From IMG/VR virus record IMGVR_UViG_3300008111_000002, positions 124,001 through 188,000 of that record: a stretch of DNA of 64,000 nt. One strand, given 5' to 3'. The notes under the pieces were generated by a model. The model was not told the origin of the DNA. It made no database searches and saw only the letters and a program-made list of their open reading frames with translations. The translations under genes were made by a program, and so were the position numbers. Of this stretch, positions 1-64,000 are shown one piece after another. How positions within the stretch are numbered: the stretch's first letter is position 1; every line of letters starts with the position of its first letter.

Positions 1-187
1 GTTAATGACAGATACATCTAGTACTACAGCATACTTTATTAAAGAAACAATTATTCCACCGTTTCAAACGTTAAGAGCAATCAATGGTGGAGAAAAATTA
101 ATTTTAATGAGCGATAACGAAATGAAAGTTGTCAGTACAAAACCAGATTCTGTTGACGTTGTTGTAAGTTACGTAGAAATTACATAA
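1..187 (+). CDS. C-terminal part of a small virion structural protein (probably truncated by the window edge)
   Basis: Frame is open to the window start. The beta-rich end GEKLILM...SVDVVVSYVEIT resembles small fibre-associated proteins of T4-like phages. Confidence 0.5.
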   Translation, partial: LMTDTSSTTAYFIKETIIPPFQTLRAINGGEKLILMSDNEMKVVSTKPDSVDVVVSYVEIT

Positions 188-199
188 GGAATTATAAAA

Positions 200-574
200 A
201 TGAGTCAAACATATTACGTTGGCGCACCAGATCTAGGCTCAATGCTTGGTGAAGGTAATATTAGATATTTTTACGGACTTCGTCGCGATGCAGAAGGTAA
301 CATTTTTTTAAGTAAAGTTGACCAGGTCTTGGGAGACGATATAGTTCCTATTAATGTTGCCGGACCGTTTGACGAAAATTTTAATGATTTTGAATTTGGT
401 GTTGATTTTTTTGATGGTACATTAGAAGATAAAACAAAACCATACCCAAATTTATATTTTGATCAATATAAGTGGGACGAGCGTAACATTTATTATTATA
501 TCAATGAGAATGGTGAACTAGTAGCACGTATCAATAAAAAATACGATTATAGTTTAGTAGATGTTGGACAATAA
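200..574 (+). CDS. hypothetical protein (structural region)
   Basis: 124-aa ORF with AGGA RBS, lying between structural genes. Confidence 0.6.
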   Translation: MSQTYYVGAPDLGSMLGEGNIRYFYGLRRDAEGNIFLSKVDQVLGDDIVPINVAGPFDENFNDFEFGVDFFDGTLEDKTKPYPNLYFDQYKWDERNIYYYINENGELVARINKKYDYSLVDVGQ

Positions 575-577
575 ATA
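572..577 (+). promoter_or_regulatory. T4-like late promoter core (TAAATA)
   Basis: ATAAATA 21 nt upstream of the ATG at 599, followed by a GAGGA RBS; overlaps the upstream TAA stop. Confidence 0.5.
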
Positions 578-598
578 TAAAATTAACGAGGATTAACC

Positions 599-3500
599 AT
601 GGCAGAGTTTAAATTAGGTAGATTGCGTTTTGTATGGAAGAATACATGGACAACATCTACTGCATATGTTAAAGACGATATTGTAAGATATGGTGGCAAG
701 GCTTATGTGTGCGTATCAAGTCACACATCATCTGCAACCGTAGCAGGGGGCTTTTATAGCGATTTATCCACTAGATGGCAGTTAATGAATGACGGTATTC
801 AGTGGGCACAAGCGTGGGCGACCAGTACATATTATAAAGTTGCCGACGTAGTCAAGTACGGAGGCCGCGCTTATATTTGTATTACTGGTCACACTTCTGC
901 TGCTACCGCTGCACTGGGACTAGAACAAAACTCTGCCAACTGGGAAGTTTTAGTAGACGGTATTGCATTTGGCGGTGCATGGTCTTCTGCTGTAAGATAT
1001 AAAGTTAACGATGTTGTTAGTTATGGCGGACAGTTATACATCTGTAATTTACATCACACTAGTACATCAACATTTGATGTAGCTAAGTTCACATTATTTG
1101 CGTCTGGTCTACAATTTGAAGGAGCATATGCTGGAGGCACTTCATATCAACCAGGTGACGTTGTAACATACGGTTCAAACTCATATGTAGCAGTACAGAC
1201 CACATTAGGGAATTTGCCAACTGATCCAGTATACTGGACTGCAATCACAACCGGTGTTCAATTTAGAGGTGCTTACGCAGGAGGGACTGCATATAGAAAA
1301 GGTGATATTGTTAGTTTTGGAGCACATACGTTCGTTGCCAAACAAGATACCACAGGCAATGCTCCAAGTAATGCAACTTTCTGGGATACGCTTAATACTG
1401 GCTCTAAATTTAGCGGCACTTATGCCGGCGGAACAACTTATAATATTGGGGAAGTTGTTCAATACGGCGGATACCAATATATTGCAAAACAAACCACTAC
1501 AGGAAATCTTCCAACTAATGCAACCTATTGGGATGTACTAGTTAAAGGTTATACTTACGTTGGTACTTACAGTACTGCCGGTACTTATAAACCAGGTGAA
1601 TTAGTTGATTATGGTGGTAGTATCTATGCAGCCAAAGTTGATGTAGCAATTAATCAAGAACCATCAGATAATACCAAATGGGATTTATTTGCCAAAGGAT
1701 TCCAGTTTAGAGGAATATGGACAGGAGCTCCAGCACATCCGTATGTTCCAGGAGATTTAGTAAAATACGGCGGACATGTATATGTTAATATTTTAACAGC
1801 AACAAACCAAGTTCCGACAAATGCCACATATTGGACAAAATTTGTCGACGGTTTATCGTTTGTGGGAAATTACGCAAACGCTACAGCTTACAAACCAGGC
1901 GAAGCTGTTAGATACGGTGGTCGTGTTTATCTTTGTATCCTAGCGCACACATCAGATAACGCAACCAATATTGAACCACCAAATGCTACATACTGGGAAC
2001 TATTAAGTTCTGGTATGAAATGGATGGGCACTTGGAGTGCCGGCACTGAATATGATTTAGATGATGTTGTTTCATACTTACAGAGTTCGTATATTTCTAT
2101 TGTTAGTGATAATATTGGAAACGATCCAGTTTCGTCGCCCGGTTCGTGGCAGCTAGTTGCTCAAACAGGTGACTTAGGTCCTGTTTTAACAACCACGGGC
2201 GATACTTATTTTAGAAACTCGGCTGGCTCAGTAGCAAGATTACCAATTGGTACTAATGGTCAAATTTTGGTAGCCAGTGCAGCTGGAATTCCTGGATACG
2301 AAAATAATAATCAAACAGCAAATGTCTATTATGTCACTCCCGAAGGTAGTAATAGTAATAACGGCAGAACACTGAATCGTGCATTTGCATCTATTAGATA
2401 TGCCTGCACACAAGTCACTGGACCCGCAACAATTTATGTTAAGAGCGGAACTTATACAGAACAACTACCTATTGTAGTACCGGCTAGCGTTTCAATCGTT
2501 GGCGACGGTGTAAGAACTACTACTGTAACAGCAGCCGCAGGAACTAGTACAGACGGATCAACATTGAACAGTAGAACAACTATGTTCTTAATGAGTAATG
2601 CTTCGATGGTAAAAGATCTAAATTGTACAGGCATGAACGGGTTTGCAATAAGTGGCGGAACACCAACTAGTATTGAAGCAGCGACTAGAGGCGGTGTATT
2701 CTTTGCACTAAATCCTGACAGTCCTGTAACTACTAAGAGTCCATATATTCAGGATGTTACTACATTTTCTACCGCAGGCATTGGTGCGTTAATTGACGGC
2801 GGAGTTCATAATACCGGCAATAAATCAATGGTCCTAAGTAACTTTACATGTATCAACGATGGGGGTGTTGGAGTCTGGACCAGACATGCAGCTAAAGCAG
2901 AACTAGTTTCTGTGTTCACTTATTATTGTGTGTTTGGATATGCTTCATCAGACGGTGGTCAAATTCGTGCATTAAACGGTAATAATAGTTACGGAACTTA
3001 TGGATCAGCATCAGAAGGATTTGATACATTTGAAACTCCGGTGACTGGTGTATTGCATGGCGGACTAATTACATATCAAAGTATCGTTGGCGGTTCGTTT
3101 AGTCCAGGGCAGACAATTACTGGTAGTGTATCAGGAGCCACTGGAACGGTATTGAGTTCGCAAGAGGGTGTTAGCAGAATTTATTATAAAGCAGTATCTA
3201 ATACATTCCAAGCAGGCGAAACTGTTTCAAATGGTTCTGGAGTAAGCGCAGTTATTGCCACCGGCGGTGTAACAGGACAGAAAGGATTTGTATTAGCATT
3301 ATCTGGATTTAGTTCTGAACCTAGACCAGGTGGCAGTATTACAATTGCCGGCGATTCTCAACCATATATTATTCAAACGGTTGCTGATTATTCAGCAGGT
3401 GGTAGTGGTTATAAACCTGCAGGTTATGCGTTGGTAATTTTAACAACAGAAAAATTAACAGCAAGCGCAGATACTACCGCAGTTACTCTAAGATACAGAT

Positions 3501-3943
3501 TTAGTACAGTCAGACTAACAGGTCACGACTTTTTAAGTGTTGGTACCGGTGGCATTAGTACTACTAATTACCCAGGTGTTCCTTCACAAGCAGCATCACA
3601 AGTAAATGAAGTTATTGAAACATATCCGGGTCGTGTTTATTATGTTACAACAGACCAAGATGGTAATTTCAGAGTTGGTGAATACTTTAAAGTCGATCAA
3701 GCAACTGGTAAAGCAACGTTAAATGCAAGTGCATTCGATCTAAGCGGTTTGACCAGTTTAAGATTAGGTAGTATTGGAGCTCAGTTAGGTGAATTGGTTA
3801 ACGAATTTTCATCAGACACCACACTAAGCGGAAATTCAAATTCAGCAGTTCCAACAGAGGCAGCAGTTAAATCGTATGTTGATACAAACAATACGCAAAC
3901 AAACGTTAACTCGATCGCTTACGCCATTGCGTTAGGCGGATAA
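599..3943 (+). CDS. tail fibre/tailspike-like protein: 10 N-terminal carbohydrate-binding-module-like repeats, a pectin-lyase-like beta-helix and a C-terminal AIALGG
   Basis: Repeats W/Y-x4-Y-x2-GD-V-V-x-YGG-x-Y. The segment VYYVTPEGSNSNNGRTLNRAFASIRYA...TIYVKSGTYTE...VSIVGDG is typical of a beta-helix N-cap. Confidence 0.75.
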   Translation: MAEFKLGRLRFVWKNTWTTSTAYVKDDIVRYGGKAYVCVSSHTSSATVAGGFYSDLSTRWQLMNDGIQWAQAWATSTYYKVADVVKYGGRAYICITGHTSAATAALGLEQNSANWEVLVDGIAFGGAWSSAVRYKVNDVVSYGGQLYICNLHHTSTSTFDVAKFTLFASGLQFEGAYAGGTSYQPGDVVTYGSNSYVAVQTTLGNLPTDPVYWTAITTGVQFRGAYAGGTAYRKGDIVSFGAHTFVAKQDTTGNAPSNATFWDTLNTGSKFSGTYAGGTTYNIGEVVQYGGYQYIAKQTTTGNLPTNATYWDVLVKGYTYVGTYSTAGTYKPGELVDYGGSIYAAKVDVAINQEPSDNTKWDLFAKGFQFRGIWTGAPAHPYVPGDLVKYGGHVYVNILTATNQVPTNATYWTKFVDGLSFVGNYANATAYKPGEAVRYGGRVYLCILAHTSDNATNIEPPNATYWELLSSGMKWMGTWSAGTEYDLDDVVSYLQSSYISIVSDNIGNDPVSSPGSWQLVAQTGDLGPVLTTTGDTYFRNSAGSVARLPIGTNGQILVASAAGIPGYENNNQTANVYYVTPEGSNSNNGRTLNRAFASIRYACTQVTGPATIYVKSGTYTEQLPIVVPASVSIVGDGVRTTTVTAAAGTSTDGSTLNSRTTMFLMSNASMVKDLNCTGMNGFAISGGTPTSIEAATRGGVFFALNPDSPVTTKSPYIQDVTTFSTAGIGALIDGGVHNTGNKSMVLSNFTCINDGGVGVWTRHAAKAELVSVFTYYCVFGYASSDGGQIRALNGNNSYGTYGSASEGFDTFETPVTGVLHGGLITYQSIVGGSFSPGQTITGSVSGATGTVLSSQEGVSRIYYKAVSNTFQAGETVSNGSGVSAVIATGGVTGQKGFVLALSGFSSEPRPGGSITIAGDSQPYIIQTVADYSAGGSGYKPAGYALVILTTEKLTASADTTAVTLRYRFSTVRLTGHDFLSVGTGGISTTNYPGVPSQAASQVNEVIETYPGRVYYVTTDQDGNFRVGEYFKVDQATGKATLNASAFDLSGLTSLRLGSIGAQLGELVNEFSSDTTLSGNSNSAVPTEAAVKSYVDTNNTQTNVNSIAYAIALGG
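632..2160 (+). repeat. ten ~47-55 aa tandem protein repeats (CBM5/12-like)
   Basis: Ten units counted from WKNTWTTSTAYVKDDIVRYGG to WMGTWSAGTEYDLDDVVSYLQ; boundaries approximate. Confidence 0.8.
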
Positions 3944-3946
3944 ATA
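3941..3946 (+). promoter_or_regulatory. T4-like late promoter core (TAAATA)
   Basis: Overlaps the TAA of the upstream gene; AAGGA RBS follows before the ATG at 3966. Confidence 0.45.
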
Positions 3947-3965
3947 TTAAAAAGGATAGAAATAA

Positions 3966-6900
3966 ATGGCTAAGACACTAGTTTTCAATTATACATTTAC
4001 ACCGGGATCAGATTCTATCACGGTCGATGGTAACGTTTCACCTAAAAGGGTGTTGTTAATCACAAACGTTACAAAAAACATTATTTTGTTTAACTTTGCT
4101 GATACTACAAAGAAAATTATCAGTGCAACTTATAGTACTGCAAACGATACAACTACGTTTGTTTTACAATACGATTGTGCAGCAATGCTTGCTGGTGATA
4201 ATCTACAGATTTTCATTGAACAAGATTTCAACGAAATAGAACCAAGCCCGACATTTACAGATCCTGTATCTAAGATGCGTGTTTCACAACCAAACACACT
4301 TATTGATACGGACTTTGAATACGGTTTGCAATCTACCAAGTGGGAAACCGTAGAGCGCATGAATGAAGTTCCAGCGTTCCATAGCATTTTAGGTGATACT
4401 CCGTTAACAAACATTGTTGGCATCACAACCAGTGGTACAAGAATTGTAACAGTAACAACCAGTGTTGCACACGGTATTGTTACTGGTATTCCTATTGATG
4501 TAAGAGGAGTAGGTTCTCCGTCTGCTGAAGGTACATTTGTAGTTAAAAGAACTACAGATTTAACATTCACTTACGAAGCTCGTGCTGTTCAACCAGGTAA
4601 TGTTGCCGTTCCGGCTAGTATTTTTACTCCATATGTAACAATTACATTGGGTAGATTCTATGTAGGATCGCAAGTAGATTTAGATAATTCTGTTGCAAAC
4701 ACCACAGGTATGTTAGTTACTAACGGTTCTAATCCTAGTACCTTAACAGCCTACACTGAACAAAGACATGGCTTTCCAGCAAACAGTACATTCTATTTGG
4801 TAAACAGTCTTGCTAATTTAAAATTAGATTTTAATCCAGTTTCTTTAACTACAGGAACAGGCGAAGTTGACGATCGTATAACTTTAGCAGGAACAAACGC
4901 TGTGTTTACAGCCACTACTAGTACAACAACACTGACCGTTACAGTATTGACCAGTGGAGTGTTAACTATTGGATCTGTTATTACTGGTGGAACATTTACT
5001 CCGGGCTGTATCATTACTGCATTCGGTACTGGAGTAGGCGGTACTGGTACGTATACAATCAGTCAATCAAATACCAACGGTAGTGCGGTATCATATACAG
5101 CAACCAGTTACGGAACTGGCTATTTTAATCCAACTGAGCCATTCCACACCGGTTCAATCAGAAGAAATATTACTCAGCTTGATATTAACATTTCAACAGG
5201 CGTAATTACTATGGCTAAACACGGTCTAGTAACTGGAGACATGGTGGCTTATGTTGGTGTTAGCCCAGCTGGAGTGTTGCCTCAGGTCAATGCTAATGCA
5301 TCTACATGGTTCAACTATGCTGGTGGTCAAATACCACAATACGGTACTGCGGTAAGTGCTACATTGGGCAAATTTATGTTTGTTAATGTAACAGGACCAG
5401 ATACTTTCAAGTTATACATGAACCCAAAAGATGCATATGCCGATACAAGTCAATTAGTTTTTAACGGTATTGGATCAGGTACTCATACATTTGCATTGTT
5501 TAGACGCGGTACTGATGTAATTCCTAATATTGCTTCTATTGAATCAGTTAATGCAACTTCAGTTTATATTGTTACATTAACAGCTGGAAATACATGTCAA
5601 GGACTTAATATTTTTCCTAAACAGCAAATTACAGTTAGCGGGGCAGATGTTGCAGCATTAAACGGTGTATTTAGAGTTATCTCTACCAGTTTTGATAGAA
5701 ATGGCACTACTTTTAGAATGCAGGGACCAACCAATGCAGCTGGTGTTGATATCAATGCAACTGCCAGTCAAGTTTACACTGTATTAAATTCTGGTGGCAA
5801 TGGTACAACCAGTTTTAACAGATATGATGCTGTAACAGGATTCGGTATTAGAGCACAACTACATGAAGATCCGCTTTGGAATAGACATCGTGCGTCTATT
5901 GACGATTGGAGATCTAAAACTGGTAAATGGTTTACTCTGCAACACTGCGGTATTACTGCCAATAGCGATGCAATCTACATTAAAAATCACGGTTTAGAAA
6001 CTGGTGAGCCAGTAATTTTTCAAAACTATGGGCAAGCCAATAGTGGTGGAACTAACGTTCCTACAGGTGATGCAATCTATTTTGTCAATAGAGTAGACGC
6101 TGACTCATTTGAACTATTTTGGGGTGAAAACGTTTCAGTAGCAACAGGACCTTACGCCAGTGCAACTTCTGGTAGTAAACTTGACTTTAGTGCATTGACC
6201 ACAATTGCAGGCGGTTTTATGTGTATTCAGCCAGGATTTACTGTAAACACATTTACTGCAACAGCAACAGGTGGAAGCGGAGCAGCACGTGATCGTGTTG
6301 TCTGTCAATATCAAACTGTGCCAGCAAATATCTACGAAGGACAGAAAATTATTCTAAAATTAGGTGCTGGACCAAGTGCCGCGCCAACTGGCGTGACTAC
6401 CAGTGCCAATACTTTTGGTGCTTTTCAATATTACTATGTAAGAAATGTATGGACTGGTGACGGTGTTGTAGAATTTTCTATTAGCTTAACTCCTACAGGC
6501 TCACCAGTTGACTTTAGTGGCGGTACAATTACCTCTGGTGTCGGTGGCACAGGTGTTACGGGTGGCGGAAGATTTTTCTGCTGCGCAATTGATGAAAATC
6601 CATTTAGCAACAGCTTCTTCCTAGCAAATCACGGCGGAGTACAGACAAATCAACGTGTTGGAAATCTTTCAGGATCCACTGATTTAGTTACAGGAATTGC
6701 ATCACAGGGTGTATATCCTACTGGCCCAGATTATCCTGGTCCACTATTTGACACAGTAACTGATGCAACTGGTGCTAACTGGCCAAGAATTCGTACATAT
6801 CTAACACAGCCTACACAGGTTATTCCTGGATTGACCAGCGGTAGTCAGTACTACATGGTTCCAATCACCAATGATATCTTTAAGGTTCATCTGTTATCGG

Positions 6901-9900
6901 CTGCGTTACCAACAGGTAACCCAACAGTACAGTTAAGCGGAATTGTTCAAACAACTAATGCTTGTACACCAATGGCATTTACTGCACCATTTGTTCAAAA
7001 CATTTACGCCAACAGATTTGTAGTACCTATTCAAGATCAGGTGTTTGTTGATGGTGCTGTTATTCGTTATAAAAATAACGGCGGACTTGATTTAGGTAGC
7101 GGCCTGTCTGGATACCCTGGTCTTGTTAACAACACACAATATATTGTTAGAAATGTTAATAATACTATTCTATGGAATATATCTGGAACATTAAGTGCTG
7201 CAACTGCTGTTGCAACTAGTTTGACAATTACTACCAACACTGGATTAGCAATAGGTGACACTATTAAAGTAGGTACCGAGTTTATTTTAATTACTAACAT
7301 TTCAGGTACTACACTAACAGTTACCAGAGCACAACGAGCAACAACTGCTGCTGCTATTGTAGAAGGAGCATTAGTTGAAAAACTATACGGAAGTTTCCAA
7401 CTATTTGAAACAGAAGCTGGACGTAGTAGACAACTTACAGCCGGTGCCGGTGATGCTACCAACGATTGGTGGACTGTTACTACTCATAACTTAAAAGCAG
7501 GTGAAACTGTAACTGTTGCTGCAACCACAGGCGGTGTTGCTACAGGTGTTAGCGCAGGTAACGGTGTAGTTTATTTTGCAATTATCTTTAATGCGAATAC
7601 ATTTGGATTAGCATTGACACCGGCATTGGCTTATGCAGGATTCCCAATTGATATTACAACTGCAGGTACTAACTGGACATTTATACATTTCTATAATGCT
7701 GTTCCTATCCAAGGTTTAGCCAGCAGTGCTATTGACCATACTTTTGAAGATGTATCGTCTACTGGAACTTTAGATGGCGGTTATACTGCTACCAGCGTTG
7801 GAAATAATACTATTGCTTTACCGATAGGTACTACAGTTTCAAATAGAATATTCTACTTTGAACCTGCAGATTATCTACAAATGGAAACCGGTGAATTCCA
7901 AATTACAAATCATGGATTTAATACTGGTACCAAAGTAACCTACTCAAAAGGAGCATTAGCCAACGCTATTGGTGAAGGTACAGTTCCTCCAACAGGTAAC
8001 AACACTTATAATAGTCTAATCAATAATACTGCATATTATGTAATTAGAACCGGTTTAGACAGTTTCCAATTAGCAACTACCAAAGCAAATGCATTGGCAG
8101 GAATTGCTATTACTAGATTTGCAAGTTTAGGAAGTGCCGGAGCCCATACATTTACTACAGATCAGGTATTTGGCGAAAGCTTATCGGGTGGACTAGCAAC
8201 AATTGTAGCCAGAGATTTAATTGTTAACGGTAGCTCAGCAGCTACAGTGTTAGCTTCATCGGATCGTATTAATTTTACTTCACACGGTTTAGTAACTGGT
8301 GACAGAGTAATTTATAGAGTATGGGCCGGTGGTCGTGTAATTAACGGTCTGGTTGATGGACGCCAGTATTTTGTTAATAATACTGCATCTGGTGCACCTA
8401 GGGGCGGTGGTGGCGCATCAGCGGCCAACAACTTCTCTCTACACAACACTTGGGTTGGTGCGTATACCAATACAGACTTAGTTGATCTTGTTGGTGTAGG
8501 ATTGGGAACTGTTCACCAGTTTAAAGTATCGAATCCGACTCTAAGAGGAACAATTTATAGAGGCGAGTGGAACGCCAGTGATACTTATGTATACGGTGAC
8601 GTTGTTTTATATAACAACACATACTTTATGAGTTTGACTAGTGCCAACACTGGCGCCAGCCAAGTTCCTGTATCACTAACCACTAACTTGGATAATTTAA
8701 GTTGGTTAAGAGTGCCTACATTACCATCATACAGTACTAGATTCCTAGTAAGTTATAGAGGCGGCAATACTGTTAAGGTAAGTAATCAAATTCCAAAACG
8801 TACAATTTATTTTAACGCAAACACTGCACCAAGTGTTGCCAATGATACAATTACAATCACCGCTCACAGATTATTAACAGGTGACGCAGTGCGTTATGAA
8901 ATTGATGCAATTGGCGGAAATCATGCAGGAACAACTCCAGCTGTTGGTACTCAAAGTCAAGTAATTAACACTGCTGGCGCTACTTCGTATCAAACACCAA
9001 TTGGCGGATTAGTAGCTAATAGAATTTACTATGTTAACAGACAAGACGCTAATAATATTACTCTGCACAACACCTACGCTGAAGCTATCGAAGGCGGTAG
9101 TGGTGGTGGCGCAGTTGCTACACAAACAGCAGTAAATATTACAGCAGTAGCTCCAACAGGTAACGCTGCTCATAGATTTGCAGTTATTGAAAACGTAACC
9201 TATGAAATGAATGTATTGTCTGTAGTAAACGATCAAGAAATGATTGTAACTGATCCGTTTACTGCTAGACAAATTCAATTTAATCCACAGGGCAGTTTTG
9301 TTGGTGTGGCTAGCTTGCAAATTGATGTTGTTAATCTTGACACTGATGAAATTTATCTACCAGACCATAATTTATATACTGGTACAAAAGTGGTTTATAC
9401 CTTTGGTTTACCTAACAGTGGTACTGTAATGGCTGGATTAACTGATGGTACTTCCTATTATGTAATTAGAAAAACCAAGGATATCATTCAATTAGCAACC
9501 AACGAAGATAATGCATTGAGAATGATACCAGTTGATATTACAACTCGTGGTACTGGTTTCCAACATTACTTGATTGCATCAACAGTACTAGGTTCTAGCT
9601 ATATTAGATATGACAATACTGGTGCACTGACAACTAATGCACCAACAGGTACGATATTCTTTACTGGTCAACAGGGAAGTAACGTTAGAAACGGTGTGTT
9701 ATTAGCATTACCAATTATTCAGGAAACTGAATTATATGTACGTCCAGATTGTACTAATGTACATAGACCATTTGATGGCGGTGTTGAGATTAATGCATCA
9801 ACTAGTCCAAACGTAAGTATTGTACGTCAGACACGCAAGTATTTCCGCTATCAATCTGGTAAAGGGCTACAATATTCTACAGGTGTTAACTTTAGTCCAA

Positions 9901-11384
9901 GTATTGACGTAAATCGTATCACACACGACGGTACAACTTATGCAACAGTTAAAACACGTAGACCGCATAAATTAGTTGCAACTAATAGAATCAAAATTGA
10001 ACAGGTTGTTGTTGGTTCTGGATCAGCAACTCCGTATACAACTCCAGCAGGCGGACTTGGATATTTTACAGTATTTGATGTAGTTGATGATTTCACTTTC
10101 CGTTATGCTACAAACGGTGTTCCTGGTGATCTTACACCGGGCGGATTTCCAAATCTGTTTGTAACTGAATGGTCGGATGCTCTAGTTCGTGCTGGTATGT
10201 TTGATGATCAGAACGGTCTATTCTACGAATATAACGGACAAGCGTTAGGTTGTGTACGTAGAAGTGCAACTGGACAACTTGGAGGAACTGCTGCAATTAA
10301 TAATAGAGGTAGATTAGTCACAGGTTCCGATACTAATTTCACTAAGCAGTTAGCAGCCGGTGATGTTATTGTAATTAGAGGACAGACTATGAAAGTAGTA
10401 GTTGTAGTCAGTAACACTGAATTACATGTTACACCAAGATACAGAGGAGTGACAGTATCTGGAGCAGTTATTACCAAAGTTGTTGATACCAAGGTTAATC
10501 AAAGTAGTTGGAGTCTTGATAAATGCGATGGTACTGGACCTAGCGGTTTTGTACTTGACGTTAATCGTATGCAAATGGCCTACATTGATTATTCATGGTA
10601 CGGTGCAGGTAAAGTACGTTTTGGATTTAAAGGTCCGGACGGAAAAGTAATTTATGTTCATGAGTTTATTCATAATAATAGAGAAGTAGAAGCATATATG
10701 AGATCTGGTAATTTACCTGCTCGTTACGAGATTAAGAATGGTGCTGCACCAACTTACGCACCAAGCTTATATCACTGGGGTGCTTCGGTAATTATGGATG
10801 GAACATTTGAAGATGATAAGGCATACTTGTTTACTCTTGCAACAGGTTCTGGTGGTAGCGATACTATTAGCATTCCTGCAAACACTAGTGGTACAACTAT
10901 TACTCCAATTTTAAGTCTACGTCTAGCACCAAGTGTTGACAGCAGTATTGTAGGCGCATTGGGTGATCGAGATATTATCAACCGTATGAGTATTACATTA
11001 CAACAGGTAGGTATTGTTGTACAAAATACCAATAGTAGACCTGCTTCAGTAAGATTGATTCTAAACGGTGCATTATCACAACAGGCATATTTTGCTAACT
11101 TTGGTACACCGTCATTAACTCAAGTGATTAAACATACTGGACAAGCAACTGATAGTATTGTGGGCGGAGTTACAATTTATGAATTCCGTGCAACTGCATC
11201 AACTGCTGGAAACGTCACAGTTCAAGATTTGAATGAACTAGTTGATCTAGGAAATTCTGTACTTGGTGGTGACTATGTATTCCCGAACGGTCCTGATGTG
11301 TTAAGTGTTTGTATGGTTCCAACAGATACTTCGGCAGTTACATCAGTTACTGCGCGAATTACTTGGAAAGAATCACAGGCCTAA
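3966..11384 (+). CDS. giant tail fibre/baseplate-associated virion protein (2472 aa), paralogue of 12538..18294
   Basis: Thr/Gly/Ser-rich. Repeated HGLxTGDxVxY...GL..YYV..F.L modules and one CBM-like repeat. Shares DFEYGLQxTKW, HRPFDGGV, RYQSGKG, YSWYGAG and FPNGPDVL blocks with the paralogue. Confidence 0.7.
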   Translation: MAKTLVFNYTFTPGSDSITVDGNVSPKRVLLITNVTKNIILFNFADTTKKIISATYSTANDTTTFVLQYDCAAMLAGDNLQIFIEQDFNEIEPSPTFTDPVSKMRVSQPNTLIDTDFEYGLQSTKWETVERMNEVPAFHSILGDTPLTNIVGITTSGTRIVTVTTSVAHGIVTGIPIDVRGVGSPSAEGTFVVKRTTDLTFTYEARAVQPGNVAVPASIFTPYVTITLGRFYVGSQVDLDNSVANTTGMLVTNGSNPSTLTAYTEQRHGFPANSTFYLVNSLANLKLDFNPVSLTTGTGEVDDRITLAGTNAVFTATTSTTTLTVTVLTSGVLTIGSVITGGTFTPGCIITAFGTGVGGTGTYTISQSNTNGSAVSYTATSYGTGYFNPTEPFHTGSIRRNITQLDINISTGVITMAKHGLVTGDMVAYVGVSPAGVLPQVNANASTWFNYAGGQIPQYGTAVSATLGKFMFVNVTGPDTFKLYMNPKDAYADTSQLVFNGIGSGTHTFALFRRGTDVIPNIASIESVNATSVYIVTLTAGNTCQGLNIFPKQQITVSGADVAALNGVFRVISTSFDRNGTTFRMQGPTNAAGVDINATASQVYTVLNSGGNGTTSFNRYDAVTGFGIRAQLHEDPLWNRHRASIDDWRSKTGKWFTLQHCGITANSDAIYIKNHGLETGEPVIFQNYGQANSGGTNVPTGDAIYFVNRVDADSFELFWGENVSVATGPYASATSGSKLDFSALTTIAGGFMCIQPGFTVNTFTATATGGSGAARDRVVCQYQTVPANIYEGQKIILKLGAGPSAAPTGVTTSANTFGAFQYYYVRNVWTGDGVVEFSISLTPTGSPVDFSGGTITSGVGGTGVTGGGRFFCCAIDENPFSNSFFLANHGGVQTNQRVGNLSGSTDLVTGIASQGVYPTGPDYPGPLFDTVTDATGANWPRIRTYLTQPTQVIPGLTSGSQYYMVPITNDIFKVHLLSAALPTGNPTVQLSGIVQTTNACTPMAFTAPFVQNIYANRFVVPIQDQVFVDGAVIRYKNNGGLDLGSGLSGYPGLVNNTQYIVRNVNNTILWNISGTLSAATAVATSLTITTNTGLAIGDTIKVGTEFILITNISGTTLTVTRAQRATTAAAIVEGALVEKLYGSFQLFETEAGRSRQLTAGAGDATNDWWTVTTHNLKAGETVTVAATTGGVATGVSAGNGVVYFAIIFNANTFGLALTPALAYAGFPIDITTAGTNWTFIHFYNAVPIQGLASSAIDHTFEDVSSTGTLDGGYTATSVGNNTIALPIGTTVSNRIFYFEPADYLQMETGEFQITNHGFNTGTKVTYSKGALANAIGEGTVPPTGNNTYNSLINNTAYYVIRTGLDSFQLATTKANALAGIAITRFASLGSAGAHTFTTDQVFGESLSGGLATIVARDLIVNGSSAATVLASSDRINFTSHGLVTGDRVIYRVWAGGRVINGLVDGRQYFVNNTASGAPRGGGGASAANNFSLHNTWVGAYTNTDLVDLVGVGLGTVHQFKVSNPTLRGTIYRGEWNASDTYVYGDVVLYNNTYFMSLTSANTGASQVPVSLTTNLDNLSWLRVPTLPSYSTRFLVSYRGGNTVKVSNQIPKRTIYFNANTAPSVANDTITITAHRLLTGDAVRYEIDAIGGNHAGTTPAVGTQSQVINTAGATSYQTPIGGLVANRIYYVNRQDANNITLHNTYAEAIEGGSGGGAVATQTAVNITAVAPTGNAAHRFAVIENVTYEMNVLSVVNDQEMIVTDPFTARQIQFNPQGSFVGVASLQIDVVNLDTDEIYLPDHNLYTGTKVVYTFGLPNSGTVMAGLTDGTSYYVIRKTKDIIQLATNEDNALRMIPVDITTRGTGFQHYLIASTVLGSSYIRYDNTGALTTNAPTGTIFFTGQQGSNVRNGVLLALPIIQETELYVRPDCTNVHRPFDGGVEINASTSPNVSIVRQTRKYFRYQSGKGLQYSTGVNFSPSIDVNRITHDGTTYATVKTRRPHKLVATNRIKIEQVVVGSGSATPYTTPAGGLGYFTVFDVVDDFTFRYATNGVPGDLTPGGFPNLFVTEWSDALVRAGMFDDQNGLFYEYNGQALGCVRRSATGQLGGTAAINNRGRLVTGSDTNFTKQLAAGDVIVIRGQTMKVVVVVSNTELHVTPRYRGVTVSGAVITKVVDTKVNQSSWSLDKCDGTGPSGFVLDVNRMQMAYIDYSWYGAGKVRFGFKGPDGKVIYVHEFIHNNREVEAYMRSGNLPARYEIKNGAAPTYAPSLYHWGASVIMDGTFEDDKAYLFTLATGSGGSDTISIPANTSGTTITPILSLRLAPSVDSSIVGALGDRDIINRMSITLQQVGIVVQNTNSRPASVRLILNGALSQQAYFANFGTPSLTQVIKHTGQATDSIVGGVTIYEFRATASTAGNVTVQDLNELVDLGNSVLGGDYVFPNGPDVLSVCMVPTDTSAVTSVTARITWKESQA

Positions 11385-11389
11385 TCAAC

Positions 11390-11416
11390 AAAAACCCCAC
11401 TTAGGTGGGGTTTTTT
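11390..11416 (+). terminator. rho-independent terminator (possibly bidirectional)
   Basis: AAAAACCCCAC-TTAG-GTGGGGTTTTTT directly after the stop at 11384. Confidence 0.9.
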
Positions 11417-11434
11417 GTTACCTTTTGATTATGA

Positions 11435-11440
11435 TAAATA
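11435..11440 (+). promoter_or_regulatory. T4-like late promoter core (TAAATA)
   Basis: GATAAATA between the terminator and the AGGTGG RBS of the gene at 11459. Confidence 0.65.
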
Positions 11441-11458
11441 ATAAAAAGGTGGGATAAC

Positions 11459-12526
11459 ATGCCAACACGTGAGATACTTGCTGCTCGATTAAGATTACTT
11501 CCTGTTAGTTTAAAAACTTTTAGGGAAGGATTTCGCGGCGAAATTACCTATGACTATGATTCAAAAACTTTAAGATTATACGACGGCGAAACTCGTGGAG
11601 GTTTTGAGTTATTACGGTCAGATCTTTCAAATCTTGGTGGTGCAACAACTAATGTAACCTTGGGTACAATTACGGCAGTTACGTCGTTGGTTGGAAATTT
11701 AGATGTAAGAAGCAACGAAAAAATTGAATTTAAAAATTCAAGTAGTCAAAATGCAGGTAGTTTAAGTTTTGACGGCACCGACTTTTTATTACATAGTACA
11801 GTTAATGCTACATCAATTAAACTTCAAAATTCATCAGGTAGTGGACTTGTACAAATAACAGAATCTGGATCGATTGTTATTAACGCCGATCAACGAGTTA
11901 GCATTGAAGGATTTTATTTTCAAAATAATCAAATTGGCGCATCAGATTCTACAACATTAGAAATAAACAGTCCTATTAGATTAAATTACGATCAAACAAA
12001 TAAAGGTAATATTTTATCTTTTACAAACAACACACTACAAATTGGTTCTAATACTAACAGATTTAATAAAATATGGATAGGTAGTGGCGGTGTTGACATT
12101 GAAACTAATATTTTAACAAAGACATCTAGTGGAAAAATTAAACCATCTGCTGGTTTTGAAACTGATGTTGCATTTGATGCCAGCGGCGGAATTAACATGA
12201 GACAATCTGGTTATAATGGAACCTCAGTAACTGGACAAACTTCTTTAGTCATTTCAACTGATGCATTTGCTAAAGGAGCAGGTCAATTAGTTTTAACAAC
12301 CACAAATGTATTAGATAATGATAGAAGATATGTGTTAGTACCGGCAGTAAATAATCAATATGCGTTAGGTAATCCAAGTTATAGATTTAAGGCTGGTTAT
12401 GTATCAGAAATTGTATTTAATGATGGTACAACACAAACAACTGCACCAGAAACTAATACGCTAGTGGCAACAAAAGTTTATGCAAATAGAAAAGCAACTG
12501 CATTAGCAATTGCATTAGGTGGTTAA
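11459..12526 (+). CDS. tail fibre protein with an Mtd-N/hyaluronidase-like N-terminal anchor and a C-terminal AIALGG
   Basis: GEITYDYDSKTLRLYDGETRGG resembles the Mtd N-terminal domain. LGNPSYRFK and FNDGTTQTTA are typical fibre motifs. Confidence 0.65.
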   Translation: MPTREILAARLRLLPVSLKTFREGFRGEITYDYDSKTLRLYDGETRGGFELLRSDLSNLGGATTNVTLGTITAVTSLVGNLDVRSNEKIEFKNSSSQNAGSLSFDGTDFLLHSTVNATSIKLQNSSGSGLVQITESGSIVINADQRVSIEGFYFQNNQIGASDSTTLEINSPIRLNYDQTNKGNILSFTNNTLQIGSNTNRFNKIWIGSGGVDIETNILTKTSSGKIKPSAGFETDVAFDASGGINMRQSGYNGTSVTGQTSLVISTDAFAKGAGQLVLTTTNVLDNDRRYVLVPAVNNQYALGNPSYRFKAGYVSEIVFNDGTTQTTAPETNTLVATKVYANRKATALAIALGG

Positions 12527-12537
12527 AGAGAAAAAAT

Positions 12538-15500
12538 ATGGCAAAAATTCAACTTAGAGAATACAGTTTTAAACCAGGTCTTTCGTATCTTAGTAATGCA
12601 AGACCAAATGCATATGATTTGCTTCTTGCAAATAAAACTTATTTAAAAAAGGAAGCAACGGCATACATCAATGCACAGGTTACTGCAAACATTGCTCCAT
12701 TTGTTGGGTATGTTTTTAATTCTGAAAAATGTGAAAGGGATGTAGGATATATCATCGATGCATATTTGTTTGATTTAAGATATGGCGGAAATGAAGAAAC
12801 TCGTCGTGTATCTTCTAAATATTGGGTAAATGATGTTCCGCAAATTGACGGCGATAGACAGGTAGAAATTCAAACACATATATTTTTAAGAGGTATAATT
12901 AACACATATATTCTTACTAATACCGCAGCACCATCGTATCAGGCAGTGGTATCGCAGGCTATTATTCCCGGAAAAATAACTGAGAATGGAACTACCGCGA
13001 GAGTAACCGAGCTTGTTGGAATTTTAACCAATGTAATTGAAAATGGATTAGGTGCCTTGCCAACAGAAGTTACCGGAGTTGGTAGACTTAAATTTCCTAA
13101 AAAATATGAACAAAATCAAATTCTTTTAATTACCAATACAACTAAAAACGAAATTATATATGATTTTAGTGACCCTACTGCAGGTGCTGTAAGAGAATTT
13201 ATTCGAGACGAAACTGACATATTTCCGAGATTGTTAGAATGGGCACAGGGTTATACACAATTAACTTTATATTACAATACCAGTACACATGCATCTACAG
13301 ATTCTATTCAAATTTTTGTTGATGAAAACGAATTAAGAACTAGACCGTATCAATTTGGTACTGATGCAATGGAGCGACAAAGAATGGCTGCTCCGCAGGC
13401 CATGCTTGATGCTGACTTTGAATACGGATTGCAGCCTACTAAATGGCAAGCCATTTCGACAACTAGAGGATATCCATCGACATACGAAATTCCGGGTAGT
13501 GATATTCTAGTTGTTTCAGTAACAACTGATGCATCATCTACTACAAATAGTATTGGCCCTAGTATAATTACAGTAAATTGTGTTAGTCCTCATTTTTTAA
13601 CAGCAGGAACACCAATTAGTATTAAAGCGTTAGCTAGCTCGGTAACTGGATTTAGTCGTGCTGAAGGAACCTTTTTAGTTAATACTACTCCAACAGCAAC
13701 ATCCTTTACCTATTTTAGTAAATCAAGAGTTGGCTCAATCTCTGGAGAAGTATTATCTACATCCTATACACAGTTGCGTGTTTCTGGATTTTATACTGGA
13801 GCAAATATTGGTGGCCCGACATTCTCTGTAGCTTCTCAAGGTAATAGCGGTAGTTTTATTACAAATTTAGATTATGTTGCAGGAGAAAATACTCTTGCCT
13901 TCACTGGGACAGCCCCACAAGTCGGTGATCCGTTAACTAGCAACTCAGCTCAATTTCAAGCAACATCAAGCGCAACAACAATATTTGCGTCTTCTCTAGT
14001 AAGTGGAAGAATAGCAGTTGGACAAAGATTAACTGGCGGTTCATTGCCTGTTGGAACTAGAATTACTGAACAACAGTATGGCGGAAATAATGATTTTGTA
14101 GTTCAAAGAACTGCAACCGGTACCAGTGGCCAGAGCACAATTGTAGTTAACTCTGCTGCTCAAATTGTTATAGGACAATTAATATCTGGCAACAATACAA
14201 CTATTGCTGGACTTCAACCAGGTACTTTTGTAAACAATATTGCTGGCACAACAATTACTCTTAGTAAAGCGTTAACAGGTAATATCAATACAACAGTGTC
14301 ATTTTATACCCCAGGCGGTATTGGCGCTTATACTACCAGTGTATCCACAAGCCTTGTTATAAGTACCCTAGTTAACGCATCTGCTTATAATGTAGGTACG
14401 CAGGTATCTGCGATAAGAGGATCTGGCGGAGTAGTTGTGACTGCGTTTGCTACACAAAACGTTGAAGTTGGAGCTACCTCTTTTACATTATTAGATGCTA
14501 ATGGAGTTTTGCCAGGACATCTTATCAATAATGGTTCAAATAGAGCGATGGAAGTTAGCTCAGTGGGCGGGAACACTGTAAGTTTTCTTTCAGGAAGAAC
14601 TACAAGATTAGTTGGATCTGATGCAAGTTATACGAATTTAGCAGGAACTTCTATAGCCAGCGATGGCGCCGGCGCAATTTCAAGATTTACAGTTAATGCA
14701 CAAAATCAATACGAATTTGCAACAGCCATTTACGAAGGCGAAAATTATGTACAAAATGATTTGTGCAAAATTAGTGGAGATACCCTAGAAGTTTACGCTA
14801 GCACAAGATTTTTGTCTAGATTTAATATTCCAGAAGGTAGGACAGCTCAAGATTCTATAGATTTTGAAAACTTATATAATGGAACTACTCCATCTACAAG
14901 TGGTGTAGGCCTATCTTACAGTCAGAAAAAATTTGGTAGAACATCAGCTCAAACAGCAAGGATTGTTGGCGGTATGATACAATACGCTGCCAGTAATGAT
15001 TATAATACGTTTGGGAATTTTAGTTTTGAAACATTCATTTATATCCAAACTATTAGCGGCTCAGGCGCAAATTATATTGTTGATCGTAGAAACACTTCTA
15101 CTGACAATACTTGGTGGATCTATGTTGATGGCACCACTGGCAATTTAGTTTTTGGCAATAGTCTTAACAGTATTACAATAACAGGCACAACCGATGTAAG
15201 AACGTTATTAAACCAATGGATCCACATTGCAGTTAATAGATTAAGTGACGAAATAAAACTATGGCTTAATGGGGTACAAGAAGGTCCTACAGCAAATGAT
15301 ACTACAAACTATCAAGGAAATACTCAATTGACATTAGGTGGTACATTTGATATTAGTAGCACTAGCGGAATTAATGCATTTTTTGACGAAACTAGATTAA
15401 GAAATGTGTCAACTTATTCTGACCCATTTACTCCGACGTCGAATCCGTTTCCAGCAGATGCTGTAGGAGCTACTCCTGCTAATGATATAACATTTAGAGT

Positions 15501-18294
15501 AGCTACAATTACATCTGGTGGCGGAATTTTAAGTGCCAGTAATATTACCGGTACACTACCGGCTGGACAATCGTTCTCGACAGGATTTATTGCTAGAGGA
15601 ACGGCAGTTGTACAAACGCCTATAGGTAATGGTGCTTCATTTAACGTGAATAGAGTTTCTGGTTCATACACAGGAATAACACTTAGCCAATCTGGGACAG
15701 GATATTTGGTAGGAAATTTAATAAGAATTCCGGAGAATTTGTTAGACGGGGAAGGAAACCAAAGTAGAAATTTAATCTTATCAGTGACTCAAATTGCTGC
15801 AGGTGGCGGTATTATATCAGTTTCGACTATCTCTGGAACTGCAAGATCAACTGGCGACCCTGTTCAATTCTTGTCTAGTATTGATATAAGTGACGGGCTA
15901 TCCGGTCCATTATTAAATGGAACTACAACAACATATAGTGCTATTGCAAAAATATTGGTAACATTTCCAAGCGGGCATGGATTAACTCCCGGATCATCAA
16001 TATCGGTAGCTATTGGTTCCGGCGGTTCTAATCATGCACTGGCTTCGGGACCTTTCTTTGTTGAAGATGTTCCGACTAAAAATACTTTAAGATATACCGT
16101 AAGATCTGCAGGACTTATTGGTACATCGCCGGGTATAACTGGATTGATCTATCCAAGAACTGATGCATTCTTCCTACATAGACCATTCGATGGAGGTGTG
16201 TTATTAAGCACAGGCACCCCAAGTCATGGTGCTCAAGCAGTACGTATGAGTAAAAAATATATTCGTTACCAGTCTGGTAAAGGTGCAATGTATACTACAG
16301 GTGCTCTTTTTGCACCTAGCTACGATATTAGAGGAATTGTTGCAGACGGAACTGCCGTAAACAGTTTAATAACAATCACCATCGATGATAACGATCACGG
16401 ATTACAAATTAAATCCGATGTAAGAATTAGTGGTGCCATAACTGTTGGATATAACGGTGACTACGAGGTTGTTGAAATCCTTGACGAACGAGTATTTAGA
16501 GTAAGAGCACAAACTCAATTAGGTAATGTAGTTGCTGAAATTGGTGCTCAGTGTCAAATGGCTCATACGGGTTGGCACGGAGCCTATGTAAGAGCTGGCG
16601 CTTTTGATGATCAAAATGGTATTTTCTTTGAATTTAATGGCGATGAAATGGCTTTGGTTAAAAGATCTAGTACTTTTCAATTAGCAGGTACTGTATCAAT
16701 GAATGTTGATTCAAATTTAGTTACCGGAAGTAACACAAGATTTAGGGATCAACTACAAGAAGGCGATAGGATTATTATTAGAGGAATGACACACTTAGTT
16801 AGTGATGTAATAAGTCAAACTTCGATGACTGTTAACCCTGACTTCAGAGGAGTTGTTAACGTAACAAATGCTAAAGTGTGTTTAATTCAAGATTATAGAA
16901 TTCCGCAATCAGAATGGAACCTTGATAAGTGTGACGGTTCAGGTCCAAGTGGTTATATCCTCGATGTAACTAAAATGCAGATGATCGGTATGCAGTACTC
17001 GTGGTACGGTGCTGGATTTATCGACTGGATGTTTAGGGGACCTAACGGTGATTATGTATTTGCACACAGATTAAAAGGAAATAACCTAAATACCGAAGCT
17101 TACATGAGAACTGGTAACTTACCTGTACGATATGAGGTGTTAAATGAGGGCGGTAGATCTAAATTAGCAGCTACAATAACATCATCTAGCACAAACCTTA
17201 CACTAAAAGATGCACAATTTTTTCCCGAGGTTGGCACAGTATATTGTGAAAATGAACTGATCAGCTATACTTCTAAGTCTGGAAATGTATTGGGAGGGTT
17301 GACTAGAGGAACATCTTATGTAAACTTTTCAGCCGGTGCTCAGCGTACATTTACTGCCGGGGCAGCAGCAGGTCATGATGCCAATGTCGGTGTAGTATTA
17401 GTTTCGTCAACAGCTAGTCCTTTAATTAGTCACTGGGGTAGTGCGTATATCATGGACGGTCGTTTTGATACAGATCGCGGATATATCTTTAACTATCAGA
17501 TCACAAATCTTGCAGTTACAAATTTAAAAACCACAGCGTTTGCAATTAGACTTGCACCCAGTGTATCAAATGCTATCACAGGAGATTTAGGAGAACGCGA
17601 GTTATTAAACAGAGCACAATTATTACTTAACTCTCTAGAAGTTGTTGGTGGTAATCCAGCATCATCGGATTCTTTTATTATTGAGGGTGTGTTAAATCCA
17701 TTAAACTATCCGTCATTGGCAGCTGATATTACATGGTTTGGTCTAACTTCAACAGCGCAAGGCGGTCAACCATCATTTGCACAAATTGCCAATGGTTCGT
17801 CAATTACGTTTGCTGGATTTGCTCCAGTGGCAGCAACTCCGACTACTGGTTTTAATACCACTCCTAAAGCTAGATTAAGATCAGCTATTTTTACTAGTAG
17901 TCAAGTAGCCGATGTAAGATTAGGATTTGTAGTTTCTGCAACTGGCGGTGTTCAGTCTGGTACTGTGGTAGAAAGAATCCAAACAGATTCTCCAGGAGCT
18001 GGCCAAACTACAATTACAATTTCCAAAGACGTCACTGCGGCTGTGTCTGGAAGTGTAACATTTACTTCACCAACATACGCACAACCGGGTGAACAGGTAT
18101 TTGCGTTTGCTTCTCCACAGGGCGTTCGCGAAGTGTTAGATCTTAGTGAACTAAAAGAATTGACTTCTACTGCAATTGGCGGAAGAGGTACATTCCCTAA
18201 CGGCCCAGACGTATTGGCAATTAACATTTATTCAACTGGTACTGCTGCTGTTACTGCTAACTTAATTTTACGTTGGGGTGAAGCGCAAGCTTAA
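12538..18294 (+). CDS. giant tail fibre/baseplate-associated virion protein (1918 aa) with a LamG/concanavalin-like domain
   Basis: Paralogous blocks shared with 3966..11384. LamG-like segment FSFETFIY...WIHIAVNR...LWLNGV...FFDETRL at about 14900-15460. Confidence 0.72.
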   Translation: MAKIQLREYSFKPGLSYLSNARPNAYDLLLANKTYLKKEATAYINAQVTANIAPFVGYVFNSEKCERDVGYIIDAYLFDLRYGGNEETRRVSSKYWVNDVPQIDGDRQVEIQTHIFLRGIINTYILTNTAAPSYQAVVSQAIIPGKITENGTTARVTELVGILTNVIENGLGALPTEVTGVGRLKFPKKYEQNQILLITNTTKNEIIYDFSDPTAGAVREFIRDETDIFPRLLEWAQGYTQLTLYYNTSTHASTDSIQIFVDENELRTRPYQFGTDAMERQRMAAPQAMLDADFEYGLQPTKWQAISTTRGYPSTYEIPGSDILVVSVTTDASSTTNSIGPSIITVNCVSPHFLTAGTPISIKALASSVTGFSRAEGTFLVNTTPTATSFTYFSKSRVGSISGEVLSTSYTQLRVSGFYTGANIGGPTFSVASQGNSGSFITNLDYVAGENTLAFTGTAPQVGDPLTSNSAQFQATSSATTIFASSLVSGRIAVGQRLTGGSLPVGTRITEQQYGGNNDFVVQRTATGTSGQSTIVVNSAAQIVIGQLISGNNTTIAGLQPGTFVNNIAGTTITLSKALTGNINTTVSFYTPGGIGAYTTSVSTSLVISTLVNASAYNVGTQVSAIRGSGGVVVTAFATQNVEVGATSFTLLDANGVLPGHLINNGSNRAMEVSSVGGNTVSFLSGRTTRLVGSDASYTNLAGTSIASDGAGAISRFTVNAQNQYEFATAIYEGENYVQNDLCKISGDTLEVYASTRFLSRFNIPEGRTAQDSIDFENLYNGTTPSTSGVGLSYSQKKFGRTSAQTARIVGGMIQYAASNDYNTFGNFSFETFIYIQTISGSGANYIVDRRNTSTDNTWWIYVDGTTGNLVFGNSLNSITITGTTDVRTLLNQWIHIAVNRLSDEIKLWLNGVQEGPTANDTTNYQGNTQLTLGGTFDISSTSGINAFFDETRLRNVSTYSDPFTPTSNPFPADAVGATPANDITFRVATITSGGGILSASNITGTLPAGQSFSTGFIARGTAVVQTPIGNGASFNVNRVSGSYTGITLSQSGTGYLVGNLIRIPENLLDGEGNQSRNLILSVTQIAAGGGIISVSTISGTARSTGDPVQFLSSIDISDGLSGPLLNGTTTTYSAIAKILVTFPSGHGLTPGSSISVAIGSGGSNHALASGPFFVEDVPTKNTLRYTVRSAGLIGTSPGITGLIYPRTDAFFLHRPFDGGVLLSTGTPSHGAQAVRMSKKYIRYQSGKGAMYTTGALFAPSYDIRGIVADGTAVNSLITITIDDNDHGLQIKSDVRISGAITVGYNGDYEVVEILDERVFRVRAQTQLGNVVAEIGAQCQMAHTGWHGAYVRAGAFDDQNGIFFEFNGDEMALVKRSSTFQLAGTVSMNVDSNLVTGSNTRFRDQLQEGDRIIIRGMTHLVSDVISQTSMTVNPDFRGVVNVTNAKVCLIQDYRIPQSEWNLDKCDGSGPSGYILDVTKMQMIGMQYSWYGAGFIDWMFRGPNGDYVFAHRLKGNNLNTEAYMRTGNLPVRYEVLNEGGRSKLAATITSSSTNLTLKDAQFFPEVGTVYCENELISYTSKSGNVLGGLTRGTSYVNFSAGAQRTFTAGAAAGHDANVGVVLVSSTASPLISHWGSAYIMDGRFDTDRGYIFNYQITNLAVTNLKTTAFAIRLAPSVSNAITGDLGERELLNRAQLLLNSLEVVGGNPASSDSFIIEGVLNPLNYPSLAADITWFGLTSTAQGGQPSFAQIANGSSITFAGFAPVAATPTTGFNTTPKARLRSAIFTSSQVADVRLGFVVSATGGVQSGTVVERIQTDSPGAGQTTITISKDVTAAVSGSVTFTSPTYAQPGEQVFAFASPQGVREVLDLSELKELTSTAIGGRGTFPNGPDVLAINIYSTGTAAVTANLILRWGEAQA

Positions 18295-18551
18295 GAAGCA
18301 AGGCGCTCTAGCTGTTGTCTAAGTTCGTGTAATTTAGAAGAGTCCTGTCGTTGAGATGACAGGACTTTTTTTATGTCATCAAACACAATATTTTCAATCT
18401 TAGTATCAATTCTGTTCACAAGGTTTTTGTAATCTCTTAAAAGAGATTGTGCAATAACACGCTCTTGTGCGTCGATAATATTATCAATATATGTTTGATA
18501 TCTAATAATATCAGCATGATACGAATGTAATTCACTGATTTTTAAACTCAT
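18291..18551 (-). CDS. hypothetical helical protein
   Basis: 86-aa ORF ending the minus-strand gp14-gp15 run. Confidence 0.55.
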   Translation of the reverse strand: MSLKISELHSYHADIIRYQTYIDNIIDAQERVIAQSLLRDYKNLVNRIDTKIENIVFDDIKKVLSSQRQDSSKLHELRQQLERLAS

Positions 18552-18933
18552 AGTCTTGACTCATAATTAATACTGTATCTATTTTTGTTCTAATTAAAGG
18601 ATTAGTAATAGTTAATTTTAAACCCGTGTGTAAATTTTTTGGAATATCTTCTAAACTAGACCAGCACATTGTTTGAACCTCTGTAGTCAAAAATTCTTCT
18701 TCAACTAAACATATGTAAGTTCCGTATTCAAATCCTTTATCTTCACTGAGATACAGTTCGATTGGTAATAGTTTTCCTTGCGATTTTTTATATCGTTCTA
18801 TTAATTCTTGACCACTTTCAAAAATATTTTTACTTTTTTCAAAAGTAGGTACAGTCCATTTTAAATTTTCATGGATTAATAAAAATCTTTTAGTTGATGT
18901 ACAAAGAAATAAAATACCTGCACGTTTTTGCAT
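18532..18933 (-). CDS. degenerate NUDIX-fold-like protein
   Basis: Start reassigned to MQKRAGILFLC (ATG 18933). AGILF..FLLI..W.VP and ...W..LEDIPKNLH follow the Nudix layout, but the Nudix box is absent. Confidence 0.45.
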   Translation of the reverse strand: MQKRAGILFLCTSTKRFLLIHENLKWTVPTFEKSKNIFESGQELIERYKKSQGKLLPIELYLSEDKGFEYGTYICLVEEEFLTTEVQTMCWSSLEDIPKNLHTGLKLTITNPLIRTKIDTVLIMSQDYEFKNQ

Positions 18934-18937
18934 CAAG

Positions 18938-18943
18938 TACTTA
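18938..18943 (-). promoter_or_regulatory. late promoter variant (TAAGTA)
   Basis: 4 nt upstream of the ATG at 18933; overlaps the gp15 stop region. Confidence 0.45.
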
Positions 18944-20389
18944 TTAGAGATCCATTCTAAAACGCCAGTAACCTGAACGATATTCTCCCTCAAAACTTTT
19001 GAGCCATTGAGTTCCGTCCCAGCGATATTGAATACCAGTTTTTAAATTTTGAGTATAAACTGGTAACGTATTGTTTACATTGCTAGCATCAAACACTATT
19101 TGCCATCCTGTACCGGTGTATTCAATAATATCATTAGCACCTGCTTGGAATTGTTCCCATGCAAATACGCCTGTTTTTATTTGACCAGTTGTCGGATTGT
19201 TGTCTTGTTCACCGTCATATGTTTTATTTTCTGTAGTTATATCATCTAGTATTAGATATCTGTTTCCAGCCGCAACTGTATTGGCTTTAGGATTAAACTT
19301 AATTGGATCAATAATAGCATCAATTGTTGTTCGTCCGCTAATAATAGTATTTGAGGGTTTTTCATCAATTGTAATTAATAGATATGTCGAATCAACTTCG
19401 TTGACTACAAAAGATCCTCTAATTTCAAATCCGTTAGGTTGTAAGAAATATATTTGACTAATACCAGGACGATATCCTTCATATTGTTCAAGAATAGTAT
19501 TCCAATCTATTCGTTTGCCTAGTTTTGTTGGAGAACCGTTTTCTAATGTTTGAACAGCTTCTCCTGGACTTAGTACACTTAAATTATAATCGTTAGCTTG
19601 ACCGTTATTGCTTTTTAGTAATAACACACCAAAATTACCCGGAGTGTTTACATATTTTAATGGTGGAGTTCCGTTATAAACAAGATCATTGATATTTCCT
19701 ACATCGCCTTGGGTATTAAAAATATTCATAATGATATTCTTAACAACTCCAAGACGCTTGACCTTAGCCGGTGGAGTAATATAAATGGGCATTTCGCATT
19801 CTATCGTACATACATCAATTTCTGATTCCGTACCCTGAGGAATTGTTCTTGAACTAAATGTTAAATTTTTTAAATCAACAACACTTAAACTAGTCCAATC
19901 AATATAGTTATCTGTAGTTTGAATTTCTAAACTAGGGTTAAACAGAACCAATATCTGTTCTATTAATTGCAATTTTTGATCAGTATTACTGGTCCAAATA
20001 TCAGCCTTCATTGTAAGTTTGAAAGGAGTAGGCATTAGTCTTTCAACAGTATAGCCACCACCTTGCCCACCTTGATAGATAGGTTCACCAAAATTATCAA
20101 ATTGATTATAGGTGCGTTCTCTAATGTTTAGTTTACTAACAAAACTAGCATCTGATATTCTAGTGGTGTCTAATTCTAAACCACTGATATAGCAACTAAT
20201 TCTAGGAACTGTTGGTAATTTATTTTCACTATTTTCTTTAATAATAGCAGCTACTGATCTTGATAAATCACCGTACATCACAGGAACATGGCGAAGATCA
20301 CCGTCGCCGGCTTGATATTTAAAACCGATGAAGATTCGCATAAACTGTGTTACGTATCTTCTTATTTGTCCATCATAGAAAAAATCCAT
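18944..20389 (-). CDS. gp15: tail sheath stabiliser/tail completion protein (T4 gp15-like) with C-terminal extension
   Basis: FFYDGQIRRY...VPVMYG...LPTVPRIS...PTPFKLTM..DIW....QKLQLIEQILVLFNP matches the gp15 pattern; adjacent to neck genes. Confidence 0.78.
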   Translation of the reverse strand: MDFFYDGQIRRYVTQFMRIFIGFKYQAGDGDLRHVPVMYGDLSRSVAAIIKENSENKLPTVPRISCYISGLELDTTRISDASFVSKLNIRERTYNQFDNFGEPIYQGGQGGGYTVERLMPTPFKLTMKADIWTSNTDQKLQLIEQILVLFNPSLEIQTTDNYIDWTSLSVVDLKNLTFSSRTIPQGTESEIDVCTIECEMPIYITPPAKVKRLGVVKNIIMNIFNTQGDVGNINDLVYNGTPPLKYVNTPGNFGVLLLKSNNGQANDYNLSVLSPGEAVQTLENGSPTKLGKRIDWNTILEQYEGYRPGISQIYFLQPNGFEIRGSFVVNEVDSTYLLITIDEKPSNTIISGRTTIDAIIDPIKFNPKANTVAAGNRYLILDDITTENKTYDGEQDNNPTTGQIKTGVFAWEQFQAGANDIIEYTGTGWQIVFDASNVNNTLPVYTQNLKTGIQYRWDGTQWLKSFEGEYRSGYWRFRMDL

Positions 20390-21591
20390 TAGTTATCTGC
20401 CTTTGGTCGTAGTGCTTTACTTAAGCTTTGTTTTTCATCAACGGTTTTTCCATTGATATTATCAGTGTTTGTATTATTAATAAAACTGGCTTTTTGTGTA
20501 TTTCTAACATTATAACCTTCAAAACGATCTCCGGATTGTGTATCTGTAGGTCCAATATTGCTCATTGTTGTTCTAGCCACGTCTTCAACTCTCACCCAAT
20601 ATTTTCCATTATATCTAAATAATCTCTTAGGAGTGTAATCTGTTCTAAGATGATATTGACCCTCTTGTGCATTAACTGGAAATGCTAAACCGCTGGTAAA
20701 TGGGGAACCGTTGGGCGCGGAATCCTGACCTAATAGATAACCGTCATATCCTAATCTATCAGCAGTCTGTAATACCATACTGATATCAATTTGACTGTTT
20801 GAAGCCGCAACCTGAGCGGTATCAACAGTTACTAATTCTGGTTTACCTTCTTCGTTTACTTGAACAGTATAAAATGCACTGGTATTGTAACCACTCAGCG
20901 GCGCATCAGCTTCTGCTTGATCTAATACTGCCTGAGTAATTTGCATTTCTCGTTCGTAGGTACTCATAACATCTCGCAGTGTTTGATTTGTACCTTCGCC
21001 CGCAACGCCATCTAAAATATCTTTAAATTCTTGACTATCGACTAGAGGTTTGCACTTAGCACGATATAAATGCGGATACCATGTTGCACTAAACCCTTCT
21101 GCTGCACGAGTAACATCTTCTATAACGTAAAATCTTTTCAATGCAAAATTTAAATCGTTTAATGCAAAATCATCTTTTAAATGAGGAAGTTCTATAACAT
21201 CCCCACTGATTAATTTTCTACCAATTTTTTCAACAGTATCATTTATATGAAAAGTTATAAAAATTGTATCATTTTGTAAAAACAATCCAAATTGACTTAG
21301 ATTAAAATCTAAATCCTGTATGTTATAAACACCACGTAAAATATAAACATCTGGATCATATTTGCGATCTCTATTTTCTAAAAATAGCAGATCTTGTATT
21401 TGTGTTTCGGCTGGACTTCCCTGATATTCTGGGGTGGTAGGAGTATTTTCCAGCGCAGATGTTGATTTTGGTCCTACGTATTTGTGTATTAAAACGTCAG
21501 TACCGCCCACCTGGAACATTTCCCAAATATTTTTATCTATAAATTTGTAATCGTTGCCTTTTTCAGGACGATAAAGTGAAAGTCTTGGCAT
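20389..21591 (-). CDS. gp14: neck/head-closure protein (T4 gp14-like)
   Basis: Start reassigned to MPRLSLYRPEK (ATG 21591). Contains the LSQFGLFLQND..F..H...GDVIELP motif and sits between gp13 and gp15. Confidence 0.7.
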   Translation of the reverse strand: MPRLSLYRPEKGNDYKFIDKNIWEMFQVGGTDVLIHKYVGPKSTSALENTPTTPEYQGSPAETQIQDLLFLENRDRKYDPDVYILRGVYNIQDLDFNLSQFGLFLQNDTIFITFHINDTVEKIGRKLISGDVIELPHLKDDFALNDLNFALKRFYVIEDVTRAAEGFSATWYPHLYRAKCKPLVDSQEFKDILDGVAGEGTNQTLRDVMSTYEREMQITQAVLDQAEADAPLSGYNTSAFYTVQVNEEGKPELVTVDTAQVAASNSQIDISMVLQTADRLGYDGYLLGQDSAPNGSPFTSGLAFPVNAQEGQYHLRTDYTPKRLFRYNGKYWVRVEDVARTTMSNIGPTDTQSGDRFEGYNVRNTQKASFINNTNTDNINGKTVDEKQSLSKALRPKADN

Positions 21592-21598
21592 AGTACTA

Positions 21599-21620
21599 TA
21601 TTTACCGCTACCGATAAATA
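21599..21620. promoter_or_regulatory. back-to-back divergent late promoters (TAAATA on both strands)
   Basis: TATTTA 21599-21604 (minus) lies 7 nt from the gp14 ATG. TAAATA 21615-21620 (plus) lies 4 nt from the gp13 ATG. Both sit in a 33-nt gap. Confidence 0.7.
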
Positions 21621-21624
21621 CTGT

Positions 21625-22383
21625 ATGAGCCAAATTAATCCTGAAAGACAAGCTGTTTACGACTACTGCAAAGCCATGCTGGGCGATGGCATGATCGACG
21701 TAGAACTAGATCCTATACATTACGAAACAGCATTAAACAGAGCCCTAGCAACTTTTCGCCAACGTAGCGACAATGCTGTAGAAGAAAGTATGATATTTTT
21801 AACTACAGAAATTGATCAAAACGAATATATATTACCCAAAGAAATACAACAAGTTCGTCAAATATTTAGACGATCGGTTGGTTCTAGATCGGGTGGCGGC
21901 GGGGGTGGCACTGTATTTGAACCGTTCAATTTAGCCTATACAAATACATACTTGTTATCATCTACTAATATGGGCGGACTAGCTACCTATGAACTGTTTG
22001 CTGGGTATCAAGAAATGGTCGGAAGAATGTTTGGTGCATTTATGAACTTTCATTGGATTCCTCAAAGTAGAAAACTAGTATTACAACAACGACCTAGAAA
22101 TAACGAAGAGCTTATGCTTTGGTGTTATAATACTAGGCCCGATAGTTCAATAATCAACGATACCTATGCTAGTCAGTGGATTAAAGATTATAGTTTGGCT
22201 AACTGTAAAATGATACTAGGTCAAGCCAGAGAAAAATTTGCACAAATTGCCGGCCCAGCTGGCGGAACTAGTCTTAATGGCACTACATTAAAAACAGAAG
22301 CTCAGACTGAAATGGATAAACTAGTTGATGATTTGATGAAATTAGTTCCTGGCGGTCACGGCTATACATTTATTATTGGTTGA
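21625..22383 (+). CDS. gp13: neck protein (T4 gp13-like)
   Basis: YCKAMLG..MIDVEL..., WIKDYSLANCKMILGQAREKFAQI.GP.GG..LNG and C-terminal FIIG. Confidence 0.82.
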   Translation: MSQINPERQAVYDYCKAMLGDGMIDVELDPIHYETALNRALATFRQRSDNAVEESMIFLTTEIDQNEYILPKEIQQVRQIFRRSVGSRSGGGGGGTVFEPFNLAYTNTYLLSSTNMGGLATYELFAGYQEMVGRMFGAFMNFHWIPQSRKLVLQQRPRNNEELMLWCYNTRPDSSIINDTYASQWIKDYSLANCKMILGQAREKFAQIAGPAGGTSLNGTTLKTEAQTEMDKLVDDLMKLVPGGHGYTFIIG

Positions 22384-22408
22384 TTTTTTACTCTAGATAA
22401 ATTATAAT
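22380..22408 (+). promoter_or_regulatory. sigma70-type promoter
   Basis: TTGATT-17 nt-TATAAT upstream of the AGGAG RBS of the dNMP kinase. Confidence 0.65.
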
Positions 22409-22428
22409 ACTCTAGTCTAGGAGATATT

Positions 22429-23127
22429 ATGATTATAGGAATCTGCGGTTTTATTGGCAGCGGTAAAGATACTGTTGCAGACTATCTAGTAAACTTTCAT
22501 GGCTTTAGACGAGAAAGTTTTGCATCTACACTAAAAGACGCAGTATCCTCGGTATTCGGCTGGGACCGTACGTTATTGGAAGGGCGTACAAAAGCCGCTC
22601 GTGAATGGCGAGAACAGGTAGATCCTTGGTGGTCAGAACGCCTTAACATACCCACACTCACTCCTCGCTGGGTACTACAGTATTGGGGCACAGAAGTATG
22701 CCGTAAAGGCTTCCACGATGATATTTGGATTGCAAGTTTAGAAAATAAACTTAGAAACTCTAAAGATTCGGTGGTAATTTCAGATTGTCGTTTTCCTAAT
22801 GAAATTAAATCTATACGAGATGCCGGTGGTATTATTGTATGGGTAAAACGTGGCGCATTACCTGAATGGTACGAATGGGCATTGAATGCAAATCGGGGCG
22901 AGACAGGTAATATGTCTTGGGCAACCAGCAAGCATAATTTAGAAAAAGCGAGAATTCATGCTAGTGAAACTGCTTGGGTCGGTACTAAGTTTGATCACGA
23001 ATTGGATAATGATTCTACTATTGATGAATTATATAGTAAAATTAGAAATCTGGTACAAGATCCCCCTGACGCCAACGAACGCCCTCTTTATGTAGGACTC
23101 TCTGACAGTTTGCACATACAGTCTTAA
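22429..23127 (+). CDS. deoxynucleoside monophosphate kinase (T4 gp1-like)
   Basis: IIGICGFIGSGKDT P-loop, FA..LK, TPRWVLQYWGTE, VISDCRFPNE and HASE motifs. Confidence 0.9.
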   Translation: MIIGICGFIGSGKDTVADYLVNFHGFRRESFASTLKDAVSSVFGWDRTLLEGRTKAAREWREQVDPWWSERLNIPTLTPRWVLQYWGTEVCRKGFHDDIWIASLENKLRNSKDSVVISDCRFPNEIKSIRDAGGIIVWVKRGALPEWYEWALNANRGETGNMSWATSKHNLEKARIHASETAWVGTKFDHELDNDSTIDELYSKIRNLVQDPPDANERPLYVGLSDSLHIQS

Positions 23128-23374
23128 GATTATTTGGCCGACAATTGTTTAAATTTTCGTCTATATGATAAACATCAAACTGTTCTGGATGTTTACTGGT
23201 GTAACCACATTTATCACACTTGGATAATTTTTTATATCCCGCTCTATACCATTTTGGTATAACATCATCATTGCCGTAAAGACAGGTTTCACACTTACTT
23301 CTATAGTAAGTTTTACCATTTTTATGGTAATTAACTGCTGCGGGCCGTAAACCACACTTACATAAGGGTCTCAT
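23042..23374 (-). CDS. small zinc-binding HNH endonuclease-like protein
   Basis: CxC and CxxC pairs plus VYHIDENLNNCRPNNLKTVCANC. Confidence 0.7.
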   Translation of the reverse strand: MRPLCKCGLRPAAVNYHKNGKTYYRSKCETCLYGNDDVIPKWYRAGYKKLSKCDKCGYTSKHPEQFDVYHIDENLNNCRPNNLKTVCANCQRVLHKEGVRWRQGDLVPDF

Positions 23375-23379
23375 AAAAA

Positions 23380-23385
23380 TATTTA
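23380..23385 (-). promoter_or_regulatory. late promoter core (TAAATA)
   Basis: 5 nt upstream of the ATG at 23374. Confidence 0.55.
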
Positions 23386-23440
23386 CCCTTTTTGGCCCCT
23401 TTTCTTCTGGTTGTAAGCTACCGTTTTTTCAAAATGGCAA

Positions 23441-23446
23441 TAAATA
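23441..23446 (+). promoter_or_regulatory. late promoter core (TAAATA) for tail sheath
   Basis: ATAAATA upstream of the GGGAG RBS and the ATG at 23480. Confidence 0.6.
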
Positions 23447-23479
23447 TATTAGAGTATTTAATACCGGGAGATTTATCAG

Positions 23480-26400
23480 ATGGCAACATTAAATTCACCA
23501 GGCGCATCAGTAACCGTCATTGACGAAAGTTTCTATACGCCAGCAGAGCCAGGTACAGTTCCACTAATAGTAGTGGCTACCGGACAGAATAAAACAAATG
23601 GCGCAGGCACAGGCACAGCCGTAGCGACCACAAAAGCAAATGCAGGTAAAGCATTTAAAATTACCAGTCAAAGAGACTTAGTTGATAACTATGGGGTTCC
23701 TTTCTTTGAAAAAACAGTAAGTGGAACACCAGTACATGGATCTGAAAGAAACGAATACGGTCTTTTATCAGCGTACAGCTTATTAGGTGTATCCAATGCT
23801 GCTTTTATTGTAAGAGCAGACATTGATTTAACTCAGCTTGCTGGAAGCACAACAGCCCCGGGAGCGAACCCTGACAATGGTGACTGGTGGTTAGATACTG
23901 CCAACACCGCATGGGGTATTTTTGAATGGAATGGAAACGCAGCCAGCACAACAGGCGGTCAGAAATTTGCATCAAAGACTCCAATTGTGTTAACATCAGA
24001 TGATAACGTTAATCTTGAAAATAGTGGTTCATATGGTCGTGCTCCAAAATCAAGTGTTGGAGTTCCGGGCGACTATGCTGTAGTTGCAGAAATGAATGAG
24101 ACCTACACTGTTGATAAAGAATCTGTAAAGATTTTTTATAAGAGAGATACCACTTTATTAGGTGGCGATGCTTGGGTACTAGTTGGTTCTACTGCATGGG
24201 CTGCTAGTCATGCTACAGTAAAAAGTACAGTAACAAGCCCATCAATTACAGCTGGACAAACATTTTTAATTAACGGTGTAACTGTAACAGCTACTGGCAC
24301 TGATGCAACATCTTTAGTAACAGCAATTAATGCACTTAACATCAACGGCGTAACCGCAGCAAAAAGCTTTGATAGAGTATATCTATACACAGATGCTACT
24401 AACGACGATAATGTTGGCGATTCTGCTAGATCAAATGCAATTATTATTGCCAGTGGCGGCGGAAATTCTGGAACAATCTTAACAGACGTTGGACTTACTG
24501 CTGGTACCTACTACGGTCCACAGTTACAAATGAGTCCACATACACAGGTTCCTGAATTTAGATCAGACGACACAAATCCACGACCAAGCGGTAGTGTATG
24601 GATCAAAACAACAGAACCAAATATTGGATCTCGTTGGAGATTAAAACAATGGAGCAGCGGTACAAGTCTATGGACTGCTAAAGAATCTCCATTATATGCA
24701 ACAACACATGCAGCTATTTTTAATTTAGATAGAACAGGCGGTGGCACAAATATTCCGGTCGATACAGCATTTATTCAATATAATTCAACAGAAGATTTTG
24801 GATACGATAACACTCCACAGACAGCAACTTTCCGTGTATGGAAAAGAAAAGTTGCTGGACAAACTAGAGTAGTATCTGCTCCTGTTGCAGCAAATACATT
24901 TATAGCTGGAACAAATACTTTTACTATTCGAGAAATGGTAAAAGGTCAGTTAGCTCTTGACACAGCAAAAACTGTAACATTTACAGCAACCGCGGGTGCT
25001 TCTGATTCTGACAGAATCGCTACTGCAATTAATGCTTTAGGATTAACACAGGTTGAAGCAAGTGTAACCAGTGCAAATGAAGTTGTAATTGTCCACAAAA
25101 CAGGTGGAGATATTAGATTCACCGACGGAACGAATGTTCCATTGGGTAAAATCTTTACAGCATTTAACCAATCGGCATTAACAGGTACAGCTAATTTATA
25201 TTCTTTAGTTGGTATTGGTACCGGTGGTACTTTCTTAGCAAGTAACTGGTTACCATTGTTTAACGCATCGAATGATTTTAAATCTAAGAGATCTGCGCCG
25301 TTAAACGAGCCAGCTGACGGACAACTATGGTTTAATCCTAGTTTCAGCGATGTAGACATTATGACACATAACGGTACATCATGGAAAGGTTACAAAACAG
25401 TATTTCCAAATACTGACCCAGCAGGTCCAATTGTTGCAGCTTCAAAACCAACAACACAAAGTGACGGCACTGCATTAGTAGACAATGATTTATGGATTAG
25501 TACAGCAGATGCTGAAAACTTCCCAACTATCTACAGATATAATAATAATACTAAGGAATGGGTATTAGTAGATAAAACTGATGATCAATCAGAAGAGGGT
25601 GTTGTGTTTGCTGATGCACGTTACGGTTCAAGCGGTGCTACAGGAAACGTAGCAGCAAGTATTGTGACATTGTTAACAAATGATTTTGTTGATCCAGATG
25701 CTCCAGATCCAGCAAACTATCCAAGAAGTATTTTGTTATACAACACAAGACGTAGCAGTGGCAACGTTAAAAAATACAGAAATAATTATATCGATACAAC
25801 TAAAGACAACACACGTTATCTAGGTCAATCTATGGCTGCTTACGCAACTGATCGTTGGGTAACTGCAAGTGGTAATCAAGAAGACGGTAGTGGAACTTTT
25901 GGACGCATTGCTCAGCGTCAAGTAGTTGTACAGGCACTTAAAGCTGCTGTCGATACAAGTCAAGAAATTCGCGACGAAGAGCGTCGTAACTTTAATTTAA
26001 TTGCTTGTCCGGGGTATCCTGAGCTATTAAGCAATCTAGTTAATTTAAATCTTGATCGCGGTGTAACATCATTTGTTCTTGGGGATAGTCCACTAAGACT
26101 AACAGCAGATTCAACTAGTTTAACCAACTGGGGAACTAATGCTAACGGTGCATTAGACAACGGTGATAAGGGACTAGTAAGCTACGATGAATACAGTGCA
26201 GTTTGGTATCCAAACGGATTCACTACAGATCTAAGCGGTGTGAACGCAGTGGTACCAGCAAGTCACATGATGTTACGTACAATTGCTTTAAGTGATCAAG
26301 TAAGTTATCCATGGTTTGCACCAGCTGGTACAAGACGTGGCGGTATTACAAATGCAACAGCAGTTGGTTATATTGATAGATCAACTGGAGAATTCCAACA

Positions 26401-26836
26401 AGTAGCATTAAACGAAGGACAGCGAGATACATTATATGATATTAAAGTAAATCCAATCGCGTTCTTTAACGGCGTTGGGCATGTTGCATATGGTCAAAAA
26501 ACTCGTGCAAGAAATGCAAGTGCATTAGATAGAATTAATGTAGCACGTTTAGTAGTTTACCTACGTAGTCAATTAAGTAAATTGGCTCGCCCGTACGTGT
26601 TTGAACCAAACGATAAAATTACTCGTGATGAAATCAAACAAGCATGTGACAGTCTATTACTTGAACTAGTAGGTTTAAGAGCAATCTATGACTTCGCAGT
26701 TGTGTGTGATGAATCTAATAACACTCCAACTAGAATTGATAGAAATGAGCTTTATGTAGATATTGCAATCGAACCAGTGAAGGCCATTGAGTTTATCTAC
26801 ATTCCATTACGTATCAAAAATACAGGGGAGATTTAA
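23480..26836 (+). CDS. gp18: tail sheath protein (T4 gp18-like) with large insertions
   Basis: N-terminal SPGASVTVIDES. C-terminal PWFAPAG..RG, RDTLY..VNPI, ALDRINVARL, FEPND and VVCDESNNTP..IDRNEL...I.P.KAIEFI. Confidence 0.95.
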   Translation: MATLNSPGASVTVIDESFYTPAEPGTVPLIVVATGQNKTNGAGTGTAVATTKANAGKAFKITSQRDLVDNYGVPFFEKTVSGTPVHGSERNEYGLLSAYSLLGVSNAAFIVRADIDLTQLAGSTTAPGANPDNGDWWLDTANTAWGIFEWNGNAASTTGGQKFASKTPIVLTSDDNVNLENSGSYGRAPKSSVGVPGDYAVVAEMNETYTVDKESVKIFYKRDTTLLGGDAWVLVGSTAWAASHATVKSTVTSPSITAGQTFLINGVTVTATGTDATSLVTAINALNINGVTAAKSFDRVYLYTDATNDDNVGDSARSNAIIIASGGGNSGTILTDVGLTAGTYYGPQLQMSPHTQVPEFRSDDTNPRPSGSVWIKTTEPNIGSRWRLKQWSSGTSLWTAKESPLYATTHAAIFNLDRTGGGTNIPVDTAFIQYNSTEDFGYDNTPQTATFRVWKRKVAGQTRVVSAPVAANTFIAGTNTFTIREMVKGQLALDTAKTVTFTATAGASDSDRIATAINALGLTQVEASVTSANEVVIVHKTGGDIRFTDGTNVPLGKIFTAFNQSALTGTANLYSLVGIGTGGTFLASNWLPLFNASNDFKSKRSAPLNEPADGQLWFNPSFSDVDIMTHNGTSWKGYKTVFPNTDPAGPIVAASKPTTQSDGTALVDNDLWISTADAENFPTIYRYNNNTKEWVLVDKTDDQSEEGVVFADARYGSSGATGNVAASIVTLLTNDFVDPDAPDPANYPRSILLYNTRRSSGNVKKYRNNYIDTTKDNTRYLGQSMAAYATDRWVTASGNQEDGSGTFGRIAQRQVVVQALKAAVDTSQEIRDEERRNFNLIACPGYPELLSNLVNLNLDRGVTSFVLGDSPLRLTADSTSLTNWGTNANGALDNGDKGLVSYDEYSAVWYPNGFTTDLSGVNAVVPASHMMLRTIALSDQVSYPWFAPAGTRRGGITNATAVGYIDRSTGEFQQVALNEGQRDTLYDIKVNPIAFFNGVGHVAYGQKTRARNASALDRINVARLVVYLRSQLSKLARPYVFEPNDKITRDEIKQACDSLLLELVGLRAIYDFAVVCDESNNTPTRIDRNELYVDIAIEPVKAIEFIYIPLRIKNTGEI

Positions 26837-26839
26837 TAA

Positions 26840-27493
26840 ATGGCAATTACCTCATTAAACAAATACACAGTACCGTTAGCTAGTAATCAATCTAGCTCTA
26901 CGCAAGGTCTGTTAATGCCAAAACTCAAGTATCGCTTTAGAGTGATACTACAAGGATTTGGTGCAACTGGTTCTATTTCAACAGAACTGACCAAGCAGGT
27001 AATGGACATTACCAGACCAAAAGTTAGTTTTGAAGAAATGGAAATTCCTGTATACAATTCTAAAGTTTATCTAGCAGGAAAGTATACTTGGGAAACAATG
27101 ACATTAACTTTAAGAGATGATGCTAGTGGCAACGTTCAACGTCTAGTTGGCGAGCAAATTCAGAAACAATTTGACTTTATGGAGCAAGCCGCAGCACGTT
27201 CTGGTATTGACTATAAGTTTACAACTAAGATTGAAATCTTAGATGGCGGCAATGGTGCAAGTGCTCCAACTACTTTAGAAACTTTTGAAGTATACGGTTG
27301 CTTTATTCAAAACGCAGATTACGGCGAGATGAATTACGGAACTAACGAACCTGCAACAGTAGCATTAACTATTAGATTTGATAATGCCGTACAATACAAA
27401 GGCGGTCAGATCGACGGTATTGGTCGTGCAATTGGTCAGCGTGTTGCTGCTGGCGCTGGAAGTACTGGCGGTGGTTCAGCAACAGTTGGTTAA
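26840..27493 (+). CDS. gp19: tail tube protein (T4 gp19-like)
   Basis: Directly after the sheath gene; PKLKYRFRV, YLAGKYTWE.MTLTLRDD, GCF...DYG and LTIRFD motifs. Confidence 0.88.
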   Translation: MAITSLNKYTVPLASNQSSSTQGLLMPKLKYRFRVILQGFGATGSISTELTKQVMDITRPKVSFEEMEIPVYNSKVYLAGKYTWETMTLTLRDDASGNVQRLVGEQIQKQFDFMEQAAARSGIDYKFTTKIEILDGGNGASAPTTLETFEVYGCFIQNADYGEMNYGTNEPATVALTIRFDNAVQYKGGQIDGIGRAIGQRVAAGAGSTGGGSATVG

Positions 27494-27512
27494 TTAAGAC
27501 TGTAGCAATAAT

Positions 27513-27544
27513 AAAAAGCCCAGAGCAACTTCTGGGCTTTTTTA
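27513..27544 (+). terminator. rho-independent terminator
   Basis: AAAAAGCCCAGA-GCAACT-TCTGGGCTTTTTT. Confidence 0.9.
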
Positions 27545-27549
27545 TTCAA

Positions 27550-27555
27550 TAAATA
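27550..27555 (+). promoter_or_regulatory. late promoter core (TAAATA)
   Basis: Immediately after the terminator and 5 nt before the ATG at 27561; no RBS. Confidence 0.65.
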
Positions 27556-27560
27556 AATGT

Positions 27561-28688
27561 ATGGCAAATAAATTCACACGTTTCTTAAATGGTATTGTTA
27601 ACGGAGCAACAAATCCAAAAGGCAACATGGCCAACTGGAGGCATGCTACTCGAATCTTTGTTGATAATAACTATGCATTGGCGCCAAGAACAAAATTCAT
27701 GTTCTTTGTGCAATTTAATATTAGTAATGAAGCAGTTGGCGCGACCTCATTTAATGAAAGACACAGCGGAGAAGTAGGTCTATTAGTAAAAACTGCAGAT
27801 TTACCAAAATATGCTTTTGATCAAGTTATTAAAAATCAATATAATAGAAAAAAGATTTTATATAAACAAATTAACTATGAACCTATAACTATTACTCTTC
27901 ACGATGATAATACTGGTGTTGTTAATGCTATGTGGGCATTATATTACGGAACCCATATTGCTGATAGATTAGCACCGACTGCTGCATATACCACTGATCA
28001 TTATCGTCCTGCTGCTCAAGACATGGAGAATTATAATTATGGAATGGATAATCGATATTTTTCTCCCTTTTTTAATAGTATTTCAATTTATACAATGAGT
28101 CGTCGAAGATACAACGGATATACATTAATTAATCCAAGAATTACAAATTGGTCGCACGGCAATCTTTCCTATGCAGAAAGTGGAACTGCAGAAAGTCAAA
28201 TGACTCTTTCATATGAAGCTGTTCAATATAGTTCTGGTCAAGTATTTCAAGATGTTCCAGATGGTTTTGCCAAAGGTGCATACTATGACTTGGTACCTAG
28301 TCCGTTAAGTGTTGCTGGCGGTGGCGTCAGTAATTTGTTTGGCGATGGCGGAGTTTTATCAGGAATGGAATCAGTATTTGGAGATGTATCAAAAGGCAAT
28401 ATTTTTACTAAAAAAGGCGGATTTTTAAATACCGCTATTGCCGCAATTAATACTGCAAAAAATCTAAGTAATTTGACTAAAGAAGGTTTAGCAGCAGAAT
28501 TTGCAAATATTTTATCATCACCCGGAGGATTTGATGCTGCCGTTAATACCGTAGGAGGTATTGTTGGAACAGTATTTCCTAAAAATGCCGGAACCAGTCC
28601 ATCAAATAACGACGGAGTAGCATCGCCAAGAACCATTGCAACTGCTGCATTTACCGGAGCTCCTGTGACATCACCATCAGGAGAATAA
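27561..28688 (+). CDS. tail-tube-like baseplate protein (gp48/gp54-type tube initiator)
   Basis: Tube-fold pattern LVKTADLP...NQYNRK...YEPITITLHDD...LINP.I...H..LSY...MTLSYE. Confidence 0.6.
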   Translation: MANKFTRFLNGIVNGATNPKGNMANWRHATRIFVDNNYALAPRTKFMFFVQFNISNEAVGATSFNERHSGEVGLLVKTADLPKYAFDQVIKNQYNRKKILYKQINYEPITITLHDDNTGVVNAMWALYYGTHIADRLAPTAAYTTDHYRPAAQDMENYNYGMDNRYFSPFFNSISIYTMSRRRYNGYTLINPRITNWSHGNLSYAESGTAESQMTLSYEAVQYSSGQVFQDVPDGFAKGAYYDLVPSPLSVAGGGVSNLFGDGGVLSGMESVFGDVSKGNIFTKKGGFLNTAIAAINTAKNLSNLTKEGLAAEFANILSSPGGFDAAVNTVGGIVGTVFPKNAGTSPSNNDGVASPRTIATAAFTGAPVTSPSGE

Positions 28689-28689
28689 T

Positions 28690-29058
28690 ATGCCAACTAA
28701 TTTACCACCAAGACAATATACAGATACTGGTCAAGCAACAAAATTATTTTTTGATAGTTATGGAAGAGCACCTTTAGAATTCAATGCCAACGAAGTTGGA
28801 GCAGCGCAGGCATTTTTTGAAGAAAAAGGATTTGATATCGATGCCGCCGCGTTAACATCGGCTGTTCTTTTAAAACAGGCTAAGATTGATAATGTAAATG
28901 TATTTGAAATATTAGATACATTAAAAGGATTGAACAATCTTCAGTTAAGTTCAATTGTTGCAGAAATTATTAATAATAATAGACCAGCAACATCCACTCT
29001 AGGTTATAGAGCAGTAAAAGTAACTAACGACTCTGTTAATAGAAATATAATACCATAA
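28690..29058 (+). CDS. hypothetical protein (morphogenesis cluster)
   Basis: 122-aa ORF, AGGAG RBS, 1-nt spacing from neighbours. Confidence 0.6.
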   Translation: MPTNLPPRQYTDTGQATKLFFDSYGRAPLEFNANEVGAAQAFFEEKGFDIDAAALTSAVLLKQAKIDNVNVFEILDTLKGLNNLQLSSIVAEIINNNRPATSTLGYRAVKVTNDSVNRNIIP

Positions 29059-29059
29059 T

Positions 29060-29503
29060 ATGTCGTCAAGATTTGCTCAAGGTAAATTTGAAATGAAAAA
29101 TCCCGACAAATACATCGGGAAGAAAACTCCGCTAGCTCGTAGTAGTTGGGAATTTGTTTTTATGAAAATGTTAGATGAACATCCCGGAGTTGAACATTGG
29201 GCTAGTGAAAGTATACAAATACCTTATAGAGATCCATTAACTGGAAAATATACAATATATGTTCCGGATTTTTTTGTTCAGTATACTGATAAAAGTGGAA
29301 AAAAACATGCAGAAGTGGTAGAAGTAAAACCCCAGAGTCAAACACTAAGAGAACACACTGGTAAGAGTCAATATAATCAAGCGCAATATGTTAAAAACTT
29401 AGCCAAGTGGGAAGCTGCCGTTGCTTGGTGTAAACAAAAAGGTATCAAGTTTAGAGTAGTAAACGAAGGCGATATTTTCCATCAGGGTAAAAAACGTAGA
29501 TAA
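29060..29503 (+). CDS. gp4: head completion protein (T4 gp4-like, TnsA-type nuclease fold)
   Basis: QGKF..KNPDKY.G..., RSSWE..FM, WASE.I.IPY, YVPDF, EVKP, N.AKWEAA..WC...GIKFRVV.E. Confidence 0.88.
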   Translation: MSSRFAQGKFEMKNPDKYIGKKTPLARSSWEFVFMKMLDEHPGVEHWASESIQIPYRDPLTGKYTIYVPDFFVQYTDKSGKKHAEVVEVKPQSQTLREHTGKSQYNQAQYVKNLAKWEAAVAWCKQKGIKFRVVNEGDIFHQGKKRR

Positions 29504-29506
29504 GTA
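29501..29506 (+). promoter_or_regulatory. late promoter variant (TAAGTA)
   Basis: 5 nt before the ATG at 29512; overlaps the upstream TAA. Confidence 0.45.
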
Positions 29507-29511
29507 TTGAT

Positions 29512-29988
29512 ATGACTAAAAAACTTGAAGACCTTTTTAACTTACCTGAAAAAAAAGATGAAAAATATGTTTCATCAGTACCTGCCGAACACGAGCAGGT
29601 AAAAGATTTAGATCGTAGCTATAAAGAAGTTGAAGAAATAACCAAATCATTACCTGAAATTAAAGAATTAGAAAATCTTGATGAAAAAGAATTAGACGAT
29701 CTAGCTCAAAAAGCTGAACAAGCATATGATGATTTAATGGATTTGGGCATGAATGTAGAAGTGCGATATGCTAGTAGAATTTTTGAAGTTGCTAGTAGTA
29801 TGTTAGGACACGCAATTACTGCTAAATCTAATAAAGTTGAAAAGAAATTAAAAGCTATTGATTTACAGCTTAAAAAGTACAAAATAGACAAAGATACGCC
29901 AAGTTCAGAAAACGATGTATTAAATGGACAAGGATTTATTATTACAGATAGAAATGAGCTGATGAAAAAACTCAGCCAAAAGGAATAA
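29512..29988 (+). CDS. putative terminase small subunit (gp16-like)
   Basis: Helical protein with RIFEVASSML and C-terminal F..DRNELMKKL, resembling T4-like small terminases; lies upstream of the large terminase. Confidence 0.55.
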   Translation: MTKKLEDLFNLPEKKDEKYVSSVPAEHEQVKDLDRSYKEVEEITKSLPEIKELENLDEKELDDLAQKAEQAYDDLMDLGMNVEVRYASRIFEVASSMLGHAITAKSNKVEKKLKAIDLQLKKYKIDKDTPSSENDVLNGQGFIITDRNELMKKLSQKE

Positions 29989-29991
29989 ATA
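29986..29991 (+). promoter_or_regulatory. late promoter core (TAAATA)
   Basis: 5 nt before the ATG at 29997. Confidence 0.55.
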
Positions 29992-29996
29992 TACGT

Positions 29997-30572
29997 ATGA
30001 AAACTTTTAAAGAATATCTAGCTGAAAGCAAAAAAATGTGGTCCTTTAGGATCAAAGTTGCGGGTGAGCTGCCCGAGGGCTTTCAGTCAACAGTTAAAGA
30101 TCGTCTCCAAAAATTTGGATGCACACGATTTGATAAAACAGCTCAAACTCCAATACAGAAAAATGCTATTGATTTTCCGCAATTGGAAAACATAGAAGTT
30201 TCGATGTTTGAAGTTGAAACAGCATATCCTGTTACACCTCCAGAAATTGCAAGCATTATTAAATCATGTGATTTGATCAAAGAAGAATATGTGTTGGTGA
30301 GATACACTACTGAAGAATTGGAACAAACAGTTGCTGGCGATGAATCTGGTAAATCTTTGTTAACAGACCCGTCATATAGCGAAGTTGCTAAGATTAAACA
30401 TAAAGATTATTTTGGTGATGATTTTAATAAATCATTCTTAAAAGATTTAGAGAAAACAGCTAAAGCACGTAAAAAAGAATTGGGACATGACAAAGGTAAA
30501 CCTGATGTTCTAGGATCAGCTCCCAAAGCTAAAGAAGATAAAGCCGGTGCTAAAAGCGCCGTGGGGAGTTAA
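29997..30572 (+). CDS. hypothetical protein, probable internal head protein
   Basis: N-terminus MKTFKEYLAE resembles the T4 capsid-targeting sequence MKTYQEFIAE. Confidence 0.6.
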   Translation: MKTFKEYLAESKKMWSFRIKVAGELPEGFQSTVKDRLQKFGCTRFDKTAQTPIQKNAIDFPQLENIEVSMFEVETAYPVTPPEIASIIKSCDLIKEEYVLVRYTTEELEQTVAGDESGKSLLTDPSYSEVAKIKHKDYFGDDFNKSFLKDLEKTAKARKKELGHDKGKPDVLGSAPKAKEDKAGAKSAVGS

Positions 30573-30573
30573 T

Positions 30574-31269
30574 ATGAACTTTAATGAATTATATAGAAAA
30601 ATTGCAGATTTAGATAAACCGGTTGGCGAGGAGTGCGGAATGCCATCAGCAATGCCAAGTACACCTCCGGCAAACGAACCACCTCCTAGTATGAGCGTAA
30701 ATTTAAATGCTCAGGGAATGGATAATATTTCAAATCTAATGAAATTAATTTCTAAGGTCAATCCAGATGTAGCTGGACCAAAAGTAGATGCTATGGTTGC
30801 TCCTCTACAAATTAATAAACCGGATGCAATGAATAATGCAGAGTTAGATGACATTGATACCGATGATAACAAATTAGATATTGATGTCGACGGTGATAGT
30901 CAGCCAGACATTGCTCTTAAGAAGGGCGAAGCTTATAGTAACCAACCTAATGAACAATATGCAGACATAGACGACATTACAGTTAATGCAGGTGGCGGAA
31001 TGAATGGTCCAAAACATCCAAAAGATCTACGTGTAAAAGATCCATCACCTTACGAAAATGAAGCATACGAAAACGAGCCAGATGAAAAATATGATGATCA
31101 TTTAAGAATCATTAAACATCTAGCAGGTGGTATGAACAAAGAAAAAACAATGGTTAAGCACAGTTACAAACAAGGCGATAATCCAATGGCTATGCCAGAG
31201 AGCGAAGATCCTTTAGCAGCTATTAAAAATGATCTACGTGCTCGTTTACAAGAATATAAGAATCAGTAA
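30574..31269 (+). CDS. acidic low-complexity protein, possible prohead core/internal protein
   Basis: Start reassigned to MNFNELY (ATG 30574, GGGGAG RBS). Internal duplicated EAYxNxPxExY...xxAGGMNxxK units. Confidence 0.55.
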   Translation: MNFNELYRKIADLDKPVGEECGMPSAMPSTPPANEPPPSMSVNLNAQGMDNISNLMKLISKVNPDVAGPKVDAMVAPLQINKPDAMNNAELDDIDTDDNKLDIDVDGDSQPDIALKKGEAYSNQPNEQYADIDDITVNAGGGMNGPKHPKDLRVKDPSPYENEAYENEPDEKYDDHLRIIKHLAGGMNKEKTMVKHSYKQGDNPMAMPESEDPLAAIKNDLRARLQEYKNQ

Positions 31270-31283
31270 TAAGGATTGACCCC

Positions 31284-32873
31284 ATGAGCAAAAGTCTCGA
31301 CGGGGTCTTAATCAAAAAGGCCCACAAACCTCAGCGTTACACTCTAGAAGAAATTAAACATCTAGAAGCATGTATGGATCCTATAACTGGTCCATTATAC
31401 TTCTGTAAAACCTTCTTAAAAATTCAACATCCTGTTCGTGGTGCTATTGATTTTGTACCCTACGAATATCAAGAAAGATTAATAGACGCATATCATAATA
31501 ACAAGCAGTGTATTGCTATGCTACCCCGCCAGATGGGTAAAACAACCTGTGCCACAGGTTACTTATTATGGTATACAATGTTTGTCCCAGAAGCACAGGT
31601 ACTGATCGCTGCTCACAAGTACGAAGGTGCGCAGGACATTATGAACCGTTATCGTTATGGTTACGAAAACTTGCCAGACTTTATCCGTGCTGGTGTGTAT
31701 TCATATAATAGAAATACAATTGAATATGATAACGGTGCTCGTATACAAGCAACAACAACTACAGAAAATACCGGCCGTGGTAAATCTCTTTCGTTAATTT
31801 ACTGTGATGAGTTTGCGTTTGTACAACCTCCTGAAAAAGCTAAAGAGTTTTGGACTGCACTATCGCCAACATTGTCAACAGGCGGTAAGTGTATTATTAC
31901 ATCAACACCAAACTCAGACGAAGATCAGTTTGCGTTAATTTGGACAGAAGCTAACAAAAAGTTTGACGAATTTGGAAATGAACAAAAGCTAGGAACTAAT
32001 GGTTTTTACAGCTACTTTGCACACTGGAACGAACACCCGGATCGCGATGACGATTGGGCAAGAGTAGAACGTGCAAAAATTGGTGACGAACGTTTTCGTA
32101 GAGAATTTGATTGCGAATTCTTAATCTTTGACGAAACATTAATCAACGCAGTACGTCTTGCAGAAATGAAAGGTGTTGATCCTATTATGACAATGGGTCA
32201 AACACGTTGGTATAAAGATATTAATCCAAATGCTACCTATCTAGTTGCTCTTGATCCTAGCCTAGGAACTGGTGGTGACTATGGTGCTATACAGGTATTT
32301 GAAATGCCCAGCATGGAACAGGTAGCAGAATGGCGCCATAATTTAACTCCTATTCAGCAACAGGTTAAACACCTTAGAGAAATTTGCAAATATATTCACG
32401 ATCGTGGTGAGGAAAAAGGCGGAGTTCCGCAGCTATACTTTAGTGTTGAAAACAATACATTGGGCGAAGCTGCTCTAATAGTTATTAGAGATATTGGTGA
32501 AGAAAACTTTCATGGATTGTTTTTATCAGAACCTATGCGTAAAGGACATGTACGCAAGTTTCGCAAGGGATTTAATACCACACACAAAACAAAAATTACA
32601 GCGTGTAGTCAACTTAAACACATGATTGAAACACAGCAAATGAAGTTAAATTCTAAACCTCTAATTTCAGAGTTAAAAACGTTTGTTGCACACGGTGTAG
32701 GGTTTGGCGCTAAAACCGGAGAACACGACGATTTAGTATCTTCAACTTTATTATGTGTGCGTATGGCCGGAGTTTTAGCTGACTGGGATCCACAAATTTA
32801 CGAAAAAATGACTGAAAAAATTTCGGAAGAACAAATGCCCATGCCATTTTATATGAGCACGGGCATATTCTAA
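31284..32873 (+). CDS. gp17: terminase large subunit (T4 gp17-like)
   Basis: YEYQ adenine-binding motif, Walker A PRQMGKTT, Walker B LIYCDEFAF, ITSTPN; nuclease LDPSLGTGGD and HDDLV. Confidence 0.96.
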   Translation: MSKSLDGVLIKKAHKPQRYTLEEIKHLEACMDPITGPLYFCKTFLKIQHPVRGAIDFVPYEYQERLIDAYHNNKQCIAMLPRQMGKTTCATGYLLWYTMFVPEAQVLIAAHKYEGAQDIMNRYRYGYENLPDFIRAGVYSYNRNTIEYDNGARIQATTTTENTGRGKSLSLIYCDEFAFVQPPEKAKEFWTALSPTLSTGGKCIITSTPNSDEDQFALIWTEANKKFDEFGNEQKLGTNGFYSYFAHWNEHPDRDDDWARVERAKIGDERFRREFDCEFLIFDETLINAVRLAEMKGVDPIMTMGQTRWYKDINPNATYLVALDPSLGTGGDYGAIQVFEMPSMEQVAEWRHNLTPIQQQVKHLREICKYIHDRGEEKGGVPQLYFSVENNTLGEAALIVIRDIGEENFHGLFLSEPMRKGHVRKFRKGFNTTHKTKITACSQLKHMIETQQMKLNSKPLISELKTFVAHGVGFGAKTGEHDDLVSSTLLCVRMAGVLADWDPQIYEKMTEKISEEQMPMPFYMSTGIF

Positions 32874-32879
32874 ATTAAC

Positions 32880-32885
32880 TAAATA
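32880..32885 (+). promoter_or_regulatory. late promoter core (TAAATA)
   Basis: 4 nt before the ATG at 32890; no RBS. Confidence 0.6.
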
Positions 32886-32889
32886 TAAT

Positions 32890-35382
32890 ATGGACTCAAT
32901 GAAAAGCATTGCTACAGATTTATTTTATAAAATTCGCAGCCGTTTTACGGGTTTAAAACTTGGCGAAAGTATGGGCGCCATTACAATTAATCCCGAAGAA
33001 GCTGTGTTTTTTGATTTTGATTACATTGTTGATGAACAGGCATTAGGTCATGTCAGCATTAGTTTAGCTGAACCAAGATCAATGAAAGTATACTTTAGCA
33101 ATGGTATTACAGAAAATATGGATATCGTACAAAAAGAAAAATGGTACGATTTTTTAAGAGAATTAAGACAATTTGCAAAGCGTAGATTACTAACCTTTGA
33201 TACTAGAGACGTTGCTAAAGACAATCTAGATCAAAGAGATTTTGCATTTTTAAGTCAATACAATCAAACAAAGACCGTCGGAGAATCAATTATGAGTGAA
33301 AGCAGCCTGTATGGCTCGAGAACAATTAGCTATCAAAACTTAATGGATACAAAGTTAATCATTAAACATAGTAAACCTATTCAAGATGAGCAAGTTGGTT
33401 CGAGAGCAAGAAACATTTCAGCATTATTTGTTGAAAATCAAGACGGTGAAAGATTTAAATATCCGTTCATCCATTTAGCAGGTGCTCGTGCTATGCAACG
33501 TCATGTGGCTAACGGCGGAGTGCCGTACGATGAAATTGGCAAGCATATTGTAGGAATGAGTGAGCAAATTGCTCAACTTAAAGGCTTTGGAAACTATGTA
33601 GTAAGAAACGATCTTTTAAATTCTGATACAAATTCAATTTACGAAAAAAGCTCAGATGCATTAAACAGGCTACGCGAAGAACTTTCAAAATTATCAAAGC
33701 AAGCATTTTACGAACAATTTAAAACAAATTTTCAATTACAAGATTCATTAGAAGTGCCGCAGGATGTTATAGAAGATTTTACAGAAAAATTCACTGTCAA
33801 AAATTTCAAAGAGGACATTAAGTCTGTGTTTCCAATTTTATACAGACTTATGAAGGAAGAGTCCAAAATAGGCTATGACGACATAGTTGCTATGACAGGT
33901 AATGAAGAACTAGAAATAGAAGAAGATTTTGATTCGAATCTACTTGATCCGTTTGCCAAGTTTGAAAGTTGGGTAGCGTATCTTGGTGAAGACAGTGGAA
34001 TCTTAAGTCAAGATCCAGATGAGAAAAAAATTGCAATCAATGAACTTAACGAACTAACAACACAACATTTTCCTGCAGGCGAAAAGGGGTTAAATGCAAT
34101 TAAAAGTTTAGAAGGCATAATCGAAGATCCAAGACTATTTGCACAAATTAAAGAGGCAGCAGAACAAGACCCCGATACTTGTGTCAGGGGTCTTGTTAAA
34201 AATTGGTTAGAAGAAAATGCTCCAGATATACTAGAAGAATTAGACTTTGGCGATTTTCAAGACGAAGAGGACGTAGAAGATCCAATGCAATATGCTAACG
34301 ATGCAGCAGATGCAGATGCTGTAGCATATGGACAACGTGAAGATATTACTGCCGAAGCATCTAGTTCGGGAGATTACGAATTAGAAGTAAAAACACAAGT
34401 TTTCTTTGAAAGAGATGAAAACGGTAAGGCTGTAATTTCTAAAATTATGTTAGGAGATACAGATATTACTGCAATTACTTCTCCAGAAGAAACCGCAGAT
34501 TATATTGAAGACGGTGAAGAAAGTCCAGTAGAAGGTATCGAATATATCAATGTTGATATTGATTATAGTGTTCACGGTGAATATCTACCTGCTACTTGGG
34601 GATATCATGGCGGATCTCCTGCAGAATATCCAGAAGTTGAAATTAATGAAATCACAGCGTTTGGTAATGGCAAATCAATAAAGATTGATTTTAATGATCT
34701 TGATGGCGATAATCAAAATTATCTACAAGAAAAAGCTGAAGAAGAAGCTTCAGAAAATGGTTCCGATGACGGCGACTATGATGATTACGATCGCTACGAA
34801 TCCGTTGAAACATCAAAAGGACTAGAAGAAAAACAATCAAATGTAAACGAATTAGCACAATTCATTTATTCATTTTATGACAAAGAGTCAGGCACATTCC
34901 CTAAAGGCCCAGAAGGCGTCTGTACTATGGTAGGCAAGAAGTTTGGTGAGCAAGCAGAAAGTCTAGCAAGACGTTTAGTAGAAAAATTAGCACCGCAGCA
35001 ACAGTCATCGGTAAATCCAGATTTAGATCGAATTAAAGAATTATCAGGAATGCACCAACAAGAAGCGGCAGTTGTCGAAGGAAGTGTACATGGCTGGAAC
35101 GTCGCTAAATGGTATGCAAAAACTGGCGACCAGCTAAAACTTACCAAGTGGTTGCGTAAAGAAGCAGGGTTAGATAAAAATGCACCTGTATATTTTGACG
35201 ATGCTGATTTAGTATATATTGATCAAACTATTGTTCCTGAAGCTTTAGTTAACCCTAAGTTAAAGATGCAAGATCTTTTAGATGCAGTCAAACAAGCAGC
35301 CCAATCTCCGAACGAACAAGAATCGATCGAAAATGCTACTCCTGAATTAGAAAGTATCAAAAGATTAGCAGGCATGCGATAA
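32890..35382 (+). CDS. large acidic hypothetical protein (830 aa), probable virion/core protein
   Basis: Late promoter, strongly D/E-rich C-terminal half, duplicated LxxIKxLxGM motif. Confidence 0.6.
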   Translation: MDSMKSIATDLFYKIRSRFTGLKLGESMGAITINPEEAVFFDFDYIVDEQALGHVSISLAEPRSMKVYFSNGITENMDIVQKEKWYDFLRELRQFAKRRLLTFDTRDVAKDNLDQRDFAFLSQYNQTKTVGESIMSESSLYGSRTISYQNLMDTKLIIKHSKPIQDEQVGSRARNISALFVENQDGERFKYPFIHLAGARAMQRHVANGGVPYDEIGKHIVGMSEQIAQLKGFGNYVVRNDLLNSDTNSIYEKSSDALNRLREELSKLSKQAFYEQFKTNFQLQDSLEVPQDVIEDFTEKFTVKNFKEDIKSVFPILYRLMKEESKIGYDDIVAMTGNEELEIEEDFDSNLLDPFAKFESWVAYLGEDSGILSQDPDEKKIAINELNELTTQHFPAGEKGLNAIKSLEGIIEDPRLFAQIKEAAEQDPDTCVRGLVKNWLEENAPDILEELDFGDFQDEEDVEDPMQYANDAADADAVAYGQREDITAEASSSGDYELEVKTQVFFERDENGKAVISKIMLGDTDITAITSPEETADYIEDGEESPVEGIEYINVDIDYSVHGEYLPATWGYHGGSPAEYPEVEINEITAFGNGKSIKIDFNDLDGDNQNYLQEKAEEEASENGSDDGDYDDYDRYESVETSKGLEEKQSNVNELAQFIYSFYDKESGTFPKGPEGVCTMVGKKFGEQAESLARRLVEKLAPQQQSSVNPDLDRIKELSGMHQQEAAVVEGSVHGWNVAKWYAKTGDQLKLTKWLRKEAGLDKNAPVYFDDADLVYIDQTIVPEALVNPKLKMQDLLDAVKQAAQSPNEQESIENATPELESIKRLAGMR

Positions 35383-35400
35383 TATCATTTCCGCCTAGTT

Positions 35401-35427
35401 AAGGACTCTCCGGAGTCCTTTTCTTTT
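35401..35427 (+). terminator. rho-independent terminator
   Basis: AAGGACTC-TCCG-GAGTCCTT followed by TTCTTTT. Confidence 0.85.
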
Positions 35428-35459
35428 GGCAAAATTAATCAAAAAAACGTTGTTTTTTA

Positions 35460-35488
35460 TTGACATTGCTAAATAAAAAACGCATAAT
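35460..35488 (+). promoter_or_regulatory. sigma70-type promoter with a nested late core, upstream of gp32
   Basis: TTGACA(35460)-17 nt-CATAAT(35483), with TAAATA at 35470-35475 in the spacer. Confidence 0.7.
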
Positions 35489-35543
35489 ATATATTGTGCG
35501 TAAGGCATACATTTTAAGGCAAAATAATAGGAGGCAAATTAAA

Positions 35544-36527
35544 ATGGCATCATTAGCAGAAATTCGTGCAAAACTTCAAGAAGCACAAAACAAATCTTCA
35601 GGAAACTCCACCGGCGGTGGCGACAACGCAATTTATCCACATTGGAACATGCAAGAAGGCAAGGAAGCAGTAGTTCGCTTACTTCCAGACGGCGACAGCT
35701 CAAATACTTTCTTTTGGGTTGAACGTGCTATGATCAAATTAGAGTTCGCTGGTATCAAAGGCGAAACTGATAATAAGAAAATTCAAGTACAAGTACCTTG
35801 CGTGGAGATGTACGGTCCAAATGAAACATGCCCAATTCTTTCAGAAGTACGTGGCTGGTTTAAGGACAAGAGTCTAGAAGAAATGGGTCGTAAGTACTGG
35901 AAAAAACGTTCATACATTTTCCAAGGCTTCGTTGTTGAAGATCCACTTAAAGAAGATAGTGTACCAGAAAATCCAATCCGTAGATTTATTATTGGTCCTC
36001 AAATTTATCAAATCATCCGCAACGGCTTGATTGATCCAGAAATCAATGAAACACCTACAGATTATCTACGTGGGTTAGATTTCCGTATTGCTAAAACCAG
36101 TAAAGGCGGCTTTGCTGATTATTCTACTAGTAAGTATAGCCGTAGAGAACGTGCTCTTAGCGATGCAGAAAAAGCAGCAATTGATCAATATGGATTGTTT
36201 GATCTTAAGAGCTTCTTACCTAAGAAGCCAGGTGAGGTCGAACTCAAAGTAATCAAAGAAATGTTTGAAGCAAGTGTTAACGGCGAAGCATATGATCCAA
36301 CTCGTTGGAGTCAATATTACAAGCCAGCTGGCATTGGCAGTGCTACTGGAGATCCAGTGGCTAAAGCAGTCAAACCTGCTTCAACAGAAGAAAGCTACGA
36401 AGAAGAACCAGCACCAGTAGCACCAGTTAAGGGTGTTAACGTAGCTGATGCTGCAAATTCTTCAGCAGAAGGTAACAGTCGTGCGCAAGATATTCTTGCC
36501 ATGATTCGTAACCGTCAAAAGCAATAA
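35544..36527 (+). CDS. gp32: single-stranded DNA-binding protein (T4 gp32-like)
   Basis: Start MASLAEIRAKL (ATG 35544, GGAGG RBS). AVVRLLPD, C...CPI, YWKKRSY, G.DFRI.K..KGGFADYSTS; immediately upstream of UvsX. Confidence 0.9.
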   Translation: MASLAEIRAKLQEAQNKSSGNSTGGGDNAIYPHWNMQEGKEAVVRLLPDGDSSNTFFWVERAMIKLEFAGIKGETDNKKIQVQVPCVEMYGPNETCPILSEVRGWFKDKSLEEMGRKYWKKRSYIFQGFVVEDPLKEDSVPENPIRRFIIGPQIYQIIRNGLIDPEINETPTDYLRGLDFRIAKTSKGGFADYSTSKYSRRERALSDAEKAAIDQYGLFDLKSFLPKKPGEVELKVIKEMFEASVNGEAYDPTRWSQYYKPAGIGSATGDPVAKAVKPASTEESYEEEPAPVAPVKGVNVADAANSSAEGNSRAQDILAMIRNRQKQ

Positions 36528-36539
36528 TAATAAAATAAC

Positions 36540-36568
36540 GAGTATGGGTTCACGCCCATACTCTCTTT
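36540..36568 (+). terminator. stem-loop, probable terminator/attenuator after gp32
   Basis: GAGTATGGG-TTCACG-CCCATACTC followed by TCTTT. Confidence 0.65.
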
Positions 36569-36586
36569 GATTACAGGAAAACAATA

Positions 36587-36775
36587 ATGGCAAAAATAAA
36601 TTTATCTAAAGTTGGCGAAAGTATCACATTCTATCGCTACGATAACGGTTTTATGATTGAAATCAGTGGCCGTAACAAAAAAGAAGAGTGGAAAACTCAA
36701 AAGATTTTGTGTAATACAGAGGACGAGTTATTGGCACTAATTAAAGAAATAAACAGCTTGGAGTTAGATCAATAA
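36587..36775 (+). CDS. hypothetical protein
   Basis: 62 aa, AGGA RBS, TAATG coupling to UvsX. Confidence 0.65.
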   Translation: MAKINLSKVGESITFYRYDNGFMIEISGRNKKEEWKTQKILCNTEDELLALIKEINSLELDQ

Positions 36776-37854
36776 TGGCAAAAGCATTTGATATTTCAAA
36801 ATTTAGAAAATCAATTACTAAATCAATTGAAGGGCTTAGTATTGGTTTTAATGATCCCACAGATTGGATCTCAACAGGTAATTATGCTTTAAATTATCTA
36901 ATCAGCGGAGATTTTCATAAAGGTGTTCCGTTAGGTAAAGTTACAGTATTTGCAGGTGAAAGTGGCGCTGGCAAATCTTATATTTGTTCGGGCAATCTTA
37001 TCAAGGCAGCACAAGCACAAGGCATCTATCCAATCTTAATTGATTCAGAAAATGCTCTTGATGAAGATTGGCTAAAAGCACTTGGCGTGGATACTTCAGA
37101 AGATAAACTTCTTAAACTCAATATGGCAATGATCGATGATGTAGCAAAGACTATTACAGAATTTGTTGCAGAGTATAAAGCAATGCCAGAAGAAACTCGT
37201 CCTAAAGTTTTGTTTGTGCTTGATTCACTTGGTATGTTGCTAACTCCCACTGATGTAAATCAGTTTGAAGCAGGTGACCTTAAAGGTGACATGGGTCGTA
37301 AGCCTAAAGCACTAACAGCACTTGTTCGTAACTGTGTCAATATGTTTGGTTCATTAAACATTGGCCTTGTAGCAACTAATCACACATACGCAAGTCAAGA
37401 TATGTTTGATCCAGATGATAAAATTTCTGGTGGTCAGGGTTTTATCTATGCAAGTTCAATTGTAGTAGCAATGCGTAAATTGAAACTTAAAGAAGATGAT
37501 GACGGCAACAAGATTTCGGAAGTTCGTGGAATTCGTGCTGCCTGCAAAGTAATGAAAACACGTTACGCAAAGCCTTTTGAATCAGTACAAGTGAAAATTC
37601 CTTATGAAACAGGTATGAATCCCTATAGTGGAATGGTAGACCTGGCAGAAGAAAAAGGTCTTCTAAAGAAAGAAGGTAACAGTCTTGTATATGTAACTAG
37701 CGACGGTGAAATTATCAAACAATTCCGCAAAGCGTGGGAACGCAACGAAAACAATGGTCTTGATAAAATCATGGCAGACGTTTCTAAAAACGGCGAAAAT
37801 GTCTCATCTGAGATAATTAATAATGTTGAATTAGAAACGGAGACATCTCAATGA
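36775..37854 (+). CDS. uvsX: RecA-like recombinase UvsX
   Basis: ISTGNYALNYLISG, Walker A GESGAGKS, DSENA, VLDSLG, NHTY and SGGQG..YASS motifs. Confidence 0.95.
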   Translation: MAKAFDISKFRKSITKSIEGLSIGFNDPTDWISTGNYALNYLISGDFHKGVPLGKVTVFAGESGAGKSYICSGNLIKAAQAQGIYPILIDSENALDEDWLKALGVDTSEDKLLKLNMAMIDDVAKTITEFVAEYKAMPEETRPKVLFVLDSLGMLLTPTDVNQFEAGDLKGDMGRKPKALTALVRNCVNMFGSLNIGLVATNHTYASQDMFDPDDKISGGQGFIYASSIVVAMRKLKLKEDDDGNKISEVRGIRAACKVMKTRYAKPFESVQVKIPYETGMNPYSGMVDLAEEKGLLKKEGNSLVYVTSDGEIIKQFRKAWERNENNGLDKIMADVSKNGENVSSEIINNVELETETSQ

Positions 37855-38090
37855 AAGAAGACCTAATTGCCGATCTATGGAATGTGATTGTTGAGCACTT
37901 ACCAGAAAAATCTAAAAGTATTGTTGCAACAGATTTTGTTAATACTTTATTAGATTATGGTATTAAGGATAGTACTATTGAATCTTTATTAGGAGTAGAT
38001 CCCCATCTTGATCAAGCAATTGAATATGCAATTGACGGTGAAGAAATTGAGGATTCTGAAGAAGAAGATTATTACGAAGATGAGGATTAA
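37851..38090 (+). CDS. hypothetical acidic protein
   Basis: 79 aa, ATGA and TAATG coupling on either side. Confidence 0.65.
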   Translation: MKEDLIADLWNVIVEHLPEKSKSIVATDFVNTLLDYGIKDSTIESLLGVDPHLDQAIEYAIDGEEIEDSEEEDYYEDED

Positions 38091-38545
38091 TGAACTGGTA
38101 CGAAGCAGTTTCTAAAGATATCAGTAATATTCCGGATGCAGTGGCATTTTTTGAAAAAGAATTGTTAGATGCAAAACTGGAATGTAAAATCTTTGGCAAT
38201 ATAGAAAAAAATAGTGCTGCAATGCCCGGTGTGGTAGAGAATCGTTTTAATCAATTACAGGAAATTGAAGGTATCCTCGAATATCTTAATATTGAATTAA
38301 GACGACTAAAAAGTCAACACTTTCGTAAATATCTTGAAAGCTATCAACGATCGTTGAGCAGTAGAGACTGTGAAAAGTTTGTAGACGGTGAGGCAGACGT
38401 TGTAGACTTTGAAAAAATTATTAACGATTTTGCATTGTTACGTAACAAATGGCTTGGTATTATTAAAGCACTTGATCAAAAGCAGTGGCACTTGACTAAT
38501 ATTATTAAGTTGCGTGTAGCTGGGTTAGAGGATGCCACCTTGTGA
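38090..38545 (+). CDS. uvsY: recombination mediator UvsY
   Basis: Helical protein with ...KWLGIIKALDQKQWHLTNIIKLRVAG; located after UvsX. Confidence 0.8.
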   Translation: MNWYEAVSKDISNIPDAVAFFEKELLDAKLECKIFGNIEKNSAAMPGVVENRFNQLQEIEGILEYLNIELRRLKSQHFRKYLESYQRSLSSRDCEKFVDGEADVVDFEKIINDFALLRNKWLGIIKALDQKQWHLTNIIKLRVAGLEDATL

Positions 38546-39388
38546 ATTGTTAAACAATTCATCATGTGGAACTTCGTATGGATGGCCCTGATAAAACAGG
38601 GCTTTTTCTTGAGCACTACCGTCGTACCATTCGTCTAAATTATATTGACACCATGCAATGTGTTCATGCCACACATCTCTGTTAACTGGTTCTAACGGAT
38701 CTCTCCAATTGTCTAATGTTCTTTCACATGCTATCCAAGTTGGACACGGGCCTAGACTAATAACTTTTTTTCCGTACCAAAATGCTTCAGCAGTAATTGC
38801 AGAACTATAACTGACAACTAAATCTGCCCATTCAAAATCGCCGTCGATTCCAAACACGCCTTTAAATCCAACACTAGGATTTCCGTAATGTTGTACTCCC
38901 TTTTTACCAACCTTGTATCTAATTTTTACATTTGCACCCCGTGATTCAAAAAATGTTTTTAATTTTTCAGACCATTGTGTAATATCAAATCCTGTGAAAA
39001 TTCCTTGACTTTTTTTACTTGGAGCGATCAATACGTTTTTAATTTCTTTAACTTTCCAAGGCTGTTTTTCTAATCTAGTAGTGTTCCATCGAGAATAGGG
39101 AATTGATTTTAATTTAGTTGGTGCAAAAGAATTTATACTCACCCTGGCTGCTACTCTATGTTTTGAAACCCAAGATCCAAGATAAGGACGATTAATTGCT
39201 ATATAGGGATTTTTTGCCGTCATCCATGGCCCAATAAATCCTATAGGATTAGCGGGCACTATTAATGGTATTCCTGGATCAGCAGTTGTTATATCATGTA
39301 TATGAATTAATCTGCCGGTAAAACGTTCCCAACCTTTAATAAAAGGTTCGTCAAATTCATTAACGAGTATTTGATATTTTAATGCCAT
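38525..39388 (-). CDS. putative GT-B glycosyltransferase (capsule-biosynthesis/KpsS-like), paralogue 1
   Basis: Start MALKYQ (ATG 39388). VLIAPS, VVSYSSAITAEAFWYG and RDVWHEHIAWCQYNLDEW.DG blocks are shared with three paralogues. Confidence 0.55.
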   Translation of the reverse strand: MALKYQILVNEFDEPFIKGWERFTGRLIHIHDITTADPGIPLIVPANPIGFIGPWMTAKNPYIAINRPYLGSWVSKHRVAARVSINSFAPTKLKSIPYSRWNTTRLEKQPWKVKEIKNVLIAPSKKSQGIFTGFDITQWSEKLKTFFESRGANVKIRYKVGKKGVQHYGNPSVGFKGVFGIDGDFEWADLVVSYSSAITAEAFWYGKKVISLGPCPTWIACERTLDNWRDPLEPVNRDVWHEHIAWCQYNLDEWYDGSAQEKALFYQGHPYEVPHDELFNNSQGGIL

Positions 39389-39405
39389 TTTTGTCCGCTC
39401 TTTAA

Positions 39406-39433
39406 TATTTACCATTAACTGCTCTGATAAATA
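39406..39433. promoter_or_regulatory. divergent late promoters
   Basis: TATTTA 39406-39411 (minus) and TAAATA 39428-39433 (plus, 5 nt before the ATG at 39439). Confidence 0.65.
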
Positions 39434-39438
39434 TCAGC

Positions 39439-40131
39439 ATGAAAAACATTGTTTTAATTACTGGTGGTTTTGATCCAATACACTCCGGACACATATCATA
39501 TATCAACGCGGCAAGAGAGCTCGGCGATTCGTTAATTGTTGGAGTTAATTCTGACGAATGGCTACGTCGAAAGAAAGGGCAGAAGTTTATGCCTTGGGAA
39601 GAACGTGCAAGCATTGTAGCTAACTTATACAGTGTTAGTCGAGTGATAAATTTTGACGATAGCGATAATAGTGCTAAAGATGCTATCCGAAAAGTTAGAG
39701 CAATACATCCTAATGCTAATATTATCTTCGCCAACGGCGGAGATCGAACCAAAGAAAATATTCCAGAAATGGATCTACTTAAAGAAATGTTACACCTAGA
39801 ATTTGTATTTGGTGTCGGTGGAGTAGATAAAAAAAATTCTAGCAGTTGGATTTTACAAGAATGGAAAGCTCCCAAAACTGAACGCCCTTGGGGTTATTAT
39901 CGTGTACTACACGAAAATGGCAAGGAAGTTAAAGTTAAAGAATTAACTGTGGAACCAGGACAATGCCTTAGTATGCAACGTCATCAAAACAGAGCAGAAC
40001 ATTGGTTTATTGCAGAAGGTACTGCAGAAATCTACACAATTAATAGAAGCACAGATCAAGAATTAGTTGGAATTTTTCATAAACATCAAAGTTTACATAT
40101 TAAAAAAGACGAATGGCATCAAGGACTGTAA
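39439..40131 (+). CDS. cytidylyltransferase-like (TagD/RfaE family) domain fused to a truncated phosphomannose-isomerase-type cupin
   Basis: TGGFDPIHSGH, VGVNSDEWL.RKKG, FANGGDR and NSSS, then ERPWG.Y, LSMQRH..RAEHW. The cupin stops at WHQ, and its expected DIERK end lies in another frame. Confidence 0.85.
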   Translation: MKNIVLITGGFDPIHSGHISYINAARELGDSLIVGVNSDEWLRRKKGQKFMPWEERASIVANLYSVSRVINFDDSDNSAKDAIRKVRAIHPNANIIFANGGDRTKENIPEMDLLKEMLHLEFVFGVGGVDKKNSSSWILQEWKAPKTERPWGYYRVLHENGKEVKVKELTVEPGQCLSMQRHQNRAEHWFIAEGTAEIYTINRSTDQELVGIFHKHQSLHIKKDEWHQGL

Positions 40132-40152
40132 CGAAAGTGATATAGAAAGAAA

Positions 40153-40839
40153 ATGAAAGATATAATTCCAGTTTTTATTGGTTACGATCCAAGAGAAGCA
40201 ATCGCATATCATACATGTGTTAATAGTATTATTCGTAATTCGTCAAAGCCTGTAAGTATTGTTCCGGTGGCATTAAATTTATTTAAAGATTATTCTGAAA
40301 CACATACTGATGGTAGTAATCATTTTATCTATACTAGATTTTTAGTTCCCTGGTTAATGGGTTGGGCTGGCCATGCAATATTCATCGATGGTGACATGAT
40401 TGTACGTGGTGACATTGCCGAATTATGGGAAATGAGACAAATGTCCTACGATGTAATGGTTGTTAAACACGATTACAAAACAAAAATGCCTGTAAAATAT
40501 TTAGGAGCAAAAAATGAAGACTATCCTCGAAAAAATTGGTCTAGTGTTATTCTGTGGAATTGTAATTCTTTTCCTAACCGGAAACTTACTCCCGAGTTTG
40601 TCCAACAATCCACCGGCAGTTTCCTCCACCGCTTCTCGTGGTTAGATGACGAACGTATAGGAGAATTACCTAAAGAGTGGAATTGGTTACCTGACGAATA
40701 CGGTCCAAATCCAGATGCAAAGTTATTGCATTATACGTTAGGAACACCCTGCTTTCATGAGTTTGCTGGTACGCCAATGGGCAATGAATGGCATAAAGAA
40801 CGAATTCTAACTGAATACTGCCAACAAAGAGATATATGA
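40153..40839 (+). CDS. GT-A glycosyltransferase (GT8-like)
   Basis: VFIGYDPRE, F.YTRFLVP, FIDGDM, YPRKNWSSV, LPKEWNWL and LHYTLGTP motifs. Confidence 0.85.
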   Translation: MKDIIPVFIGYDPREAIAYHTCVNSIIRNSSKPVSIVPVALNLFKDYSETHTDGSNHFIYTRFLVPWLMGWAGHAIFIDGDMIVRGDIAELWEMRQMSYDVMVVKHDYKTKMPVKYLGAKNEDYPRKNWSSVILWNCNSFPNRKLTPEFVQQSTGSFLHRFSWLDDERIGELPKEWNWLPDEYGPNPDAKLLHYTLGTPCFHEFAGTPMGNEWHKERILTEYCQQRDI

Positions 40840-41636
40840 GTTGGATTTTTTTAAACAACACTAAAAAATCTCAATATATAGAAATCTTTGCTAAAGGTTG
40901 CGGCAGTGAAGTAACTTCCTATGAAGATTTTGTATACGAAAACAATACTAACCCGTTAGTAATTCGCGGTATACTTAAAGATAAATTAATTAAACGTTGC
41001 TGGGAAGATCAACGCACGTTTTATTATTTCGATACTGGGTATATTGGTAATGACGTATATAATAAAAACCCAAGTGGTTATAAATTTTGGCATAGAATAG
41101 TAAAAAATAATTTACAACACAGTGAAATTATTTCCAGGCCCGATGATCGTTGGCGTCGATTAGGGAAAGAAATAAAACCCTGGAAGACTCCTGGTAAAAG
41201 AATAATTATAGCTGCTCCTGACGAGAAACCTTGCAAGTTTTATGGAATAAATCTAGATCAATGGTTAGAAAATGTTATTAGTATGTTAAAACAATATACC
41301 GATAGACCTATTGTTATTAGACAACGACCTGCAGATAGAATAGATCGAAAACAAAATATTCCATTAACTCAAGAGTTAGAAAATGATGCATTTGCATTGA
41401 TAACATTCAATAGTGTTGCAGCAACAGAAGCAATTTTAAACGGGATTCCGGCATTTACATTAGCACCTGCTAATGCTGCAAGTCCTGTAAGTTTACAAGA
41501 CTTAACCAAGATAGAAACCCCGTATTACCCTGATAAGGATAAATTATATTCATGGGTATGCCACATGGCTTATGGTCAATTTCATACTGATGAATTAAGA
41601 AACGGTACTGCTAAAAGAATTTTGGAAGAAACATGA
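40836..41636 (+). CDS. putative GT-B glycosyltransferase (KpsS-like), paralogue 2
   Basis: DTGY, TDRPIVIRQRP, TFNSVAATEAILNGIP and W..HMAYGQF..DEL.NG motifs. Confidence 0.6.
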   Translation: MSWIFLNNTKKSQYIEIFAKGCGSEVTSYEDFVYENNTNPLVIRGILKDKLIKRCWEDQRTFYYFDTGYIGNDVYNKNPSGYKFWHRIVKNNLQHSEIISRPDDRWRRLGKEIKPWKTPGKRIIIAAPDEKPCKFYGINLDQWLENVISMLKQYTDRPIVIRQRPADRIDRKQNIPLTQELENDAFALITFNSVAATEAILNGIPAFTLAPANAASPVSLQDLTKIETPYYPDKDKLYSWVCHMAYGQFHTDELRNGTAKRILEET

Positions 41637-42337
41637 AATTACATTTTATTACAAGTATATCAAAAACGTACTGGAACGATACTGCAAGATATTGCATTCC
41701 AACTTGGAAATTACCGGGTAAGACAACCATATACATCGATCAACACGACGGAGATTTAGATTGGATAGTTGAAGTTCCCTTTCACAAAGAATTACTAAGT
41801 GTTCCAGAATTATCAAACAAAGAAGTAGGTAGATCTAAGGTAAGAAAATTTTGGGGCAAGTCGTGGGCGCAAATAGATGCAATCAGAAATAGGGGCGTAG
41901 ATGAAAGAATAATCTGGATTGATTCAGATGTTGAACAAATTGCAGATGTTGGAGAGGAAGATTTTAATTTTAATTTTTCAGAACCATTTGCAATGATGAA
42001 TTCTGGTGATAACGAAGATTGTTGGGAAACTGGTTTAGTAATTTTTAATCAACAATACGGCAAATTAAATGTTGCGACTCGTTTATATGAAAAAGTATGG
42101 CGTGATGAGGAACAATTATTTGGTTTATTTAGACCATATGATGCACACGTATTAGGTTATGTTGCAGAAGAGAGAACCTTTTTAAATTTATGTAATCAAC
42201 CTTGTAAAAATATTGATGCGTTATCTAATTCTAGATTTAGTAAATTTTTTAAACATTGGATTAATAAAGATAATAAAAAACTGTTGCAAGATCTAAAAAC
42301 AACACAACCAAGTGAAAACAGTAGCGATATATCATAA
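41633..42337 (+). CDS. putative GT-A glycosyltransferase
   Basis: RKFWGKSWA, IIWIDSD (DxD), ETGLVIFN and YDAHV; paralogue of 46930..47739. Confidence 0.6.
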   Translation: MKLHFITSISKTYWNDTARYCIPTWKLPGKTTIYIDQHDGDLDWIVEVPFHKELLSVPELSNKEVGRSKVRKFWGKSWAQIDAIRNRGVDERIIWIDSDVEQIADVGEEDFNFNFSEPFAMMNSGDNEDCWETGLVIFNQQYGKLNVATRLYEKVWRDEEQLFGLFRPYDAHVLGYVAEERTFLNLCNQPCKNIDALSNSRFSKFFKHWINKDNKKLLQDLKTTQPSENSSDIS

Positions 42338-43244
42338 ATCAGTTCCTAACGGAAAAAATTTAGAGAAGATACAACTTTTACAAAATTTTTCTCAAGGAGT
42401 TCGTGCAGCAGGTGATACTGTACTTGATGTAGATCACTATAGTGTAGTTGCGGCCGATGTTGGAGTAATACAAGGATGGATATCTGGAAAACCAGATGCG
42501 CAACACACCATATTAAGAAATAATGTAATAACTCAACAAAAATTTCTTAATAGATTTGTTGTATGTGCTGATAGTAATTTATTTCTTTATGCTAATACAG
42601 ATAATCCATTGCATTATCTAAGATATAGTTTTAATGACGTTTTTCCTAATCAAGGAATATATTGTGATACAGAAATAGATCCTATAAGATGGATTAAAAT
42701 CTCACAAAATCTTAATATACATCTTAAACCATATAGAGCATACGGCGATCATATTTTAATACTATTACAACGCAACGGTGGTTGGAGTATGTCTGGATAT
42801 GATGTACAAGATTGGGCTATATCTGTTATTGATACTATACGATCTTTTACAGATAGACCCATAGTAATTAGAGCACACCCTGGAGATAAAGCAGCTAGAA
42901 CTTATCTTAATCCAGACAGTCCGCATTGCAGAATTAAATTTTCTAAACGTGTAAGATTAAGTAATAATACTAGACTAACTGATGATTTAGTAAATTGTTG
43001 GGCTGCTGTAAATTATAATTCAAGTCCAGCAGTCGGTGCAGCAATTGAAGGAATTCCAATTTTTGTAACTGATCCTATTAGAAGTCAAAGTGCGGAAATT
43101 GCTAATAGAGATTTATCACAAATTGAAAACCCAATGTTACCAGATAGGCAAAAGTGGGTTGAAAGATTATCAATGTTTCATTGGAATTTTAACGAATTAA
43201 GATCTGGTGAATGCTGGTCGCATATGAGAAAATTTATTTCATAA
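42312..43244 (+). CDS. putative GT-B glycosyltransferase (KpsS-like), paralogue 3
   Basis: GTG start; HILILLQ, TDRPIVIRAHP, YNSSPAVGAAIEGIP and PDRQKW...W...EL.SG motifs. Confidence 0.6.
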   Translation: MKTVAIYHKSVPNGKNLEKIQLLQNFSQGVRAAGDTVLDVDHYSVVAADVGVIQGWISGKPDAQHTILRNNVITQQKFLNRFVVCADSNLFLYANTDNPLHYLRYSFNDVFPNQGIYCDTEIDPIRWIKISQNLNIHLKPYRAYGDHILILLQRNGGWSMSGYDVQDWAISVIDTIRSFTDRPIVIRAHPGDKAARTYLNPDSPHCRIKFSKRVRLSNNTRLTDDLVNCWAAVNYNSSPAVGAAIEGIPIFVTDPIRSQSAEIANRDLSQIENPMLPDRQKWVERLSMFHWNFNELRSGECWSHMRKFIS

Positions 43245-44058
43245 ATTCTTTTAACTCAGCTAATTGAATATCATAATTATTAACATTAAAACTAAAATCA
43301 GATCTAGTATTAATTAAAATTTTATTAACTGGTTTAGGTCCCTGGGTTCTAATTATTGTTTTATTTAAATTAAAGACCGAGTTTATTTTACATAATAAAT
43401 CATATTTGTTAATTTTAACATTGTTATCAACTAAATGGTATATTCCCGTTATTGTCGGATTTTGAATATACTGATCAATACATTTTGCTAATTGAAGAGT
43501 AGTAATACCATTCCACCAAGCATTATCCCATCCTTGTAATTCTTCATTAATATTGTTGTAGATAAAATTAAACAATCCTGTACCGTTCTTTTTTAATTCA
43601 GGACCAATTATACTCATTCTAAATGTAATATCTTTAGAATTGTTAATTTCACCAAAGGATTTTGATTTACCATATGAATTGGTTTCTGTATGTAAATCTG
43701 TCTCTATGTAGTTTCCTTGTTTGCCGTCAAACACGCAATCAGTTGACAAATGAATTAATTTTGTTTTAGAATCTTTAATTTCGTTTTCAATGCAATGGGG
43801 AAGCCAGGAATTAATAATTGCTGCTCTATCCGGACGATCAATGCTATCCTTGACTAACAGTCCTATGCAGTTAATTATGAAATCAAAATCGTTTTTGGAT
43901 TCATTAAAAAAAGATTTAGTAATTACAGTGTTTTCAATATCTAGTCCATAATCGGCATTATTTCTAGCTAAAGTTTGAACAGTATATCCTTGAGATGTAA
44001 GATATTTTTTAATAACATGACCCGCCATGCCATTAGAGCCAACTATTAAAACTTTCAT
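43234..44058 (-). CDS. NDP-4-keto-6-deoxysugar reductase (RmlD/RfbD-like SDR)
   Basis: GSNGMAG Rossmann motif, INCIG, HLSTDCVFDG and YGKSK. Confidence 0.88.
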   Translation of the reverse strand: MKVLIVGSNGMAGHVIKKYLTSQGYTVQTLARNNADYGLDIENTVITKSFFNESKNDFDFIINCIGLLVKDSIDRPDRAAIINSWLPHCIENEIKDSKTKLIHLSTDCVFDGKQGNYIETDLHTETNSYGKSKSFGEINNSKDITFRMSIIGPELKKNGTGLFNFIYNNINEELQGWDNAWWNGITTLQLAKCIDQYIQNPTITGIYHLVDNNVKINKYDLLCKINSVFNLNKTIIRTQGPKPVNKILINTRSDFSFNVNNYDIQLAELKEFMK

Positions 44059-45035
44059 ATAAATTTACCTTTCTCAAGCATATCTTTTATTTGATCTTTG
44101 TCCATTATCTTTGTTTTAGAAGAAAATTCAGGATATGGAAAATTTTTATGATCTTGGTATCTAGTTGCTAATGCTTGATTATAACCTGCAGGTAGTGTAA
44201 CAAAGTAATGTTCATCATAACAGTATGTTAATTGAGATTCGTGATGTGATATTAACATTTCGTCTAATTTTTCGCCAGGTCTCATTCCAGTTTCAATTAC
44301 CTGAACTTTTCCATATACATCCATTAATACTTCTGCAAGATCTTTAATATAACAAGATGGCATATTCATAACGAATGTTTCACCACCTATGCTATCAATA
44401 GATGCTTTAAACAATAAAAATATAGCCTCTTCTAATGTTAAAAAGAATCTAGTCATTTTCATGTCTGTTATTGTTAACGGCCCACCAGATTTTATTTGTT
44501 CAATAAAATAAGGAATAACCGATCCGCTGGATCCCATTACGTTACCGCCTCTAATACAAACAAATTTTGTATAATCGTTAAGATCATTTGCTTGGATTAT
44601 AATTTTTTCGCCAACAGCTTTTGTCATTCCGTAAAGATTAATAGGTTCGACTGCTTTATCTGAACTTACATCAATTACTTTCTTTACACGATTTTCAATG
44701 GCAGCATTGACTATATTAGTAGTACCGTTGATATTTGTTTTAATTGTTTCCTGAACATTTTCTTCACACACGGGCACATGTTTTAATGCAGCAAGATGGA
44801 AAATGTAATCAACTCCTTTAGTTGCTTGTCTTACTGTATCATAGTCTCTAACATCTCCTATTACAAATTTTAACTTAGGATTGTTAAATTTTCTTTTCAT
44901 CAATACTTGTTGTAATTCTCCACGAGAAAAACAAATAATTTCTGCAACTTCGTACTTTTTAAGAAGTAAACTGATTAAAGTCTGCCCCCACGATCCTGTT
45001 GCCCCACTAACAAAAATTCTAGTTCCGTTAAACAT
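44055..45035 (-). CDS. UDP-GlcNAc 4,6-dehydratase (PseB/CapE/FnlA family)
   Basis: GATGSWG, GDVRD, HLAALKHVP.CE, SSDKAVEPINLYGMTK, GNVMGSSGSVIP, MTRF and RPGEKL. Confidence 0.9.
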   Translation of the reverse strand: MFNGTRIFVSGATGSWGQTLISLLLKKYEVAEIICFSRGELQQVLMKRKFNNPKLKFVIGDVRDYDTVRQATKGVDYIFHLAALKHVPVCEENVQETIKTNINGTTNIVNAAIENRVKKVIDVSSDKAVEPINLYGMTKAVGEKIIIQANDLNDYTKFVCIRGGNVMGSSGSVIPYFIEQIKSGGPLTITDMKMTRFFLTLEEAIFLLFKASIDSIGGETFVMNMPSCYIKDLAEVLMDVYGKVQVIETGMRPGEKLDEMLISHHESQLTYCYDEHYFVTLPAGYNQALATRYQDHKNFPYPEFSSKTKIMDKDQIKDMLEKGKFI

Positions 45036-45588
45036 TATTGTTCCTTAAAATTTCAATCATTTCGCTGTCATTGTATAGTTTTATAGTATTAATAAATTCT
45101 TTAAATTCGTAATATGATATATTTTGATATTCGAGTGGGGGATTTATTTTAGCCGCCGGTATACGAATAAATGTAAGACCGAAATTGTTATTCATAGTGT
45201 ATATTTCAAAATTAGTTTCTTTTATAAAATACATTAGTAATCTAAAAGAATCAGAACAAAATTTTGACGAGGTATGTTTTAGCGATGGAGGAACCATGTC
45301 ATGCATAATAACCCATTTATTAGCATGGTTAACTGAATTATTAAAATCTTTGAGAACATATTCGTAATCATGATTTGCATCAATAAAAATAATATCAAAC
45401 TTTTTTGAATTATCTATACTAGAAAAATATTCATCAGTTGTACCGGTAAACAATGCATTGCCGTTAATATCAACTGAAAATTTTTCTTTACAGTTTATAG
45501 ATCGAAAGTTTTCATTTCTAAAAACACCAAGCTCTAAATAGGTATATTTTTCTATTTCTGGAATGTTATTAATTATTGAACAAGACAC
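45028..45588 (-). CDS. class I SAM-dependent methyltransferase
   Basis: YLELGV, FDIIFIDANHDYE and IMHD motifs. Confidence 0.8.
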   Translation of the reverse strand: MSCSIINNIPEIEKYTYLELGVFRNENFRSINCKEKFSVDINGNALFTGTTDEYFSSIDNSKKFDIIFIDANHDYEYVLKDFNNSVNHANKWVIMHDMVPPSLKHTSSKFCSDSFRLLMYFIKETNFEIYTMNNNFGLTFIRIPAAKINPPLEYQNISYYEFKEFINTIKLYNDSEMIEILRNNNV

Positions 45589-46256
45589 TATTTTGCTCCT
45601 TTAGTTTGGATCCAACCTCTAGCCTTAGATGGTTGTATAACAGAATGAGAAAAATCTAAAAATGTGTCATTGGTAACTGTACCCAAATCATATAAATGAG
45701 AATAATTTTCTTCTGCAATTTTTCTTTTAATAAATGATGCTGATCGTTTTGCTTGCGGATGCCATTCTGGATGAGATTGATCTACCCATTTTGCCCAAAA
45801 ATGTGGTCTTGATAGATCGTAATTCCAACTCGAATGAGACTTGTTATATACTGCTTCTTCGGTAATATACATCGATATATTTGCTTCCTTCATTCTTATA
45901 TAAAAATCATCATCTTCATAACCGCCACCGACATATCTTTCATCTAACATACCAACTCTACGAAATAATTCTTTTTTAAATCCAAAAAATCCAAAGCGAT
46001 AAAGTGCAACTAGCCCGTACCCTTGCTTAATAAGTTCTACAATTTTTTGTATTTGTTCTTGAGTTGGACGAACCTTATCACTAAGCACAATTACTATTTC
46101 AGATGGACATTGAGATATACAACTATTAACTAATTTTGAAAACGAAGGATACCCTGTACCATCAAAATAATTAATTTCTTCTGGGGCTGCGCCGGTCTGT
46201 ATTTCTGGATATATCCAAGGTTTGTTAGATATTACATAACAGTTATAATCTTTCAT
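45588..46256 (-). CDS. GT-A glycosyltransferase (GT2/GT7-like)
   Basis: FSKLVN and VGMLDERYVGGGYEDDDF.IR motifs. Confidence 0.75.
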   Translation of the reverse strand: MKDYNCYVISNKPWIYPEIQTGAAPEEINYFDGTGYPSFSKLVNSCISQCPSEIVIVLSDKVRPTQEQIQKIVELIKQGYGLVALYRFGFFGFKKELFRRVGMLDERYVGGGYEDDDFYIRMKEANISMYITEEAVYNKSHSSWNYDLSRPHFWAKWVDQSHPEWHPQAKRSASFIKRKIAEENYSHLYDLGTVTNDTFLDFSHSVIQPSKARGWIQTKGAK

Positions 46257-46933
46257 TGATAGTTATCCCAAAATGTTGTTCTTGTTAAACTCTTTTTTCC
46301 ATCTTTTTTAATCAATGCAATTCCCATAACATGACTATGAATTTCAATAATTACATGATGTTGATTTATAGCATTGTCTGCTGGAAGATAGGTATTTTTA
46401 TATGTATCCACAAGTTTTTTTGCTGCATGTGGCTTTAATGCATATCCACAACATCCCGGCATTGAACTTTGAAAATATGGTTCTGCTTTTGGATCTCCTT
46501 GTGGATCTTCAAGATACTGCCGATACTTTTCAGTCTTAGTTGGATGCCCTAATGCTAAAACTAGTACGTCTGTCCAATCAATTGGAATAAATGGTCTTCT
46601 TAAAACAATATCATCTTCCCATATAATAATTGGTTCATTTAATTCTACACATTTTTGCCATAGTCTATAATGACTATAAAAGCATCCTTTAACACCAGGG
46701 GAACTTCCTTTTAAATTAGGAACAGCATCGGGATCAATTTCAATATCTGGACCTTTAATGCCAAACGGATGCCAAGTTCTATGTTCAAGTTCCATCATTT
46801 TCACAGCATCGGTGCCATATGTTCCTTCAAACAACTCAACAGGCATATTGTATTCTTCTAATTGTTTTTGTAGGGTTAGTGCTGTTTCAAAAGATGATTG
46901 TATTTTAGAAAGACAAATGATAAAACTTTTCAT
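46253..46933 (-). CDS. glycosyltransferase family 25
   Basis: Start MKSFIICL (ATG 46933); GCFYSHYRLWQKC, IIWEDD and GYAL.P.AAKKL...PAD motifs. Confidence 0.85.
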   Translation of the reverse strand: MKSFIICLSKIQSSFETALTLQKQLEEYNMPVELFEGTYGTDAVKMMELEHRTWHPFGIKGPDIEIDPDAVPNLKGSSPGVKGCFYSHYRLWQKCVELNEPIIIWEDDIVLRRPFIPIDWTDVLVLALGHPTKTEKYRQYLEDPQGDPKAEPYFQSSMPGCCGYALKPHAAKKLVDTYKNTYLPADNAINQHHVIIEIHSHVMGIALIKKDGKKSLTRTTFWDNYQ

Positions 46934-47739
46934 TTCCAATAATCCTCTTTTCTTTTAATTCTTAGATCTTTTTGATGACTGCGGCCATACTGTTTTCTTT
47001 CGCCTTTGAGGTGATCTAAGTATCCACCCCATTCGCAGTTTATTAACGGGTGACCTTCTCCTGTAATAACACCTTGACTCCAGTTGTGCTGTATTAAAAA
47101 AGGAAATCTTTTACGTACATCATCAAATACATAACTGTCATGCCATTCATCTAAGTTAAAGATTCCCGCTTCGGCTTTGTCATACATCCATTGAAATTGA
47201 TTTAAAAAATTTCTAGTCATTTCAGAACGTAAATTAAGAGAATATAAACCACATTCTGAAAATTTGTTGTCTCTACCTAGGTAACACAGATCTTTATCGA
47301 TTGGTATTAGACGCTGTATCTCACTTAGACTAATCGGACTATGACAAACCATATCTGCGTCCATCCATATTAACACATCTGCATCACAATTTTTAGCACA
47401 ATGGAAGATAGTATAAACTTTATGAGCAAATCTTATTGCATCCCATTTGAAAGGTTTATGACTGTCTTTTCTAGCAGCCAATCTTGGAAAACTTGAGATG
47501 TCTCCACTGGCATGGGGAACATTTTTCCAACGTTCTTTGAAGGCTGTGAGTTCAGGAACACCGGTATCGAGATCAATTAATTCAACATTAGCGCCTTGCG
47601 GTACATATGGGTTAACTCTTTCGGGATACAGGTATAACTTTACTTCTTTTGGCCAATTGATCAAAAAAGATTCGATCATTTTTTTAGCATAAGACTTATA
47701 ACCATCTTCATTAAATGTTGTAACTACTGCATATTTCAT
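46930..47739 (-). CDS. putative GT-A glycosyltransferase
   Basis: Start MKYAVVTTF (ATG 47739); RFAHKVY, LIWMDAD, SECG, EWHDSYVFD and DHLKG motifs. Confidence 0.72.
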   Translation of the reverse strand: MKYAVVTTFNEDGYKSYAKKMIESFLINWPKEVKLYLYPERVNPYVPQGANVELIDLDTGVPELTAFKERWKNVPHASGDISSFPRLAARKDSHKPFKWDAIRFAHKVYTIFHCAKNCDADVLIWMDADMVCHSPISLSEIQRLIPIDKDLCYLGRDNKFSECGLYSLNLRSEMTRNFLNQFQWMYDKAEAGIFNLDEWHDSYVFDDVRKRFPFLIQHNWSQGVITGEGHPLINCEWGGYLDHLKGERKQYGRSHQKDLRIKRKEDYWK

Positions 47740-48137
47740 TAGTTTGCCTTTTTCCAAAAATTTATACTTTTATGATTACCCAAACTTTCATAATTATATT
47801 GCCAAAGATGTTTTAAGATCTTTTTACCCACCGGTTCACCATGTATTAAAATGATTCCTGCTCTATTAAGGCTGGCAACTGGTGTGAAATTACCAATCTC
47901 CCATAGACATGGCTCATCCACTACTAGTAAATTAAATTCTGGTAATGTTTTTATATCAGTAAAGTTTAGTCTTGGTATTAAATTTTTACTTTTAATCTCT
48001 GGTCGTTGAGTGTCATAGACAAACACCGTGTTGAATCCTTCAAGAAGATCTGGAATATTAATAAAATTACTACCTAATACCACAGCGGTATCACGTTTTG
48101 TAATAATTGGTTCTATACGTTTTAAAAATTTACTCAT
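47739..48137 (-). CDS. hypothetical protein (glycosylation island)
   Basis: 132 aa, TAATG-coupled to the downstream GT. Confidence 0.55.
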   Translation of the reverse strand: MSKFLKRIEPIITKRDTAVVLGSNFINIPDLLEGFNTVFVYDTQRPEIKSKNLIPRLNFTDIKTLPEFNLLVVDEPCLWEIGNFTPVASLNRAGIILIHGEPVGKKILKHLWQYNYESLGNHKSINFWKKAN

Positions 48138-48149
48138 TACGACAAGAAT

Positions 48150-48167
48150 TAAATACTCTGTTATTTA
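48150..48167. promoter_or_regulatory. face-to-face late promoter cores
   Basis: TAAATA 48150-48155 (plus) and TATTTA 48162-48167 (minus) in the 40-nt gap between divergent genes. Confidence 0.5.
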
Positions 48168-48177
48168 TTTTTAAAAA

Positions 48178-49011
48178 ATGCGCATAAAATTATATCGTGA
48201 AAATGGTGCTCTTGGCAGTAACGTGGTTTTTGACGCTTTAGAACAAGGTTTTAAACGTCTTGGACATCAAATTGTTGACAGCAACGAGGACATTCCGGTG
48301 ATATGGAGTGTACTTTGGTTCGGCCGTATGCAGCCCAATCAACAAATTTACAATTTTTTTAAAAATAAAAATAAACCGGTAATGATAGTCGAAGTCGGTT
48401 CACTGAAAAGGGGAATTTCATGGAAACTTTCATTGGAAAATATCAACGGTGACGGAAAATTTAATCAAGAAAATCATTTACAAAAAAATAGACAAAAAGT
48501 TTTAGGTGTTGAGTTAAAAGATTTTCAAACAAACAGAAAACCCTCAATCCTATTATTGGGTCAACATGATCGCAGCCTCCAATGGGAAGGACTGCCATCA
48601 GTTAGTGACTGGATTTTTCAAAAAATTTCAGAAATTAGAAAATTTACCGATCGTACAATTGTAGTAAGACCACATCCACGTTGTCGTATTAATTATTTTT
48701 CAATACCAAATGTTGTTATCGAAACAACAAATCCAATACCTAACACATATTCTGAATTTGATATTAATTTTTCTCATCACTGCGTAATAAATCATAATAG
48801 TGGTACCACAGTACAGGCAGCAATTAATGGAGTTCCATTAATTTGTGATCCTAGTGCATTAGCACATCCGGTATCCTGTCAACTTAACGAAATAGAGACG
48901 CCATACCTCAAAGATAGAACACAGTGGTTTGAATACATTCTTCATACAGAATGGTTGTTGGACGAATTCATCCAGGGAACTCCACAAGAAAGGTTGATTT
49001 CATCGATGTGA
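48178..49011 (+). CDS. putative GT-B glycosyltransferase (KpsS-like), paralogue 4
   Basis: EVGSLKR, ILLLGQ..RSLQ, TDRTIVVRPHP, HNSGTTVQAAINGVP and DRTQW...EW..DE..QG motifs. Confidence 0.62.
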   Translation: MRIKLYRENGALGSNVVFDALEQGFKRLGHQIVDSNEDIPVIWSVLWFGRMQPNQQIYNFFKNKNKPVMIVEVGSLKRGISWKLSLENINGDGKFNQENHLQKNRQKVLGVELKDFQTNRKPSILLLGQHDRSLQWEGLPSVSDWIFQKISEIRKFTDRTIVVRPHPRCRINYFSIPNVVIETTNPIPNTYSEFDINFSHHCVINHNSGTTVQAAINGVPLICDPSALAHPVSCQLNEIETPYLKDRTQWFEYILHTEWLLDEFIQGTPQERLISSM

Positions 49012-49022
49012 GATGCTATTAT
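48994..49022 (+). promoter_or_regulatory. sigma70-type promoter (extended -10)
   Basis: TTGATT-17 nt-TATTAT with TGn, 6 nt before the ATG at 49029. Confidence 0.55.
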
Positions 49023-49028
49023 TTTAGC

Positions 49029-50228
49029 ATGACCATCATCAGATATGTTGAAGACGTATTCATTGAATTTGCTCATGCAGTTGACCTGCGGCAAGTTTCT
49101 GTTCAGCCCCAGGACATACCAGCCATTAATAGTTTTCAGAATGTAATTCTCACAGGCAAACCGTTAACTAGAGCGCAATCTTCGTTTGTGTTGAAAATTT
49201 TAACCAAATACAAAATTGGCTCAAAGATGGTCGGTATTGACTACCACGACTCAATTGACAATCCCACATGGCGCCATCCGTTTAGAGTTATTGACAACAG
49301 TCGAAGTGTATCTGTAGAGCAGGACGAAGATGGTGGTTTACAAATTTTGATGAAATTTCCATATCAAATTAAAGAACCATTTGAAAAGGAATTACCTAAT
49401 TTAAAATCAATGTGGGATTCTACGTTAATGTCTAGAGTTATTAAACTAAAAGATGCTAACGTAATTGCCATTAGAGAATTCTGTGAAAAATACGAATTTG
49501 TGTTAGATCAAAGTTTCGTCGATTTGTGCGATTCAGTGGAAGAAATCTGGAATCAAGAAGAAAATTTTCTTCCACACTCTGTTGTCAAAAATAAGTTTGT
49601 AACATTGATTAATGCTAATGAAGATGCAAAAGAATATTTTGAAATCAATAAAACAGACAGTTTAGAAGAAAACATGTTCCTAGCAAAGAGCATGAATTTT
49701 TGCCTAAAATTGGAAGAAAAAAATCCAACGTTAATTCAAAAAATTGCCACTGCTCACGACAATTACTTTTATACCAACGACATTAAAAATGTGTTTGAAA
49801 TTTTAAAATCATTACCAACTGCAAAAGTAGCAGTGCTTGTTGATCGTACCTCCGAGACTCTAAACTTTGTTAAAAATTTTGTAAATTTTGCAGAAAATAC
49901 AAATTTTCCAAAAAACAATATTCGTGTATGTTTTAGGCTAAGTGCCGAAGAGGATAAAGATTTAAAATTTAATCAATGGATCAAAGAAAATCAAATGAAT
50001 GGTCCTGTGGACTCTGGAAGAATTTATATTTTTCGTCATAAGCCCGCAAAGTGGTTGTTTGCAGGAAAAGAAAATGTTAAAATTATAGTTACAAACAGTT
50101 TATTTACAAACACTAATATGAGCATTAGTCATTGGATGGACTCACACCCGTGTGTGATTTTTGTTGGAGAACAAAAACCTGCAATGAGAGCATTGTCAAC
50201 TAAGGAAAAAAAGATTGTCAACTTGTAA
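49029..50228 (+). CDS. hypothetical protein upstream of UvsW
   Basis: Start reassigned to MTIIRY (ATG 49029); 399 aa, overlapping the UvsW start. Confidence 0.65.
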   Translation: MTIIRYVEDVFIEFAHAVDLRQVSVQPQDIPAINSFQNVILTGKPLTRAQSSFVLKILTKYKIGSKMVGIDYHDSIDNPTWRHPFRVIDNSRSVSVEQDEDGGLQILMKFPYQIKEPFEKELPNLKSMWDSTLMSRVIKLKDANVIAIREFCEKYEFVLDQSFVDLCDSVEEIWNQEENFLPHSVVKNKFVTLINANEDAKEYFEINKTDSLEENMFLAKSMNFCLKLEEKNPTLIQKIATAHDNYFYTNDIKNVFEILKSLPTAKVAVLVDRTSETLNFVKNFVNFAENTNFPKNNIRVCFRLSAEEDKDLKFNQWIKENQMNGPVDSGRIYIFRHKPAKWLFAGKENVKIIVTNSLFTNTNMSISHWMDSHPCVIFVGEQKPAMRALSTKEKKIVNL

Positions 50229-51669
50229 GTTAATAATAAAAGACGAAGTCAACATAAAAATAGAAGGACTTGCTGTTGAAACTCGTAGAAAGATTGTCAA
50301 CAAATTAAAATTTGATCTTCCCTACGCTCGTCACATGCCTGCTTATAAATTAGGGCGGTGGGACGGAACAAAAACTTACTTTGGCATAGGCGGCAATGGG
50401 TATCTTGCACACCTAGATGTTATTCTTCCTATTATTGAAGAAAGCGGCTACGAGATTGAAGTAGACGACTTACGATTACATAAACAAATTTCTTTTGAAA
50501 GAGTCAACAAAAATTACTGGGCTGACAAAGGCAAGACCTGGCCCAAAGGTCATCCATCTGCGGGTCAACCTATTGTATTACGTGATTATCAATACGATGT
50601 TGTTAATAAATTTTTAGAAAATCCTCAGGCATTACAGGAAGTAGCAACTGGTGCAGGTAAGACTATTACCACTGCTACACTCAGTCATCTTTGTGAGCCC
50701 TATGGTCGTACAATGGTCATTGTTCCTAACAAGTCGTTAGTTGTTCAGACTGAAGAAGATTATAAAAATCTAGGACTTGATGTTGGTGTGTACTTTGGTG
50801 ATCGTAAAGAATTAGGAAAGACTCATACTATCTGTACATGGCAAAGTTTAAATGTATTAGACAAAAATAGTTATGATGAAGACGTTCTTTCTTTAGCGGA
50901 ATTTACTGAAGGAGTAGCAGCAATTATTGTCGACGAAGTTCATCAAGCCAAAGCAGACGTATTAACTAAACTATTAACACAAAATTTTAAAAACTGTGCT
51001 ATTAGATGGGGACTAACTGGAACTATTCCTAAAGAAGCATGGGAGTTCCAAGGCATCTTAGCCAGCATCGGGCCAGTAATTAATCAAGTGTCGGCACACG
51101 ATTTGCAAGAAAAGGGTGTGTTGGCAAATTTGCAAATTAATGTTTTACAAACAACCGATGTTCAAGTATTTAGAAGTTTTCAAGAAGAATATAGCTTTTT
51201 AGTTACTGATGCAACTAGACTAACGTGGATGGCAAATAAAATTAAAGAATTAGCACTAACAGGTAATACGCTGGTATTAATTAATAGGATTGACACAGGC
51301 AATCAACTAATTGAAAGAATACCCGAAGCGGTCTTTGTCAGTGGCGGTATGAAACTAAACGACAGGAAAGAAGAATATGATGAGATTAAGACAGCTGATA
51401 ACAAGATTATTGTGGCGACTTATGGTGTGGCCGCTGTGGGTATTAATATTCCAAGGATTTTTAATTTGGTTCTTATTGAGCCCGGAAAGAGCTTTGTCCG
51501 CGTTATACAAAGTATTGGGCGAGGCATTAGAAGAGCGGAAGACAAAGACTTTGTCCAAATTTGGGACATCACGAGCACCTGCAAGTACGCCAAGCGGCAT
51601 CTTACGGAAAGGAAGAAATATTACAAAGAGGCCAAATACCCCTTTACATTAACCAAGGTAACATTATGA
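50215..51669 (+). CDS. uvsW: SF2 DNA helicase UvsW
   Basis: TTG start after AAGGA; WDG, LRDYQ, ATGAGKT, DEVH, GLTGT and QSIGRGIR motifs. Confidence 0.92.
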   Translation: MSTCKLIIKDEVNIKIEGLAVETRRKIVNKLKFDLPYARHMPAYKLGRWDGTKTYFGIGGNGYLAHLDVILPIIEESGYEIEVDDLRLHKQISFERVNKNYWADKGKTWPKGHPSAGQPIVLRDYQYDVVNKFLENPQALQEVATGAGKTITTATLSHLCEPYGRTMVIVPNKSLVVQTEEDYKNLGLDVGVYFGDRKELGKTHTICTWQSLNVLDKNSYDEDVLSLAEFTEGVAAIIVDEVHQAKADVLTKLLTQNFKNCAIRWGLTGTIPKEAWEFQGILASIGPVINQVSAHDLQEKGVLANLQINVLQTTDVQVFRSFQEEYSFLVTDATRLTWMANKIKELALTGNTLVLINRIDTGNQLIERIPEAVFVSGGMKLNDRKEEYDEIKTADNKIIVATYGVAAVGINIPRIFNLVLIEPGKSFVRVIQSIGRGIRRAEDKDFVQIWDITSTCKYAKRHLTERKKYYKEAKYPFTLTKVTL

Positions 51670-52172
51670 GAATTTTAACATTAAACAACACGGCCTTTGA
51701 TTTAAATGATCTGCCGGAAGAAGTAGAAGACGATGCTAGATTTAGCGTACTAGATAATAGCAATCCTTATGAACCAGATTTTTATTTTATGCCTCTTATT
51801 TTCTTAGAGTCATTTAACAGTCCAGCAATTCTATTACGCATAGGAGAGCACGAAATACAAATGCCATTAGATTGGTGCATGGTAGTTGGAGATAAAGACT
51901 GTGGGCAAGACCCAGAAGTATTACCACTGACCAGTATTAATGAACGAGGATTTGATGCATTAATCTTTAATCCTATTAAAGGATTTAAAATTGAATACAA
52001 GCCCATTGAAATTGTTAATATCTTTCAAGATGTTAGATGGTATTTTCCTAAAATGAAAAATGGACAATTACTAACAGTACCAATTAGTGATGATCATAAT
52101 CCACCTTGCGCATTTTTTGTCAAAGAAGTCAGTCGTCAAAGCGAAATTATTCAATTAGATAAAATTTTATAA
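51666..52172 (+). CDS. hypothetical beta-rich protein
   Basis: Start reassigned to MRILTLNN (ATG 51666, ATGA overlap with uvsW); 168 aa. Confidence 0.7.
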   Translation: MRILTLNNTAFDLNDLPEEVEDDARFSVLDNSNPYEPDFYFMPLIFLESFNSPAILLRIGEHEIQMPLDWCMVVGDKDCGQDPEVLPLTSINERGFDALIFNPIKGFKIEYKPIEIVNIFQDVRWYFPKMKNGQLLTVPISDDHNPPCAFFVKEVSRQSEIIQLDKIL

Positions 52173-52399
52173 TGCCTATACCGTTTATGGACAACGAAAA
52201 CTTTAAACGTAGATGTATTGGTTGGAAATTAAAGTACAGTTTATGGCCACGACGCTGTCATTATACAAATAAAATATTATGGTTTACAATGGCCTATCAC
52301 GGTGTTGGAATGATCTGTGGTCCCGGAGAACCTGTATTTGAAGATAGATGGTGCGAACGAAAAGAGTATCTTTTTTTAAAGATTAAAGGAACAATATGA
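52172..52399 (+). CDS. hypothetical protein
   Basis: 75 aa, coupled on both sides; W/C-rich. Confidence 0.55.
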   Translation: MPIPFMDNENFKRRCIGWKLKYSLWPRRCHYTNKILWFTMAYHGVGMICGPGEPVFEDRWCERKEYLFLKIKGTI

Positions 52400-52752
52400 A
52401 AGCAGGTAAAATATGGGGAGTAACAAAATTACTCGAAGCTAACGGTGTATTAGAATTTCATCGCATTGAAGCTAACGCCGGTGGGGTGTGTTCGAAGCAC
52501 AAGCACAAATATAAATGGAATGGTTTCTTTGTTGAAAAAGGCAAAATGATCATCCGAGTGTGGAAAAACAACTACGACTTAATTGATGAGACACTACTAG
52601 AGGCAGGGCAATATACTAAGGTTGCTCCCGGTGAATATCATCAATTTGAAGCTGTAGAAGACACCGTAGCTTTTGAATTATATTGGGCAGAATTTGATCA
52701 TGATGATATCGAAAGAGAAACTATAGGATACAAAAATCATGGGACAACTTAA
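52396..52752 (+). CDS. cupin-domain protein
   Basis: KIWG, CSKHKH..KWNGF.V..G and V.PGEYHQF cupin motifs. Confidence 0.8.
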   Translation: MKAGKIWGVTKLLEANGVLEFHRIEANAGGVCSKHKHKYKWNGFFVEKGKMIIRVWKNNYDLIDETLLEAGQYTKVAPGEYHQFEAVEDTVAFELYWAEFDHDDIERETIGYKNHGTT

Positions 52753-52993
52753 ACCTGGAGCAACTTATGTTTATGAATCACCGGATGGGGGAGAAACTGT
52801 CTATGCTAGAGAAATGGGTAGTACAGAGCGCCGTCTTATTGGCAAAAGTTACAAAGCAGTTCTTAAAGAAGAACTAAACAGCGAAGTTGAACTGTTCAAA
52901 AAAATTCACATGGCTGCAAAGAATGATCCTGTCTTGAAAGAAGCTGTAGAACGTGTTAAACTATTGTATCACTTAGGTAAAAAAGATGAGTAA
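52739..52993 (+). CDS. hypothetical protein
   Basis: 84 aa with YESPDGGETVYARE motif; AGGA RBS. Confidence 0.65.
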   Translation: MGQLKPGATYVYESPDGGETVYAREMGSTERRLIGKSYKAVLKEELNSEVELFKKIHMAAKNDPVLKEAVERVKLLYHLGKKDE

Positions 52994-53462
52994 ATTAGAC
53001 CTATTCAAAGATATCATTCCAGCTGTTGATTCTGGCATTAAAGATCTTTGGGACGCTTTAGAAGAGGATCAACAGAAAGAATTAAAAAAACTTTTGTTTG
53101 TTCTTGGACGCTGGATCAGCAGCCCAGTCTCTAGTGATCCGGATGTTCAAGCTCACTATATTTTAACTGTTAACGAATATTATAATAAAAATTATTATAA
53201 GTTTTATAACCATCCTAAACTGTTATGGTTACTGTTAACTATGTGTGCTAATCCTAAAGGAAAAGTTGTTAGAAGAGAATATATAAAGTTATCTAGAAAG
53301 GCAGAAGGTTCTAGTAAAAAACATAAATTTTTATTAGATAGATATCCTAGCGCCAAGTTAGATGACGTTGAACTATTGGCTAAAATTTTAACTGACGACG
53401 AAGTTAAACAAATTGCCAAAGACATGGGACTTGATAATAAACAAATCAAAGAACTTCTATAA
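52986..53462 (+). CDS. putative clamp-loader small subunit (T4 gp62-like)
   Basis: F.L.RW.S...VNE..N...HPKL.W.LL...YIK...KILT.DE pattern is reminiscent of gp62; replication context. Confidence 0.45.
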   Translation: MSKLDLFKDIIPAVDSGIKDLWDALEEDQQKELKKLLFVLGRWISSPVSSDPDVQAHYILTVNEYYNKNYYKFYNHPKLLWLLLTMCANPKGKVVRREYIKLSRKAEGSSKKHKFLLDRYPSAKLDDVELLAKILTDDEVKQIAKDMGLDNKQIKELL

Positions 53463-54133
53463 TGTTTGTTTGTGAATACTGTAAAAAAGAATTTGTCAAA
53501 GAAAAGACTCTGTTTGTTCATGTATGTGAACAGAAGCGTAGACACTTGAACAAAGGAGAAAAACATGTACAGGCTGGGTTTATGGCCTATACCAAGTTCT
53601 ATGAGGTAGCACAAAAAAATACTAAAAAAACTTTTGAAGACTTTGTAGAAAGCCCTTACTACACAGCATTTGTAAAGTTTGGCAGTTTTTTCGTTAACAC
53701 AAATCCAATTTATCCAGAACGATTTATAGAATTTGTAATACGCAGTAATACAAAATTAGATGCGTGGTGTAGTGATAATTTATATGACATATACATTGCT
53801 GAGTTAATCAAACAAGAACCAGCAGATGGTTCTATACAAAGAACTATACAAACAATGATGGACTGGGCTGATAAAAATAACTCAACTTGGGAACACTATT
53901 TTTTGTATGTGAATTTAAACAGACTAACACATGATATAAAAGAAGGATTAATCAGTCCGTGGATGTTGTTAAATATTCAATCAGGAAAAGACGCACTGCA
54001 AAAAATGAATGATGAACAGTTGGAAATTATCAGTACTATAATTGATCCACAATTTTGGAAACGTAAATTTAAAAACTATCCTGCAGATGTTGAACTAATT
54101 AAAGATGTTATCAAAGAAGCGAAAATATTATAA
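53462..54133 (+). CDS. hypothetical protein with N-terminal C2HC zinc finger
   Basis: CEYCKKEF..EKTL..HVC. Confidence 0.65.
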   Translation: MFVCEYCKKEFVKEKTLFVHVCEQKRRHLNKGEKHVQAGFMAYTKFYEVAQKNTKKTFEDFVESPYYTAFVKFGSFFVNTNPIYPERFIEFVIRSNTKLDAWCSDNLYDIYIAELIKQEPADGSIQRTIQTMMDWADKNNSTWEHYFLYVNLNRLTHDIKEGLISPWMLLNIQSGKDALQKMNDEQLEIISTIIDPQFWKRKFKNYPADVELIKDVIKEAKIL

Positions 54134-54360
54134 TGCCTAAGAAAAAACAAGAACCGGAAGTAGTAGAACAAGATCTAGCAGAAAACGAAGAACCTCTTTC
54201 TAGAGATGATTTAGATATCGAAGTTGCTGTTGGTAGCGAGGAACCTGTTGTATATGTAAAGTTCAGCGGCTTTGAGGACATTGAAGATGCTGAAGAATAT
54301 GCAGAGTTTCTTGCAGAAACTTTACCACTATTGTTATTTGAGTCAACAAGGTTACAGTAA
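54133..54360 (+). CDS. small acidic hypothetical protein
   Basis: 75 aa, TAATG-coupled on both sides. Confidence 0.6.
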   Translation: MPKKKQEPEVVEQDLAENEEPLSRDDLDIEVAVGSEEPVVYVKFSGFEDIEDAEEYAEFLAETLPLLLFESTRLQ

Positions 54361-54938
54361 TGCCAGATATTGATATTGACTTTGCAGATAGAACAAAAGC
54401 ATTGGCTTTGTTCAAACATCACAGAGCCAGCAGAGTAGAAGATAACAAATTAGTAGTTCATAACACAGGTGTTTATTTTCATCCTGTGCCAATTGATGCA
54501 AGAACTAATCTTTCGTCAATACCATATGATCAAGCAGAAGAACAAGGATTTTTTAAAATTGATTTTCTCAATGTAGGAATCTATAAAAATATCAAAGATG
54601 AAAATCATCTTAAGACTTTAATGGAGACTGAACCACTATGGGATTTACTGTTACAGGACGACTTCGTGAACTTATTGTTCCATGTGAATGGGCATGGGTC
54701 TATTCTAAGAGAGATGGAACCAAAATCTATAGAAGAATTGGCAGCAGTACTGGCAATGATAAGACCCGCGAAACGTTATCTGATTGGGAAGCCATGGACT
54801 ACGGTGATGAACGAGATCTGGACGAAACCAGAGAATGACGAATACTACTTTAAAAAGAGTCATGCTACTGCGTATGCTCTTTCAATTATAGTTCAAATGA
54901 ATCAAATTTGTGAAAGTATTAGTTACGGTTATAGTTAA
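54360..54938 (+). CDS. miniature DNA polymerase III alpha (DnaE)-like catalytic core, 192 aa
   Basis: MPDIDIDF, HNTGVY, GFFKIDFLNV, PKSIEELAAVLAMIRP and YYFKKSHATAYA correspond in order to DnaE palm/finger motifs. Confidence 0.85.
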   Translation: MPDIDIDFADRTKALALFKHHRASRVEDNKLVVHNTGVYFHPVPIDARTNLSSIPYDQAEEQGFFKIDFLNVGIYKNIKDENHLKTLMETEPLWDLLLQDDFVNLLFHVNGHGSILREMEPKSIEELAAVLAMIRPAKRYLIGKPWTTVMNEIWTKPENDEYYFKKSHATAYALSIIVQMNQICESISYGYS

Positions 54939-55306
54939 CCAGCTTTTCTAATTAATACTATGCTTCTACGTTTAATTCTTTTGGTGATAATTTGATTTAG
55001 ACTTACGCAAGGCCCAAGCATTAATTTAACATCTTTGGTACTGAAATTTCTAATAGCGTATCTAAAAGGTTGTATTTCTTTAGCTAGAAAAATACTAATA
55101 GGAATTTGTCTATTTGATTCCCACCACCAAGCTTCCCCTAGTTCTAAAAATCTAGTTTTTTCTTCTTCGCTTTTTAAAGAAGTGTAATCATACATGCTAG
55201 TGATACTAGAGTCTTGATTAATAATAATGCCCACATATTCTTTGTCAACGTAGTTTATAACACTTATAAATGGGAAGTTTTGTTGTAAGTTTTCTGTTAT
55301 TCTCAT
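54935..55306 (-). CDS. hypothetical protein
   Basis: 123 aa with FPFIS, EYVGII.N and WWWESNR.IPI motifs. Confidence 0.65.
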   Translation of the reverse strand: MRITENLQQNFPFISVINYVDKEYVGIIINQDSSITSMYDYTSLKSEEEKTRFLELGEAWWWESNRQIPISIFLAKEIQPFRYAIRNFSTKDVKLMLGPCVSLNQIITKRIKRRSIVLIRKAG

Positions 55307-55309
55307 AGG

Positions 55310-55315
55310 TAAATA
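55310..55315 (+). promoter_or_regulatory. late promoter core (TAAATA)
   Basis: Upstream of the AAGGA RBS of the gene at 55337. Confidence 0.55.
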
Positions 55316-55336
55316 TTATTAATCAAAGGACCAATA

Positions 55337-56092
55337 ATGCAATTTAATCCAAGTTATTTATACGCAAACAAAGTGGACGTTTTCAGCGATCTTGGCTCCT
55401 GGCAAACTGAGAGGTATCGCAAAGTGTATCAACGCACCCTAAAAATTTATCGCGGAGTCGATAATCCTATAGATTTTCAAGTTCGCAACTCTGATCAAAA
55501 ACCCCAATCCATTGCTGGACAAACTGTGGTATTTAATCTTTTTGCTTATGAGTCGCAAGAACTTATTATGTCCAGAGATTGTACAGTTGTAGATGCTGTT
55601 AAAGGTAAAGTATCTGTAACTATCAGTGAAGGAGAAGCATTAACGCTAACTCCTGGATTTTATACATTTTCTTTATATACTCTATCCAATGGTATTAAAA
55701 AACCATTGTACGGAGACAGCCAATTTGGCGCACTGGGTAGATTAGAATTAATTGGTAACGTGTATGGTAATGTTATACCTACAGATATCATAACAACTTT
55801 TAATACAGAAAGTACGTATAAAGTCAGCAGCATCATTGATGCCAAACCGCATTTGAATAATAATTCTGCACTGCATACTTTTGCGTTCTATGGAACTGCA
55901 TATAGTGGTAGTGTAGTAATTCAAGCAAGCATGGACGAAAATACCACTACTGGAAATTGGATTGATCTAGCAACAATTCCATTAACCAATTCTTCAATAT
56001 CATATAAAAATATAGAAGGCGTTTGGAGTTGGTTTAGAATCAAGCATACTCAAACTGCTGGAACACTTGACAAAGTATTGTATAGATATTAA
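55337..56092 (+). CDS. putative virion structural protein (BppU-like/Ig-like beta domains)
   Basis: KIYRGVDNPIDFQV.N.DQKP...GKVSVTI...L..G.Y.FS pattern; late promoter. Confidence 0.55.
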   Translation: MQFNPSYLYANKVDVFSDLGSWQTERYRKVYQRTLKIYRGVDNPIDFQVRNSDQKPQSIAGQTVVFNLFAYESQELIMSRDCTVVDAVKGKVSVTISEGEALTLTPGFYTFSLYTLSNGIKKPLYGDSQFGALGRLELIGNVYGNVIPTDIITTFNTESTYKVSSIIDAKPHLNNNSALHTFAFYGTAYSGSVVIQASMDENTTTGNWIDLATIPLTNSSISYKNIEGVWSWFRIKHTQTAGTLDKVLYRY

Positions 56093-56095
56093 AAT
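56067..56095 (+). promoter_or_regulatory. sigma70-type promoter
   Basis: TTGACA-17 nt-TAAAAT, 6 nt before the primase ATG. Confidence 0.7.
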
Positions 56096-56101
56096 GTATC
56101 T

Positions 56102-57118
56102 ATGACTCTGGTCTTAGATACCCTACGTACATTACTGCCATATAAAAGAAAGCAAACACCAAGTGGTTGGATTAGCTTTAATGCTCCCTGTTGTCATCAT
56201 CGTGGTCACAAATCAGATGATAGACTAAGAGGCGGAGTCACATTTAATGAAGGTTTTGTATATCACTGTTTTAACTGTGGATTTTCTACAGGTTGGCAAC
56301 CAGGTCGTCCAATATCTTTTAAATTACGAGAATTATGTAGTTGGTTGGGTGCGTCAGATGATACTATAAAACGATTAATATTTGAAGCTTTAAAAACCGA
56401 ACGACCAGATTATGTAAATCAACATTACACCCCTCCAGTTGAATTTACCAAAAAAGAATTACCAGAAGGTAGTTTGCCGTTAATAGAATGGATGCAGGAA
56501 AAATTAGATGTAGAAACTGAACAAAAAATATTGTTAGTGATACAATATCTTATTGATCGTGGATTTAATCCGTTGGCAGAAAACTTTTATTGGTCACCGT
56601 TAGCGGGTTATGACAATAGAGTTATAATTCCGTTTTTGTATCATGGTCAAACTGTAGGTAGTACTGCAAGACGCATTACACCTGGAAAGCCAAAGTATCT
56701 TTCAGATCAGCATCCAAACTTTGTATTCAATATGGATGCACAGGCTAATGATAGAAAATATGTAATTGTCTGCGAAGGTCCATTTGATGCACTGGCAATT
56801 GGCGGTGTTGCACTTCTCACAAACGAAATTTCTGAACAACATGCTAGGATAATTAATAGTCTATCCCGTCAAGTTATTTTCGTTCCAGATCAAGATAAAG
56901 CAGGTATAGCAGGTATCGATAAAGCTAGAGAATTGGGTTGGAGCGTAGCATTCCCTAATTGGAATAGCAGTATCAAAGATTGTGCCGATGCAGTGAAAGA
57001 ATACGGAAAAATGTTTACTATTGTTGATATTATAAAGACATCAGTTAGTGGTAATATAAAAATTAATTTGATGAAAAATCAAATGATTAAAAGGATTAAA
57101 AATGTTCAGACTAATTGA
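56102..57118 (+). CDS. gp61: DNA primase (T4 gp61-like)
   Basis: Zn ribbon PCC...YHCFNC, YL..RG, RVIIPF and KYL; TOPRIM VCEGPFDA and PDQD. Confidence 0.9.
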   Translation: MTLVLDTLRTLLPYKRKQTPSGWISFNAPCCHHRGHKSDDRLRGGVTFNEGFVYHCFNCGFSTGWQPGRPISFKLRELCSWLGASDDTIKRLIFEALKTERPDYVNQHYTPPVEFTKKELPEGSLPLIEWMQEKLDVETEQKILLVIQYLIDRGFNPLAENFYWSPLAGYDNRVIIPFLYHGQTVGSTARRITPGKPKYLSDQHPNFVFNMDAQANDRKYVIVCEGPFDALAIGGVALLTNEISEQHARIINSLSRQVIFVPDQDKAGIAGIDKARELGWSVAFPNWNSSIKDCADAVKEYGKMFTIVDIIKTSVSGNIKINLMKNQMIKRIKNVQTN

Positions 57119-57194
57119 AAAAATAAAAGAATACATTAAAAGAAAACGTAGATTAAAAGAACTACGTAAAAGAGATCCGTTTATCTATAAATGA
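57102..57194 (+). CDS. 30-aa basic microprotein MFRLIEKIKEYIKRKRRLKELRKRDPFIYK (absent from the ORF track)
   Basis: AAGGA RBS at 57091, ATG 57102; stop overlaps the carbamoyltransferase start (ATGA). Confidence 0.7.
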   Translation: MFRLIEKIKEYIKRKRRLKELRKRDPFIYK

Positions 57195-58660
57195 TTACTT
57201 GGGGGATTTCGGCTAACAGTCACAATGCTGCACTTGCAGTATTTGATGAAGATCATTTAATATTTGCCAGTGAATCGGAAAGATTTAGCAAAATTAAAAA
57301 TGATCCGCATCTACATCACGATTTAATTGACTACGCAAAAACTATTGCGGGCGAACCTGATCTAGTATGTTGGTATGAAAAGCCGTGGCTGAAAACCATG
57401 CGTCAAATATTTGCAGGACAAGATTTTGAATACAATAGTGTTAAAAAATATTTGTCTAGGTACAGCATTAATGCCCCTATAAAAACATTTAGACATCATC
57501 ACAGTCATGCAGCAGCAGGTTATTATACCAGTACATTTAAAGATGCATGTGTTATTGTTATTGATGCAATTGGAGAATTTGAAACTTTATCAATTTGGAA
57601 AGGTCAAGGTAAGAATTTAACAAAAGTATATTCACTTTCTTATCCTGACAGCATTGGTTTATTTTACTCTGCAATGACACAACGATGTGGTTTAAAACCC
57701 AATGAAGAAGAGTACATTCTTATGGGCATGGCCGCATATGGTGACTATTCAGTGTTATTGAGAGACGTAACAAAAGATTTTATACATTTTCCAACTGATT
57801 ATAAACATCCTGTGTTGTTTAAACAAAATTTACATAGAGGATGCAACTGGTGGAAACCTGAACTACAATCTCCTAAGCAGTTATTTGATATTGCAGCCGC
57901 AACACAGAAGATGTATGAAATTTGTTTTGTTAGAATTTTACAGTTCGCACAACAACTTGTTGAAAGTGAAAATTTAGTGTTAATGGGAGGCTGTGCTTTA
58001 AATTGCTCAGCTAATTCAAAAATCTTTGATTACTTTAATGATGCATGGATCATGCCTGCACCAGGGGATAGCGGATCAGCCATTGGTGCAGTGTTAGCAC
58101 ACAAAGGAACACGTATTAAATGGACAGGACCGTATTTAGGTTACGATATTAGTCCACGAAAATTAAACAGAGAAATTGTTGAATACTTACAGATAAACAA
58201 AATATGTGGAGTAGCTAGAGGCCCTGCAGAATTTGGTCCACGTGCATTGGGCAATAGGAGCTTACTGGCAGATCCCAGGGATCCTAGTATAAAAGATCGT
58301 GTAAACGAAATAAAGAAAAGAGAAACATTTAGACCATTTGCGCCTGCTATATTAGAAGAACATGCCAACAGGTATTTTGTAATGCCTACAAAGAAAAGTC
58401 CATATATGCAATACACTGCATATTGTCTACAACCAAATTTATTTCCTTCTATTGTTCACAAAGACGGAACCAGTAGAGTTCAAACAGTTGGTCCTAATGA
58501 TAATCCTAAATTTAGAGAACTGTTAGAAATGTGGTATGCTAAAACAGGATGCCCTATGTTGTTGAATACCAGTTTGAATATAAAAGGCGAACCTATAGTA
58601 AACGACCTAGCAGATTCAATGACTTGGGCCAGTACCTATGGTTTACCTGTTTTTAATTAG
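57191..58660 (+). CDS. carbamoyltransferase (NodU/CmcH/TobZ family)
   Basis: ERFSKIKND, HHHSHAA, DAIGE, MGMAAYG, GGCALN, PGDSG, EFGPRALGNRS, KKRE.FRPFAP, H.DGTSRVQTV and LLNTSLN motifs. Confidence 0.93.
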   Translation: MITWGISANSHNAALAVFDEDHLIFASESERFSKIKNDPHLHHDLIDYAKTIAGEPDLVCWYEKPWLKTMRQIFAGQDFEYNSVKKYLSRYSINAPIKTFRHHHSHAAAGYYTSTFKDACVIVIDAIGEFETLSIWKGQGKNLTKVYSLSYPDSIGLFYSAMTQRCGLKPNEEEYILMGMAAYGDYSVLLRDVTKDFIHFPTDYKHPVLFKQNLHRGCNWWKPELQSPKQLFDIAAATQKMYEICFVRILQFAQQLVESENLVLMGGCALNCSANSKIFDYFNDAWIMPAPGDSGSAIGAVLAHKGTRIKWTGPYLGYDISPRKLNREIVEYLQINKICGVARGPAEFGPRALGNRSLLADPRDPSIKDRVNEIKKRETFRPFAPAILEEHANRYFVMPTKKSPYMQYTAYCLQPNLFPSIVHKDGTSRVQTVGPNDNPKFRELLEMWYAKTGCPMLLNTSLNIKGEPIVNDLADSMTWASTYGLPVFN

Positions 58661-58670
58661 AATGTATAAT
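58642..58670 (+). promoter_or_regulatory. sigma70-type promoter
   Basis: TTTACC-17 nt-TATAAT, 7 nt before the helicase ATG. Confidence 0.5.
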
Positions 58671-58677
58671 AATAACT

Positions 58678-60102
58678 ATGATTGACAATTACAGTCCCGA
58701 AACACAAAAAATATTCTTAGAAATGATGATGGCTGATGCTGAATCTTATTTCAGATGTCAAAGCATCTTTGATCACAGTCTATTTGATCGACGTTATCAA
58801 GAATCTGCCGAATTTATTAAAGTATACGTTGATCAATATCGAGCAATGCCAGAATATAACATGGTCAATGCTGCCTGTAACACAGATTTTAAAAAGCCAG
58901 ACAGCGTTAAAGAAGGCCATGTAGATTGGCTATTGGATAGTTTTGAAAAATTTGTAAGACACAAAAGTATTGAACGTGCAATCATTAATTCTGCAGATCT
59001 ATTAGACAAAGGCGATTATGGATCTGTTGAAACTATGATTAAAGAAGCAGTACAGATTGGTCTTGCTAAAGATATGGGCACTGACTACTTTGCAGATCCT
59101 AAATCACGATTAATGGGATTAAAAGATAAAAACGGACAAATATCTACTGGCTGGAAAAATCTTGATAATAGATTGTTTGGCGGTATGAATCGTGGCGAGC
59201 TTAATATTTTTGCTGGTGGTAGTGGTGCAGGTAAATCATTATTTCTTGCAAACCTTGGTCTTAATTGGGCAATGGCTGGATTAAATGTTGTCTATGTAAC
59301 ATTAGAACTTAGTGAAGCATTAGTTAGTATGCGTATTGACAGTATGCTAACAGGAATTCCAACAAAAGAAATTTTTAAAGATATTGAAAACGTTGAAACC
59401 AAAGTTAAACTGATTGGAAAGAAGGCAGGTGCATATCAGATCAAATATGTACCAAGTGGTAAAAATGTTAACGATCTAAGAGCGTATATTAAAGAATTTG
59501 AAATTAAAACAGAACGTAAGGTTGATGTTATCTTAGTTGACTACTTAGACTTACTAATGCCAATCAGCAGAAAGATTAGTCCTGCAGATTTGTTCATCAA
59601 AGACAAATATGTTTCTGAAGAACTGCGTAACTTTGCAGTTGAACGTAAAGCTATTCTAGTCACAGCCGCACAGTTGAATCGAGGTGCTGTAGAAGAAGTA
59701 GAATATGATCACAGTCATATCTCAGGAGGACTTAGTAAGATTCAAACTGCAGATAATGTGTTTGGTATTTTTACATCACGTGCTATGAGAGAGCGAGGAC
59801 GTTATCAATTACAATTAATGAAAACTAGATCATCAAGCGGTGTAGGAATGAAAGTAGATCTAGAATTTAATTTAGAAAGTCTAAGGATCAGCGATCTACC
59901 CGAAGATGAACAAGAATCCAGTGGAGGTATGCGTCCTACTTCTGGAATATTAGATGACATAAAACGCAAAGCCACAGTAAAGGCCCATCAAGAGGACTCT
60001 GAACCAAATCCATTCCAAGGTGCTGCTGTACCTAAAGTAAGAGCCAATGTTGAGAGCACGAAACTGCGGGATCTGCTGAACAATATTGGTAATGAAGAAT
60101 AG
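58678..60102 (+). CDS. gp41: replicative DNA helicase (T4 gp41/DnaB-like)
   Basis: ISTGW..LD..L.GG, Walker A GGSGAGKS, YVTLEL, VDYLDL, TAAQLNR and MKTR. Confidence 0.93.
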   Translation: MIDNYSPETQKIFLEMMMADAESYFRCQSIFDHSLFDRRYQESAEFIKVYVDQYRAMPEYNMVNAACNTDFKKPDSVKEGHVDWLLDSFEKFVRHKSIERAIINSADLLDKGDYGSVETMIKEAVQIGLAKDMGTDYFADPKSRLMGLKDKNGQISTGWKNLDNRLFGGMNRGELNIFAGGSGAGKSLFLANLGLNWAMAGLNVVYVTLELSEALVSMRIDSMLTGIPTKEIFKDIENVETKVKLIGKKAGAYQIKYVPSGKNVNDLRAYIKEFEIKTERKVDVILVDYLDLLMPISRKISPADLFIKDKYVSEELRNFAVERKAILVTAAQLNRGAVEEVEYDHSHISGGLSKIQTADNVFGIFTSRAMRERGRYQLQLMKTRSSSGVGMKVDLEFNLESLRISDLPEDEQESSGGMRPTSGILDDIKRKATVKAHQEDSEPNPFQGAAVPKVRANVESTKLRDLLNNIGNEE

Positions 60103-60331
60103 AAGAGTAAAACTTTGTGATTGGACCCAAAGTCGTAGTATCGATACTGTTGATTTAAATTGGGTTAGAATAAGACAACTAATAGGATCGCCTAAAGTAG
60201 ATTGGTTGTTAGATCAACCGCAAACTAAATGTCAATTAGTAGTTGATAAACTCAACGAAAATATATCCTTAGTAGCTGAATTTTACGATGATGCTACATT
60301 AGTGCTTTACCATTTAACTTGGGCTAAATAA
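60092..60331 (+). CDS. hypothetical protein
   Basis: 79 aa from the ATG at 60092. Confidence 0.5.
   Translation: MKNRRVKLCDWTQSRSIDTVDLNWVRIRQLIGSPKVDWLLDQPQTKCQLVVDKLNENISLVAEFYDDATLVLYHLTWAK
60325..60330 (+). promoter_or_regulatory. late promoter core (TAAATA)
   Basis: 4 nt before the ATG at 60335. Confidence 0.55.
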
Positions 60332-60334
60332 TGG

Positions 60335-60679
60335 ATGCGAGCAAAAGAGTTTATTTTTGAAAGAGAATTTTCTAAAAGAAAAAGTGCTACTCTAAGTACT
60401 ACTTACGAGTATCCTTCTATGCCCAGTGCCGATGCCTATAGAATTTATAGATTTGGTATGGCTATGGCAAATCATACTATGGCCAATAAAGAAGGACCTA
60501 CTGGTAATCATGCTGTTATTGTTGCTTATACCGATGGTGACGATGAGATTATCAAAGGTGCTGAAAAAACTACCGGACATAAAGGAAATCTAGCTGCGGA
60601 TCGTGGAAGTCACGAACCAACAGATACCAACAACGTAAGTCCGGTATCTAAACTAAAACGTAACAAATACGGAGTTTAA
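60335..60679 (+). CDS. hypothetical protein, probable internal head protein
   Basis: N-terminal MRAKEFIFE resembles a capsid-targeting peptide; late promoter. Confidence 0.6.
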   Translation: MRAKEFIFEREFSKRKSATLSTTYEYPSMPSADAYRIYRFGMAMANHTMANKEGPTGNHAVIVAYTDGDDEIIKGAEKTTGHKGNLAADRGSHEPTDTNNVSPVSKLKRNKYGV

Positions 60680-60680
60680 T

Positions 60681-61394
60681 ATGTGGTTACGTGAGTTTGA
60701 TTCTTCTAATAAAATTGTTACTGTTAACAAACGATTAAATCCTAAAATTTGGAATGATAGTGAACTTAATTCTGAAGTAACTAAAAAGCTATTAGAAATT
60801 GCTCGTGCATTTGAAGAATTTATTGGTATTGATCTTGATGTAATTGATTATACTATTACAGGATCTAATGCCAATTATACTTGGACTGAATACAGTGATT
60901 TGGACCTACATCTTATCATTCCGGGTACGCCCTCGGAAGAACAACGTGAACTTTTCAATGCTAAGAAAGCTCTTTGGGGCGAGCAACACAACATCACAAT
61001 AAAAGGGTTACCTGTAGAATGCTACGTACAGGGCCAAGACGAACCTCATCACAGCACAGGCGTGTATAGCATTGCTCAAAATCAATGGTTGGTTGAGCCA
61101 AAGAAAGTCAAACCAAAAGTAGATGATGCTGCTGTTGAGGCCAAAAAAGATGCAGTCATGCATGATATCGAAACAGCTATGTTAAGCAAAGATCTCAACA
61201 AGCTACGTATAGTTAAAGAGAAAATTACCAAGATGCGTAAAGCAGGACTTGAACGTGCTGGCGAATGGTCAGTGGAAAACTTGGTATTTAAAATTCTACG
61301 TAATCTAGGCCTTATTGATCAAATCACAGAAAAGATTCGTGAACTAGAAGATCAAGAACTCAGCCTGGAACAACAAACAAATATTCTAAACTAA
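60681..61394 (+). CDS. Pol-beta superfamily nucleotidyltransferase
   Basis: hGS motif ITGSNANY, SDLDLH (DxD), third acid in VECY and a helical C-terminal domain. Confidence 0.78.
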   Translation: MWLREFDSSNKIVTVNKRLNPKIWNDSELNSEVTKKLLEIARAFEEFIGIDLDVIDYTITGSNANYTWTEYSDLDLHLIIPGTPSEEQRELFNAKKALWGEQHNITIKGLPVECYVQGQDEPHHSTGVYSIAQNQWLVEPKKVKPKVDDAAVEAKKDAVMHDIETAMLSKDLNKLRIVKEKITKMRKAGLERAGEWSVENLVFKILRNLGLIDQITEKIRELEDQELSLEQQTNILN

Positions 61395-61397
61395 ATA
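61392..61397 (+). promoter_or_regulatory. late promoter core (TAAATA)
   Basis: Overlaps the upstream TAA; 55 nt before the ATG at 61453. Confidence 0.4.
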
Positions 61398-61452
61398 TTT
61401 CTGCGTGTGAGGCGATCTGAGCTAGGCCTAAATCAACTTTAAGGAGATTTAG

Positions 61453-62316
61453 ATGGCCAGAGGCAAAAAGCAAGAACAGGCAGCAACCCCTGAAAAGTCC
61501 GAAATGGACATGATTAAAGAGTTGCAGGATGAACTACGCTTTCTAAGAGAACAGCGTACAGCCAAATCTGCTGATCCAGAGCAGGTGGCTAAACAACAAG
61601 ATCTTATTGCTAAGAATACTCGTAGAGCCTGGGACTCAGAAGCTCTAGTGCAGTTCAATGTGGCTCAAGTTCAAGTAGCTCGTAGTATTGTTGAAGAAAA
61701 CGTTACAGATGCCATGCAAAGTTACACTATTAATGCAGGCGGTAATCGTGAACTGATCATGCGTACTACAGACGATGTTTATCGCAATCGTATGATGATG
61801 TTGACACAATTACAACCTGCAACACCTATGCAGGCGTTATTCCAAGATTCAATGATTACCAAAACTAAGCTAGAATATCTGCATCATCGTAATCATGTTA
61901 ATCAAGAAATGGTTACTATTATTCAAGAAATGGCCGCAGCTATTCGTGCAATTGGGGATGTGTCAGAGCGGTTCTATGCTATCAATGAATATATGGTTGA
62001 GCACTGTGACGAAGTCAGCGATGAAAATGCATTATGGTTTGATGGTGAATTACAGAACATGATGCAGTCAGCCACACAAGATGGTAACAGTCAGCGTGTA
62101 GAATTATCAGAAACAGAAACTGATATCCTTCTAAAAGCAGCAGAACTAAACCGTTTAGAAATTCGTGCTCTAGCAGGATTGGCTGATAGTTTAGGTGAAC
62201 ACCTACAAGAATGTCAGGATCACGGTAATGAACTACGTGATGAAGTTATTAACTTGCGTGAAAAAGTTGACGGTACACAAAAACGTATCGCTAATCGTAT
62301 TGCACCTTCAAAATGA
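61453..62316 (+). CDS. long coiled-coil hypothetical protein
   Basis: 287 aa, E/Q/M/A-rich heptads, AAGGAG RBS. Confidence 0.7.
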   Translation: MARGKKQEQAATPEKSEMDMIKELQDELRFLREQRTAKSADPEQVAKQQDLIAKNTRRAWDSEALVQFNVAQVQVARSIVEENVTDAMQSYTINAGGNRELIMRTTDDVYRNRMMMLTQLQPATPMQALFQDSMITKTKLEYLHHRNHVNQEMVTIIQEMAAAIRAIGDVSERFYAINEYMVEHCDEVSDENALWFDGELQNMMQSATQDGNSQRVELSETETDILLKAAELNRLEIRALAGLADSLGEHLQECQDHGNELRDEVINLREKVDGTQKRIANRIAPSK

Positions 62317-62513
62317 TATTTCCAGACAAGCCTAGGCCTCCGTGGCAGTACGCCAAACCTAAGTCGACTACGGGCAAGGTCCCAGTGATCCTGCCTGTAG
62401 AAAAACCTAAAAAAGAACCTAAGCCTGCGGGGTATTATCGTGAACGTATTGAATTTGCTGCAATTGTTATTGGCATGTATTTTTGGATACAATATTGGAT
62501 TCAGTATCAATAG
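62313..62513 (+). CDS. small Pro/Lys-rich protein with C-terminal hydrophobic helix
   Basis: ATGA coupling; IEFAAIVIGMYFWIQYW. Confidence 0.55.
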   Translation: MIFPDKPRPPWQYAKPKSTTGKVPVILPVEKPKKEPKPAGYYRERIEFAAIVIGMYFWIQYWIQYQ

Positions 62514-62737
62514 TATTTGATCGTTTGACACCTGACTTGGTGTTGCCTTTTAGACGTTGGAGTCGTATTAGACGTATAAGAAATGCACTAAGAGGAATTC
62601 AAAGGTGTCATCCGGCGATCAAATTTAAAACTATACGCAAGGATAATATTATTACTGTAGAATTTGAAACTGGGTCGATGTTGACCCAGTTTGCACTTTT
62701 GTGGCGAGCTGATTTGCCCGCTTGGCGTAGACTTTAG
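62483..62737 (+). CDS. hypothetical basic protein (start uncertain)
   Basis: Fills the gap up to the convergent BI-1 gene; TTG start. Confidence 0.4.
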   Translation: MDTILDSVSIVFDRLTPDLVLPFRRWSRIRRIRNALRGIQRCHPAIKFKTIRKDNIITVEFETGSMLTQFALLWRADLPAWRRL

Positions 62738-63420
62738 TCGTTACGTTGACCAAATAGCTGTAGAAGGCTAAGAAAGATATTGATAAAGTTCAAGTACAGA
62801 CTTAGTGCGCCCCATACTTCCATCTTACCGTCATTTTCATAGCTGATCATCTGGCGAATGTTCTGTGTGTCGTAGGCAGTTAGTCCTAGAAAGATCACAA
62901 TGGCAATTGCCGAAATCACCATCTGCATTACCGAGCTGCCAATAAAAATGTTAATAATGCTGGCAATGACAATGGCAATCAAACCCACAAACATAAACTG
63001 ACCCATACTGGTCAAATCACGTTTGGTAAAATAACCATAACCACTCATAACACCAAACAACACTGCTGCGGCCATGAATGCTGACACAATTGACCCCATG
63101 TTATAGACCACAAAGATCGTGGCAAAACTCAGACCCATGATGGCAGCAAAACCATGTAGGAAAATCTGTAGGGTACTTTTGCTCATACGCTCGTAGGCAA
63201 AGCCTGCGGCCAAAATAGCTACCAGCGGAGCAAACATCACTAGCCATTTTAAGGGTGTGCCAAACAGCAGAGCCATCAATGCAGGACTGCCAGCTACCAG
63301 AGCACTGACAATCATACTGGTCAACACAGCCAATCCCATGTGACCATAGACTCGACCCATGGCTGAATTGATTTCTCTAGCGGAACGGTAGATTCCCGTA
63401 CCTAGTGTAGCGTCAAACAT
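62734..63420 (-). CDS. Bax inhibitor-1/YccA family membrane protein
   Basis: About 7 hydrophobic helices; RVY.HM.L, YGY.TKRDL, GLTAYDTQ.I and GALSLYLNFINIFLSLL; AGGAG RBS. Confidence 0.92.
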   Translation of the reverse strand: MFDATLGTGIYRSAREINSAMGRVYGHMGLAVLTSMIVSALVAGSPALMALLFGTPLKWLVMFAPLVAILAAGFAYERMSKSTLQIFLHGFAAIMGLSFATIFVVYNMGSIVSAFMAAAVLFGVMSGYGYFTKRDLTSMGQFMFVGLIAIVIASIINIFIGSSVMQMVISAIAIVIFLGLTAYDTQNIRQMISYENDGKMEVWGALSLYLNFINIFLSLLQLFGQRND

Positions 63421-63450
63421 AAAAAGACTCCTTGAAGTTAATGTAAGTAT

Positions 63451-63479
63451 AGTTTAGCAGAAATATTTATAGTTGTCAA
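63451..63479 (-). promoter_or_regulatory. sigma70-type promoter with nested full T4 late consensus
   Basis: Minus strand TTGACA (63479-63474)-17 nt-TAAACT (63456-63451); TATAAATA at 63471-63464. Confidence 0.6.
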
Positions 63480-63511
63480 TTGCAGATCAGGCAATTTTCT
63501 TGTAAAATTAT

Positions 63512-63517
63512 TAAATA
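63512..63517 (+). promoter_or_regulatory. late promoter core (TAAATA)
   Basis: Upstream of the AAGGT RBS and the ATG at 63541. Confidence 0.45.
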
Positions 63518-63540
63518 CGCATATAACCAAAGGTAACATC

Positions 63541-63978
63541 ATGTTAAGCATCATTACACAAATCACAGAAGAAATACAGGAACTGATCAAGGACGATCCA
63601 GTTCGTCCGGAAATTCCTCTAGAGCAGCGCATCAATCAACAGAGTAAAATCTACGTGTTAAAAGACGACGGTACCGGTAAGGCCAGTGCTGTGGTATGTG
63701 TGAAATTTTTACCCAAAATCCCCGAATCAGTTGATGAACTGTTGAACACCATGAATGGCAGTTCTACCGCAGTGTTCTATACCATTTGGTCATATGCACA
63801 GGGTGCCGGACGAACATTGATAGAACAAGCTCAAGCAGAAATCAAACAGCACAATCCCGAAGTAACTACCTTTGTGACCCTAAGCCCCAAAACAGAAATG
63901 GCCCGCAAATTCCACCACAAAAACGGTGCCACTACCTACAGAGAAAATGCTGACTCAGTTAACTATCTTTACAAATAA
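63541..63978 (+). CDS. small GNAT-fold protein resembling the malonyl-CoA decarboxylase catalytic core
   Basis: TAVFYTIWS...GAGRTLI...E....PEVTTFVTLSP and ARKFHHKNGA motifs. Confidence 0.6.
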   Translation: MLSIITQITEEIQELIKDDPVRPEIPLEQRINQQSKIYVLKDDGTGKASAVVCVKFLPKIPESVDELLNTMNGSSTAVFYTIWSYAQGAGRTLIEQAQAEIKQHNPEVTTFVTLSPKTEMARKFHHKNGATTYRENADSVNYLYK

Positions 63979-64000
63979 CTAGACTGTGTTCGGGCCACTG

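What the first reader, a model, noticed from the sequence alone, without database searches (positions are those of the whole stretch)
599..18294. Two tandem fibre modules, each an AIALGG-terminated protein followed by a giant paralogue: possible peptide-docking code for branched receptor-binding proteins
Seen: two otherwise dissimilar proteins (1114 aa CBM/beta-helix; 355 aa Mtd-N-like) end in nearly the same hydrophobic peptide, SIAYAIALGG (~3911-3943) and ATALAIALGG (~12494-12526). Each is immediately followed by a giant protein starting MAK with a shared N-terminal domain (LLITNxTKNxIxxxFxD...DxxQIFxE/D). Inference: the C-terminal peptide is a docking tag bound by the N-terminal domain of the next gene product, so fibres can be hung on different anchors. 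The terminal Gly-Gly also leaves open a covalent or processing role.
Basis: partly seen in the sequence, partly recalled or inferred. Interest (0 to 1): 0.62.

Follow-up and report, generated by a model that had tools for sequence, protein, structure and literature searches.

The report
Portable C-terminal plug on phage fibres
Two unrelated tail-fibre proteins of a marine T4-like phage end in the same short greasy peptide, and each sits just before a giant fibre gene; the same pairing recurs across many related phages and probably marks a plug-and-socket joint, though binding has not been shown.

Summary
P0001 (599-3943) and P0003 (11459-12526) are unrelated except for a shared ...AIALGG end. 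Each is followed by a giant paralogue with a shared N-terminal beta domain; in P0004 a ~170-aa insertion splits that domain.

The pattern generalises. In 78 related viral loci, 56 have an ORF just upstream of the giant ending in [AS][IV]A[LYF][AS][IV]AL(G). Another 15 carry variant hydrophobic tails. The regex hits 47/76 upstream ORFs against 16/1695 other ORFs. The tail sits on about 18 unrelated protein bodies (62 to 1755 aa).

The reverse survey adds a correction. Genes ending AIALGG are usually followed by an uncharacterised ~107-aa protein (64/77) and less often by the giant (5/77). The tail is therefore a general plug with at least two partner families, not a code specific to this N-domain.

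Gly-Gly is not conserved (6/52), which argues against Gly-Gly chemistry. No physical binding is shown, and the one complex prediction gave no verdict.

Best reading: a portable beta-strand plug that docks adaptor or fibre proteins to the next gene's product. It is a new variant of known modular fibre assembly.

The parts
1..187 (+). C-terminal part of a 109-aa 'small family' protein. It starts 142 nt before the window, at genome 123858-124187. This is the second kind of partner that follows tail-bearing fibre genes.
   Evidence: HMM of the small family, E 3.4e-16. It is preceded, 3 nt upstream, by a 503-aa fibre ending ...EKVIQLG.
599..3943 (+). P0001, a 1114-aa tail-fibre protein with CBM5/12 repeats and a conserved fibre C-module ending in ...VKSYVD plus the tail.
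   Evidence: Pfam CBM_5_12 E 3e-47; phrog_9851 tail fiber, 1031 bits.
3911..3940 (+). Tail 1: SIAYAIALGG, a C-terminal plug with period-2 alternation of large apolar and small residues.
3966..11384 (+). P0002, a 2472-aa giant virion structural protein. It has an N-terminal beta domain, a conserved linker, 8 HG-x-x-G-x-x-V beta-barrel modules and a C-terminal ConA-like jelly roll.
   Evidence: phrog_5838 E 4e-166
3966..4235 (+). N-terminal ~90-aa eight-stranded beta-sandwich of P0002, the candidate socket.
   Evidence: AF2 pLDDT above 90 for aa 1-90. No Pfam family. Only weak Ig-like structural matches, Z about 5-6.
4260..4346 (+). The most conserved block of the family (aa 99-127: D-P-V-S-K-x-R-V-S ... 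D-T-D-F-E-Y-G-x-Q-x-T-K-W). It is modelled with low confidence as a monomer.
   Evidence: Invariant columns; pLDDT 46-64.
9723..11381 (+). C-terminal conserved domain of P0002 (aa 1920-2472). Its core has a concanavalin-A-like lectin/glucanase fold, and it ends W-K-E-S-Q-A.
   Evidence: AF2 mean pLDDT 78.6. GH16, PL7 and lectin matches at Z 11-13.6 over 155-180 residues.
11390..11415 (+). Intrinsic-terminator-like hairpin (11 bp stem plus T run) separating module 1 from module 2.
11459..12526 (+). P0003, a 355-aa fibre or adaptor with a weak Mtd_N-like N-terminus and the tail.
12494..12523 (+). Tail 2: ATALAIALGG.
12538..18294 (+). P0004, a 1918-aa giant paralogue of P0002.
   Evidence: phrog_5838 E 9e-277
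12580..13086 (+). Insertion of about 170 aa (aa 15-183) that splits the N-domain of P0004 after its first strand.
   Evidence: The N-domain HMM matches aa 185-336 from HMM position 19. The first 14 aa match the family start. The insertion hits fibre PHROGs. The same insertion occurs in L101, L121 and L150.
14995..15399 (+). Laminin_G_3 (ConA-like) domain inside P0004.
   Evidence: Pfam E 3e-9, 37.6 bits against cutoff 27.6.
16138..18291 (+). C-terminal conserved domain of P0004 (aa 1201-1918), ending W-G-E-A-Q-A.

Best explanation
The window holds two co-transcribed adaptor-plus-giant fibre modules of a T4-like marine myovirus of the Kyanoviridae type. Each upstream protein ends in a portable 8-9-residue peptide, [AS]-[IV]-A-[LYF]-[AS]-[IV]-A-L-(G). 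The strict alternation of large apolar and small residues is that of a beta-strand buried on both faces. I infer that this strand is a plug bound by the product of the next gene. Here that product is the giant virion protein, most likely through its conserved N-terminal ~150 aa (beta-sandwich plus invariant linker). In many other phages and loci it is a free-standing ~107-aa beta protein. The body of the upstream protein supplies the other function and is freely exchanged. It can be an Mtd_N anchor, CBM repeats, a collagen-like shaft or a beta-helix. The giant carries a ConA-like, probably glycan-binding, C-terminal domain. Because tails within one genome are nearly identical, correct pairing may depend on the tight adjacency of the two cistrons (median gap 22 nt) rather than on a peptide code. 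Shown: the motif, its enrichment, its portability, and the fold predictions of the two giant domains. Inferred: physical binding, the binding site, the stoichiometry, and which partner is proximal to the virion.
For: Both window tails precede paralogous giants. They are the only such ORF ends in the 210-kb genome. In 78 loci retrieved only by the N-domain, 56 have canonical and 15 variant hydrophobic tails on the ORF just upstream, and 3 of the 7 exceptions have a tail-bearing mini-gene one gene further up. The strict regex hits 47/76 against 16/1695, p 2e-58, and the 16 'background' hits are themselves tail genes followed by the small family. Bodies with canonical tails fall into 18 BLAST-unrelated clusters, with at least 21 swaps on the N-domain tree. 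The smallest are 62-aa proteins that consist of Mtd_N plus the tail. Variant tail classes are confined to one well-supported N-domain clade. In the unbiased reverse survey, 69 of the 77 AIALGG+TAA matches with a downstream ORF are followed within about 40 nt by the small family or the N-domain giant. Of 24 small-family genes in loci not chosen by tail, 21-22 follow a hydrophobic ...LG tail. There is no terminator inside either module but a strong one between them. The giant's N-domain is a confident independent fold. Its C-terminal core is a ConA-like jelly roll. Homologues in isolates are annotated as virion structural proteins in S-CAM1 and S-PM2.
Against: There is no direct evidence of binding; the only complex prediction gave no verdict and counts neither way. 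The N-domain is modelled as a complete beta-sandwich without the peptide, so no missing strand is evident. The two partner families show no detectable sequence similarity, which makes a single shared socket uncertain. Some giants have no tail gene upstream (S-PM2 p176; L073, L077, L079, L081). A few AIALGG-ending proteins are followed by a gp13-like neck gene and not by a partner. Adjacent genes are co-inherited, so the counts overstate the number of independent events.
Confidence: 0.55

Rival explanations
1. The tail is an autonomous C-terminal folding or trimerisation nucleus, analogous in role to the T4 fibritin foldon. It registers the three chains of any fibre. Its position before the giant or small gene reflects inheritance of fibre cassettes, not binding.
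For: Many trimeric fibres need a C-terminal nucleus (established knowledge of T4 fibritin). The tail follows the common fibre motif K-x-Y-V-D in P0001, P0003 and S-CAM1. The same module continues into more fibre in a 1458-aa paralogue of the same genome. Tails within one genome are not discriminating. A few tail-bearing proteins have no partner gene downstream.
Against: A pure folding element would not need a particular downstream gene. Yet about 90% of AIALGG ends are followed by one of two families. Bodies are swapped at least 21 times while the tail-plus-partner junction is kept. A tail of 9 residues is short for a self-sufficient nucleus.
Confidence: 0.2
2. The downstream product acts as an assembly chaperone or cap for the upstream fibre's C-terminus. 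This would resemble Tfa proteins or gp38-type proteins encoded downstream of fibre genes, rather than a fibre hung on an adaptor.
For: The gene order (fibre, then helper) matches the known Tfa and gp38 arrangement (established knowledge). The commonest partner is a small ~107-aa protein of unknown function.
Against: The window partners are 1918 and 2472 aa and belong to a family annotated as virion structural proteins. There is no Pfam or PHROG hit to known Tfa or chaperone families. A stable cap would still be a form of docking.
Confidence: 0.12
3. The terminal Gly-Gly has a chemical role, either ubiquitin-like conjugation or cleavage at a double-glycine site.
For: Both window proteins, and all proteins found by the AIALGG pattern, end in GG. 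The pattern search selected for that ending.
Against: In the survey not selected on the tail, GG is the ending in only 6 of 52 unique tails; G, S, GS, A and no extra residue are as common or commoner. No E1-like enzyme or peptidase partner was seen beside the modules.
Confidence: 0.03
4. The conservation lies at the DNA level (promoter, ribosome-binding site or coupling signal for the next gene), and the peptide is a by-product.
For: At the P0001/P0002 junction the last Gly codon plus the stop form GGATAAATA, a late-promoter-like motif 26 nt before the P0002 start.
Against: The two window tails differ at 4 of 6 synonymous positions. The gap to the next start ranges from 2 to 99 nt. The amino-acid pattern is kept across loci with very different codons. 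The P0003/P0004 junction has no such DNA motif.
Confidence: 0.03

Closest known systems
Anchor-branch receptor-binding protein systems of Klebsiella podophages (KP32, K11, KP34): a branching domain on RBP1 binds a conserved docking peptide on RBP2 (PMC6872550; PMC13352976).
   Same: A short conserved peptide on one fibre protein is thought, and there shown, to dock on a conserved domain of the protein encoded by the neighbouring gene. This allows modular exchange of receptor-binding parts.
   Different: In that system the peptide is N-terminal on the second protein and the socket is a T4gp10-like domain in the first. Here the peptide is C-terminal on the first gene and the candidate socket is N-terminal in the second. 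There is no sequence relation and no T4gp10-like domain was detected. Binding is not demonstrated here.
T4 long tail fibre joints (gp34-gp35-gp36-gp37) and gp38-type adhesins or Tfa proteins encoded downstream of fibre genes.
   Same: Gene order mirrors assembly order. The C-terminal end of one fibre protein contacts the product of the next gene.
   Different: No homology to these proteins was found by PHROG or Pfam. Those systems are not known to share one portable C-terminal peptide across unrelated proteins (my knowledge, not tested here).
Donor-strand complementation in chaperone-usher pili.
   Same: Both have a terminal strand in which large hydrophobic residues alternate with small ones. 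That pattern would fit insertion into a partner beta-sandwich.
   Different: The giant's N-domain is modelled as a complete sandwich without the peptide. There is no evidence for a groove or an incomplete fold. This is a mechanistic analogy only.
T4 fibritin foldon (C-terminal trimerisation nucleus).
   Same: Both are short hydrophobic C-terminal elements on trimeric fibres.
   Different: The foldon is about 27 aa and self-sufficient, and it is not tied to a downstream gene. Here the element is 9 aa and is tightly coupled to two downstream families.

Membership tests
Giant 'virion structural protein' family of T4-like cyanophages (phrog_5838) | Significant match to the family profile | tested here: met
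   P0002 E 3.9e-166; P0004 E 9.4e-277.
Giant 'virion structural protein' family of T4-like cyanophages (phrog_5838) | N-terminal domain with L-I-T-N-x-T and D-x-D-F-E-Y-G blocks, plus a C-terminal domain ending W-x-E-[SA]-Q-A | tested here: met
   Both giants carry both features. All 60 complete relatives but one truncated ORF end this way, one of them in ...QG. Relatives occur in 123 isolate genomes, mostly Synechococcus and Prochlorococcus phages.
Carbohydrate-binding module 5/12 (PF02839) in P0001 | Score above Pfam gathering cutoff | tested here: met
   158.7 bits against 26.2; 5 repeats.
Mtd_N (PF18454) in P0003 | Score above Pfam gathering cutoff | tested here: inconclusive
   P0003 aa 26-45 scores only 13.2 bits, E 0.089. 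The 62-aa tail-bearing relative in L017 scores 58.6 bits against cutoff 26.3. P0003 clusters with those minis by BLAST.
Klebsiella-type anchor-branch RBP system | T4gp10-like branching domain in the first RBP and an N-terminal conserved peptide in the second | tested here: not met
   No such domain in the Pfam or PHROG scans of P0001-P0004. The conserved peptide is C-terminal on the first gene.
Tail fibre assembly or chaperone proteins (Tfa, gp38-like) | Profile match of the downstream product to a known chaperone or adhesin family | tested here: not met
   No match for the giants' N-regions or for the small protein. No PDB relatives.
Ubiquitin-like or double-glycine C-terminal chemistry | Conserved terminal Gly-Gly | tested here: not met
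   GG in 6 of 52 unique tails from the unbiased survey.
Donor-strand complementation | Alternating hydrophobic donor strand | tested here: met
   Positions -6, -4, -2 and 0 are I/V, L/Y/F, I/V and L. Positions -7, -5, -3 and -1 are A/S.
Donor-strand complementation | Acceptor domain with an incomplete fold or groove that the strand fills | tested here: inconclusive
   The N-domain is modelled as a confident 8-strand sandwich on its own. The complex prediction gave no verdict.
Concanavalin-A-like lectin/glucanase fold (C-terminal domain of the giants) | Structural match of the domain core | tested here: met
   GH16, PL7 and legume-lectin chains at Z 11-13.6, 155-180 residues, rmsd 2.7-3.6. This is fold only; no catalytic residues were checked. 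P0004 also has a Laminin_G_3 Pfam hit.

The most novel reading that the evidence does not exclude
A universal plug-and-socket system builds the still unknown fibre apparatus of marine T4-like phages (cyanomyoviruses, pelagimyophages) and some other phages. A 9-residue C-terminal beta-strand is transferable onto any protein body. It is captured by at least two unrelated socket proteins encoded immediately downstream: a ~107-aa free-standing protein, or the N-terminus of giant lectin-tipped fibres. Pairing fidelity would come from cistron adjacency and not from sequence specificity. This would be a previously undescribed assembly principle and a ready handle for swapping receptor-binding modules.
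Probability: 0.4. Interest if true: 0.78.

Novelty: new variant of a known kind. Interest (0 to 1): 0.62.

Why it matters
The tail-fibre apparatus of marine T4-like cyanophages and pelagiphages is largely unassigned. Homologues of the T4 long tail fibre genes are missing, and reviews point to unexplained virion proteins as candidates (PMC2984593). A conserved, portable C-terminal peptide tied to the next gene gives a concrete rule for which proteins join to which. It suggests a role in fibre assembly for two abundant families with no assigned function: the giants' N-domain and the ~107-aa protein. It also explains how very different adaptors, from 62 to 1755 aa, can carry the same giant lectin-tipped fibre. 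If binding is confirmed, the architecture of these fibres becomes predictable from sequence. Host-range evolution by module exchange in ocean phages would then be directly testable in cultured isolates such as S-CAM1.

Tried and rejected
- Complex prediction of P0002(1-240) with the last 40 aa of P0001, 1:1, using my own alignments: no verdict (score 0.01, mark 0.32). This counts neither for nor against binding.
- Homology between the ~107-aa partner family and the giants' N-domain: hhalign shows no similarity in any mode. The nearest language-model clusters differ.
- Known fold or function for the N-domain: Foldseek against PDB found nothing at E <= 0.001. VIA-align gave only generic Ig-like matches at Z about 5-6 for aa 8-86. 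The second domain (aa 143-229) resembles the phi92 endosialidase beta-barrel, Z 10.5.
- PDB sequence searches with the N-region profile, the C-terminal domain, the tail profile and the small protein gave nothing useful.
- Megablast of the region and tblastn of P0003 against 50,697 phage records found no match. P0003 has only three relatives in IMG/VR.
- A literature search for the peptide string found no phage paper. No structure paper on fibres of T4-like marine cyanophages was found.
- S-CAM1's homologue of P0001 lacks the canonical tail, and I considered it as a natural control. I rejected it because the gene that follows looks like a distant small-family member by eye but does not pass the HMM.
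- I considered a read-through or frameshift fusion of tail gene and giant and rejected it. The two gene pairs are in different frames (gaps of 22 and 11 nt), and gaps in other loci follow no frame rule.
Full report
**What the window is.** The window is bases 124001-188000 of a 209.8-kb IMG/VR virus record. Its genes include a T4-type tail sheath, tube, large terminase, gp32-like SSB and UvsX. The giants' relatives lie almost only in Synechococcus and Prochlorococcus myoviruses. It is therefore a T4-like marine myovirus of the Kyanoviridae type. No near-identical record is in the phage collection.

**The observation.** Four + strand ORFs fill 599-18294.
- P0001 (1114 aa) has five CBM5/12 repeats and matches a tail-fibre PHROG. 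It ends SIAYAIALGG.
- P0003 (355 aa) ends ATALAIALGG.
- Apart from these ends the two proteins are unrelated.
- The shared six codons differ at four third positions.
- No other ORF of the 210-kb genome ends this way.
- After gaps of 22 and 11 nt come P0002 (2472 aa) and P0004 (1918 aa). They are paralogues of phrog_5838, with a shared N-terminal region and a shared ~570-aa C-terminal region.
- In P0004 the N-domain is split. The first strand (aa 1-14) is followed by a ~170-aa insertion, also seen in three related loci, before the rest of the domain.

**Does it generalise? Forward survey.** I searched IMG/VR with an alignment of the N-domain only and obtained 80 loci out of more than 560 relatives. 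For each locus I read the ORF just upstream. I corrected five cases where an overlapping spurious ORF had been picked.
- Of 78 informative loci, 56 have an upstream protein ending in the canonical peptide.
- Fifteen end in variant hydrophobic peptides: Y-P-F-x-x-x-T-I-A-L-G-D (7), M-G-M-M-A-A-x-G-W (4) and P-L-N-M-M-F-type (4).
- Seven have none. Three of those carry a tail-bearing mini-gene one gene further upstream.
- A strict regular expression hits 47 of 76 upstream ORFs against 16 of 1695 other ORFs of at least 60 aa in the same loci (Fisher p 2e-58).
- The 16 background hits are genuine tail genes too. Ten of the twelve checked are followed by a ~107-aa (or longer) protein beginning M-A-N-x-F.

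**The tail logo.** From 52 unique tails the logo is [AS]-[IV]-A-[LYF]-[AS]-[IV]-A-L, followed by G (17), S (7), GG (6), GS (4), A (4) or nothing (4). The perfect period-2 alternation of large apolar and small residues is that of a beta-strand buried on both faces. That reading is inference. The median gap to the giant's start is 22 nt.

**Portability.** With the last 14 residues removed, the upstream proteins that carry canonical tails fall into 18 BLAST-unrelated clusters. They range from 62 aa to 1755 aa. On a tree of the N-domains the body cluster changes at least 21 times while the tail is kept. The smallest bodies are a bare Mtd_N domain (58.6 bits) plus the tail. The variant-tail and no-tail loci lie mostly in one well-supported clade of short (~950-1100 aa) giants. 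This is compatible with co-evolution of tail and N-domain, but also with shared descent.

**Reverse survey.** A pattern for A-I-A-L-G-G followed by TAA was scanned over IMG/VR.
- About 75 of the matches are true ends of ORFs with at least 50 open codons.
- Among the 77 with a downstream ORF, the next gene is the ~107-aa family in 57, a longer fusion of that family in 7, an N-domain giant in 5, a gp13-like neck protein in 3, and other in 5.
- The small family is phrog_1276, function unknown, with no Pfam family.
- It occurs in Pelagibacter phage Mosig, Methylophilales phage Melnitz, Roseobacter, Bordetella and Synechococcus phages.
- In loci not chosen by tail, 21-22 of 24 small-family genes follow a hydrophobic ...L-G tail.
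- The window's own genome has one small-family gene. It straddles the window start (genome 123858-124187) and follows a 503-aa fibre.

The dominant partner, however, is a different family. That family shows no detectable similarity to the N-domain.

**What the giants are.**
- AF2 with a 74-row alignment models aa 1-90 of P0002 as a confident eight-stranded beta-sandwich.
- Next comes the family's most conserved block (aa 99-127), at low confidence.
- Then comes a beta-barrel like that of the phi92 endosialidase (Z 10.5). P0002 holds eight such H-G-x-x-G-x-x-V modules.
- The C-terminal 553 aa (45-row alignment, pLDDT 78.6) has a concanavalin-A-like lectin/glucanase core. It matches GH16, PL7 and legume-lectin chains at Z 11-13.6.
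- P0004 carries an additional Laminin_G_3 domain.
- Every complete relative but one truncated ORF ends W-x-E-[SA]-Q-A, or ...QG in one case.

These features fit long, glycan-binding fibres. The fold alone does not prove that function.

**Operon structure.** A strong terminator-like hairpin (11390-11415) separates the two modules, and none lies inside a module. The heptamer ATAAATA occurs only three times on the + strand of the first 19 kb. Each copy lies 26-31 nt before the start of P0001, P0002 or P0003. The heptamer resembles the T4-type late promoter core; that comparison is my knowledge, not tested here.

**Mechanism.** The best-supported reading is a plug-and-socket joint. The tail of the upstream protein is held by the product of the next gene, so that interchangeable adaptor or fibre bodies are coupled to a conserved partner. 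The evidence is comparative only. Three points weaken a strict 'code':
- The two window tails are nearly identical although their giants' N-domains are only 28% identical.
- Genomes hold both partner families behind similar tails.
- The N-domain folds without the peptide in the model.

The Gly-Gly idea is not supported. A DNA-level explanation is unlikely, given the synonymous variation and the variable spacing. At the first junction, though, the final Gly codon and the stop do form part of the promoter-like motif.

**Comparison with known systems.** The closest concept is the anchor-branch system of Klebsiella podophages, where a conserved docking peptide of the second receptor-binding protein binds a branching domain of the first (PMC6872550; validated in PMC13352976). 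Here the polarity is reversed, the sequences are unrelated, and no T4gp10-like domain is present. The T4 fibre joints, and the gp38 and Tfa proteins encoded downstream of fibre genes, share the gene-order logic but show no homology. I found no paper that mentions this peptide in phages. I found no structural work on the fibres of T4-like marine cyanophages. A 2010 review notes that the missing tail-fibre proteins of these phages may be among unexplained virion proteins (PMC2984593).

**Verdict.** I rate it a new variant of a known kind of system, of moderate to high interest.

Noticed in passing
window 571-577, 3940-3946, 11434-11440 (+): ATAAATA occurs only three times on the + strand of the first 19 kb. 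Each copy lies 26-31 nt upstream of the start of P0001, P0002 or P0003. It resembles the late-promoter core of T4-like phages. The second copy overlaps the last Gly codon and the stop of P0001 (GGA TAA ATA). None precedes P0004.
   Followed up: partly
window 11390-11415 (+): A strong intrinsic-terminator-like hairpin (11-bp stem, T run) lies right after the P0002 stop. The two modules therefore look like separate transcription units.
   Followed up: partly
window 1-187 and genome G000:C1:119582-124187 (just upstream of the window): The fibre cluster continues upstream of the window. A 418-aa protein ending ...ALLWSMLF is followed by a 194-aa protein. Then come a 497-aa fibre ending ...YTIIFG, a 503-aa fibre ending ...EKVIQLG, and a small-family protein. 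The order small protein, short ORF, P0001-like fibre is shared with Pelagibacter phage Mosig (L207).
   Followed up: partly
window 4260-4346 (P0002 aa 99-127): The most invariant block of the whole giant family (D-P-V-S-K-x-R-V-S ... D-T-D-F-E-Y-G-x-Q-x-T-K-W) is the worst-modelled part of the N-region (pLDDT 46-64). It may need a partner or oligomer to fold. It is an alternative candidate for the tail-binding site.
   Followed up: no
window 11364-11381 and 18274-18291; loci L012-L086: Every complete member of the giant family but one truncated ORF ends in the motif W-x-E-[SA]-Q-A (one ends ...QG). This is a second conserved C-terminal peptide, of unknown role.
   Followed up: no
window 4470-9400 (P0002 middle): Eight copies of a ~90-aa beta-barrel module are marked by H-G-x-x-T-G-x-x-V. 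The first is modelled like the beta-barrel domain of the phi92 endosialidase (Z 10.5). P0004 has far fewer. The length difference between family members (941 to 2472 aa) lies in this array.
   Followed up: partly
genome G000:C1:71-4447 (outside the window): A 1458-aa fibre carries the same C-module as P0001 (53% identity over 144 aa, up to ...Y-I-D). It continues into more fibre instead of ending in the tail. This shows that the tail replaces a downstream shaft.
   Followed up: partly
window 57191-58660 (+): A Nol-like carbamoyltransferase gene (phrog_1601, E 6.5e-101). In S-CAM1 a homologous gene, together with sugar-modifying genes, lies right beside the tail-plus-giant module. This may hint at fibre or host glycan modification.
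   Followed up: no
L020:5571-5955; L040:5087-5985; L066:5074-5981: Some loci have two tail-bearing mini-genes in tandem before the giant. Others have a ~215-aa gene inserted between the tail gene and the giant. These are variants that a simple one-plug-one-socket model does not explain.
   Followed up: no

What the first reader, a model, noticed from the sequence alone, without database searches (positions are those of the whole stretch)
18933..60335. Late promoter motif sits 4-5 nt from start codons across the window: systematic leaderless late mRNAs
Seen: TAAATA/TAAGTA ends 4-5 nt before the ATG at 18933(-), 21625, 23374(-), 27561, 29512, 29997, 32890, 39439 and 60335, and 7 nt before 21591(-). 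Most of these genes lack a Shine-Dalgarno, whereas genes with the motif further upstream (599, 3966, 11459, 23480, 55337, 61453) have one. Known: the T4 gp55 late promoter TATAAATA starts transcription about 5-6 nt downstream. Inference: the phage makes leaderless late transcripts for a subset of morphogenesis genes and leadered ones for others. This could tune stoichiometry and would hint at a host permissive for leaderless translation. Caveat: the DNA is AT-rich and some motifs overlap TAA stops.
Basis: partly seen in the sequence, partly recalled or inferred. Interest (0 to 1): 0.68.

Follow-up and report, generated by a model that had tools for sequence, protein, structure and literature searches.

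The report
Late promoters fused to start codons
In this uncultured freshwater jumbo phage and its many metagenomic relatives, a T4-type late promoter box (TAAATA) sits exactly 4-5 bases before the ATG of about a third of the late transcription units, so these genes are most likely expressed from messenger RNAs that begin at the start codon and need no ribosome-binding site; no RNA data exist to prove it.

Summary
All ten sites read as described. Before 222 gene starts of the 210-kb contig, TAAATA ends 4-5 nt from the ATG 11 times against 0.7 expected. The spacing is bimodal: 4-7 nt, almost none at 8-16, then 17-38. Close-motif genes lack a Shine-Dalgarno; far-motif genes have one (p about 1e-5). 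TAAATA is depleted about threefold inside genes in both orientations, as a DNA signal would be. The contig encodes a gp55-family sigma.

In 80 related IMG/VR loci (50-88% protein identity), motif and 5-nt spacing are kept before the same genes while the spacer letters vary. The base before the ATG is a pyrimidine in 122 of 122 unique N5 sites (41% elsewhere). T4 structural numbering puts the box at -13 to -6, so N5 places +1 on the A of ATG.

T4, PA5oct, Atu_ph07, Phosso, SCTP-2 and PBECO4 show no excess, so the trait is specific to this clade. Some genes switch between the two modes in different lineages.

No RNA run holds the phage, so the start site is inferred. The two TAAGTA sites are less certain. 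The stoichiometry and host ideas are untested. I rate this a new variant of known kinds: gp55-type late promoters, and leaderless phage mRNAs as in Thermus phage YS40.

The parts
21615..21627 (+). TAAATA (21615-21620), 4-nt spacer, then the ATG of a 252-aa head-tail adaptor (Ad2-like) gene. Predicted leaderless late promoter.
   Evidence: Read. phrog_211. Orthologues have N5 spacing in 54 of 55 unique upstream sequences, with varying spacer letters.
21589..21604 (-). TAAATA (21604-21599 on the minus strand), 7-nt spacer ending ACT, then the ATG at 21591 of a 400-aa virion structural protein. It lies back to back with the promoter above in a 33-nt intergenic region. Predicted 2-3-nt leader.
   Evidence: spacing is 7 in 39 and 8 in 10 unique orthologous sequences. 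The N-terminus is conserved to Atu_ph07 and PA5oct, with Met1 invariant.
23372..23385 (-). TAAATA, 5 nt, then the ATG at 23374 of a 110-aa HNH-like protein.
   Evidence: N5 in 43 of 46 unique orthologous sequences.
27513..27563 (+). Intrinsic terminator hairpin (27513-27542) with a T-run, then 7 nt on TAAATA (27550-27555), a 5-nt spacer and the ATG at 27561 of a 375-aa tail-tube paralogue.
   Evidence: Hairpin -17.5 kcal/mol, z = -5.5. Terminator, box and N5 are kept in 25 of 26 unique orthologous sequences. phrog_4542.
29986..29999 (+). TAAATA (its TAA is the stop of the upstream gene), 5 nt, then the ATG at 29997 of a 191-aa protein.
   Evidence: N5 in 19 of 20.
32880..32892 (+). TAAATA, 4 nt, then the ATG at 32890 of an 830-aa virion structural protein.
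   Evidence: No orthologues were within reach of the fetched loci.
39428..39441 (+). TAAATA, 5 nt, then the ATG at 39439 of a 230-aa cytidylyltransferase plus cupin protein. A divergent leadered TAAATA lies at 39411-39406 (minus strand).
60325..60337 (+). TAAATA, 4 nt, then the ATG at 60335 of a 114-aa protein of unknown function.
   Evidence: No comparative data.
18931..18943 (-). TAAGTA variant (its TAA is a tandem stop after the sheath-like gene 18944-20389), 4 nt, then the ATG at 18933 of a 133-aa protein. Possible weak internal promoter or coupling site.
   Evidence: ATAAGTA at N4 or N5 in 42 of 46 unique orthologous sequences. The base at -1 is mixed, so this is less secure.
29501..29514 (+). 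TAAGTA variant (its TAA is the stop of 29060-29503), 5 nt, then the ATG at 29512 of a 158-aa protein that may be a small terminase.
   Evidence: N4 or N5 in 17 of 19.
572..601 (+). Leadered late promoter: TAAATA 21 nt before the ATG at 599 (tail fibre protein, 1114 aa), with a Shine-Dalgarno.
3941..3968 (+). Leadered late promoter: TAAATA 19 nt before the ATG at 3966 (2472-aa virion protein), with a Shine-Dalgarno.
11435..11461 (+). Leadered late promoter behind a terminator: TAAATA 18 nt before the ATG at 11459, with a Shine-Dalgarno. In some relatives the same gene has TAAATA 4 nt before the ATG.
23441..23482 (+). Leadered late promoter: TAAATA 33 nt before the ATG at 23480 (tail sheath, 1118 aa), with a strong Shine-Dalgarno.
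   Evidence: (31-35 nt in relatives, CCAGGAGA kept).
55310..55339 (+). Leadered promoter: TAAATA 21 nt before the ATG at 55337, with a Shine-Dalgarno.

Best explanation
TAAATA is the -10-like core of this phage's late promoters. It is most likely read by host RNA polymerase carrying the phage's own gp55-family sigma factor. That sigma gene lies outside the window, at contig positions 100,573-101,427.

By the T4 geometry the last A of the box is at -6, so transcription starts at the sixth base downstream. The phage uses two promoter-to-gene layouts:

1. Box 17-38 nt before the ATG. This gives a leader of 12 nt or more that carries a Shine-Dalgarno. The sheath, tail fibres, giant virion proteins, baseplate genes and the capsid operon are of this type.
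2. Box 5 nt (sometimes 4) before the ATG. The A of the ATG is then itself +1, and the mRNA begins with AUG and has no ribosome-binding site. Such leaderless mRNA is bound directly by 70S ribosomes with initiator tRNA. A 7-8 nt variant would give a 2-3-nt leader.

Shown here: the motif, its spacing classes, the lack of a Shine-Dalgarno, selection on the hexamer, the sigma gene, and conservation across a clade. Inferred: the start site, the sigma-promoter pairing, and translation of the 5'-AUG transcripts.
For: Enrichment and bimodal spacing: 11 observed against 0.69 expected at N4+N5, with an empty zone at 8-16 nt.

Shine-Dalgarno is absent at close sites and present at far sites.

The hexamer is depleted inside genes in both orientations: sense 43 against 122+-9, antisense 46 against 151+-10, from synonymous-codon shuffles. 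Genome-wide the count is 150 against 300-417. This fits a signal read on DNA, not on mRNA.

A gp55-family sigma is present: phrog_12791 E = 2.5e-84 and T4 gp55 family phrog_234 E = 2.9e-26. The equivalents of T4 gp55 N13, Y97 and T99 are kept (residue roles from PMC7892883).

The T4 cryo-EM numbering has adenines at -12, -9 and -8. This places TATAAATA at -13 to -6, so N5 puts +1 on the A of ATG.

In 80 related loci TAAATA-N5-ATG occurs 156 times, against 0-1 at N3 and N6. Per orthologue the N5 counts are 54/55, 43/46, 25/26 and 19/20, with free variation of the spacer letters.

The base at -1 is a pyrimidine in 122 of 122 unique N5 sites against 283 of 691 other starts. This is the Y(-1)R(+1) start-site preference. 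At leadered sites the sixth base after the box is A in 36 of 55.

Intrinsic terminators lie directly upstream of the box at 27561 and, outside the window, at contig position 117559. Relatives have them before the TerL gene.

All start codons at these sites are ATG, with one GTG among 57 for one gene.

The box precedes structural genes. The same ATAAATA box was already predicted as the late promoter in relatives CBB and GAP32 (PMC5259590).
Against: - No transcript 5' ends are available: all 24 listed runs are DNA contigs from lake, freshwater and 'fungus' metagenomes.
- No gp33 or gp45 homologue was found with T4-family profiles, but the contig is only about 60% complete.
- Positions -13 and -12 of the T4 box are poorly kept: A at -12 in 57%.
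- In the window's own phage, several N4 sites have G or A at -1, and the -1 pyrimidine bias is not significant on this genome alone (8/13 against 92/204, p = 0.27).
- The comparative counts are not phylogenetically independent, although 18 distinct protein families carry such sites.
- The 5' ends of the predicted leaderless mRNAs are only marginally less structured than other genes.
Confidence: 0.68

Rival explanations
1. The close TAAATA boxes are real late promoters, but the first gene is not translated from the 5'-AUG transcript. Its protein would come from longer read-through transcripts by a Shine-Dalgarno-independent or coupled mechanism. Alternatively the true start site lies a few bases inside the gene, so the box serves the downstream genes only.
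For: Several close sites sit inside gene strings where read-through from upstream is possible: 29997, 29512 and 18933 overlap the preceding stop. Leaderless translation is inefficient in E. coli (general knowledge). There are no RNA data.
Against: Exact N5 spacing and a 100% pyrimidine at -1 are conserved in 122 unique sequences, which only makes sense if the A of ATG is the initiating base. At 27561 a strong terminator lies directly upstream, and at 21591/21625 there is no upstream gene in either direction. These genes would then have no recognisable initiation signal at all.
Confidence: 0.15
2. The hexamer next to the ATG acts on the mRNA as a translation signal, not as a promoter. It could be an A/U-rich non-Shine-Dalgarno ribosome-binding or re-initiation element.
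For: It lies where a ribosome-binding site would be. Three sites overlap TAA stops. A/U-rich enhancers bound by protein S1 are known (general knowledge).
Against: The same hexamer occurs 17-38 nt upstream of genes that have their own Shine-Dalgarno, at variable distance. It is depleted equally on the antisense strand of genes, which an mRNA signal would not be. A fixed 5-nt spacing with an invariant 6-mer is unlike S1 enhancers. The box matches the late promoter of the T4 family, and a gp55-family sigma is encoded.
Confidence: 0.07
3. The box is a -10-only promoter read by a host sigma factor, or by another phage factor, rather than by the gp55-like protein. The leaderless layout would still hold.
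For: gp33 and gp45 were not found. The T at -13 and A at -12 of the T4 box are weakly kept. The sigma-promoter pairing was not tested.
Against: TAAATA matches TATAAT at only 3 of 6 positions and lacks the T at -7. The phage has separate sigma-70-type promoters with TTGACA/TATAAT before non-structural genes, for example the dNMP kinase gene at 22429. The box is tied to structural genes, and a gp55-family sigma with conserved base-pocket residues is present.
Confidence: 0.08
4. Chance co-occurrence in AT-rich DNA.
For: The genome has 37% G+C. The motif is short.
Against: 11 observed against 0.69 expected, and no shuffle exceeded 4. The hexamer is under-represented overall. Box and spacing are conserved in orthologous positions across 50-88% identical proteins. 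The reversed-pattern control gives 0-1 hits against 6-16 in clade contigs.
Confidence: 0.01

Closest known systems
T4-type late promoters (TATAAATA, gp55/gp33/gp45 system), and the ATAAATA late box predicted in RaK2-like jumbo phages CBB and GAP32
   Same: An A/T-rich -10-like box with no -35 element and an A/T-rich stretch just downstream. It lies before structural genes, and a gp55-family sigma is encoded by the phage. The hexamer is identical to the core of the T4 box and to the CBB/GAP32 motif (PMC2988020, PMC7892883, PMC5259590).
   Different: Only the 6-nt core is invariant here. No gp33 or gp45 homologue was detected in the partial contig. The sigma is about 100 aa longer than T4 gp55. 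In about 36% of the boxed gene starts the box is fused to the start codon. T4, PA5oct, Atu_ph07, Phosso, SCTP-2 and PBECO4 show no such excess.
Leaderless transcripts of Thermus phages YS40 and Lalka27a, and the '-10 region adjacent to ORF' expression mode of Deinococcus-Thermus
   Same: A promoter -10 element a few bases before the ORF with a strict spacing. [quoted passage not shown] The layout is used systematically by a phage (bioRxiv 10.64898/2026.04.20.719267; PMC12340547).
   Different: Those cases use host-sigma-type or other promoter elements (TANNNT, TAGGGT) in a host phylum where leaderless mRNAs are the norm, and their start sites were mapped. Here the promoter is of the gp55 late type in a T4-superfamily jumbo phage. 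Only a subset of late units is affected, and neighbouring genes use strong Shine-Dalgarno sites. Nothing has been mapped.
Classical single leaderless phage mRNAs (lambda cI from PRM), and in-silico leaderless gene signatures in bacteria (PMC3160421)
   Same: A 5'-terminal AUG, ATG as start codon, and a -10-like signal about 10 nt before the start used as the genomic signature.
   Different: Those are isolated regulatory genes or host genes. They are not a conserved class of late structural and packaging genes across a phage clade.

Membership tests
T4-type (gp55-dependent) late promoter | A -10-like A/T box TATAAATA at -13 to -6 with no conserved -35 element | tested here: met
   The core TAAATA (-11 to -6) is invariant by the way sites were chosen, and it is under purifying selection elsewhere. 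Position -12 is A in 57% and -13 is variable. Nothing is conserved further upstream. The match is therefore to the 6-7-nt core, as in CBB and GAP32.
T4-type (gp55-dependent) late promoter | The phage encodes a gp55-family sigma factor | tested here: met
   Contig 100,594-101,361: phrog_12791 E = 2.5e-84 and phrog_234 E = 2.9e-26. BLASTP to T4 gp55 gives 40% identity over 77 aa, with the N13, Y97 and T99 equivalents kept and H95 replaced by F.
T4-type (gp55-dependent) late promoter | gp33 co-activator and gp45 sliding clamp | tested here: inconclusive
   There were no hits to phrog_254 or phrog_223 in the contig. The contig is about 60% complete, and the CBB authors also found neither.
T4-type (gp55-dependent) late promoter | Located before late (virion, packaging) genes, with an A/T-rich segment downstream of the box | tested here: met
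   The box precedes sheath, tail fibre, baseplate, adaptor, tube paralogue and virion protein genes. Positions -4 and -3 are A or T in about 85-93% of sites.
T4-type (gp55-dependent) late promoter | Transcription starts about 6 nt after the box and depends on gp55 | not testable with these tools
   No RNA run holds the phage. Indirect support comes from A at the sixth base in 36 of 55 leadered sites, and from Y(-1)/A(+1) in 122 of 122 N5 sites.
Leaderless mRNA | The transcript 5' end is at, or within a few nt of, the start codon | not testable with these tools
   No RNA data. This is inferred from promoter geometry only.
Leaderless mRNA | A -10 element a few bp upstream of the ORF at a fixed spacing | tested here: met
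   N4-N5 in the window. N5 holds in 19/20 to 54/55 of unique orthologous sequences per gene.
Leaderless mRNA | No Shine-Dalgarno before the start codon | tested here: met
   Mean anti-SD duplex energy is -0.45 for close sites against -5.47 for far sites, which is at the random-position level. p = 1e-5.
Leaderless mRNA | AUG as the start codon | tested here: met
   ATG is found at every orthologous start of the seven close-site genes, apart from one GTG in 57 for the 23374 gene. This is a weak test because ATG dominates in this phage anyway.

The most novel reading that the evidence does not exclude
A large uncultured clade of freshwater jumbo phages has fused the T4-type late promoter to the start codon of about a third of its late transcription units. 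Affected genes include a tube paralogue, an adaptor and, in some lineages, the large terminase. This would be the first systematic use of leaderless mRNAs in the T4 superfamily. It would imply that the unknown host, or ribosomes and initiation factors reprogrammed late in infection, translate 5'-AUG mRNAs efficiently. That would give the phage a late translation channel independent of the Shine-Dalgarno interaction.
Probability: 0.3. Interest if true: 0.75.

Novelty: new variant of a known kind. Interest (0 to 1): 0.58.

Why it matters
If the start sites are where the geometry predicts, this clade shows that the minimal gp55-type promoter can double as the whole expression signal of a gene. 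One hexamer and five bases would replace both the leader and the ribosome-binding site.

It also provides a natural paired comparison. Leadered and leaderless late genes lie side by side, and the same gene uses either mode in different lineages. That is useful for studying how efficient leaderless translation can be in bacteria outside Actinobacteria and Deinococcus-Thermus.

It matters for annotation as well. Gene callers that rely on Shine-Dalgarno scores will misplace or miss these starts, and the spacing rule gives a simple way to fix them.

It may carry a host signal for an abundant freshwater phage group with no cultured member. At least 555 related loci in IMG/VR match one structural protein.

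Tried and rejected
- RNA evidence. The single run search found only DNA contigs from lake, freshwater and 'fungus' metagenomes. Read laying was therefore not used, since contigs cannot show 5' ends.
- Close DNA relatives among cultured phages: none. The best cultured protein matches are 35-40% identical.
- A single-protein search of IMG/VR returned only identical copies of the same phage. The profile search was needed to reach relatives.
- The -1 pyrimidine test on the window's own genome alone was not significant (p = 0.27). It became decisive only with the relatives.
- Folding of the first 40 nt gave only a marginal difference: own genome p = 0.26, relatives p = 0.003 but not independent.
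- Host clues led nowhere. No S21 or IF3 gene was found. Only tRNA-Leu(TAA) and tRNA-Met lie at the contig end. The PseB-like sugar dehydratase matches many Paenibacillus genomes at 50-55%, which is uninformative.
- gp33 and gp45 were not found.
- The spacing-0 and spacing-1 peaks in the relatives are artefacts: a Shine-Dalgarno spacer in one gene, and an extra in-frame ATG inside the 7-nt spacer of the 21591 orthologues.
- Sigma-70-like promoters are not enriched in 18-36 kb (55 against 63 expected), and none explains the close sites.
- The paper on phage YS40 (PMC1885378) could not be opened. It is cited only through papers that refer to it.

Full report
**What the window is.**
The window is bases 124,001-188,000 of a 209,836-bp linear IMG/VR viral contig with 37% G+C, estimated about 60% complete. 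It has no near-identical cultured relative. Its structural proteins are 35-40% identical to those of jumbo phages Atu_ph07, Phosso, PA5oct and SCTP-2, and about 28% identical to the PBECO4/121Q group. The DNA occurs in lake, freshwater and 'fungus' metagenome runs from 15 studies.

The window carries these genes:
- tail fibre and giant virion proteins;
- two sheath-family proteins and two tube-family proteins;
- an adaptor and the large terminase;
- a RecA-like protein;
- a lower-GC sugar-nucleotide gene cluster.

**Check of the observation.**
Every claimed site reads as described. The one slip is 61453, where the nearby box is TAAATC.

On the whole contig, TAAATA-N(k)-ATG with an ORF of at least 60 codons gives 7 and 7 hits at k = 4 and 5. 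It gives none at k = 0-3 or 8-10, and a broad second mode from about 15 to 35.

Before 222 first-ATG gene starts there are 11 hits at k = 4+5, against 0.69 expected from dinucleotide shuffles of the same upstream regions. The maximum in 500 shuffles was 4.

Genes with the close box have anti-SD duplex energies like random sequence: mean -0.45 kcal/mol, 1 of 15 at or below -4.5. Of the genes with the far box, 78% have a Shine-Dalgarno, with a mean of -5.47. Mann-Whitney p is about 1e-5.

**The hexamer is a selected DNA signal.**
TAAATA is not common because the DNA is AT-rich. It is 2-3 times rarer than Markov models of order 0-4 predict: 150 copies against 300-417.

Inside coding regions it is depleted in both orientations relative to synonymous-codon shuffles. 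The sense count is 43 against 122+-9, and the antisense count is 46 against 151+-10. About 40% of all copies lie in the few percent of sequence that is intergenic or at gene edges.

Depletion on the antisense strand argues for a signal read on DNA (a promoter) and against one read on mRNA.

**Link to T4-type late transcription.**
The contig encodes a gp55-family sigma about 23 kb upstream of the window. It matches phrog_12791 at E = 2.5e-84 and the T4 gp55 family phrog_234 at E = 2.9e-26.

In a pairwise alignment with T4 gp55, the equivalents of N13, Y97 and T99 are kept and H95 is F. These residues line the pockets that hold the flipped adenines of the T4 box (PMC7892883).

The same paper places adenines at -12, -9 and -8. 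That fixes TATAAATA at -13 to -6, so a box followed by five bases puts +1 on the A of the ATG.

The related jumbo phages CBB and GAP32 were already reported to have ATAAATA before structural genes and a gp55-like sigma, without detectable gp33 or gp45 (PMC5259590). I also found no gp33 or gp45 homologue in this partial contig.

The boxed genes here are overwhelmingly virion genes. A dNMP kinase gene embedded in the late module has a conserved TATAAT-type promoter and a strong Shine-Dalgarno instead.

**Comparative evidence.**
A profile of the 400-aa virion protein with its Atu_ph07 and PA5oct orthologues retrieved 80 IMG/VR loci, from at least 555 matches. These loci are 60-79% identical in that protein.

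Pooled over these loci, TAAATA-N5-ATG at first-ATG ORFs occurs 156 times. N3 gives 0 and N6 gives 1. Control hexamers show nothing comparable.

Per orthologous gene, counting only unique upstream sequences:

| Gene (window start) | Product | Spacing kept |
|---|---|---|
| 21625 | adaptor | N5 in 54/55 |
| 23374(-) | HNH-like protein | N5 in 43/46 |
| 27561 | tube paralogue | N5 in 25/26 |
| 29997 | 191-aa protein | N5 in 19/20 |
| 21591(-) | virion protein | N7 in 39, N8 in 10; spacer almost always ends ACT |
| 18933(-) | 133-aa protein | ATAAGTA at N4/N5 in 42/46 |
| 29512 | 158-aa protein | ATAAGTA at N4/N5 in 17/19 |
| 23480 | sheath | box at 31-35 nt, CCAGGAGA Shine-Dalgarno kept |

The spacer letters vary freely while box and spacing are kept.

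The 21591/21625 pair shares a 33-nt intergenic region. It holds nothing but two back-to-back boxes and two spacers. In some relatives the boxes abut as TATTTATAAATA.

At 27561 an intrinsic terminator (-17.5 kcal/mol, z = -5.5) ends 7 nt before the box in the window and in the relatives. A new transcript must therefore start between the terminator and the ATG.

**An independent pointer to the start site.**
In the 122 unique N5 sites of the relatives, the base just before the ATG is T (101) or C (21) and never a purine. Pyrimidines make up 41% at 691 other gene starts. Pyrimidine at -1 and purine at +1 is the usual start-site preference of bacterial RNA polymerase (general knowledge). The other spacer positions are not fixed.

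At leadered boxes the sixth base after the box is A in 36 of 55 sites, while the flanking positions are not. Both classes share the A/T-rich -4 and -3 positions and a preference for A at -12.

In the window's own phage several sites have N4, with G or A at -1. The -1 bias is not significant on this genome alone. For these sites the start may be the A of the ATG (fifth base after the box) or the preceding G.

**Distribution of the trait.**
Whole-record counts of TAAATA-N5-ATG, and of the stricter TAAATA-N4-Y-ATG, were compared with the reversed-pattern control (N5 for the first five rows, N4-Y for the last five).

| Record | Size | Pattern | Control |
|---|---|---|---|
| Clade contig G001 | 147 kb | 16 | 0 |
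| Clade contig G002 | 101 kb | 10 | 3 |
| Clade contig G003 | 59 kb | 6 | 1 |
| Clade contig G004 | 90 kb | 11 | 1 |
| T4 | 169 kb | 10 | 5 |
| Atu_ph07 | 490 kb | 15 | 9 |
| PA5oct | 287 kb | 15 | 12 |
| PBECO4 | 348 kb | 3 | 8 |
| SCTP-2 | 440 kb | 12 | 10 |
| Phosso | 469 kb | 3 | 1 |

Cultured phages show no excess. In Atu_ph07 and PA5oct the orthologue of the 21591 gene has the box 28 and 19 nt upstream, with a Shine-Dalgarno. The fused layout is therefore a derived feature of this uncultured clade.

Within the clade the mode is labile. The large terminase gene is operon-internal with a Shine-Dalgarno in the window, but it follows a terminator with TAAATA-N5-ATG in L023, L024, L055 and L080. 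The 11459 gene is leadered in the window and N4 in L075, L084, L086 and L091.

Eighteen distinct protein families carry N4/N5 sites in the sequences examined.

**What remains inferred, and what is not supported.**
No RNA run holds the phage. The start sites, their timing and the translation of 5'-AUG transcripts are therefore all inferences.

The stoichiometry idea finds no simple pattern. The major capsid protein (strong Shine-Dalgarno, operon-internal), the sheath and the main tube are leadered. A tube paralogue, the adaptor, an 830-aa virion protein and several small proteins are of the leaderless type.

The host is unknown. The phage uses strong GGAG-type Shine-Dalgarno sites for many genes, so the host reads Shine-Dalgarno sites. 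No S21 or IF3 gene was found, and an AMG-based host hint was uninformative.

The TAAGTA sites are conserved. Each overlaps the stop or tandem stop of the upstream gene, and G would replace the adenine at -8 that T4 gp55 holds in a pocket. They may be weak internal promoters or coupling sites.

**Comparison with the known, and verdict.**
The promoter type is known: T4, and predicted in CBB and GAP32. Leaderless mRNAs from a -10 box set against the ORF are known and mapped in Thermus phages YS40 and Lalka27a, in Deinococcus-Thermus and in lambda cI.

Literature searches for 'leaderless' together with gp55, late promoters, T4-like or jumbo phages found no report of this combination. The PA5oct transcriptome paper reports only sigma-70-type promoters.

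I therefore rate it a new variant of known kinds. It is well supported at the sequence level, and it is of moderate to good interest because it is clade-wide, precisely spaced and directly testable.

Noticed in passing
window 21589-21627: Two late-type boxes lie back to back in a 33-nt divergent intergenic region, which has no room for anything else. In some relatives the two hexamers abut as TATTTATAAATA in a region of about 24 nt. Two polymerase complexes could hardly open both at once.
   Followed up: partly
window 22380-23127: A dNMP kinase gene (phrog_139) sits inside the late structural module. It has its own sigma-70-type promoter (TTGATT-17-TATAAT) and a strong GGAGG Shine-Dalgarno. 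Both are conserved in all 55 unique orthologous upstream sequences, and there is no TAAATA.
   Followed up: partly
window 23042-23374 (-): An HNH-like 110-aa gene is kept at the same position in 59 of 80 related loci, with a conserved N5 late box. This is unlike a mobile homing endonuclease and may point to a packaging-associated HNH protein.
   Followed up: no
window 31284-32873 and 11459-12526; L023, L024, L055, L080, L075, L084, L086, L091: The large terminase gene and the 355-aa gene at 11459 switch between the leadered (Shine-Dalgarno) layout and the box-fused layout in different lineages of the clade.
   Followed up: yes
window 38500-48200: A lower-GC (32%) cluster of sugar-nucleotide and glycosyl-transfer genes, partly on the minus strand. 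It includes a PseB/CapD-like dehydratase (44055-45035), an RmlD-like reductase (43234-44058), a GT8 glycosyltransferase (40153-40839) and a cytidylyltransferase plus cupin protein (39439-40131). The cluster may modify the phage or the host surface.
   Followed up: partly
window 3966-11384 and 12538-18294: Two giant paralogous virion proteins of 2472 and 1918 aa, both matching phrog_5838/phrog_1645. Each lies behind a leadered TAAATA unit.
   Followed up: no
contig G000:C1:100573-101427 (outside the window; L006:1480-2334): The gp55-like sigma is 284 aa long against 185 aa in T4. It has about 100 extra residues between the N-terminal helix and the sigma-region-2-like domain. Its own gene has a Shine-Dalgarno and no TAAATA box. 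It is divergent from a leadered late gene.
   Followed up: partly
window 35401-35495: A terminator hairpin (35401-35420) is followed by the best sigma-70-like promoter of the region (TTGACA-17-CATAAT, 11 of 12). A TAAATA lies by chance inside its spacer. This probably marks the switch from the late module to an early or middle unit that includes the RecA-like gene at 36775.
   Followed up: no
whole contig: TAAGTA is also somewhat under-represented: 87 copies against 110-243 expected.
   Followed up: no
contig G000:C1:207345-207511: The contig carries only two tRNA genes, Leu(TAA) and Met(CAT), at 207,345-207,511.
   Followed up: no

Follow-up and report, generated by a model that had tools for sequence, protein, structure and literature searches.

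An uncultured freshwater jumbo phage of the Rak2/CBB type carries a 10-12 kb block of sugar-transferring and sugar-making enzymes, which shares a late-type promoter-like motif with the structural genes and is found at the same site, with swapped sugar pathways, in related phages. The block most likely builds a variable sugar coat on the virus particle, although nothing in the present analysis demonstrates the target. The stretch analysed (hereafter the window) was 64,000 nucleotides of IMG/VR record IMGVR_UViG_3300008111_000002 (positions 124,001 to 188,000). The observation of an earlier note, 14 contiguous genes in four blocks flanking two divergent TAAATA pairs, was confirmed, whereas its interpretation as a self-contained, late-expressed pathway for a virion glycan was supported only in part.

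Gene content and predicted folds of the island

All 14 ORFs (g1-g14, 38525-49011) were found in the four blocks, namely g1 (38525-39415, minus strand), g2-g6 (39439-43244, plus strand), g13-g7 (48137-43234, minus strand) and g14 (48178-49011, plus strand), the last of which runs on into g15 and the helicase. They encode nine glycosyltransferase (GT)-like proteins, a UDP-GlcNAc 4,6-dehydratase/RmlD-type reductase pair, a methyltransferase and a nucleotidyltransferase-cupin fusion. The left flank is a UvsY-like recombination mediator (38090-38545, plus strand; phrog_231), 48-50% identical to the gene after RecA in CBB and Vibrio phage 2.275.O, and the right flank is a UvsW-like helicase (50215-51669, plus strand; ResIII and Helicase_C), 47% identical to CBB_281. 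Between the island and the helicase lies g15 (48951-50228, plus strand), a clade-specific protein of 425 aa of unknown function, which may belong to the island or to the helicase. It had no Pfam hit and no homologue in CBB or 2.275.O, the Atlas cluster search was uninformative, and it was present at 31-58% identity in all relatives that reach that far and evolves fast.

The family assignment that had been proposed as a check on each gene was performed by profile searches and by comparison with PDB structures. g2 (39439-40131, plus strand) is a HIGH-type nucleotidyltransferase (PF01467; TIGR02199, 78.5 bits; PDB 5x9q), closest to HldE domain II/HldC/TagD, fused to a PMI-type cupin (PF01050). 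The cupin half is broken, since a 53-bp deletion after 40122 shifts the frame and removes the last ~27 residues, giving 230 aa against 254-256 aa in homologues. A vestigial out-of-frame '..SDIERK' end remains at about 40133-40156, and a relative's RNA-library contig carries 280 letters where the window has 230. g3 (40153-40839, plus strand) is a GT8-like GT-A glycosyltransferase (PF01501, 32.6 bits; phrog_28018, 4.5e-37; WbbM GT8 domain, PDB 6u4b), 45% identical to Mosig_00188. g7 (43234-44058, minus strand) is an RmlD-type NAD(P)H 4-ketoreductase (PF04321, RmlD_sub_bind, 76 bits; TIGR01214, 71 bits; PDB 2ggs). g8 (44055-45035, minus strand) is a UDP-GlcNAc 4,6-dehydratase of the PseB/FnlA/CapE type (PF02719, Polysacc_synt_2, 310 bits; PDB 4j2o, 2gn4 and 3vvb), with the PseB and FnlA models scoring 328 and 249 bits, respectively, both below the equivalog cut-offs. 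g9 (45028-45588, minus strand; GC 26%) is a class I SAM methyltransferase (Methyltransf_24, 27.2 bits, just over cut-off), g10 (45588-46256, minus strand) is a GT2/GT7C-like GT-A (PF02709, 27.2 bits; PF10111) and g11 (46253-46939, minus strand) is a GT25 glycosyltransferase (PF01755, 73.9 bits).

g12 (46930-47757, minus strand) gave only a sub-threshold GT2 match by sequence, but its confident AF2 model (pLDDT 93.4) is of a retaining-type GT-A with DxD, matching GT6 alpha3GalT/ABO and GT8 glycogenin/LARGE1/XXYLT1 by Foldseek. It appears virus-specific and is 34% identical to Mosig_00189. g5 (41633-42337, plus strand), which is variable among relatives, is a DxD GT-A and a remote paralogue of g12, as determined through an intermediate paralogue (hhalign 4e-24 and 1.2e-8) and by an alignment with shared invariant DxD, E and H columns, so that the two WxDxD paralogues of the note hold. 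g13 (47739-48137, minus strand) is a fast-evolving protein of 132 aa of unknown function, without a Pfam or PHROG hit, present in most relatives at 28-62% identity.

g4 (40836-41636, plus strand), g6 (42312-43244, plus strand) and g14 (48178-49011, plus strand) are paralogues (E 1e-15 to 1e-20), and g1 is a distant one (BLASTP to g4, 2e-7) that is variable among relatives. Pfam, including Capsule_synth, detected nothing in them. The g6 AF2 model (pLDDT 93.4) was searched by Foldseek, and the top 21 PDB hits were all retaining Kdo transferases (KpsC, WbbB and KrkA), so that the description of these four proteins as KpsS-like is right at the level of fold. However, the copies in the window fail the catalytic-nucleophile test for retaining Kdo transferases. 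g6 keeps Q153 and the CMP-binding R187-x-H189-P190 but has Gly where the nucleophile Asp of QXXXD should be, g14 has Q-x-x-x-S and R-P-H-P, the orthologues of g4 conserve PDEKP and R-x-R instead of the Q and HP motifs, and g1 lacks both the Q and RXHP motifs, so that even the donor class is uncertain. Extra paralogues in relatives carry a full QXXXD. The proteins belong to an unannotated, apparently viral family of 5,822 clusters, and the nearest 100 Atlas clusters for g6 and for g12 were 100% viral. The best viral structural matches of the g6 model include four paralogues in the eukaryotic giant virus TetV-1, which has no LPS to modify, and Caulobacter phage CcrColossus.

The absence of membrane proteins, which the note had named as an expectation to be examined by transmembrane prediction, was borne out: no stretch of 19 residues reached a Kyte-Doolittle value of 1.6 in any island protein, and the same held for real genes among 289 island ORFs of related loci. 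No flippase, polymerase or other membrane protein was found. The claim that the island is self-contained is not supported, as only one donor pathway is encoded and most donors must come from the host.

Promoter-like motifs and related loci

The TAAATA hexamers lie at 39406-39411 (minus strand) and 39428-39433 (plus strand), as promoter-like sites for g1 and for g2-g6, and at 48150-48155 (plus strand) and 48162-48167 (minus strand), as a TAAATA-N6-TATTTA pair between g13 and g14. g1 probably starts at the ATG at 39388 (Met10), because the minus-strand TAAATA lies inside the longer ORF. The motif is far from randomly placed: of 47 TAAATA copies, 17 lie in the 4.6% of the window that is non-coding, and for ATAAATA it is 9 of 11. 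ATAAATA also precedes the three fibre genes at 599, 3966 and 11459, the tail sheath at 23480, and the CBB_276- and CBB_289-like structural genes at 32890 and 55337, respectively, but is absent before ssb, uvsX, helicase, primase and DnaB. The same motif was independently proposed as the late promoter of the relatives CBB and GAP32 (PMC5259590). The late-promoter reading thus gains real support, although this evidence is based on motifs and transcript timing, which the note had listed as a test, was not obtained. The g13/g14 pair is conserved in six related loci (L007, L011, L015, L028, L031 and L034) while the surrounding bases vary.

The block is an insertion at a fixed site. The cultured relatives CBB and Vibrio phage 2.275.O have UvsY, one gene and the helicase in order, whereas the window and 36 IMG/VR loci carry the island there instead. 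A core of g2, g3, g4, g6, g12, g13 and g14 is kept, and the sugar-pathway cassette, here g7-g11, is swapped. L014 carries a dehydratase, a reductase and a UDP-GlcNAc 2-epimerase; L011, L025 and L028 carry a GDP-mannose 4,6-dehydratase with TylF/MT24/FkbM methyltransferases; L028 carries a UDP-Glc dehydrogenase, an ArnA-like enzyme and a GT17; and L034 carries a GT6. A methyltransferase of L011 is homologous to g9 (4.9e-10). Cassette GC is 26-32% against about 37% for the window. The dN/dS was 0.03-0.22 for every island gene that gave an estimate, indicating purifying selection (g13 and g14 gave none, and dS was mostly saturated). The trio of g12, g3 and g4/g6 recurs in the T4-like pelagiphage Mosig and in Caulobacter phage CcrBL9, where the cluster, with an FkbM methyltransferase, directly follows the tail-fibre genes and precedes the lysozyme. 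In another phage, a double-module member of the KpsC-fold family sits next to a CTP_transf_3 (KdsB/NeuA-type) enzyme, a SIS isomerase and a GT29.

Comparison with known glycosylation systems

The fibril-glycosylation clusters of Megavirinae (Mimivirus, Megavirus and Moumouvirus) are likewise virus-encoded cytoplasmic machineries of nucleotide-sugar pathways, many GTs and sugar-modifying enzymes, with 6-33 genes at a conserved locus beside a helicase and clade-specific content, and they include the 4,6-dehydratase/reductase route to UDP-L-RhaNAc (Mg534/Mg535) and, with a 2-epimerase, to L-QuiNAc (PMC10117803), comparable with g8/g7 and with the L014 cassette. Those viruses infect eukaryotes, their glycans on fibrils were shown chemically, and the core families of the island (KpsC-fold GT-B and the g12 GT-A) are different; sequence-level orthology of the GTs was not tested here. 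In mycobacteriophages of the Che8/Corndog type, phage-encoded soluble GTs glycosylate capsid and tail-tube proteins in the cytoplasm of the infected cell (Freeman et al. 2023, cited in PMC12619734). Those systems are small, with a few GTs next to structural genes in Gram-positive-type hosts, whereas the island has nine GTs, its own sugar pathway and cassette variation and lies in the replication module, and glycosylation is not demonstrated here. In chlorovirus PBCV-1, virus-encoded GT-A enzymes (A064R and partners) and a methyltransferase build a conserved-core, variably decorated, partly O-methylated glycan on the capsid protein in the cytoplasm, in a eukaryotic host and from dispersed genes; homology was not examined.

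The retaining beta-Kdo glycosyltransferases KpsC/KpsS (GT107), WbbB (GT99) and KrkA (GT140) share the modified GT-B architecture, and the (K/R)XHP motif and the carboxylate-binding Gln are kept in g6 and g14. Besides the altered nucleophile position, the island proteins differ in being phage-encoded, single-module and about 270-310 aa, and neither donor nor acceptor was assayed. The GT sets of the LOS/LPS outer core (GT8 of the WaaO/WaaJ/LgtC type and GT25 of the Lic2A/LgtB type) are also soluble enzymes without transmembrane segments that assemble a short, variable oligosaccharide stepwise in the cytoplasm, but the island has no lipid A-core context, heptosyltransferase or WaaA, and its genes are phage-borne, carry a late-type promoter motif and sit with virus-specific partner families. 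Phage DNA glycosylation pathways (T4 alpha/beta-GT, RB69/DLP3 arabinosyl-5hoC and 5mYOX-linked GTs) also use phage-encoded GTs near replication genes, sometimes with a sugar isomerase and a nucleotidyltransferase, but their defining base-activating enzyme, a ThyA homologue or 5mYOX with a C5-MTase, is absent from the island and its scanned variants and was not found among the window genes that were scanned, and GT number and sugar chemistry are far richer here.

Alternative readings and the proposed product

Glycosylation of virion proteins is the best-supported reading, held with moderate confidence at about even odds, but nothing here demonstrates it. It is favoured by the insertion at a fixed site, the conserved core with swapped cassettes, the late-type promoter motif, the lack of membrane machinery in any variant, the virus-intrinsic look of the core families, the recurrence of the g12, g3 and g4/g6 trio in unrelated phages, the Megavirinae and mycobacteriophage precedents, the donor-binding motifs and the purifying selection. 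No acceptor was identified, no protein-initiating transferase was recognised, and the phage is uncultured, so that there is no virion chemistry. The island sits in the replication/recombination module rather than the structural one. The Ser/Thr argument for the giant fibres made in the note is weak, as their Ser+Thr content of 20-21%, against 10-15% for other proteins, is usual for fibres and not mucin-like. The two alternatives that the note had allowed, host-surface remodelling and DNA hypermodification, are weakened but not excluded.

Host envelope remodelling, although unlikely, survives best among the rivals. In this view, the soluble GTs would act at the cytoplasmic face of the inner membrane on host lipid-linked acceptors (lipid A-core/LOS, or a KpsS/KpsC-type Kdo-glycolipid), and the host's MsbA/Lpt or ABC exporters would display the altered glycan, blocking superinfection or stopping progeny from adsorbing to infected cells and debris. 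GT8, GT25 and KpsC/WbbB/KrkA-fold enzymes are the classic LPS-core, LOS and capsule-linker families, acting on lipid-linked intermediates at the inner face of the membrane, and they also lack transmembrane segments, so that the absence of such segments here does not discriminate. A WavE core-GT family gene neighbours a family member in L047, the nucleotidyltransferase half of g2 is closest to heptose-1-phosphate adenylyltransferase, an LPS inner-core pathway enzyme, and the cassette variability resembles O-antigen loci. On the other hand, the late-type motif shared with structural genes leaves little time for export before lysis, the core families appear virus-specific rather than borrowed from host LPS loci and recur in phages of very different hosts (SAR11, Caulobacter and probable Bacteroidota) and in a eukaryotic giant virus without LPS, and in CcrBL9 the module lies in the tail-fibre/lysis region.

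Less likely still is another soluble product, a free or protein-bound cytoplasmic glycan that is not part of the virion, such as a glycosylated non-structural phage or host protein, or an oligosaccharide or glycolipid released at lysis as a decoy or matrix. Nothing ties the enzymes to a particular acceptor, there is no export machinery, and g13 and g15 could be carriers. However, there is no precedent for such a large, conserved and diversifying locus serving a non-virion soluble product, and cassette-type diversification implies exposure to an external discriminating agent.

DNA hypermodification, in which a hydroxylated or hydroxymethylated pyrimidine would carry a multi-sugar chain to evade restriction, is very unlikely. 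It is favoured by the location among recombination and replication genes, by known DNA-glycosylation clusters with a phosphosugar isomerase, a sugar-1-P nucleotidyltransferase and up to three GTs, by the resemblance of some DNA GT-A enzymes to GT8/WaaJ-type enzymes and by a dNMP kinase at 22429-23127. Against it, no thymidylate-synthase homologue, 5mYOX/TET enzyme, C5-methyltransferase or dCTPase was found in the island, in the scanned genes of the window or in the roughly 20 scanned variable-cassette ORFs of relatives; such pathways are usually clustered; the dNMP kinase is a core gene of the whole CBB group, which lacks hmC-glycosylation genes; nine GTs plus O-methyltransferases and 6-deoxy-HexNAc synthesis far exceed any known DNA glycan; the promoter motif is late-type, whereas DNA modification must accompany replication; and the best viral matches of the g6 model are capsule-type proteins, a DNA alpha-glucosyltransferase appearing only at rank 38 (E 7e-3).

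What the analysis established directly is the make-up of the island from soluble glycosyltransferases and nucleotide-sugar enzymes, its conserved core, its replaceable low-GC cassette, the purifying selection on its genes within the estimates obtained and the promoter-like motif shared with structural genes; the scheme for its product is deduced from these. In this scheme, late in infection g8 and g7 would convert host UDP-GlcNAc into a UDP-2-acetamido-2,6-dideoxy-L-hexose (L-RhaNAc-type), g6 and g14 would use a host CMP-ulosonic acid, most simply CMP-Kdo, the GT-A enzymes would use host UDP-hexoses and g9 would O-methylate a sugar. Together they would build a conserved inner glycan with a strain-variable outer part directly on phage virion proteins (fibres, sheath or capsid decoration) before assembly, which would need no lipid carrier or export and would give each phage lineage its own surface 'serotype'.

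Genomic context and gene content of the island

The window, with about 37% GC, encodes giant fibre proteins, a gp15-like tail protein, a tail sheath, terminase, gp32-like SSB, UvsX, UvsY, a UvsW-like helicase, primase and DnaB. UvsX is 62-71% identical to that of Vibrio phage 2.275.O, Pectobacterium phage CBB, Cronobacter phage GAP32, Xanthomonas XbC2 and Sinorhizobium Phosso, and the window therefore comes from a jumbo myovirus of the Rak2/CBB supergroup. An IMG/VR contig of 209,836 bp (locus L004) is identical over the region, and all close relatives come from lake, freshwater or river metagenomes. No cultured phage shares the island at the DNA level, since a megablast search of the island against 50,697 phage records returned no match. 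A profile search of genome contigs with g6 orthologues returned only three MAG/SAG contigs, which are themselves phage DNA. Phage contigs carrying the island core are filed inside a Lishizhenia (Flavobacteriales) MAG and a 'Bacteroidota bacterium' MAG, and a g6 relative also sits on a 47.5-kb contig of a single-cell SAR11 genome (records L041, CAZHPL010000101.1; L042, SAR11 SAG-MED31; and P0013). No host was identified, and these records are possible host clues or binning artefacts, the two MAG-binned contigs being weak hints of Bacteroidota/Flavobacteriales. Among the fibres, at 599-3943 and 12538-18294, the 1,114-aa protein carries five CBM5/12 (chitin-binding type) modules and the 1,918-aa one carries a Laminin_G_3/ConA-like lectin domain, whereas the 2,472-aa protein has no Pfam hit at all.

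The observation of the earlier note was confirmed, as all 14 ORFs which it had listed (g1 to g14, numbered along the window) are present and form four blocks, namely g1 (-), g2-g6 (+), g13-g7 (-) and g14 (+). Assignment of each gene by profile searches, which had been proposed in the earlier note as a test, identified g2 as a HIGH-type nucleotidyltransferase plus a PMI-type cupin, g3 as GT8, g7 as an RmlD-type reductase, g8 as a UDP-GlcNAc 4,6-dehydratase, g9 as Methyltransf_24 (marginal), g10 as GT2/GT7C-like and g11 as GT25. Searches with Pfam, NCBIfam and PHROGs gave nothing for g1, g4, g6 and g14, or for g5, g13 and g15, and the glycosyltransferases (GTs) among them were resolved by other means. 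g4, g6 and g14 are clear paralogues, with g1 as a distant one. g12 models confidently as a retaining-type GT-A resembling GT6 and GT8 enzymes, and g5 is its remote paralogue through an intermediate found in relatives. This gives nine GT-like proteins, as the earlier note had estimated. The absence of transmembrane segments had been predicted there as well, and it was borne out: no hydrophobic segment was found in the 14 proteins, nor in real genes among 289 island ORFs of relatives. No priming phosphoglycosyltransferase, Wzx/Wzy or ABC transporter, as in Und-P-dependent O-antigen/capsule loci, was found by Pfam in the island or in the scanned cassettes of relatives.

Three points of the observation were corrected. 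Firstly, g2 is broken: its homologues are 254-256 aa, whereas the window allele has a 53-bp deletion after 40122, which shifts the frame and removes the last ~27 residues of the cupin, and the old C-terminal codons are still visible out of frame just before g3. The same allele is in three contigs from three samples, and a relative's contig in an RNA library carries the undeleted length. Secondly, g1 probably starts at Met10 (39388), because the minus-strand TAAATA lies inside the longer ORF. Thirdly, g15 (48951-50228) has no counterpart in CBB or 2.275.O and is present in all relatives that reach that far, and the clade-specific insertion may therefore extend to 50228.

Conserved core, variable cassette and promoter motifs

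In CBB and 2.275.O, the order is SSB, RecA/UvsX, UvsY, one gene and helicase, whereas about 10.5-11.7 kb lies between UvsY and the helicase here. Thirty-six IMG/VR loci (L-numbered below) carry a relative of g6, and in all those long enough, the island lies at the same site. g2, g3, g4, g6, g12, g13, g14 and g15 are conserved, while g1, g5 and g7-g11 come and go. The replaced segments encode other sugar chemistries: dehydratase, reductase and UDP-GlcNAc 2-epimerase with GT2s and a methyltransferase in L014; GDP-mannose 4,6-dehydratase with TylF, MT24 or FkbM methyltransferases in L011, L025 and L028; UDP-glucose dehydrogenase, an ArnA-like enzyme and GT17 in L028; and GT6, a methyltransferase and an epimerase in L034. 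The number of KpsC-fold paralogues (the g4/g6/g14 type) varies from three to six. The cassette genes of the window have 26-32% GC against about 37% overall. For every gene that gave an estimate, dN/dS is 0.03-0.22, similar to UvsX and the helicase, although dS is largely saturated and no estimate was obtained for g13 or g14. In two relatives, the GT8-like g3 is part of a 477-489-aa protein of roughly double length (L025:8571-10004, L028:8535-10004), and the Atlas also lists 557-aa viral proteins combining a GT8 domain with a region structurally like the KpsC-fold protein, which hints at functional coupling of the two enzymes. In one relative, the UvsW-like helicase is split into two ORFs (L011:17167-19933; ORFs at 17167-18183 and 19061-19933) separated by about 880 bp, suggesting an intron, a homing-endonuclease insertion or an intein-like element.

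The hexamer TAAATA is strongly concentrated in the 4.6% of the window that is non-coding, with 17 of 47 copies there, and 9 of 11 for ATAAATA. It lies upstream of the fibre genes at 599, 3966 and 11459, the tail sheath at 23480, the homologues of the CBB virion proteins CBB_276 (32890) and CBB_289 (55337), the latter embedded among replication genes, and at both island junctions. It is absent upstream of ssb, uvsX, the helicase, primase, the carbamoyltransferase and DnaB. The distribution is that of a T4-type late promoter, i.e. a TATAAATA-like -10 element upstream of late or structural genes and not of replication genes, although the exact T4 octamer is rare (2 copies against 10 expected). 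ATAAATA was independently derived from the upstream regions of structural genes of CBB and GAP32 and proposed as the late promoter, served by a gp55-like sigma factor (PMC5259590). The TAAATA-N6/7-TATTTA pair between g13 and g14 is conserved in loci whose flanking bases differ. The CBB 'middle' promoter motif TGAAACG was searched for as a counter-marker for replication genes, but it is not used in this phage, as its only copies are inside fibre genes. The timing of expression had been named beforehand as a point on which the late reading could fail, and the above is good motif-level evidence that the island is transcribed with late genes, but it is not a measurement: no RNA run contained this DNA, and contigs from four freshwater or river metatranscriptomes only show that relatives' uvsY, g2 and g3 are present in RNA libraries, with no direction or 5' ends. 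Six genes have TAAATA followed by only 5-6 bases and then ATG (21615-21627, 27550-27563, 29986-29999, 32880-32892, 39428-39441 and 60325-60337), with no room for a Shine-Dalgarno sequence, and if transcription starts about 6 nt after the motif, as at T4 late promoters, these late mRNAs would be leaderless. Other late genes (599, 3966 and 11459) have a 19-22 nt leader with a clear AGGA/GGTG. A third divergent TAAATA pair (21599-21620) lies between the leftward tail operon (gp15-like 18944-20389 and 20389-21651) and the rightward gene at 21625, and its minus-strand motif lies inside the annotated TTG-start ORF, so that gene probably starts at a downstream ATG. Clear GC-rich hairpin plus T-run terminators (11385-11458, 27494-27560, 35383-35459 and 36528-36586) lie directly before a promoter-like site or the next gene, for example 11392-11416 before the ATAAATA of gene 11459, and 27516-27544 before that of gene 27561.

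A predicted KpsC-fold family and the inferred sugar donors

The structure of g6 was modelled by AlphaFold on 36 homologues (pLDDT 93.4), and PDB ranks 1-21 of the model are all retaining beta-Kdo transferases, namely KpsC, WbbB and KrkA (GT99/GT107/GT140), with E 3e-8 to 1e-5 and TM about 0.45-0.54, so that the modified GT-B fold shared by these enzymes is predicted for g6. A four-sequence profile searched against PDB gave only spurious hits (Ika8, SOD), and the 36-sequence profile gave only a marginal WbbB hit (E 0.7), which was used solely for the motif alignment. None of 36 family members hits Pfam PF05159 Capsule_synth at E<0.1, only one related Atlas cluster carries that domain, in 18% of members, and Pfam on fused or long family members was uninformative. 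A profile of the paralogues finds 5,822 clusters (50% identity) in 1.84 billion proteins, and g6 alone has 2,693 close relatives, of which none of the 120 listed is given a functional name by any source. The nearest Atlas clusters are all viral. In the viral structure library, the best matches (TM 0.6-0.75) are four paralogues of Tetraselmis virus 1 (TetV-1), two of them annotated 'capsule polysaccharide biosynthesis protein', Caulobacter phage CcrColossus and uncultured Caudovirales.

Retaining Kdo transferases are defined by a QXXXD motif (nucleophile Asp, carboxylate-binding Gln) and a (K/R)XHP CMP-binding motif shared with sialyltransferases (PMC12887879). The latter is kept in g6 (R-A-H-P, aligned to WbbB 'RAHPG') and g14 (R-P-H-P), but not in g4 (R-Q-R-P) or g1 (R-Y-K-V), and family-wide R is 96%, H 92% and P 94% conserved. 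The QXXXD motif is absent from all four window copies, as g6 has QRNGG, g14 QHDRS, g4 PDEKP and g1 SKKSQ. Family-wide, Q is 95% conserved, but position Q+4 is D in only 38%, S in 37% and G in 17%. Each pattern is conserved among its own orthologues. A full QXXXD, together with RXHP, is found only in extra paralogues of relatives (L011:9001-10023, L013:8088-9086, L015:8985-10004 and L015:10906-11883). The proteins therefore resemble CMP-sugar-acid transferases in fold and nucleotide site, whereas by the catalytic criterion the window's copies are not members of the retaining Kdo-transferase families. Use of CMP-beta-Kdo and transfer with retention were not assayed, and the support for a CMP-ulosonic donor is circumstantial. 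A 596-aa double-module KpsC-fold protein, with the same two-module layout as bacterial KpsC, lies directly after a CTP_transf_3 (KdsB/NeuA-type) gene and a SIS isomerase in an unrelated low-GC (27%) phage contig with a TubZ/PhuZ-like tubulin (L045:960-12863), whose glycan cluster also contains another KpsC-fold gene, two methyltransferases, a GT29 sialyltransferase-like gene, an epimerase, two GT1s and a GT2. In addition, the host of TetV-1 makes 2-keto sugar acids for its theca (PMC10762512).

For g8, PF02719 (Polysacc_synt_2) scores 310 bits over residues 7-279, and PDB 4j2o (1.8e-69) and 2gn4 (2.6e-67) are matched, in agreement with a full-length, short soluble dehydratase of the PseB/FnlA/CapE type. 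The NCBIfam equivalog cut-offs were not reached for PseB (327.9 bits against 407.75) or FnlA (248.8 bits against 730), and the exact sugar and its stereochemistry were therefore not fixed. g8 and g7 are adjacent and co-oriented, and form the first two steps of the 6-deoxy-L-HexNAc routes, as in Megavirus Mg534/Mg535 of the Mg534-536 pathway. The bacterial counterparts are WbvB/WbvR (with WbvD) and FnlA/FnlB (of FnlABC), and g7, RmlD-type with 274 aa, is like WbvR rather than the longer FnlB/CapF type. The third enzyme, a 2-epimerase, is present in L014 (Epimerase_2, 297 bits). The nucleotidyltransferase half of g2 is closest to heptose-1-phosphate adenylyltransferase (HldE domain II/HldC), then to ethanolamine-phosphate and glycerol-3-phosphate cytidylyltransferases, and its cupin is of the mannose-6-phosphate isomerase type, from which no substrate was deduced. 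A TagD/TagF-type (CDP-glycerol) reading of g2 plus g4/g6/g14 was considered, but no TagF-like structure is among the top 50 PDB matches, and a phage TagF-type protein ranks only 49th in the viral library. An obligatory pairing of g2 with the KpsC-fold GTs was also rejected, because the pelagiphage Mosig and Caulobacter phage CcrBL9 have the GTs without a g2 homologue nearby. A NodU/CmcH-type carbamoyltransferase (57191-58660; Carbam_trans_N + C, E 1e-51), inserted between primase and DnaB, has no counterpart at this position in CBB or Vibrio phage 2.275.O, and it could O-carbamoylate a sugar or another substrate and may or may not be linked to the glycan island 8 kb away. All other donors must come from the host, so the island is not self-contained as the earlier note had claimed.

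Possible acceptors and biological meaning

The interpretation of the earlier note, i.e. a glycan built late in infection and placed most plausibly on virion proteins, was partly supported. The gene content, the fixed site with its core and cassette, and the motif distribution were read directly from the sequences, while late timing is deduced from a motif, and donors and acceptor are inferred from fold, motifs and gene neighbourhoods. Virion proteins are the best-supported acceptor, at about even confidence, based on the late-type promoter class, on core families that appear virus-specific and occur in a eukaryotic giant virus, and on the recurrence of the g12/g3/KpsC-fold trio in Mosig and in CcrBL9, where it follows the tail-fibre genes and precedes the lysozyme. 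The locus is also built like the Megavirinae fibril-glycosylation clusters, with a fixed site beside a helicase, 6-33 genes and clade-specific content. However, no acceptor or initiating enzyme is recognisable, the fibres' 20-21% Ser+Thr is ordinary for fibres, and, the phage being uncultured, these are context arguments without any virion chemistry. A host glycolipid acceptor is less likely, though GT8, GT25 and KpsC-type enzymes normally serve lipid-linked LPS or capsule intermediates and are also soluble. Another soluble product is considered unlikely. DNA glycosylation is the least probable, since known pathways cluster with a thymidylate-synthase homologue or a 5mYOX (plus C5-MTase), none of which is present in the island, in the window genes scanned (within 64 kb of a genome of at least 210 kb) or in the scanned cassettes of relatives, and since the window's dNMP kinase, considered as a hint of modified DNA, was rejected as a core gene of the CBB group, which lacks hmC-glycosylation genes.

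Autonomous viral glycosylation clusters are known in giant viruses, and small ones in mycobacteriophages. New here are the scale in a phage (nine GTs), the core-plus-cassette organisation at a fixed locus across an abundant uncultured clade, and the large, apparently virus-specific KpsC-fold family with a frequently replaced nucleophile. No paper found in the literature searched describes this clade's island or this family; the 'moraphage' paper (PMC12619734) describes a different lineage, and a preprint on huge-phage envelopes says nothing specific. A further reading, which is held only tentatively, is that phages and at least one algal giant virus share a very large, unannotated, virus-specific family of KpsC/WbbB-fold, CMP-binding glycosyltransferases (about 5,800 clusters at 50% identity), many members of which have replaced the covalent-catalysis Asp. 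In this view, the jumbo-phage clade would use the host's CMP-Kdo-type sugar acids to lay down a conserved, LPS-like inner glycan on virion proteins, and a swappable cassette would then add lineage-specific 6-deoxy, amino and O-methyl sugars. The result would be a viral counterpart of core plus O-antigen, giving phages 'serotypes' under diversifying selection from grazers, competing phages, or adsorption to non-host surfaces.

Virus-encoded, host-independent glycosylation is established for giant eukaryotic viruses, and in phages it is known only on a small scale, in mycobacteriophages. This island would extend it to an abundant clade of freshwater jumbo phages, with an architecture, a fixed locus with a conserved core and swapped sugar cassettes, that is typical of surface antigens under diversifying selection. 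The analysis also exposes a large uncharacterised glycosyltransferase family related to the capsule and O-antigen Kdo transferases, whose altered catalytic motif matters for glycoenzymology. If the glycan sits on virions, it bears on phage adsorption, on stability and removal by grazing in lakes, on immune recognition of therapeutic phages, and on how 'auxiliary metabolic' glycosyltransferase genes in viromes should be interpreted. If the glycan instead goes to host LPS or to DNA, the island is still an unusually rich example of either strategy.
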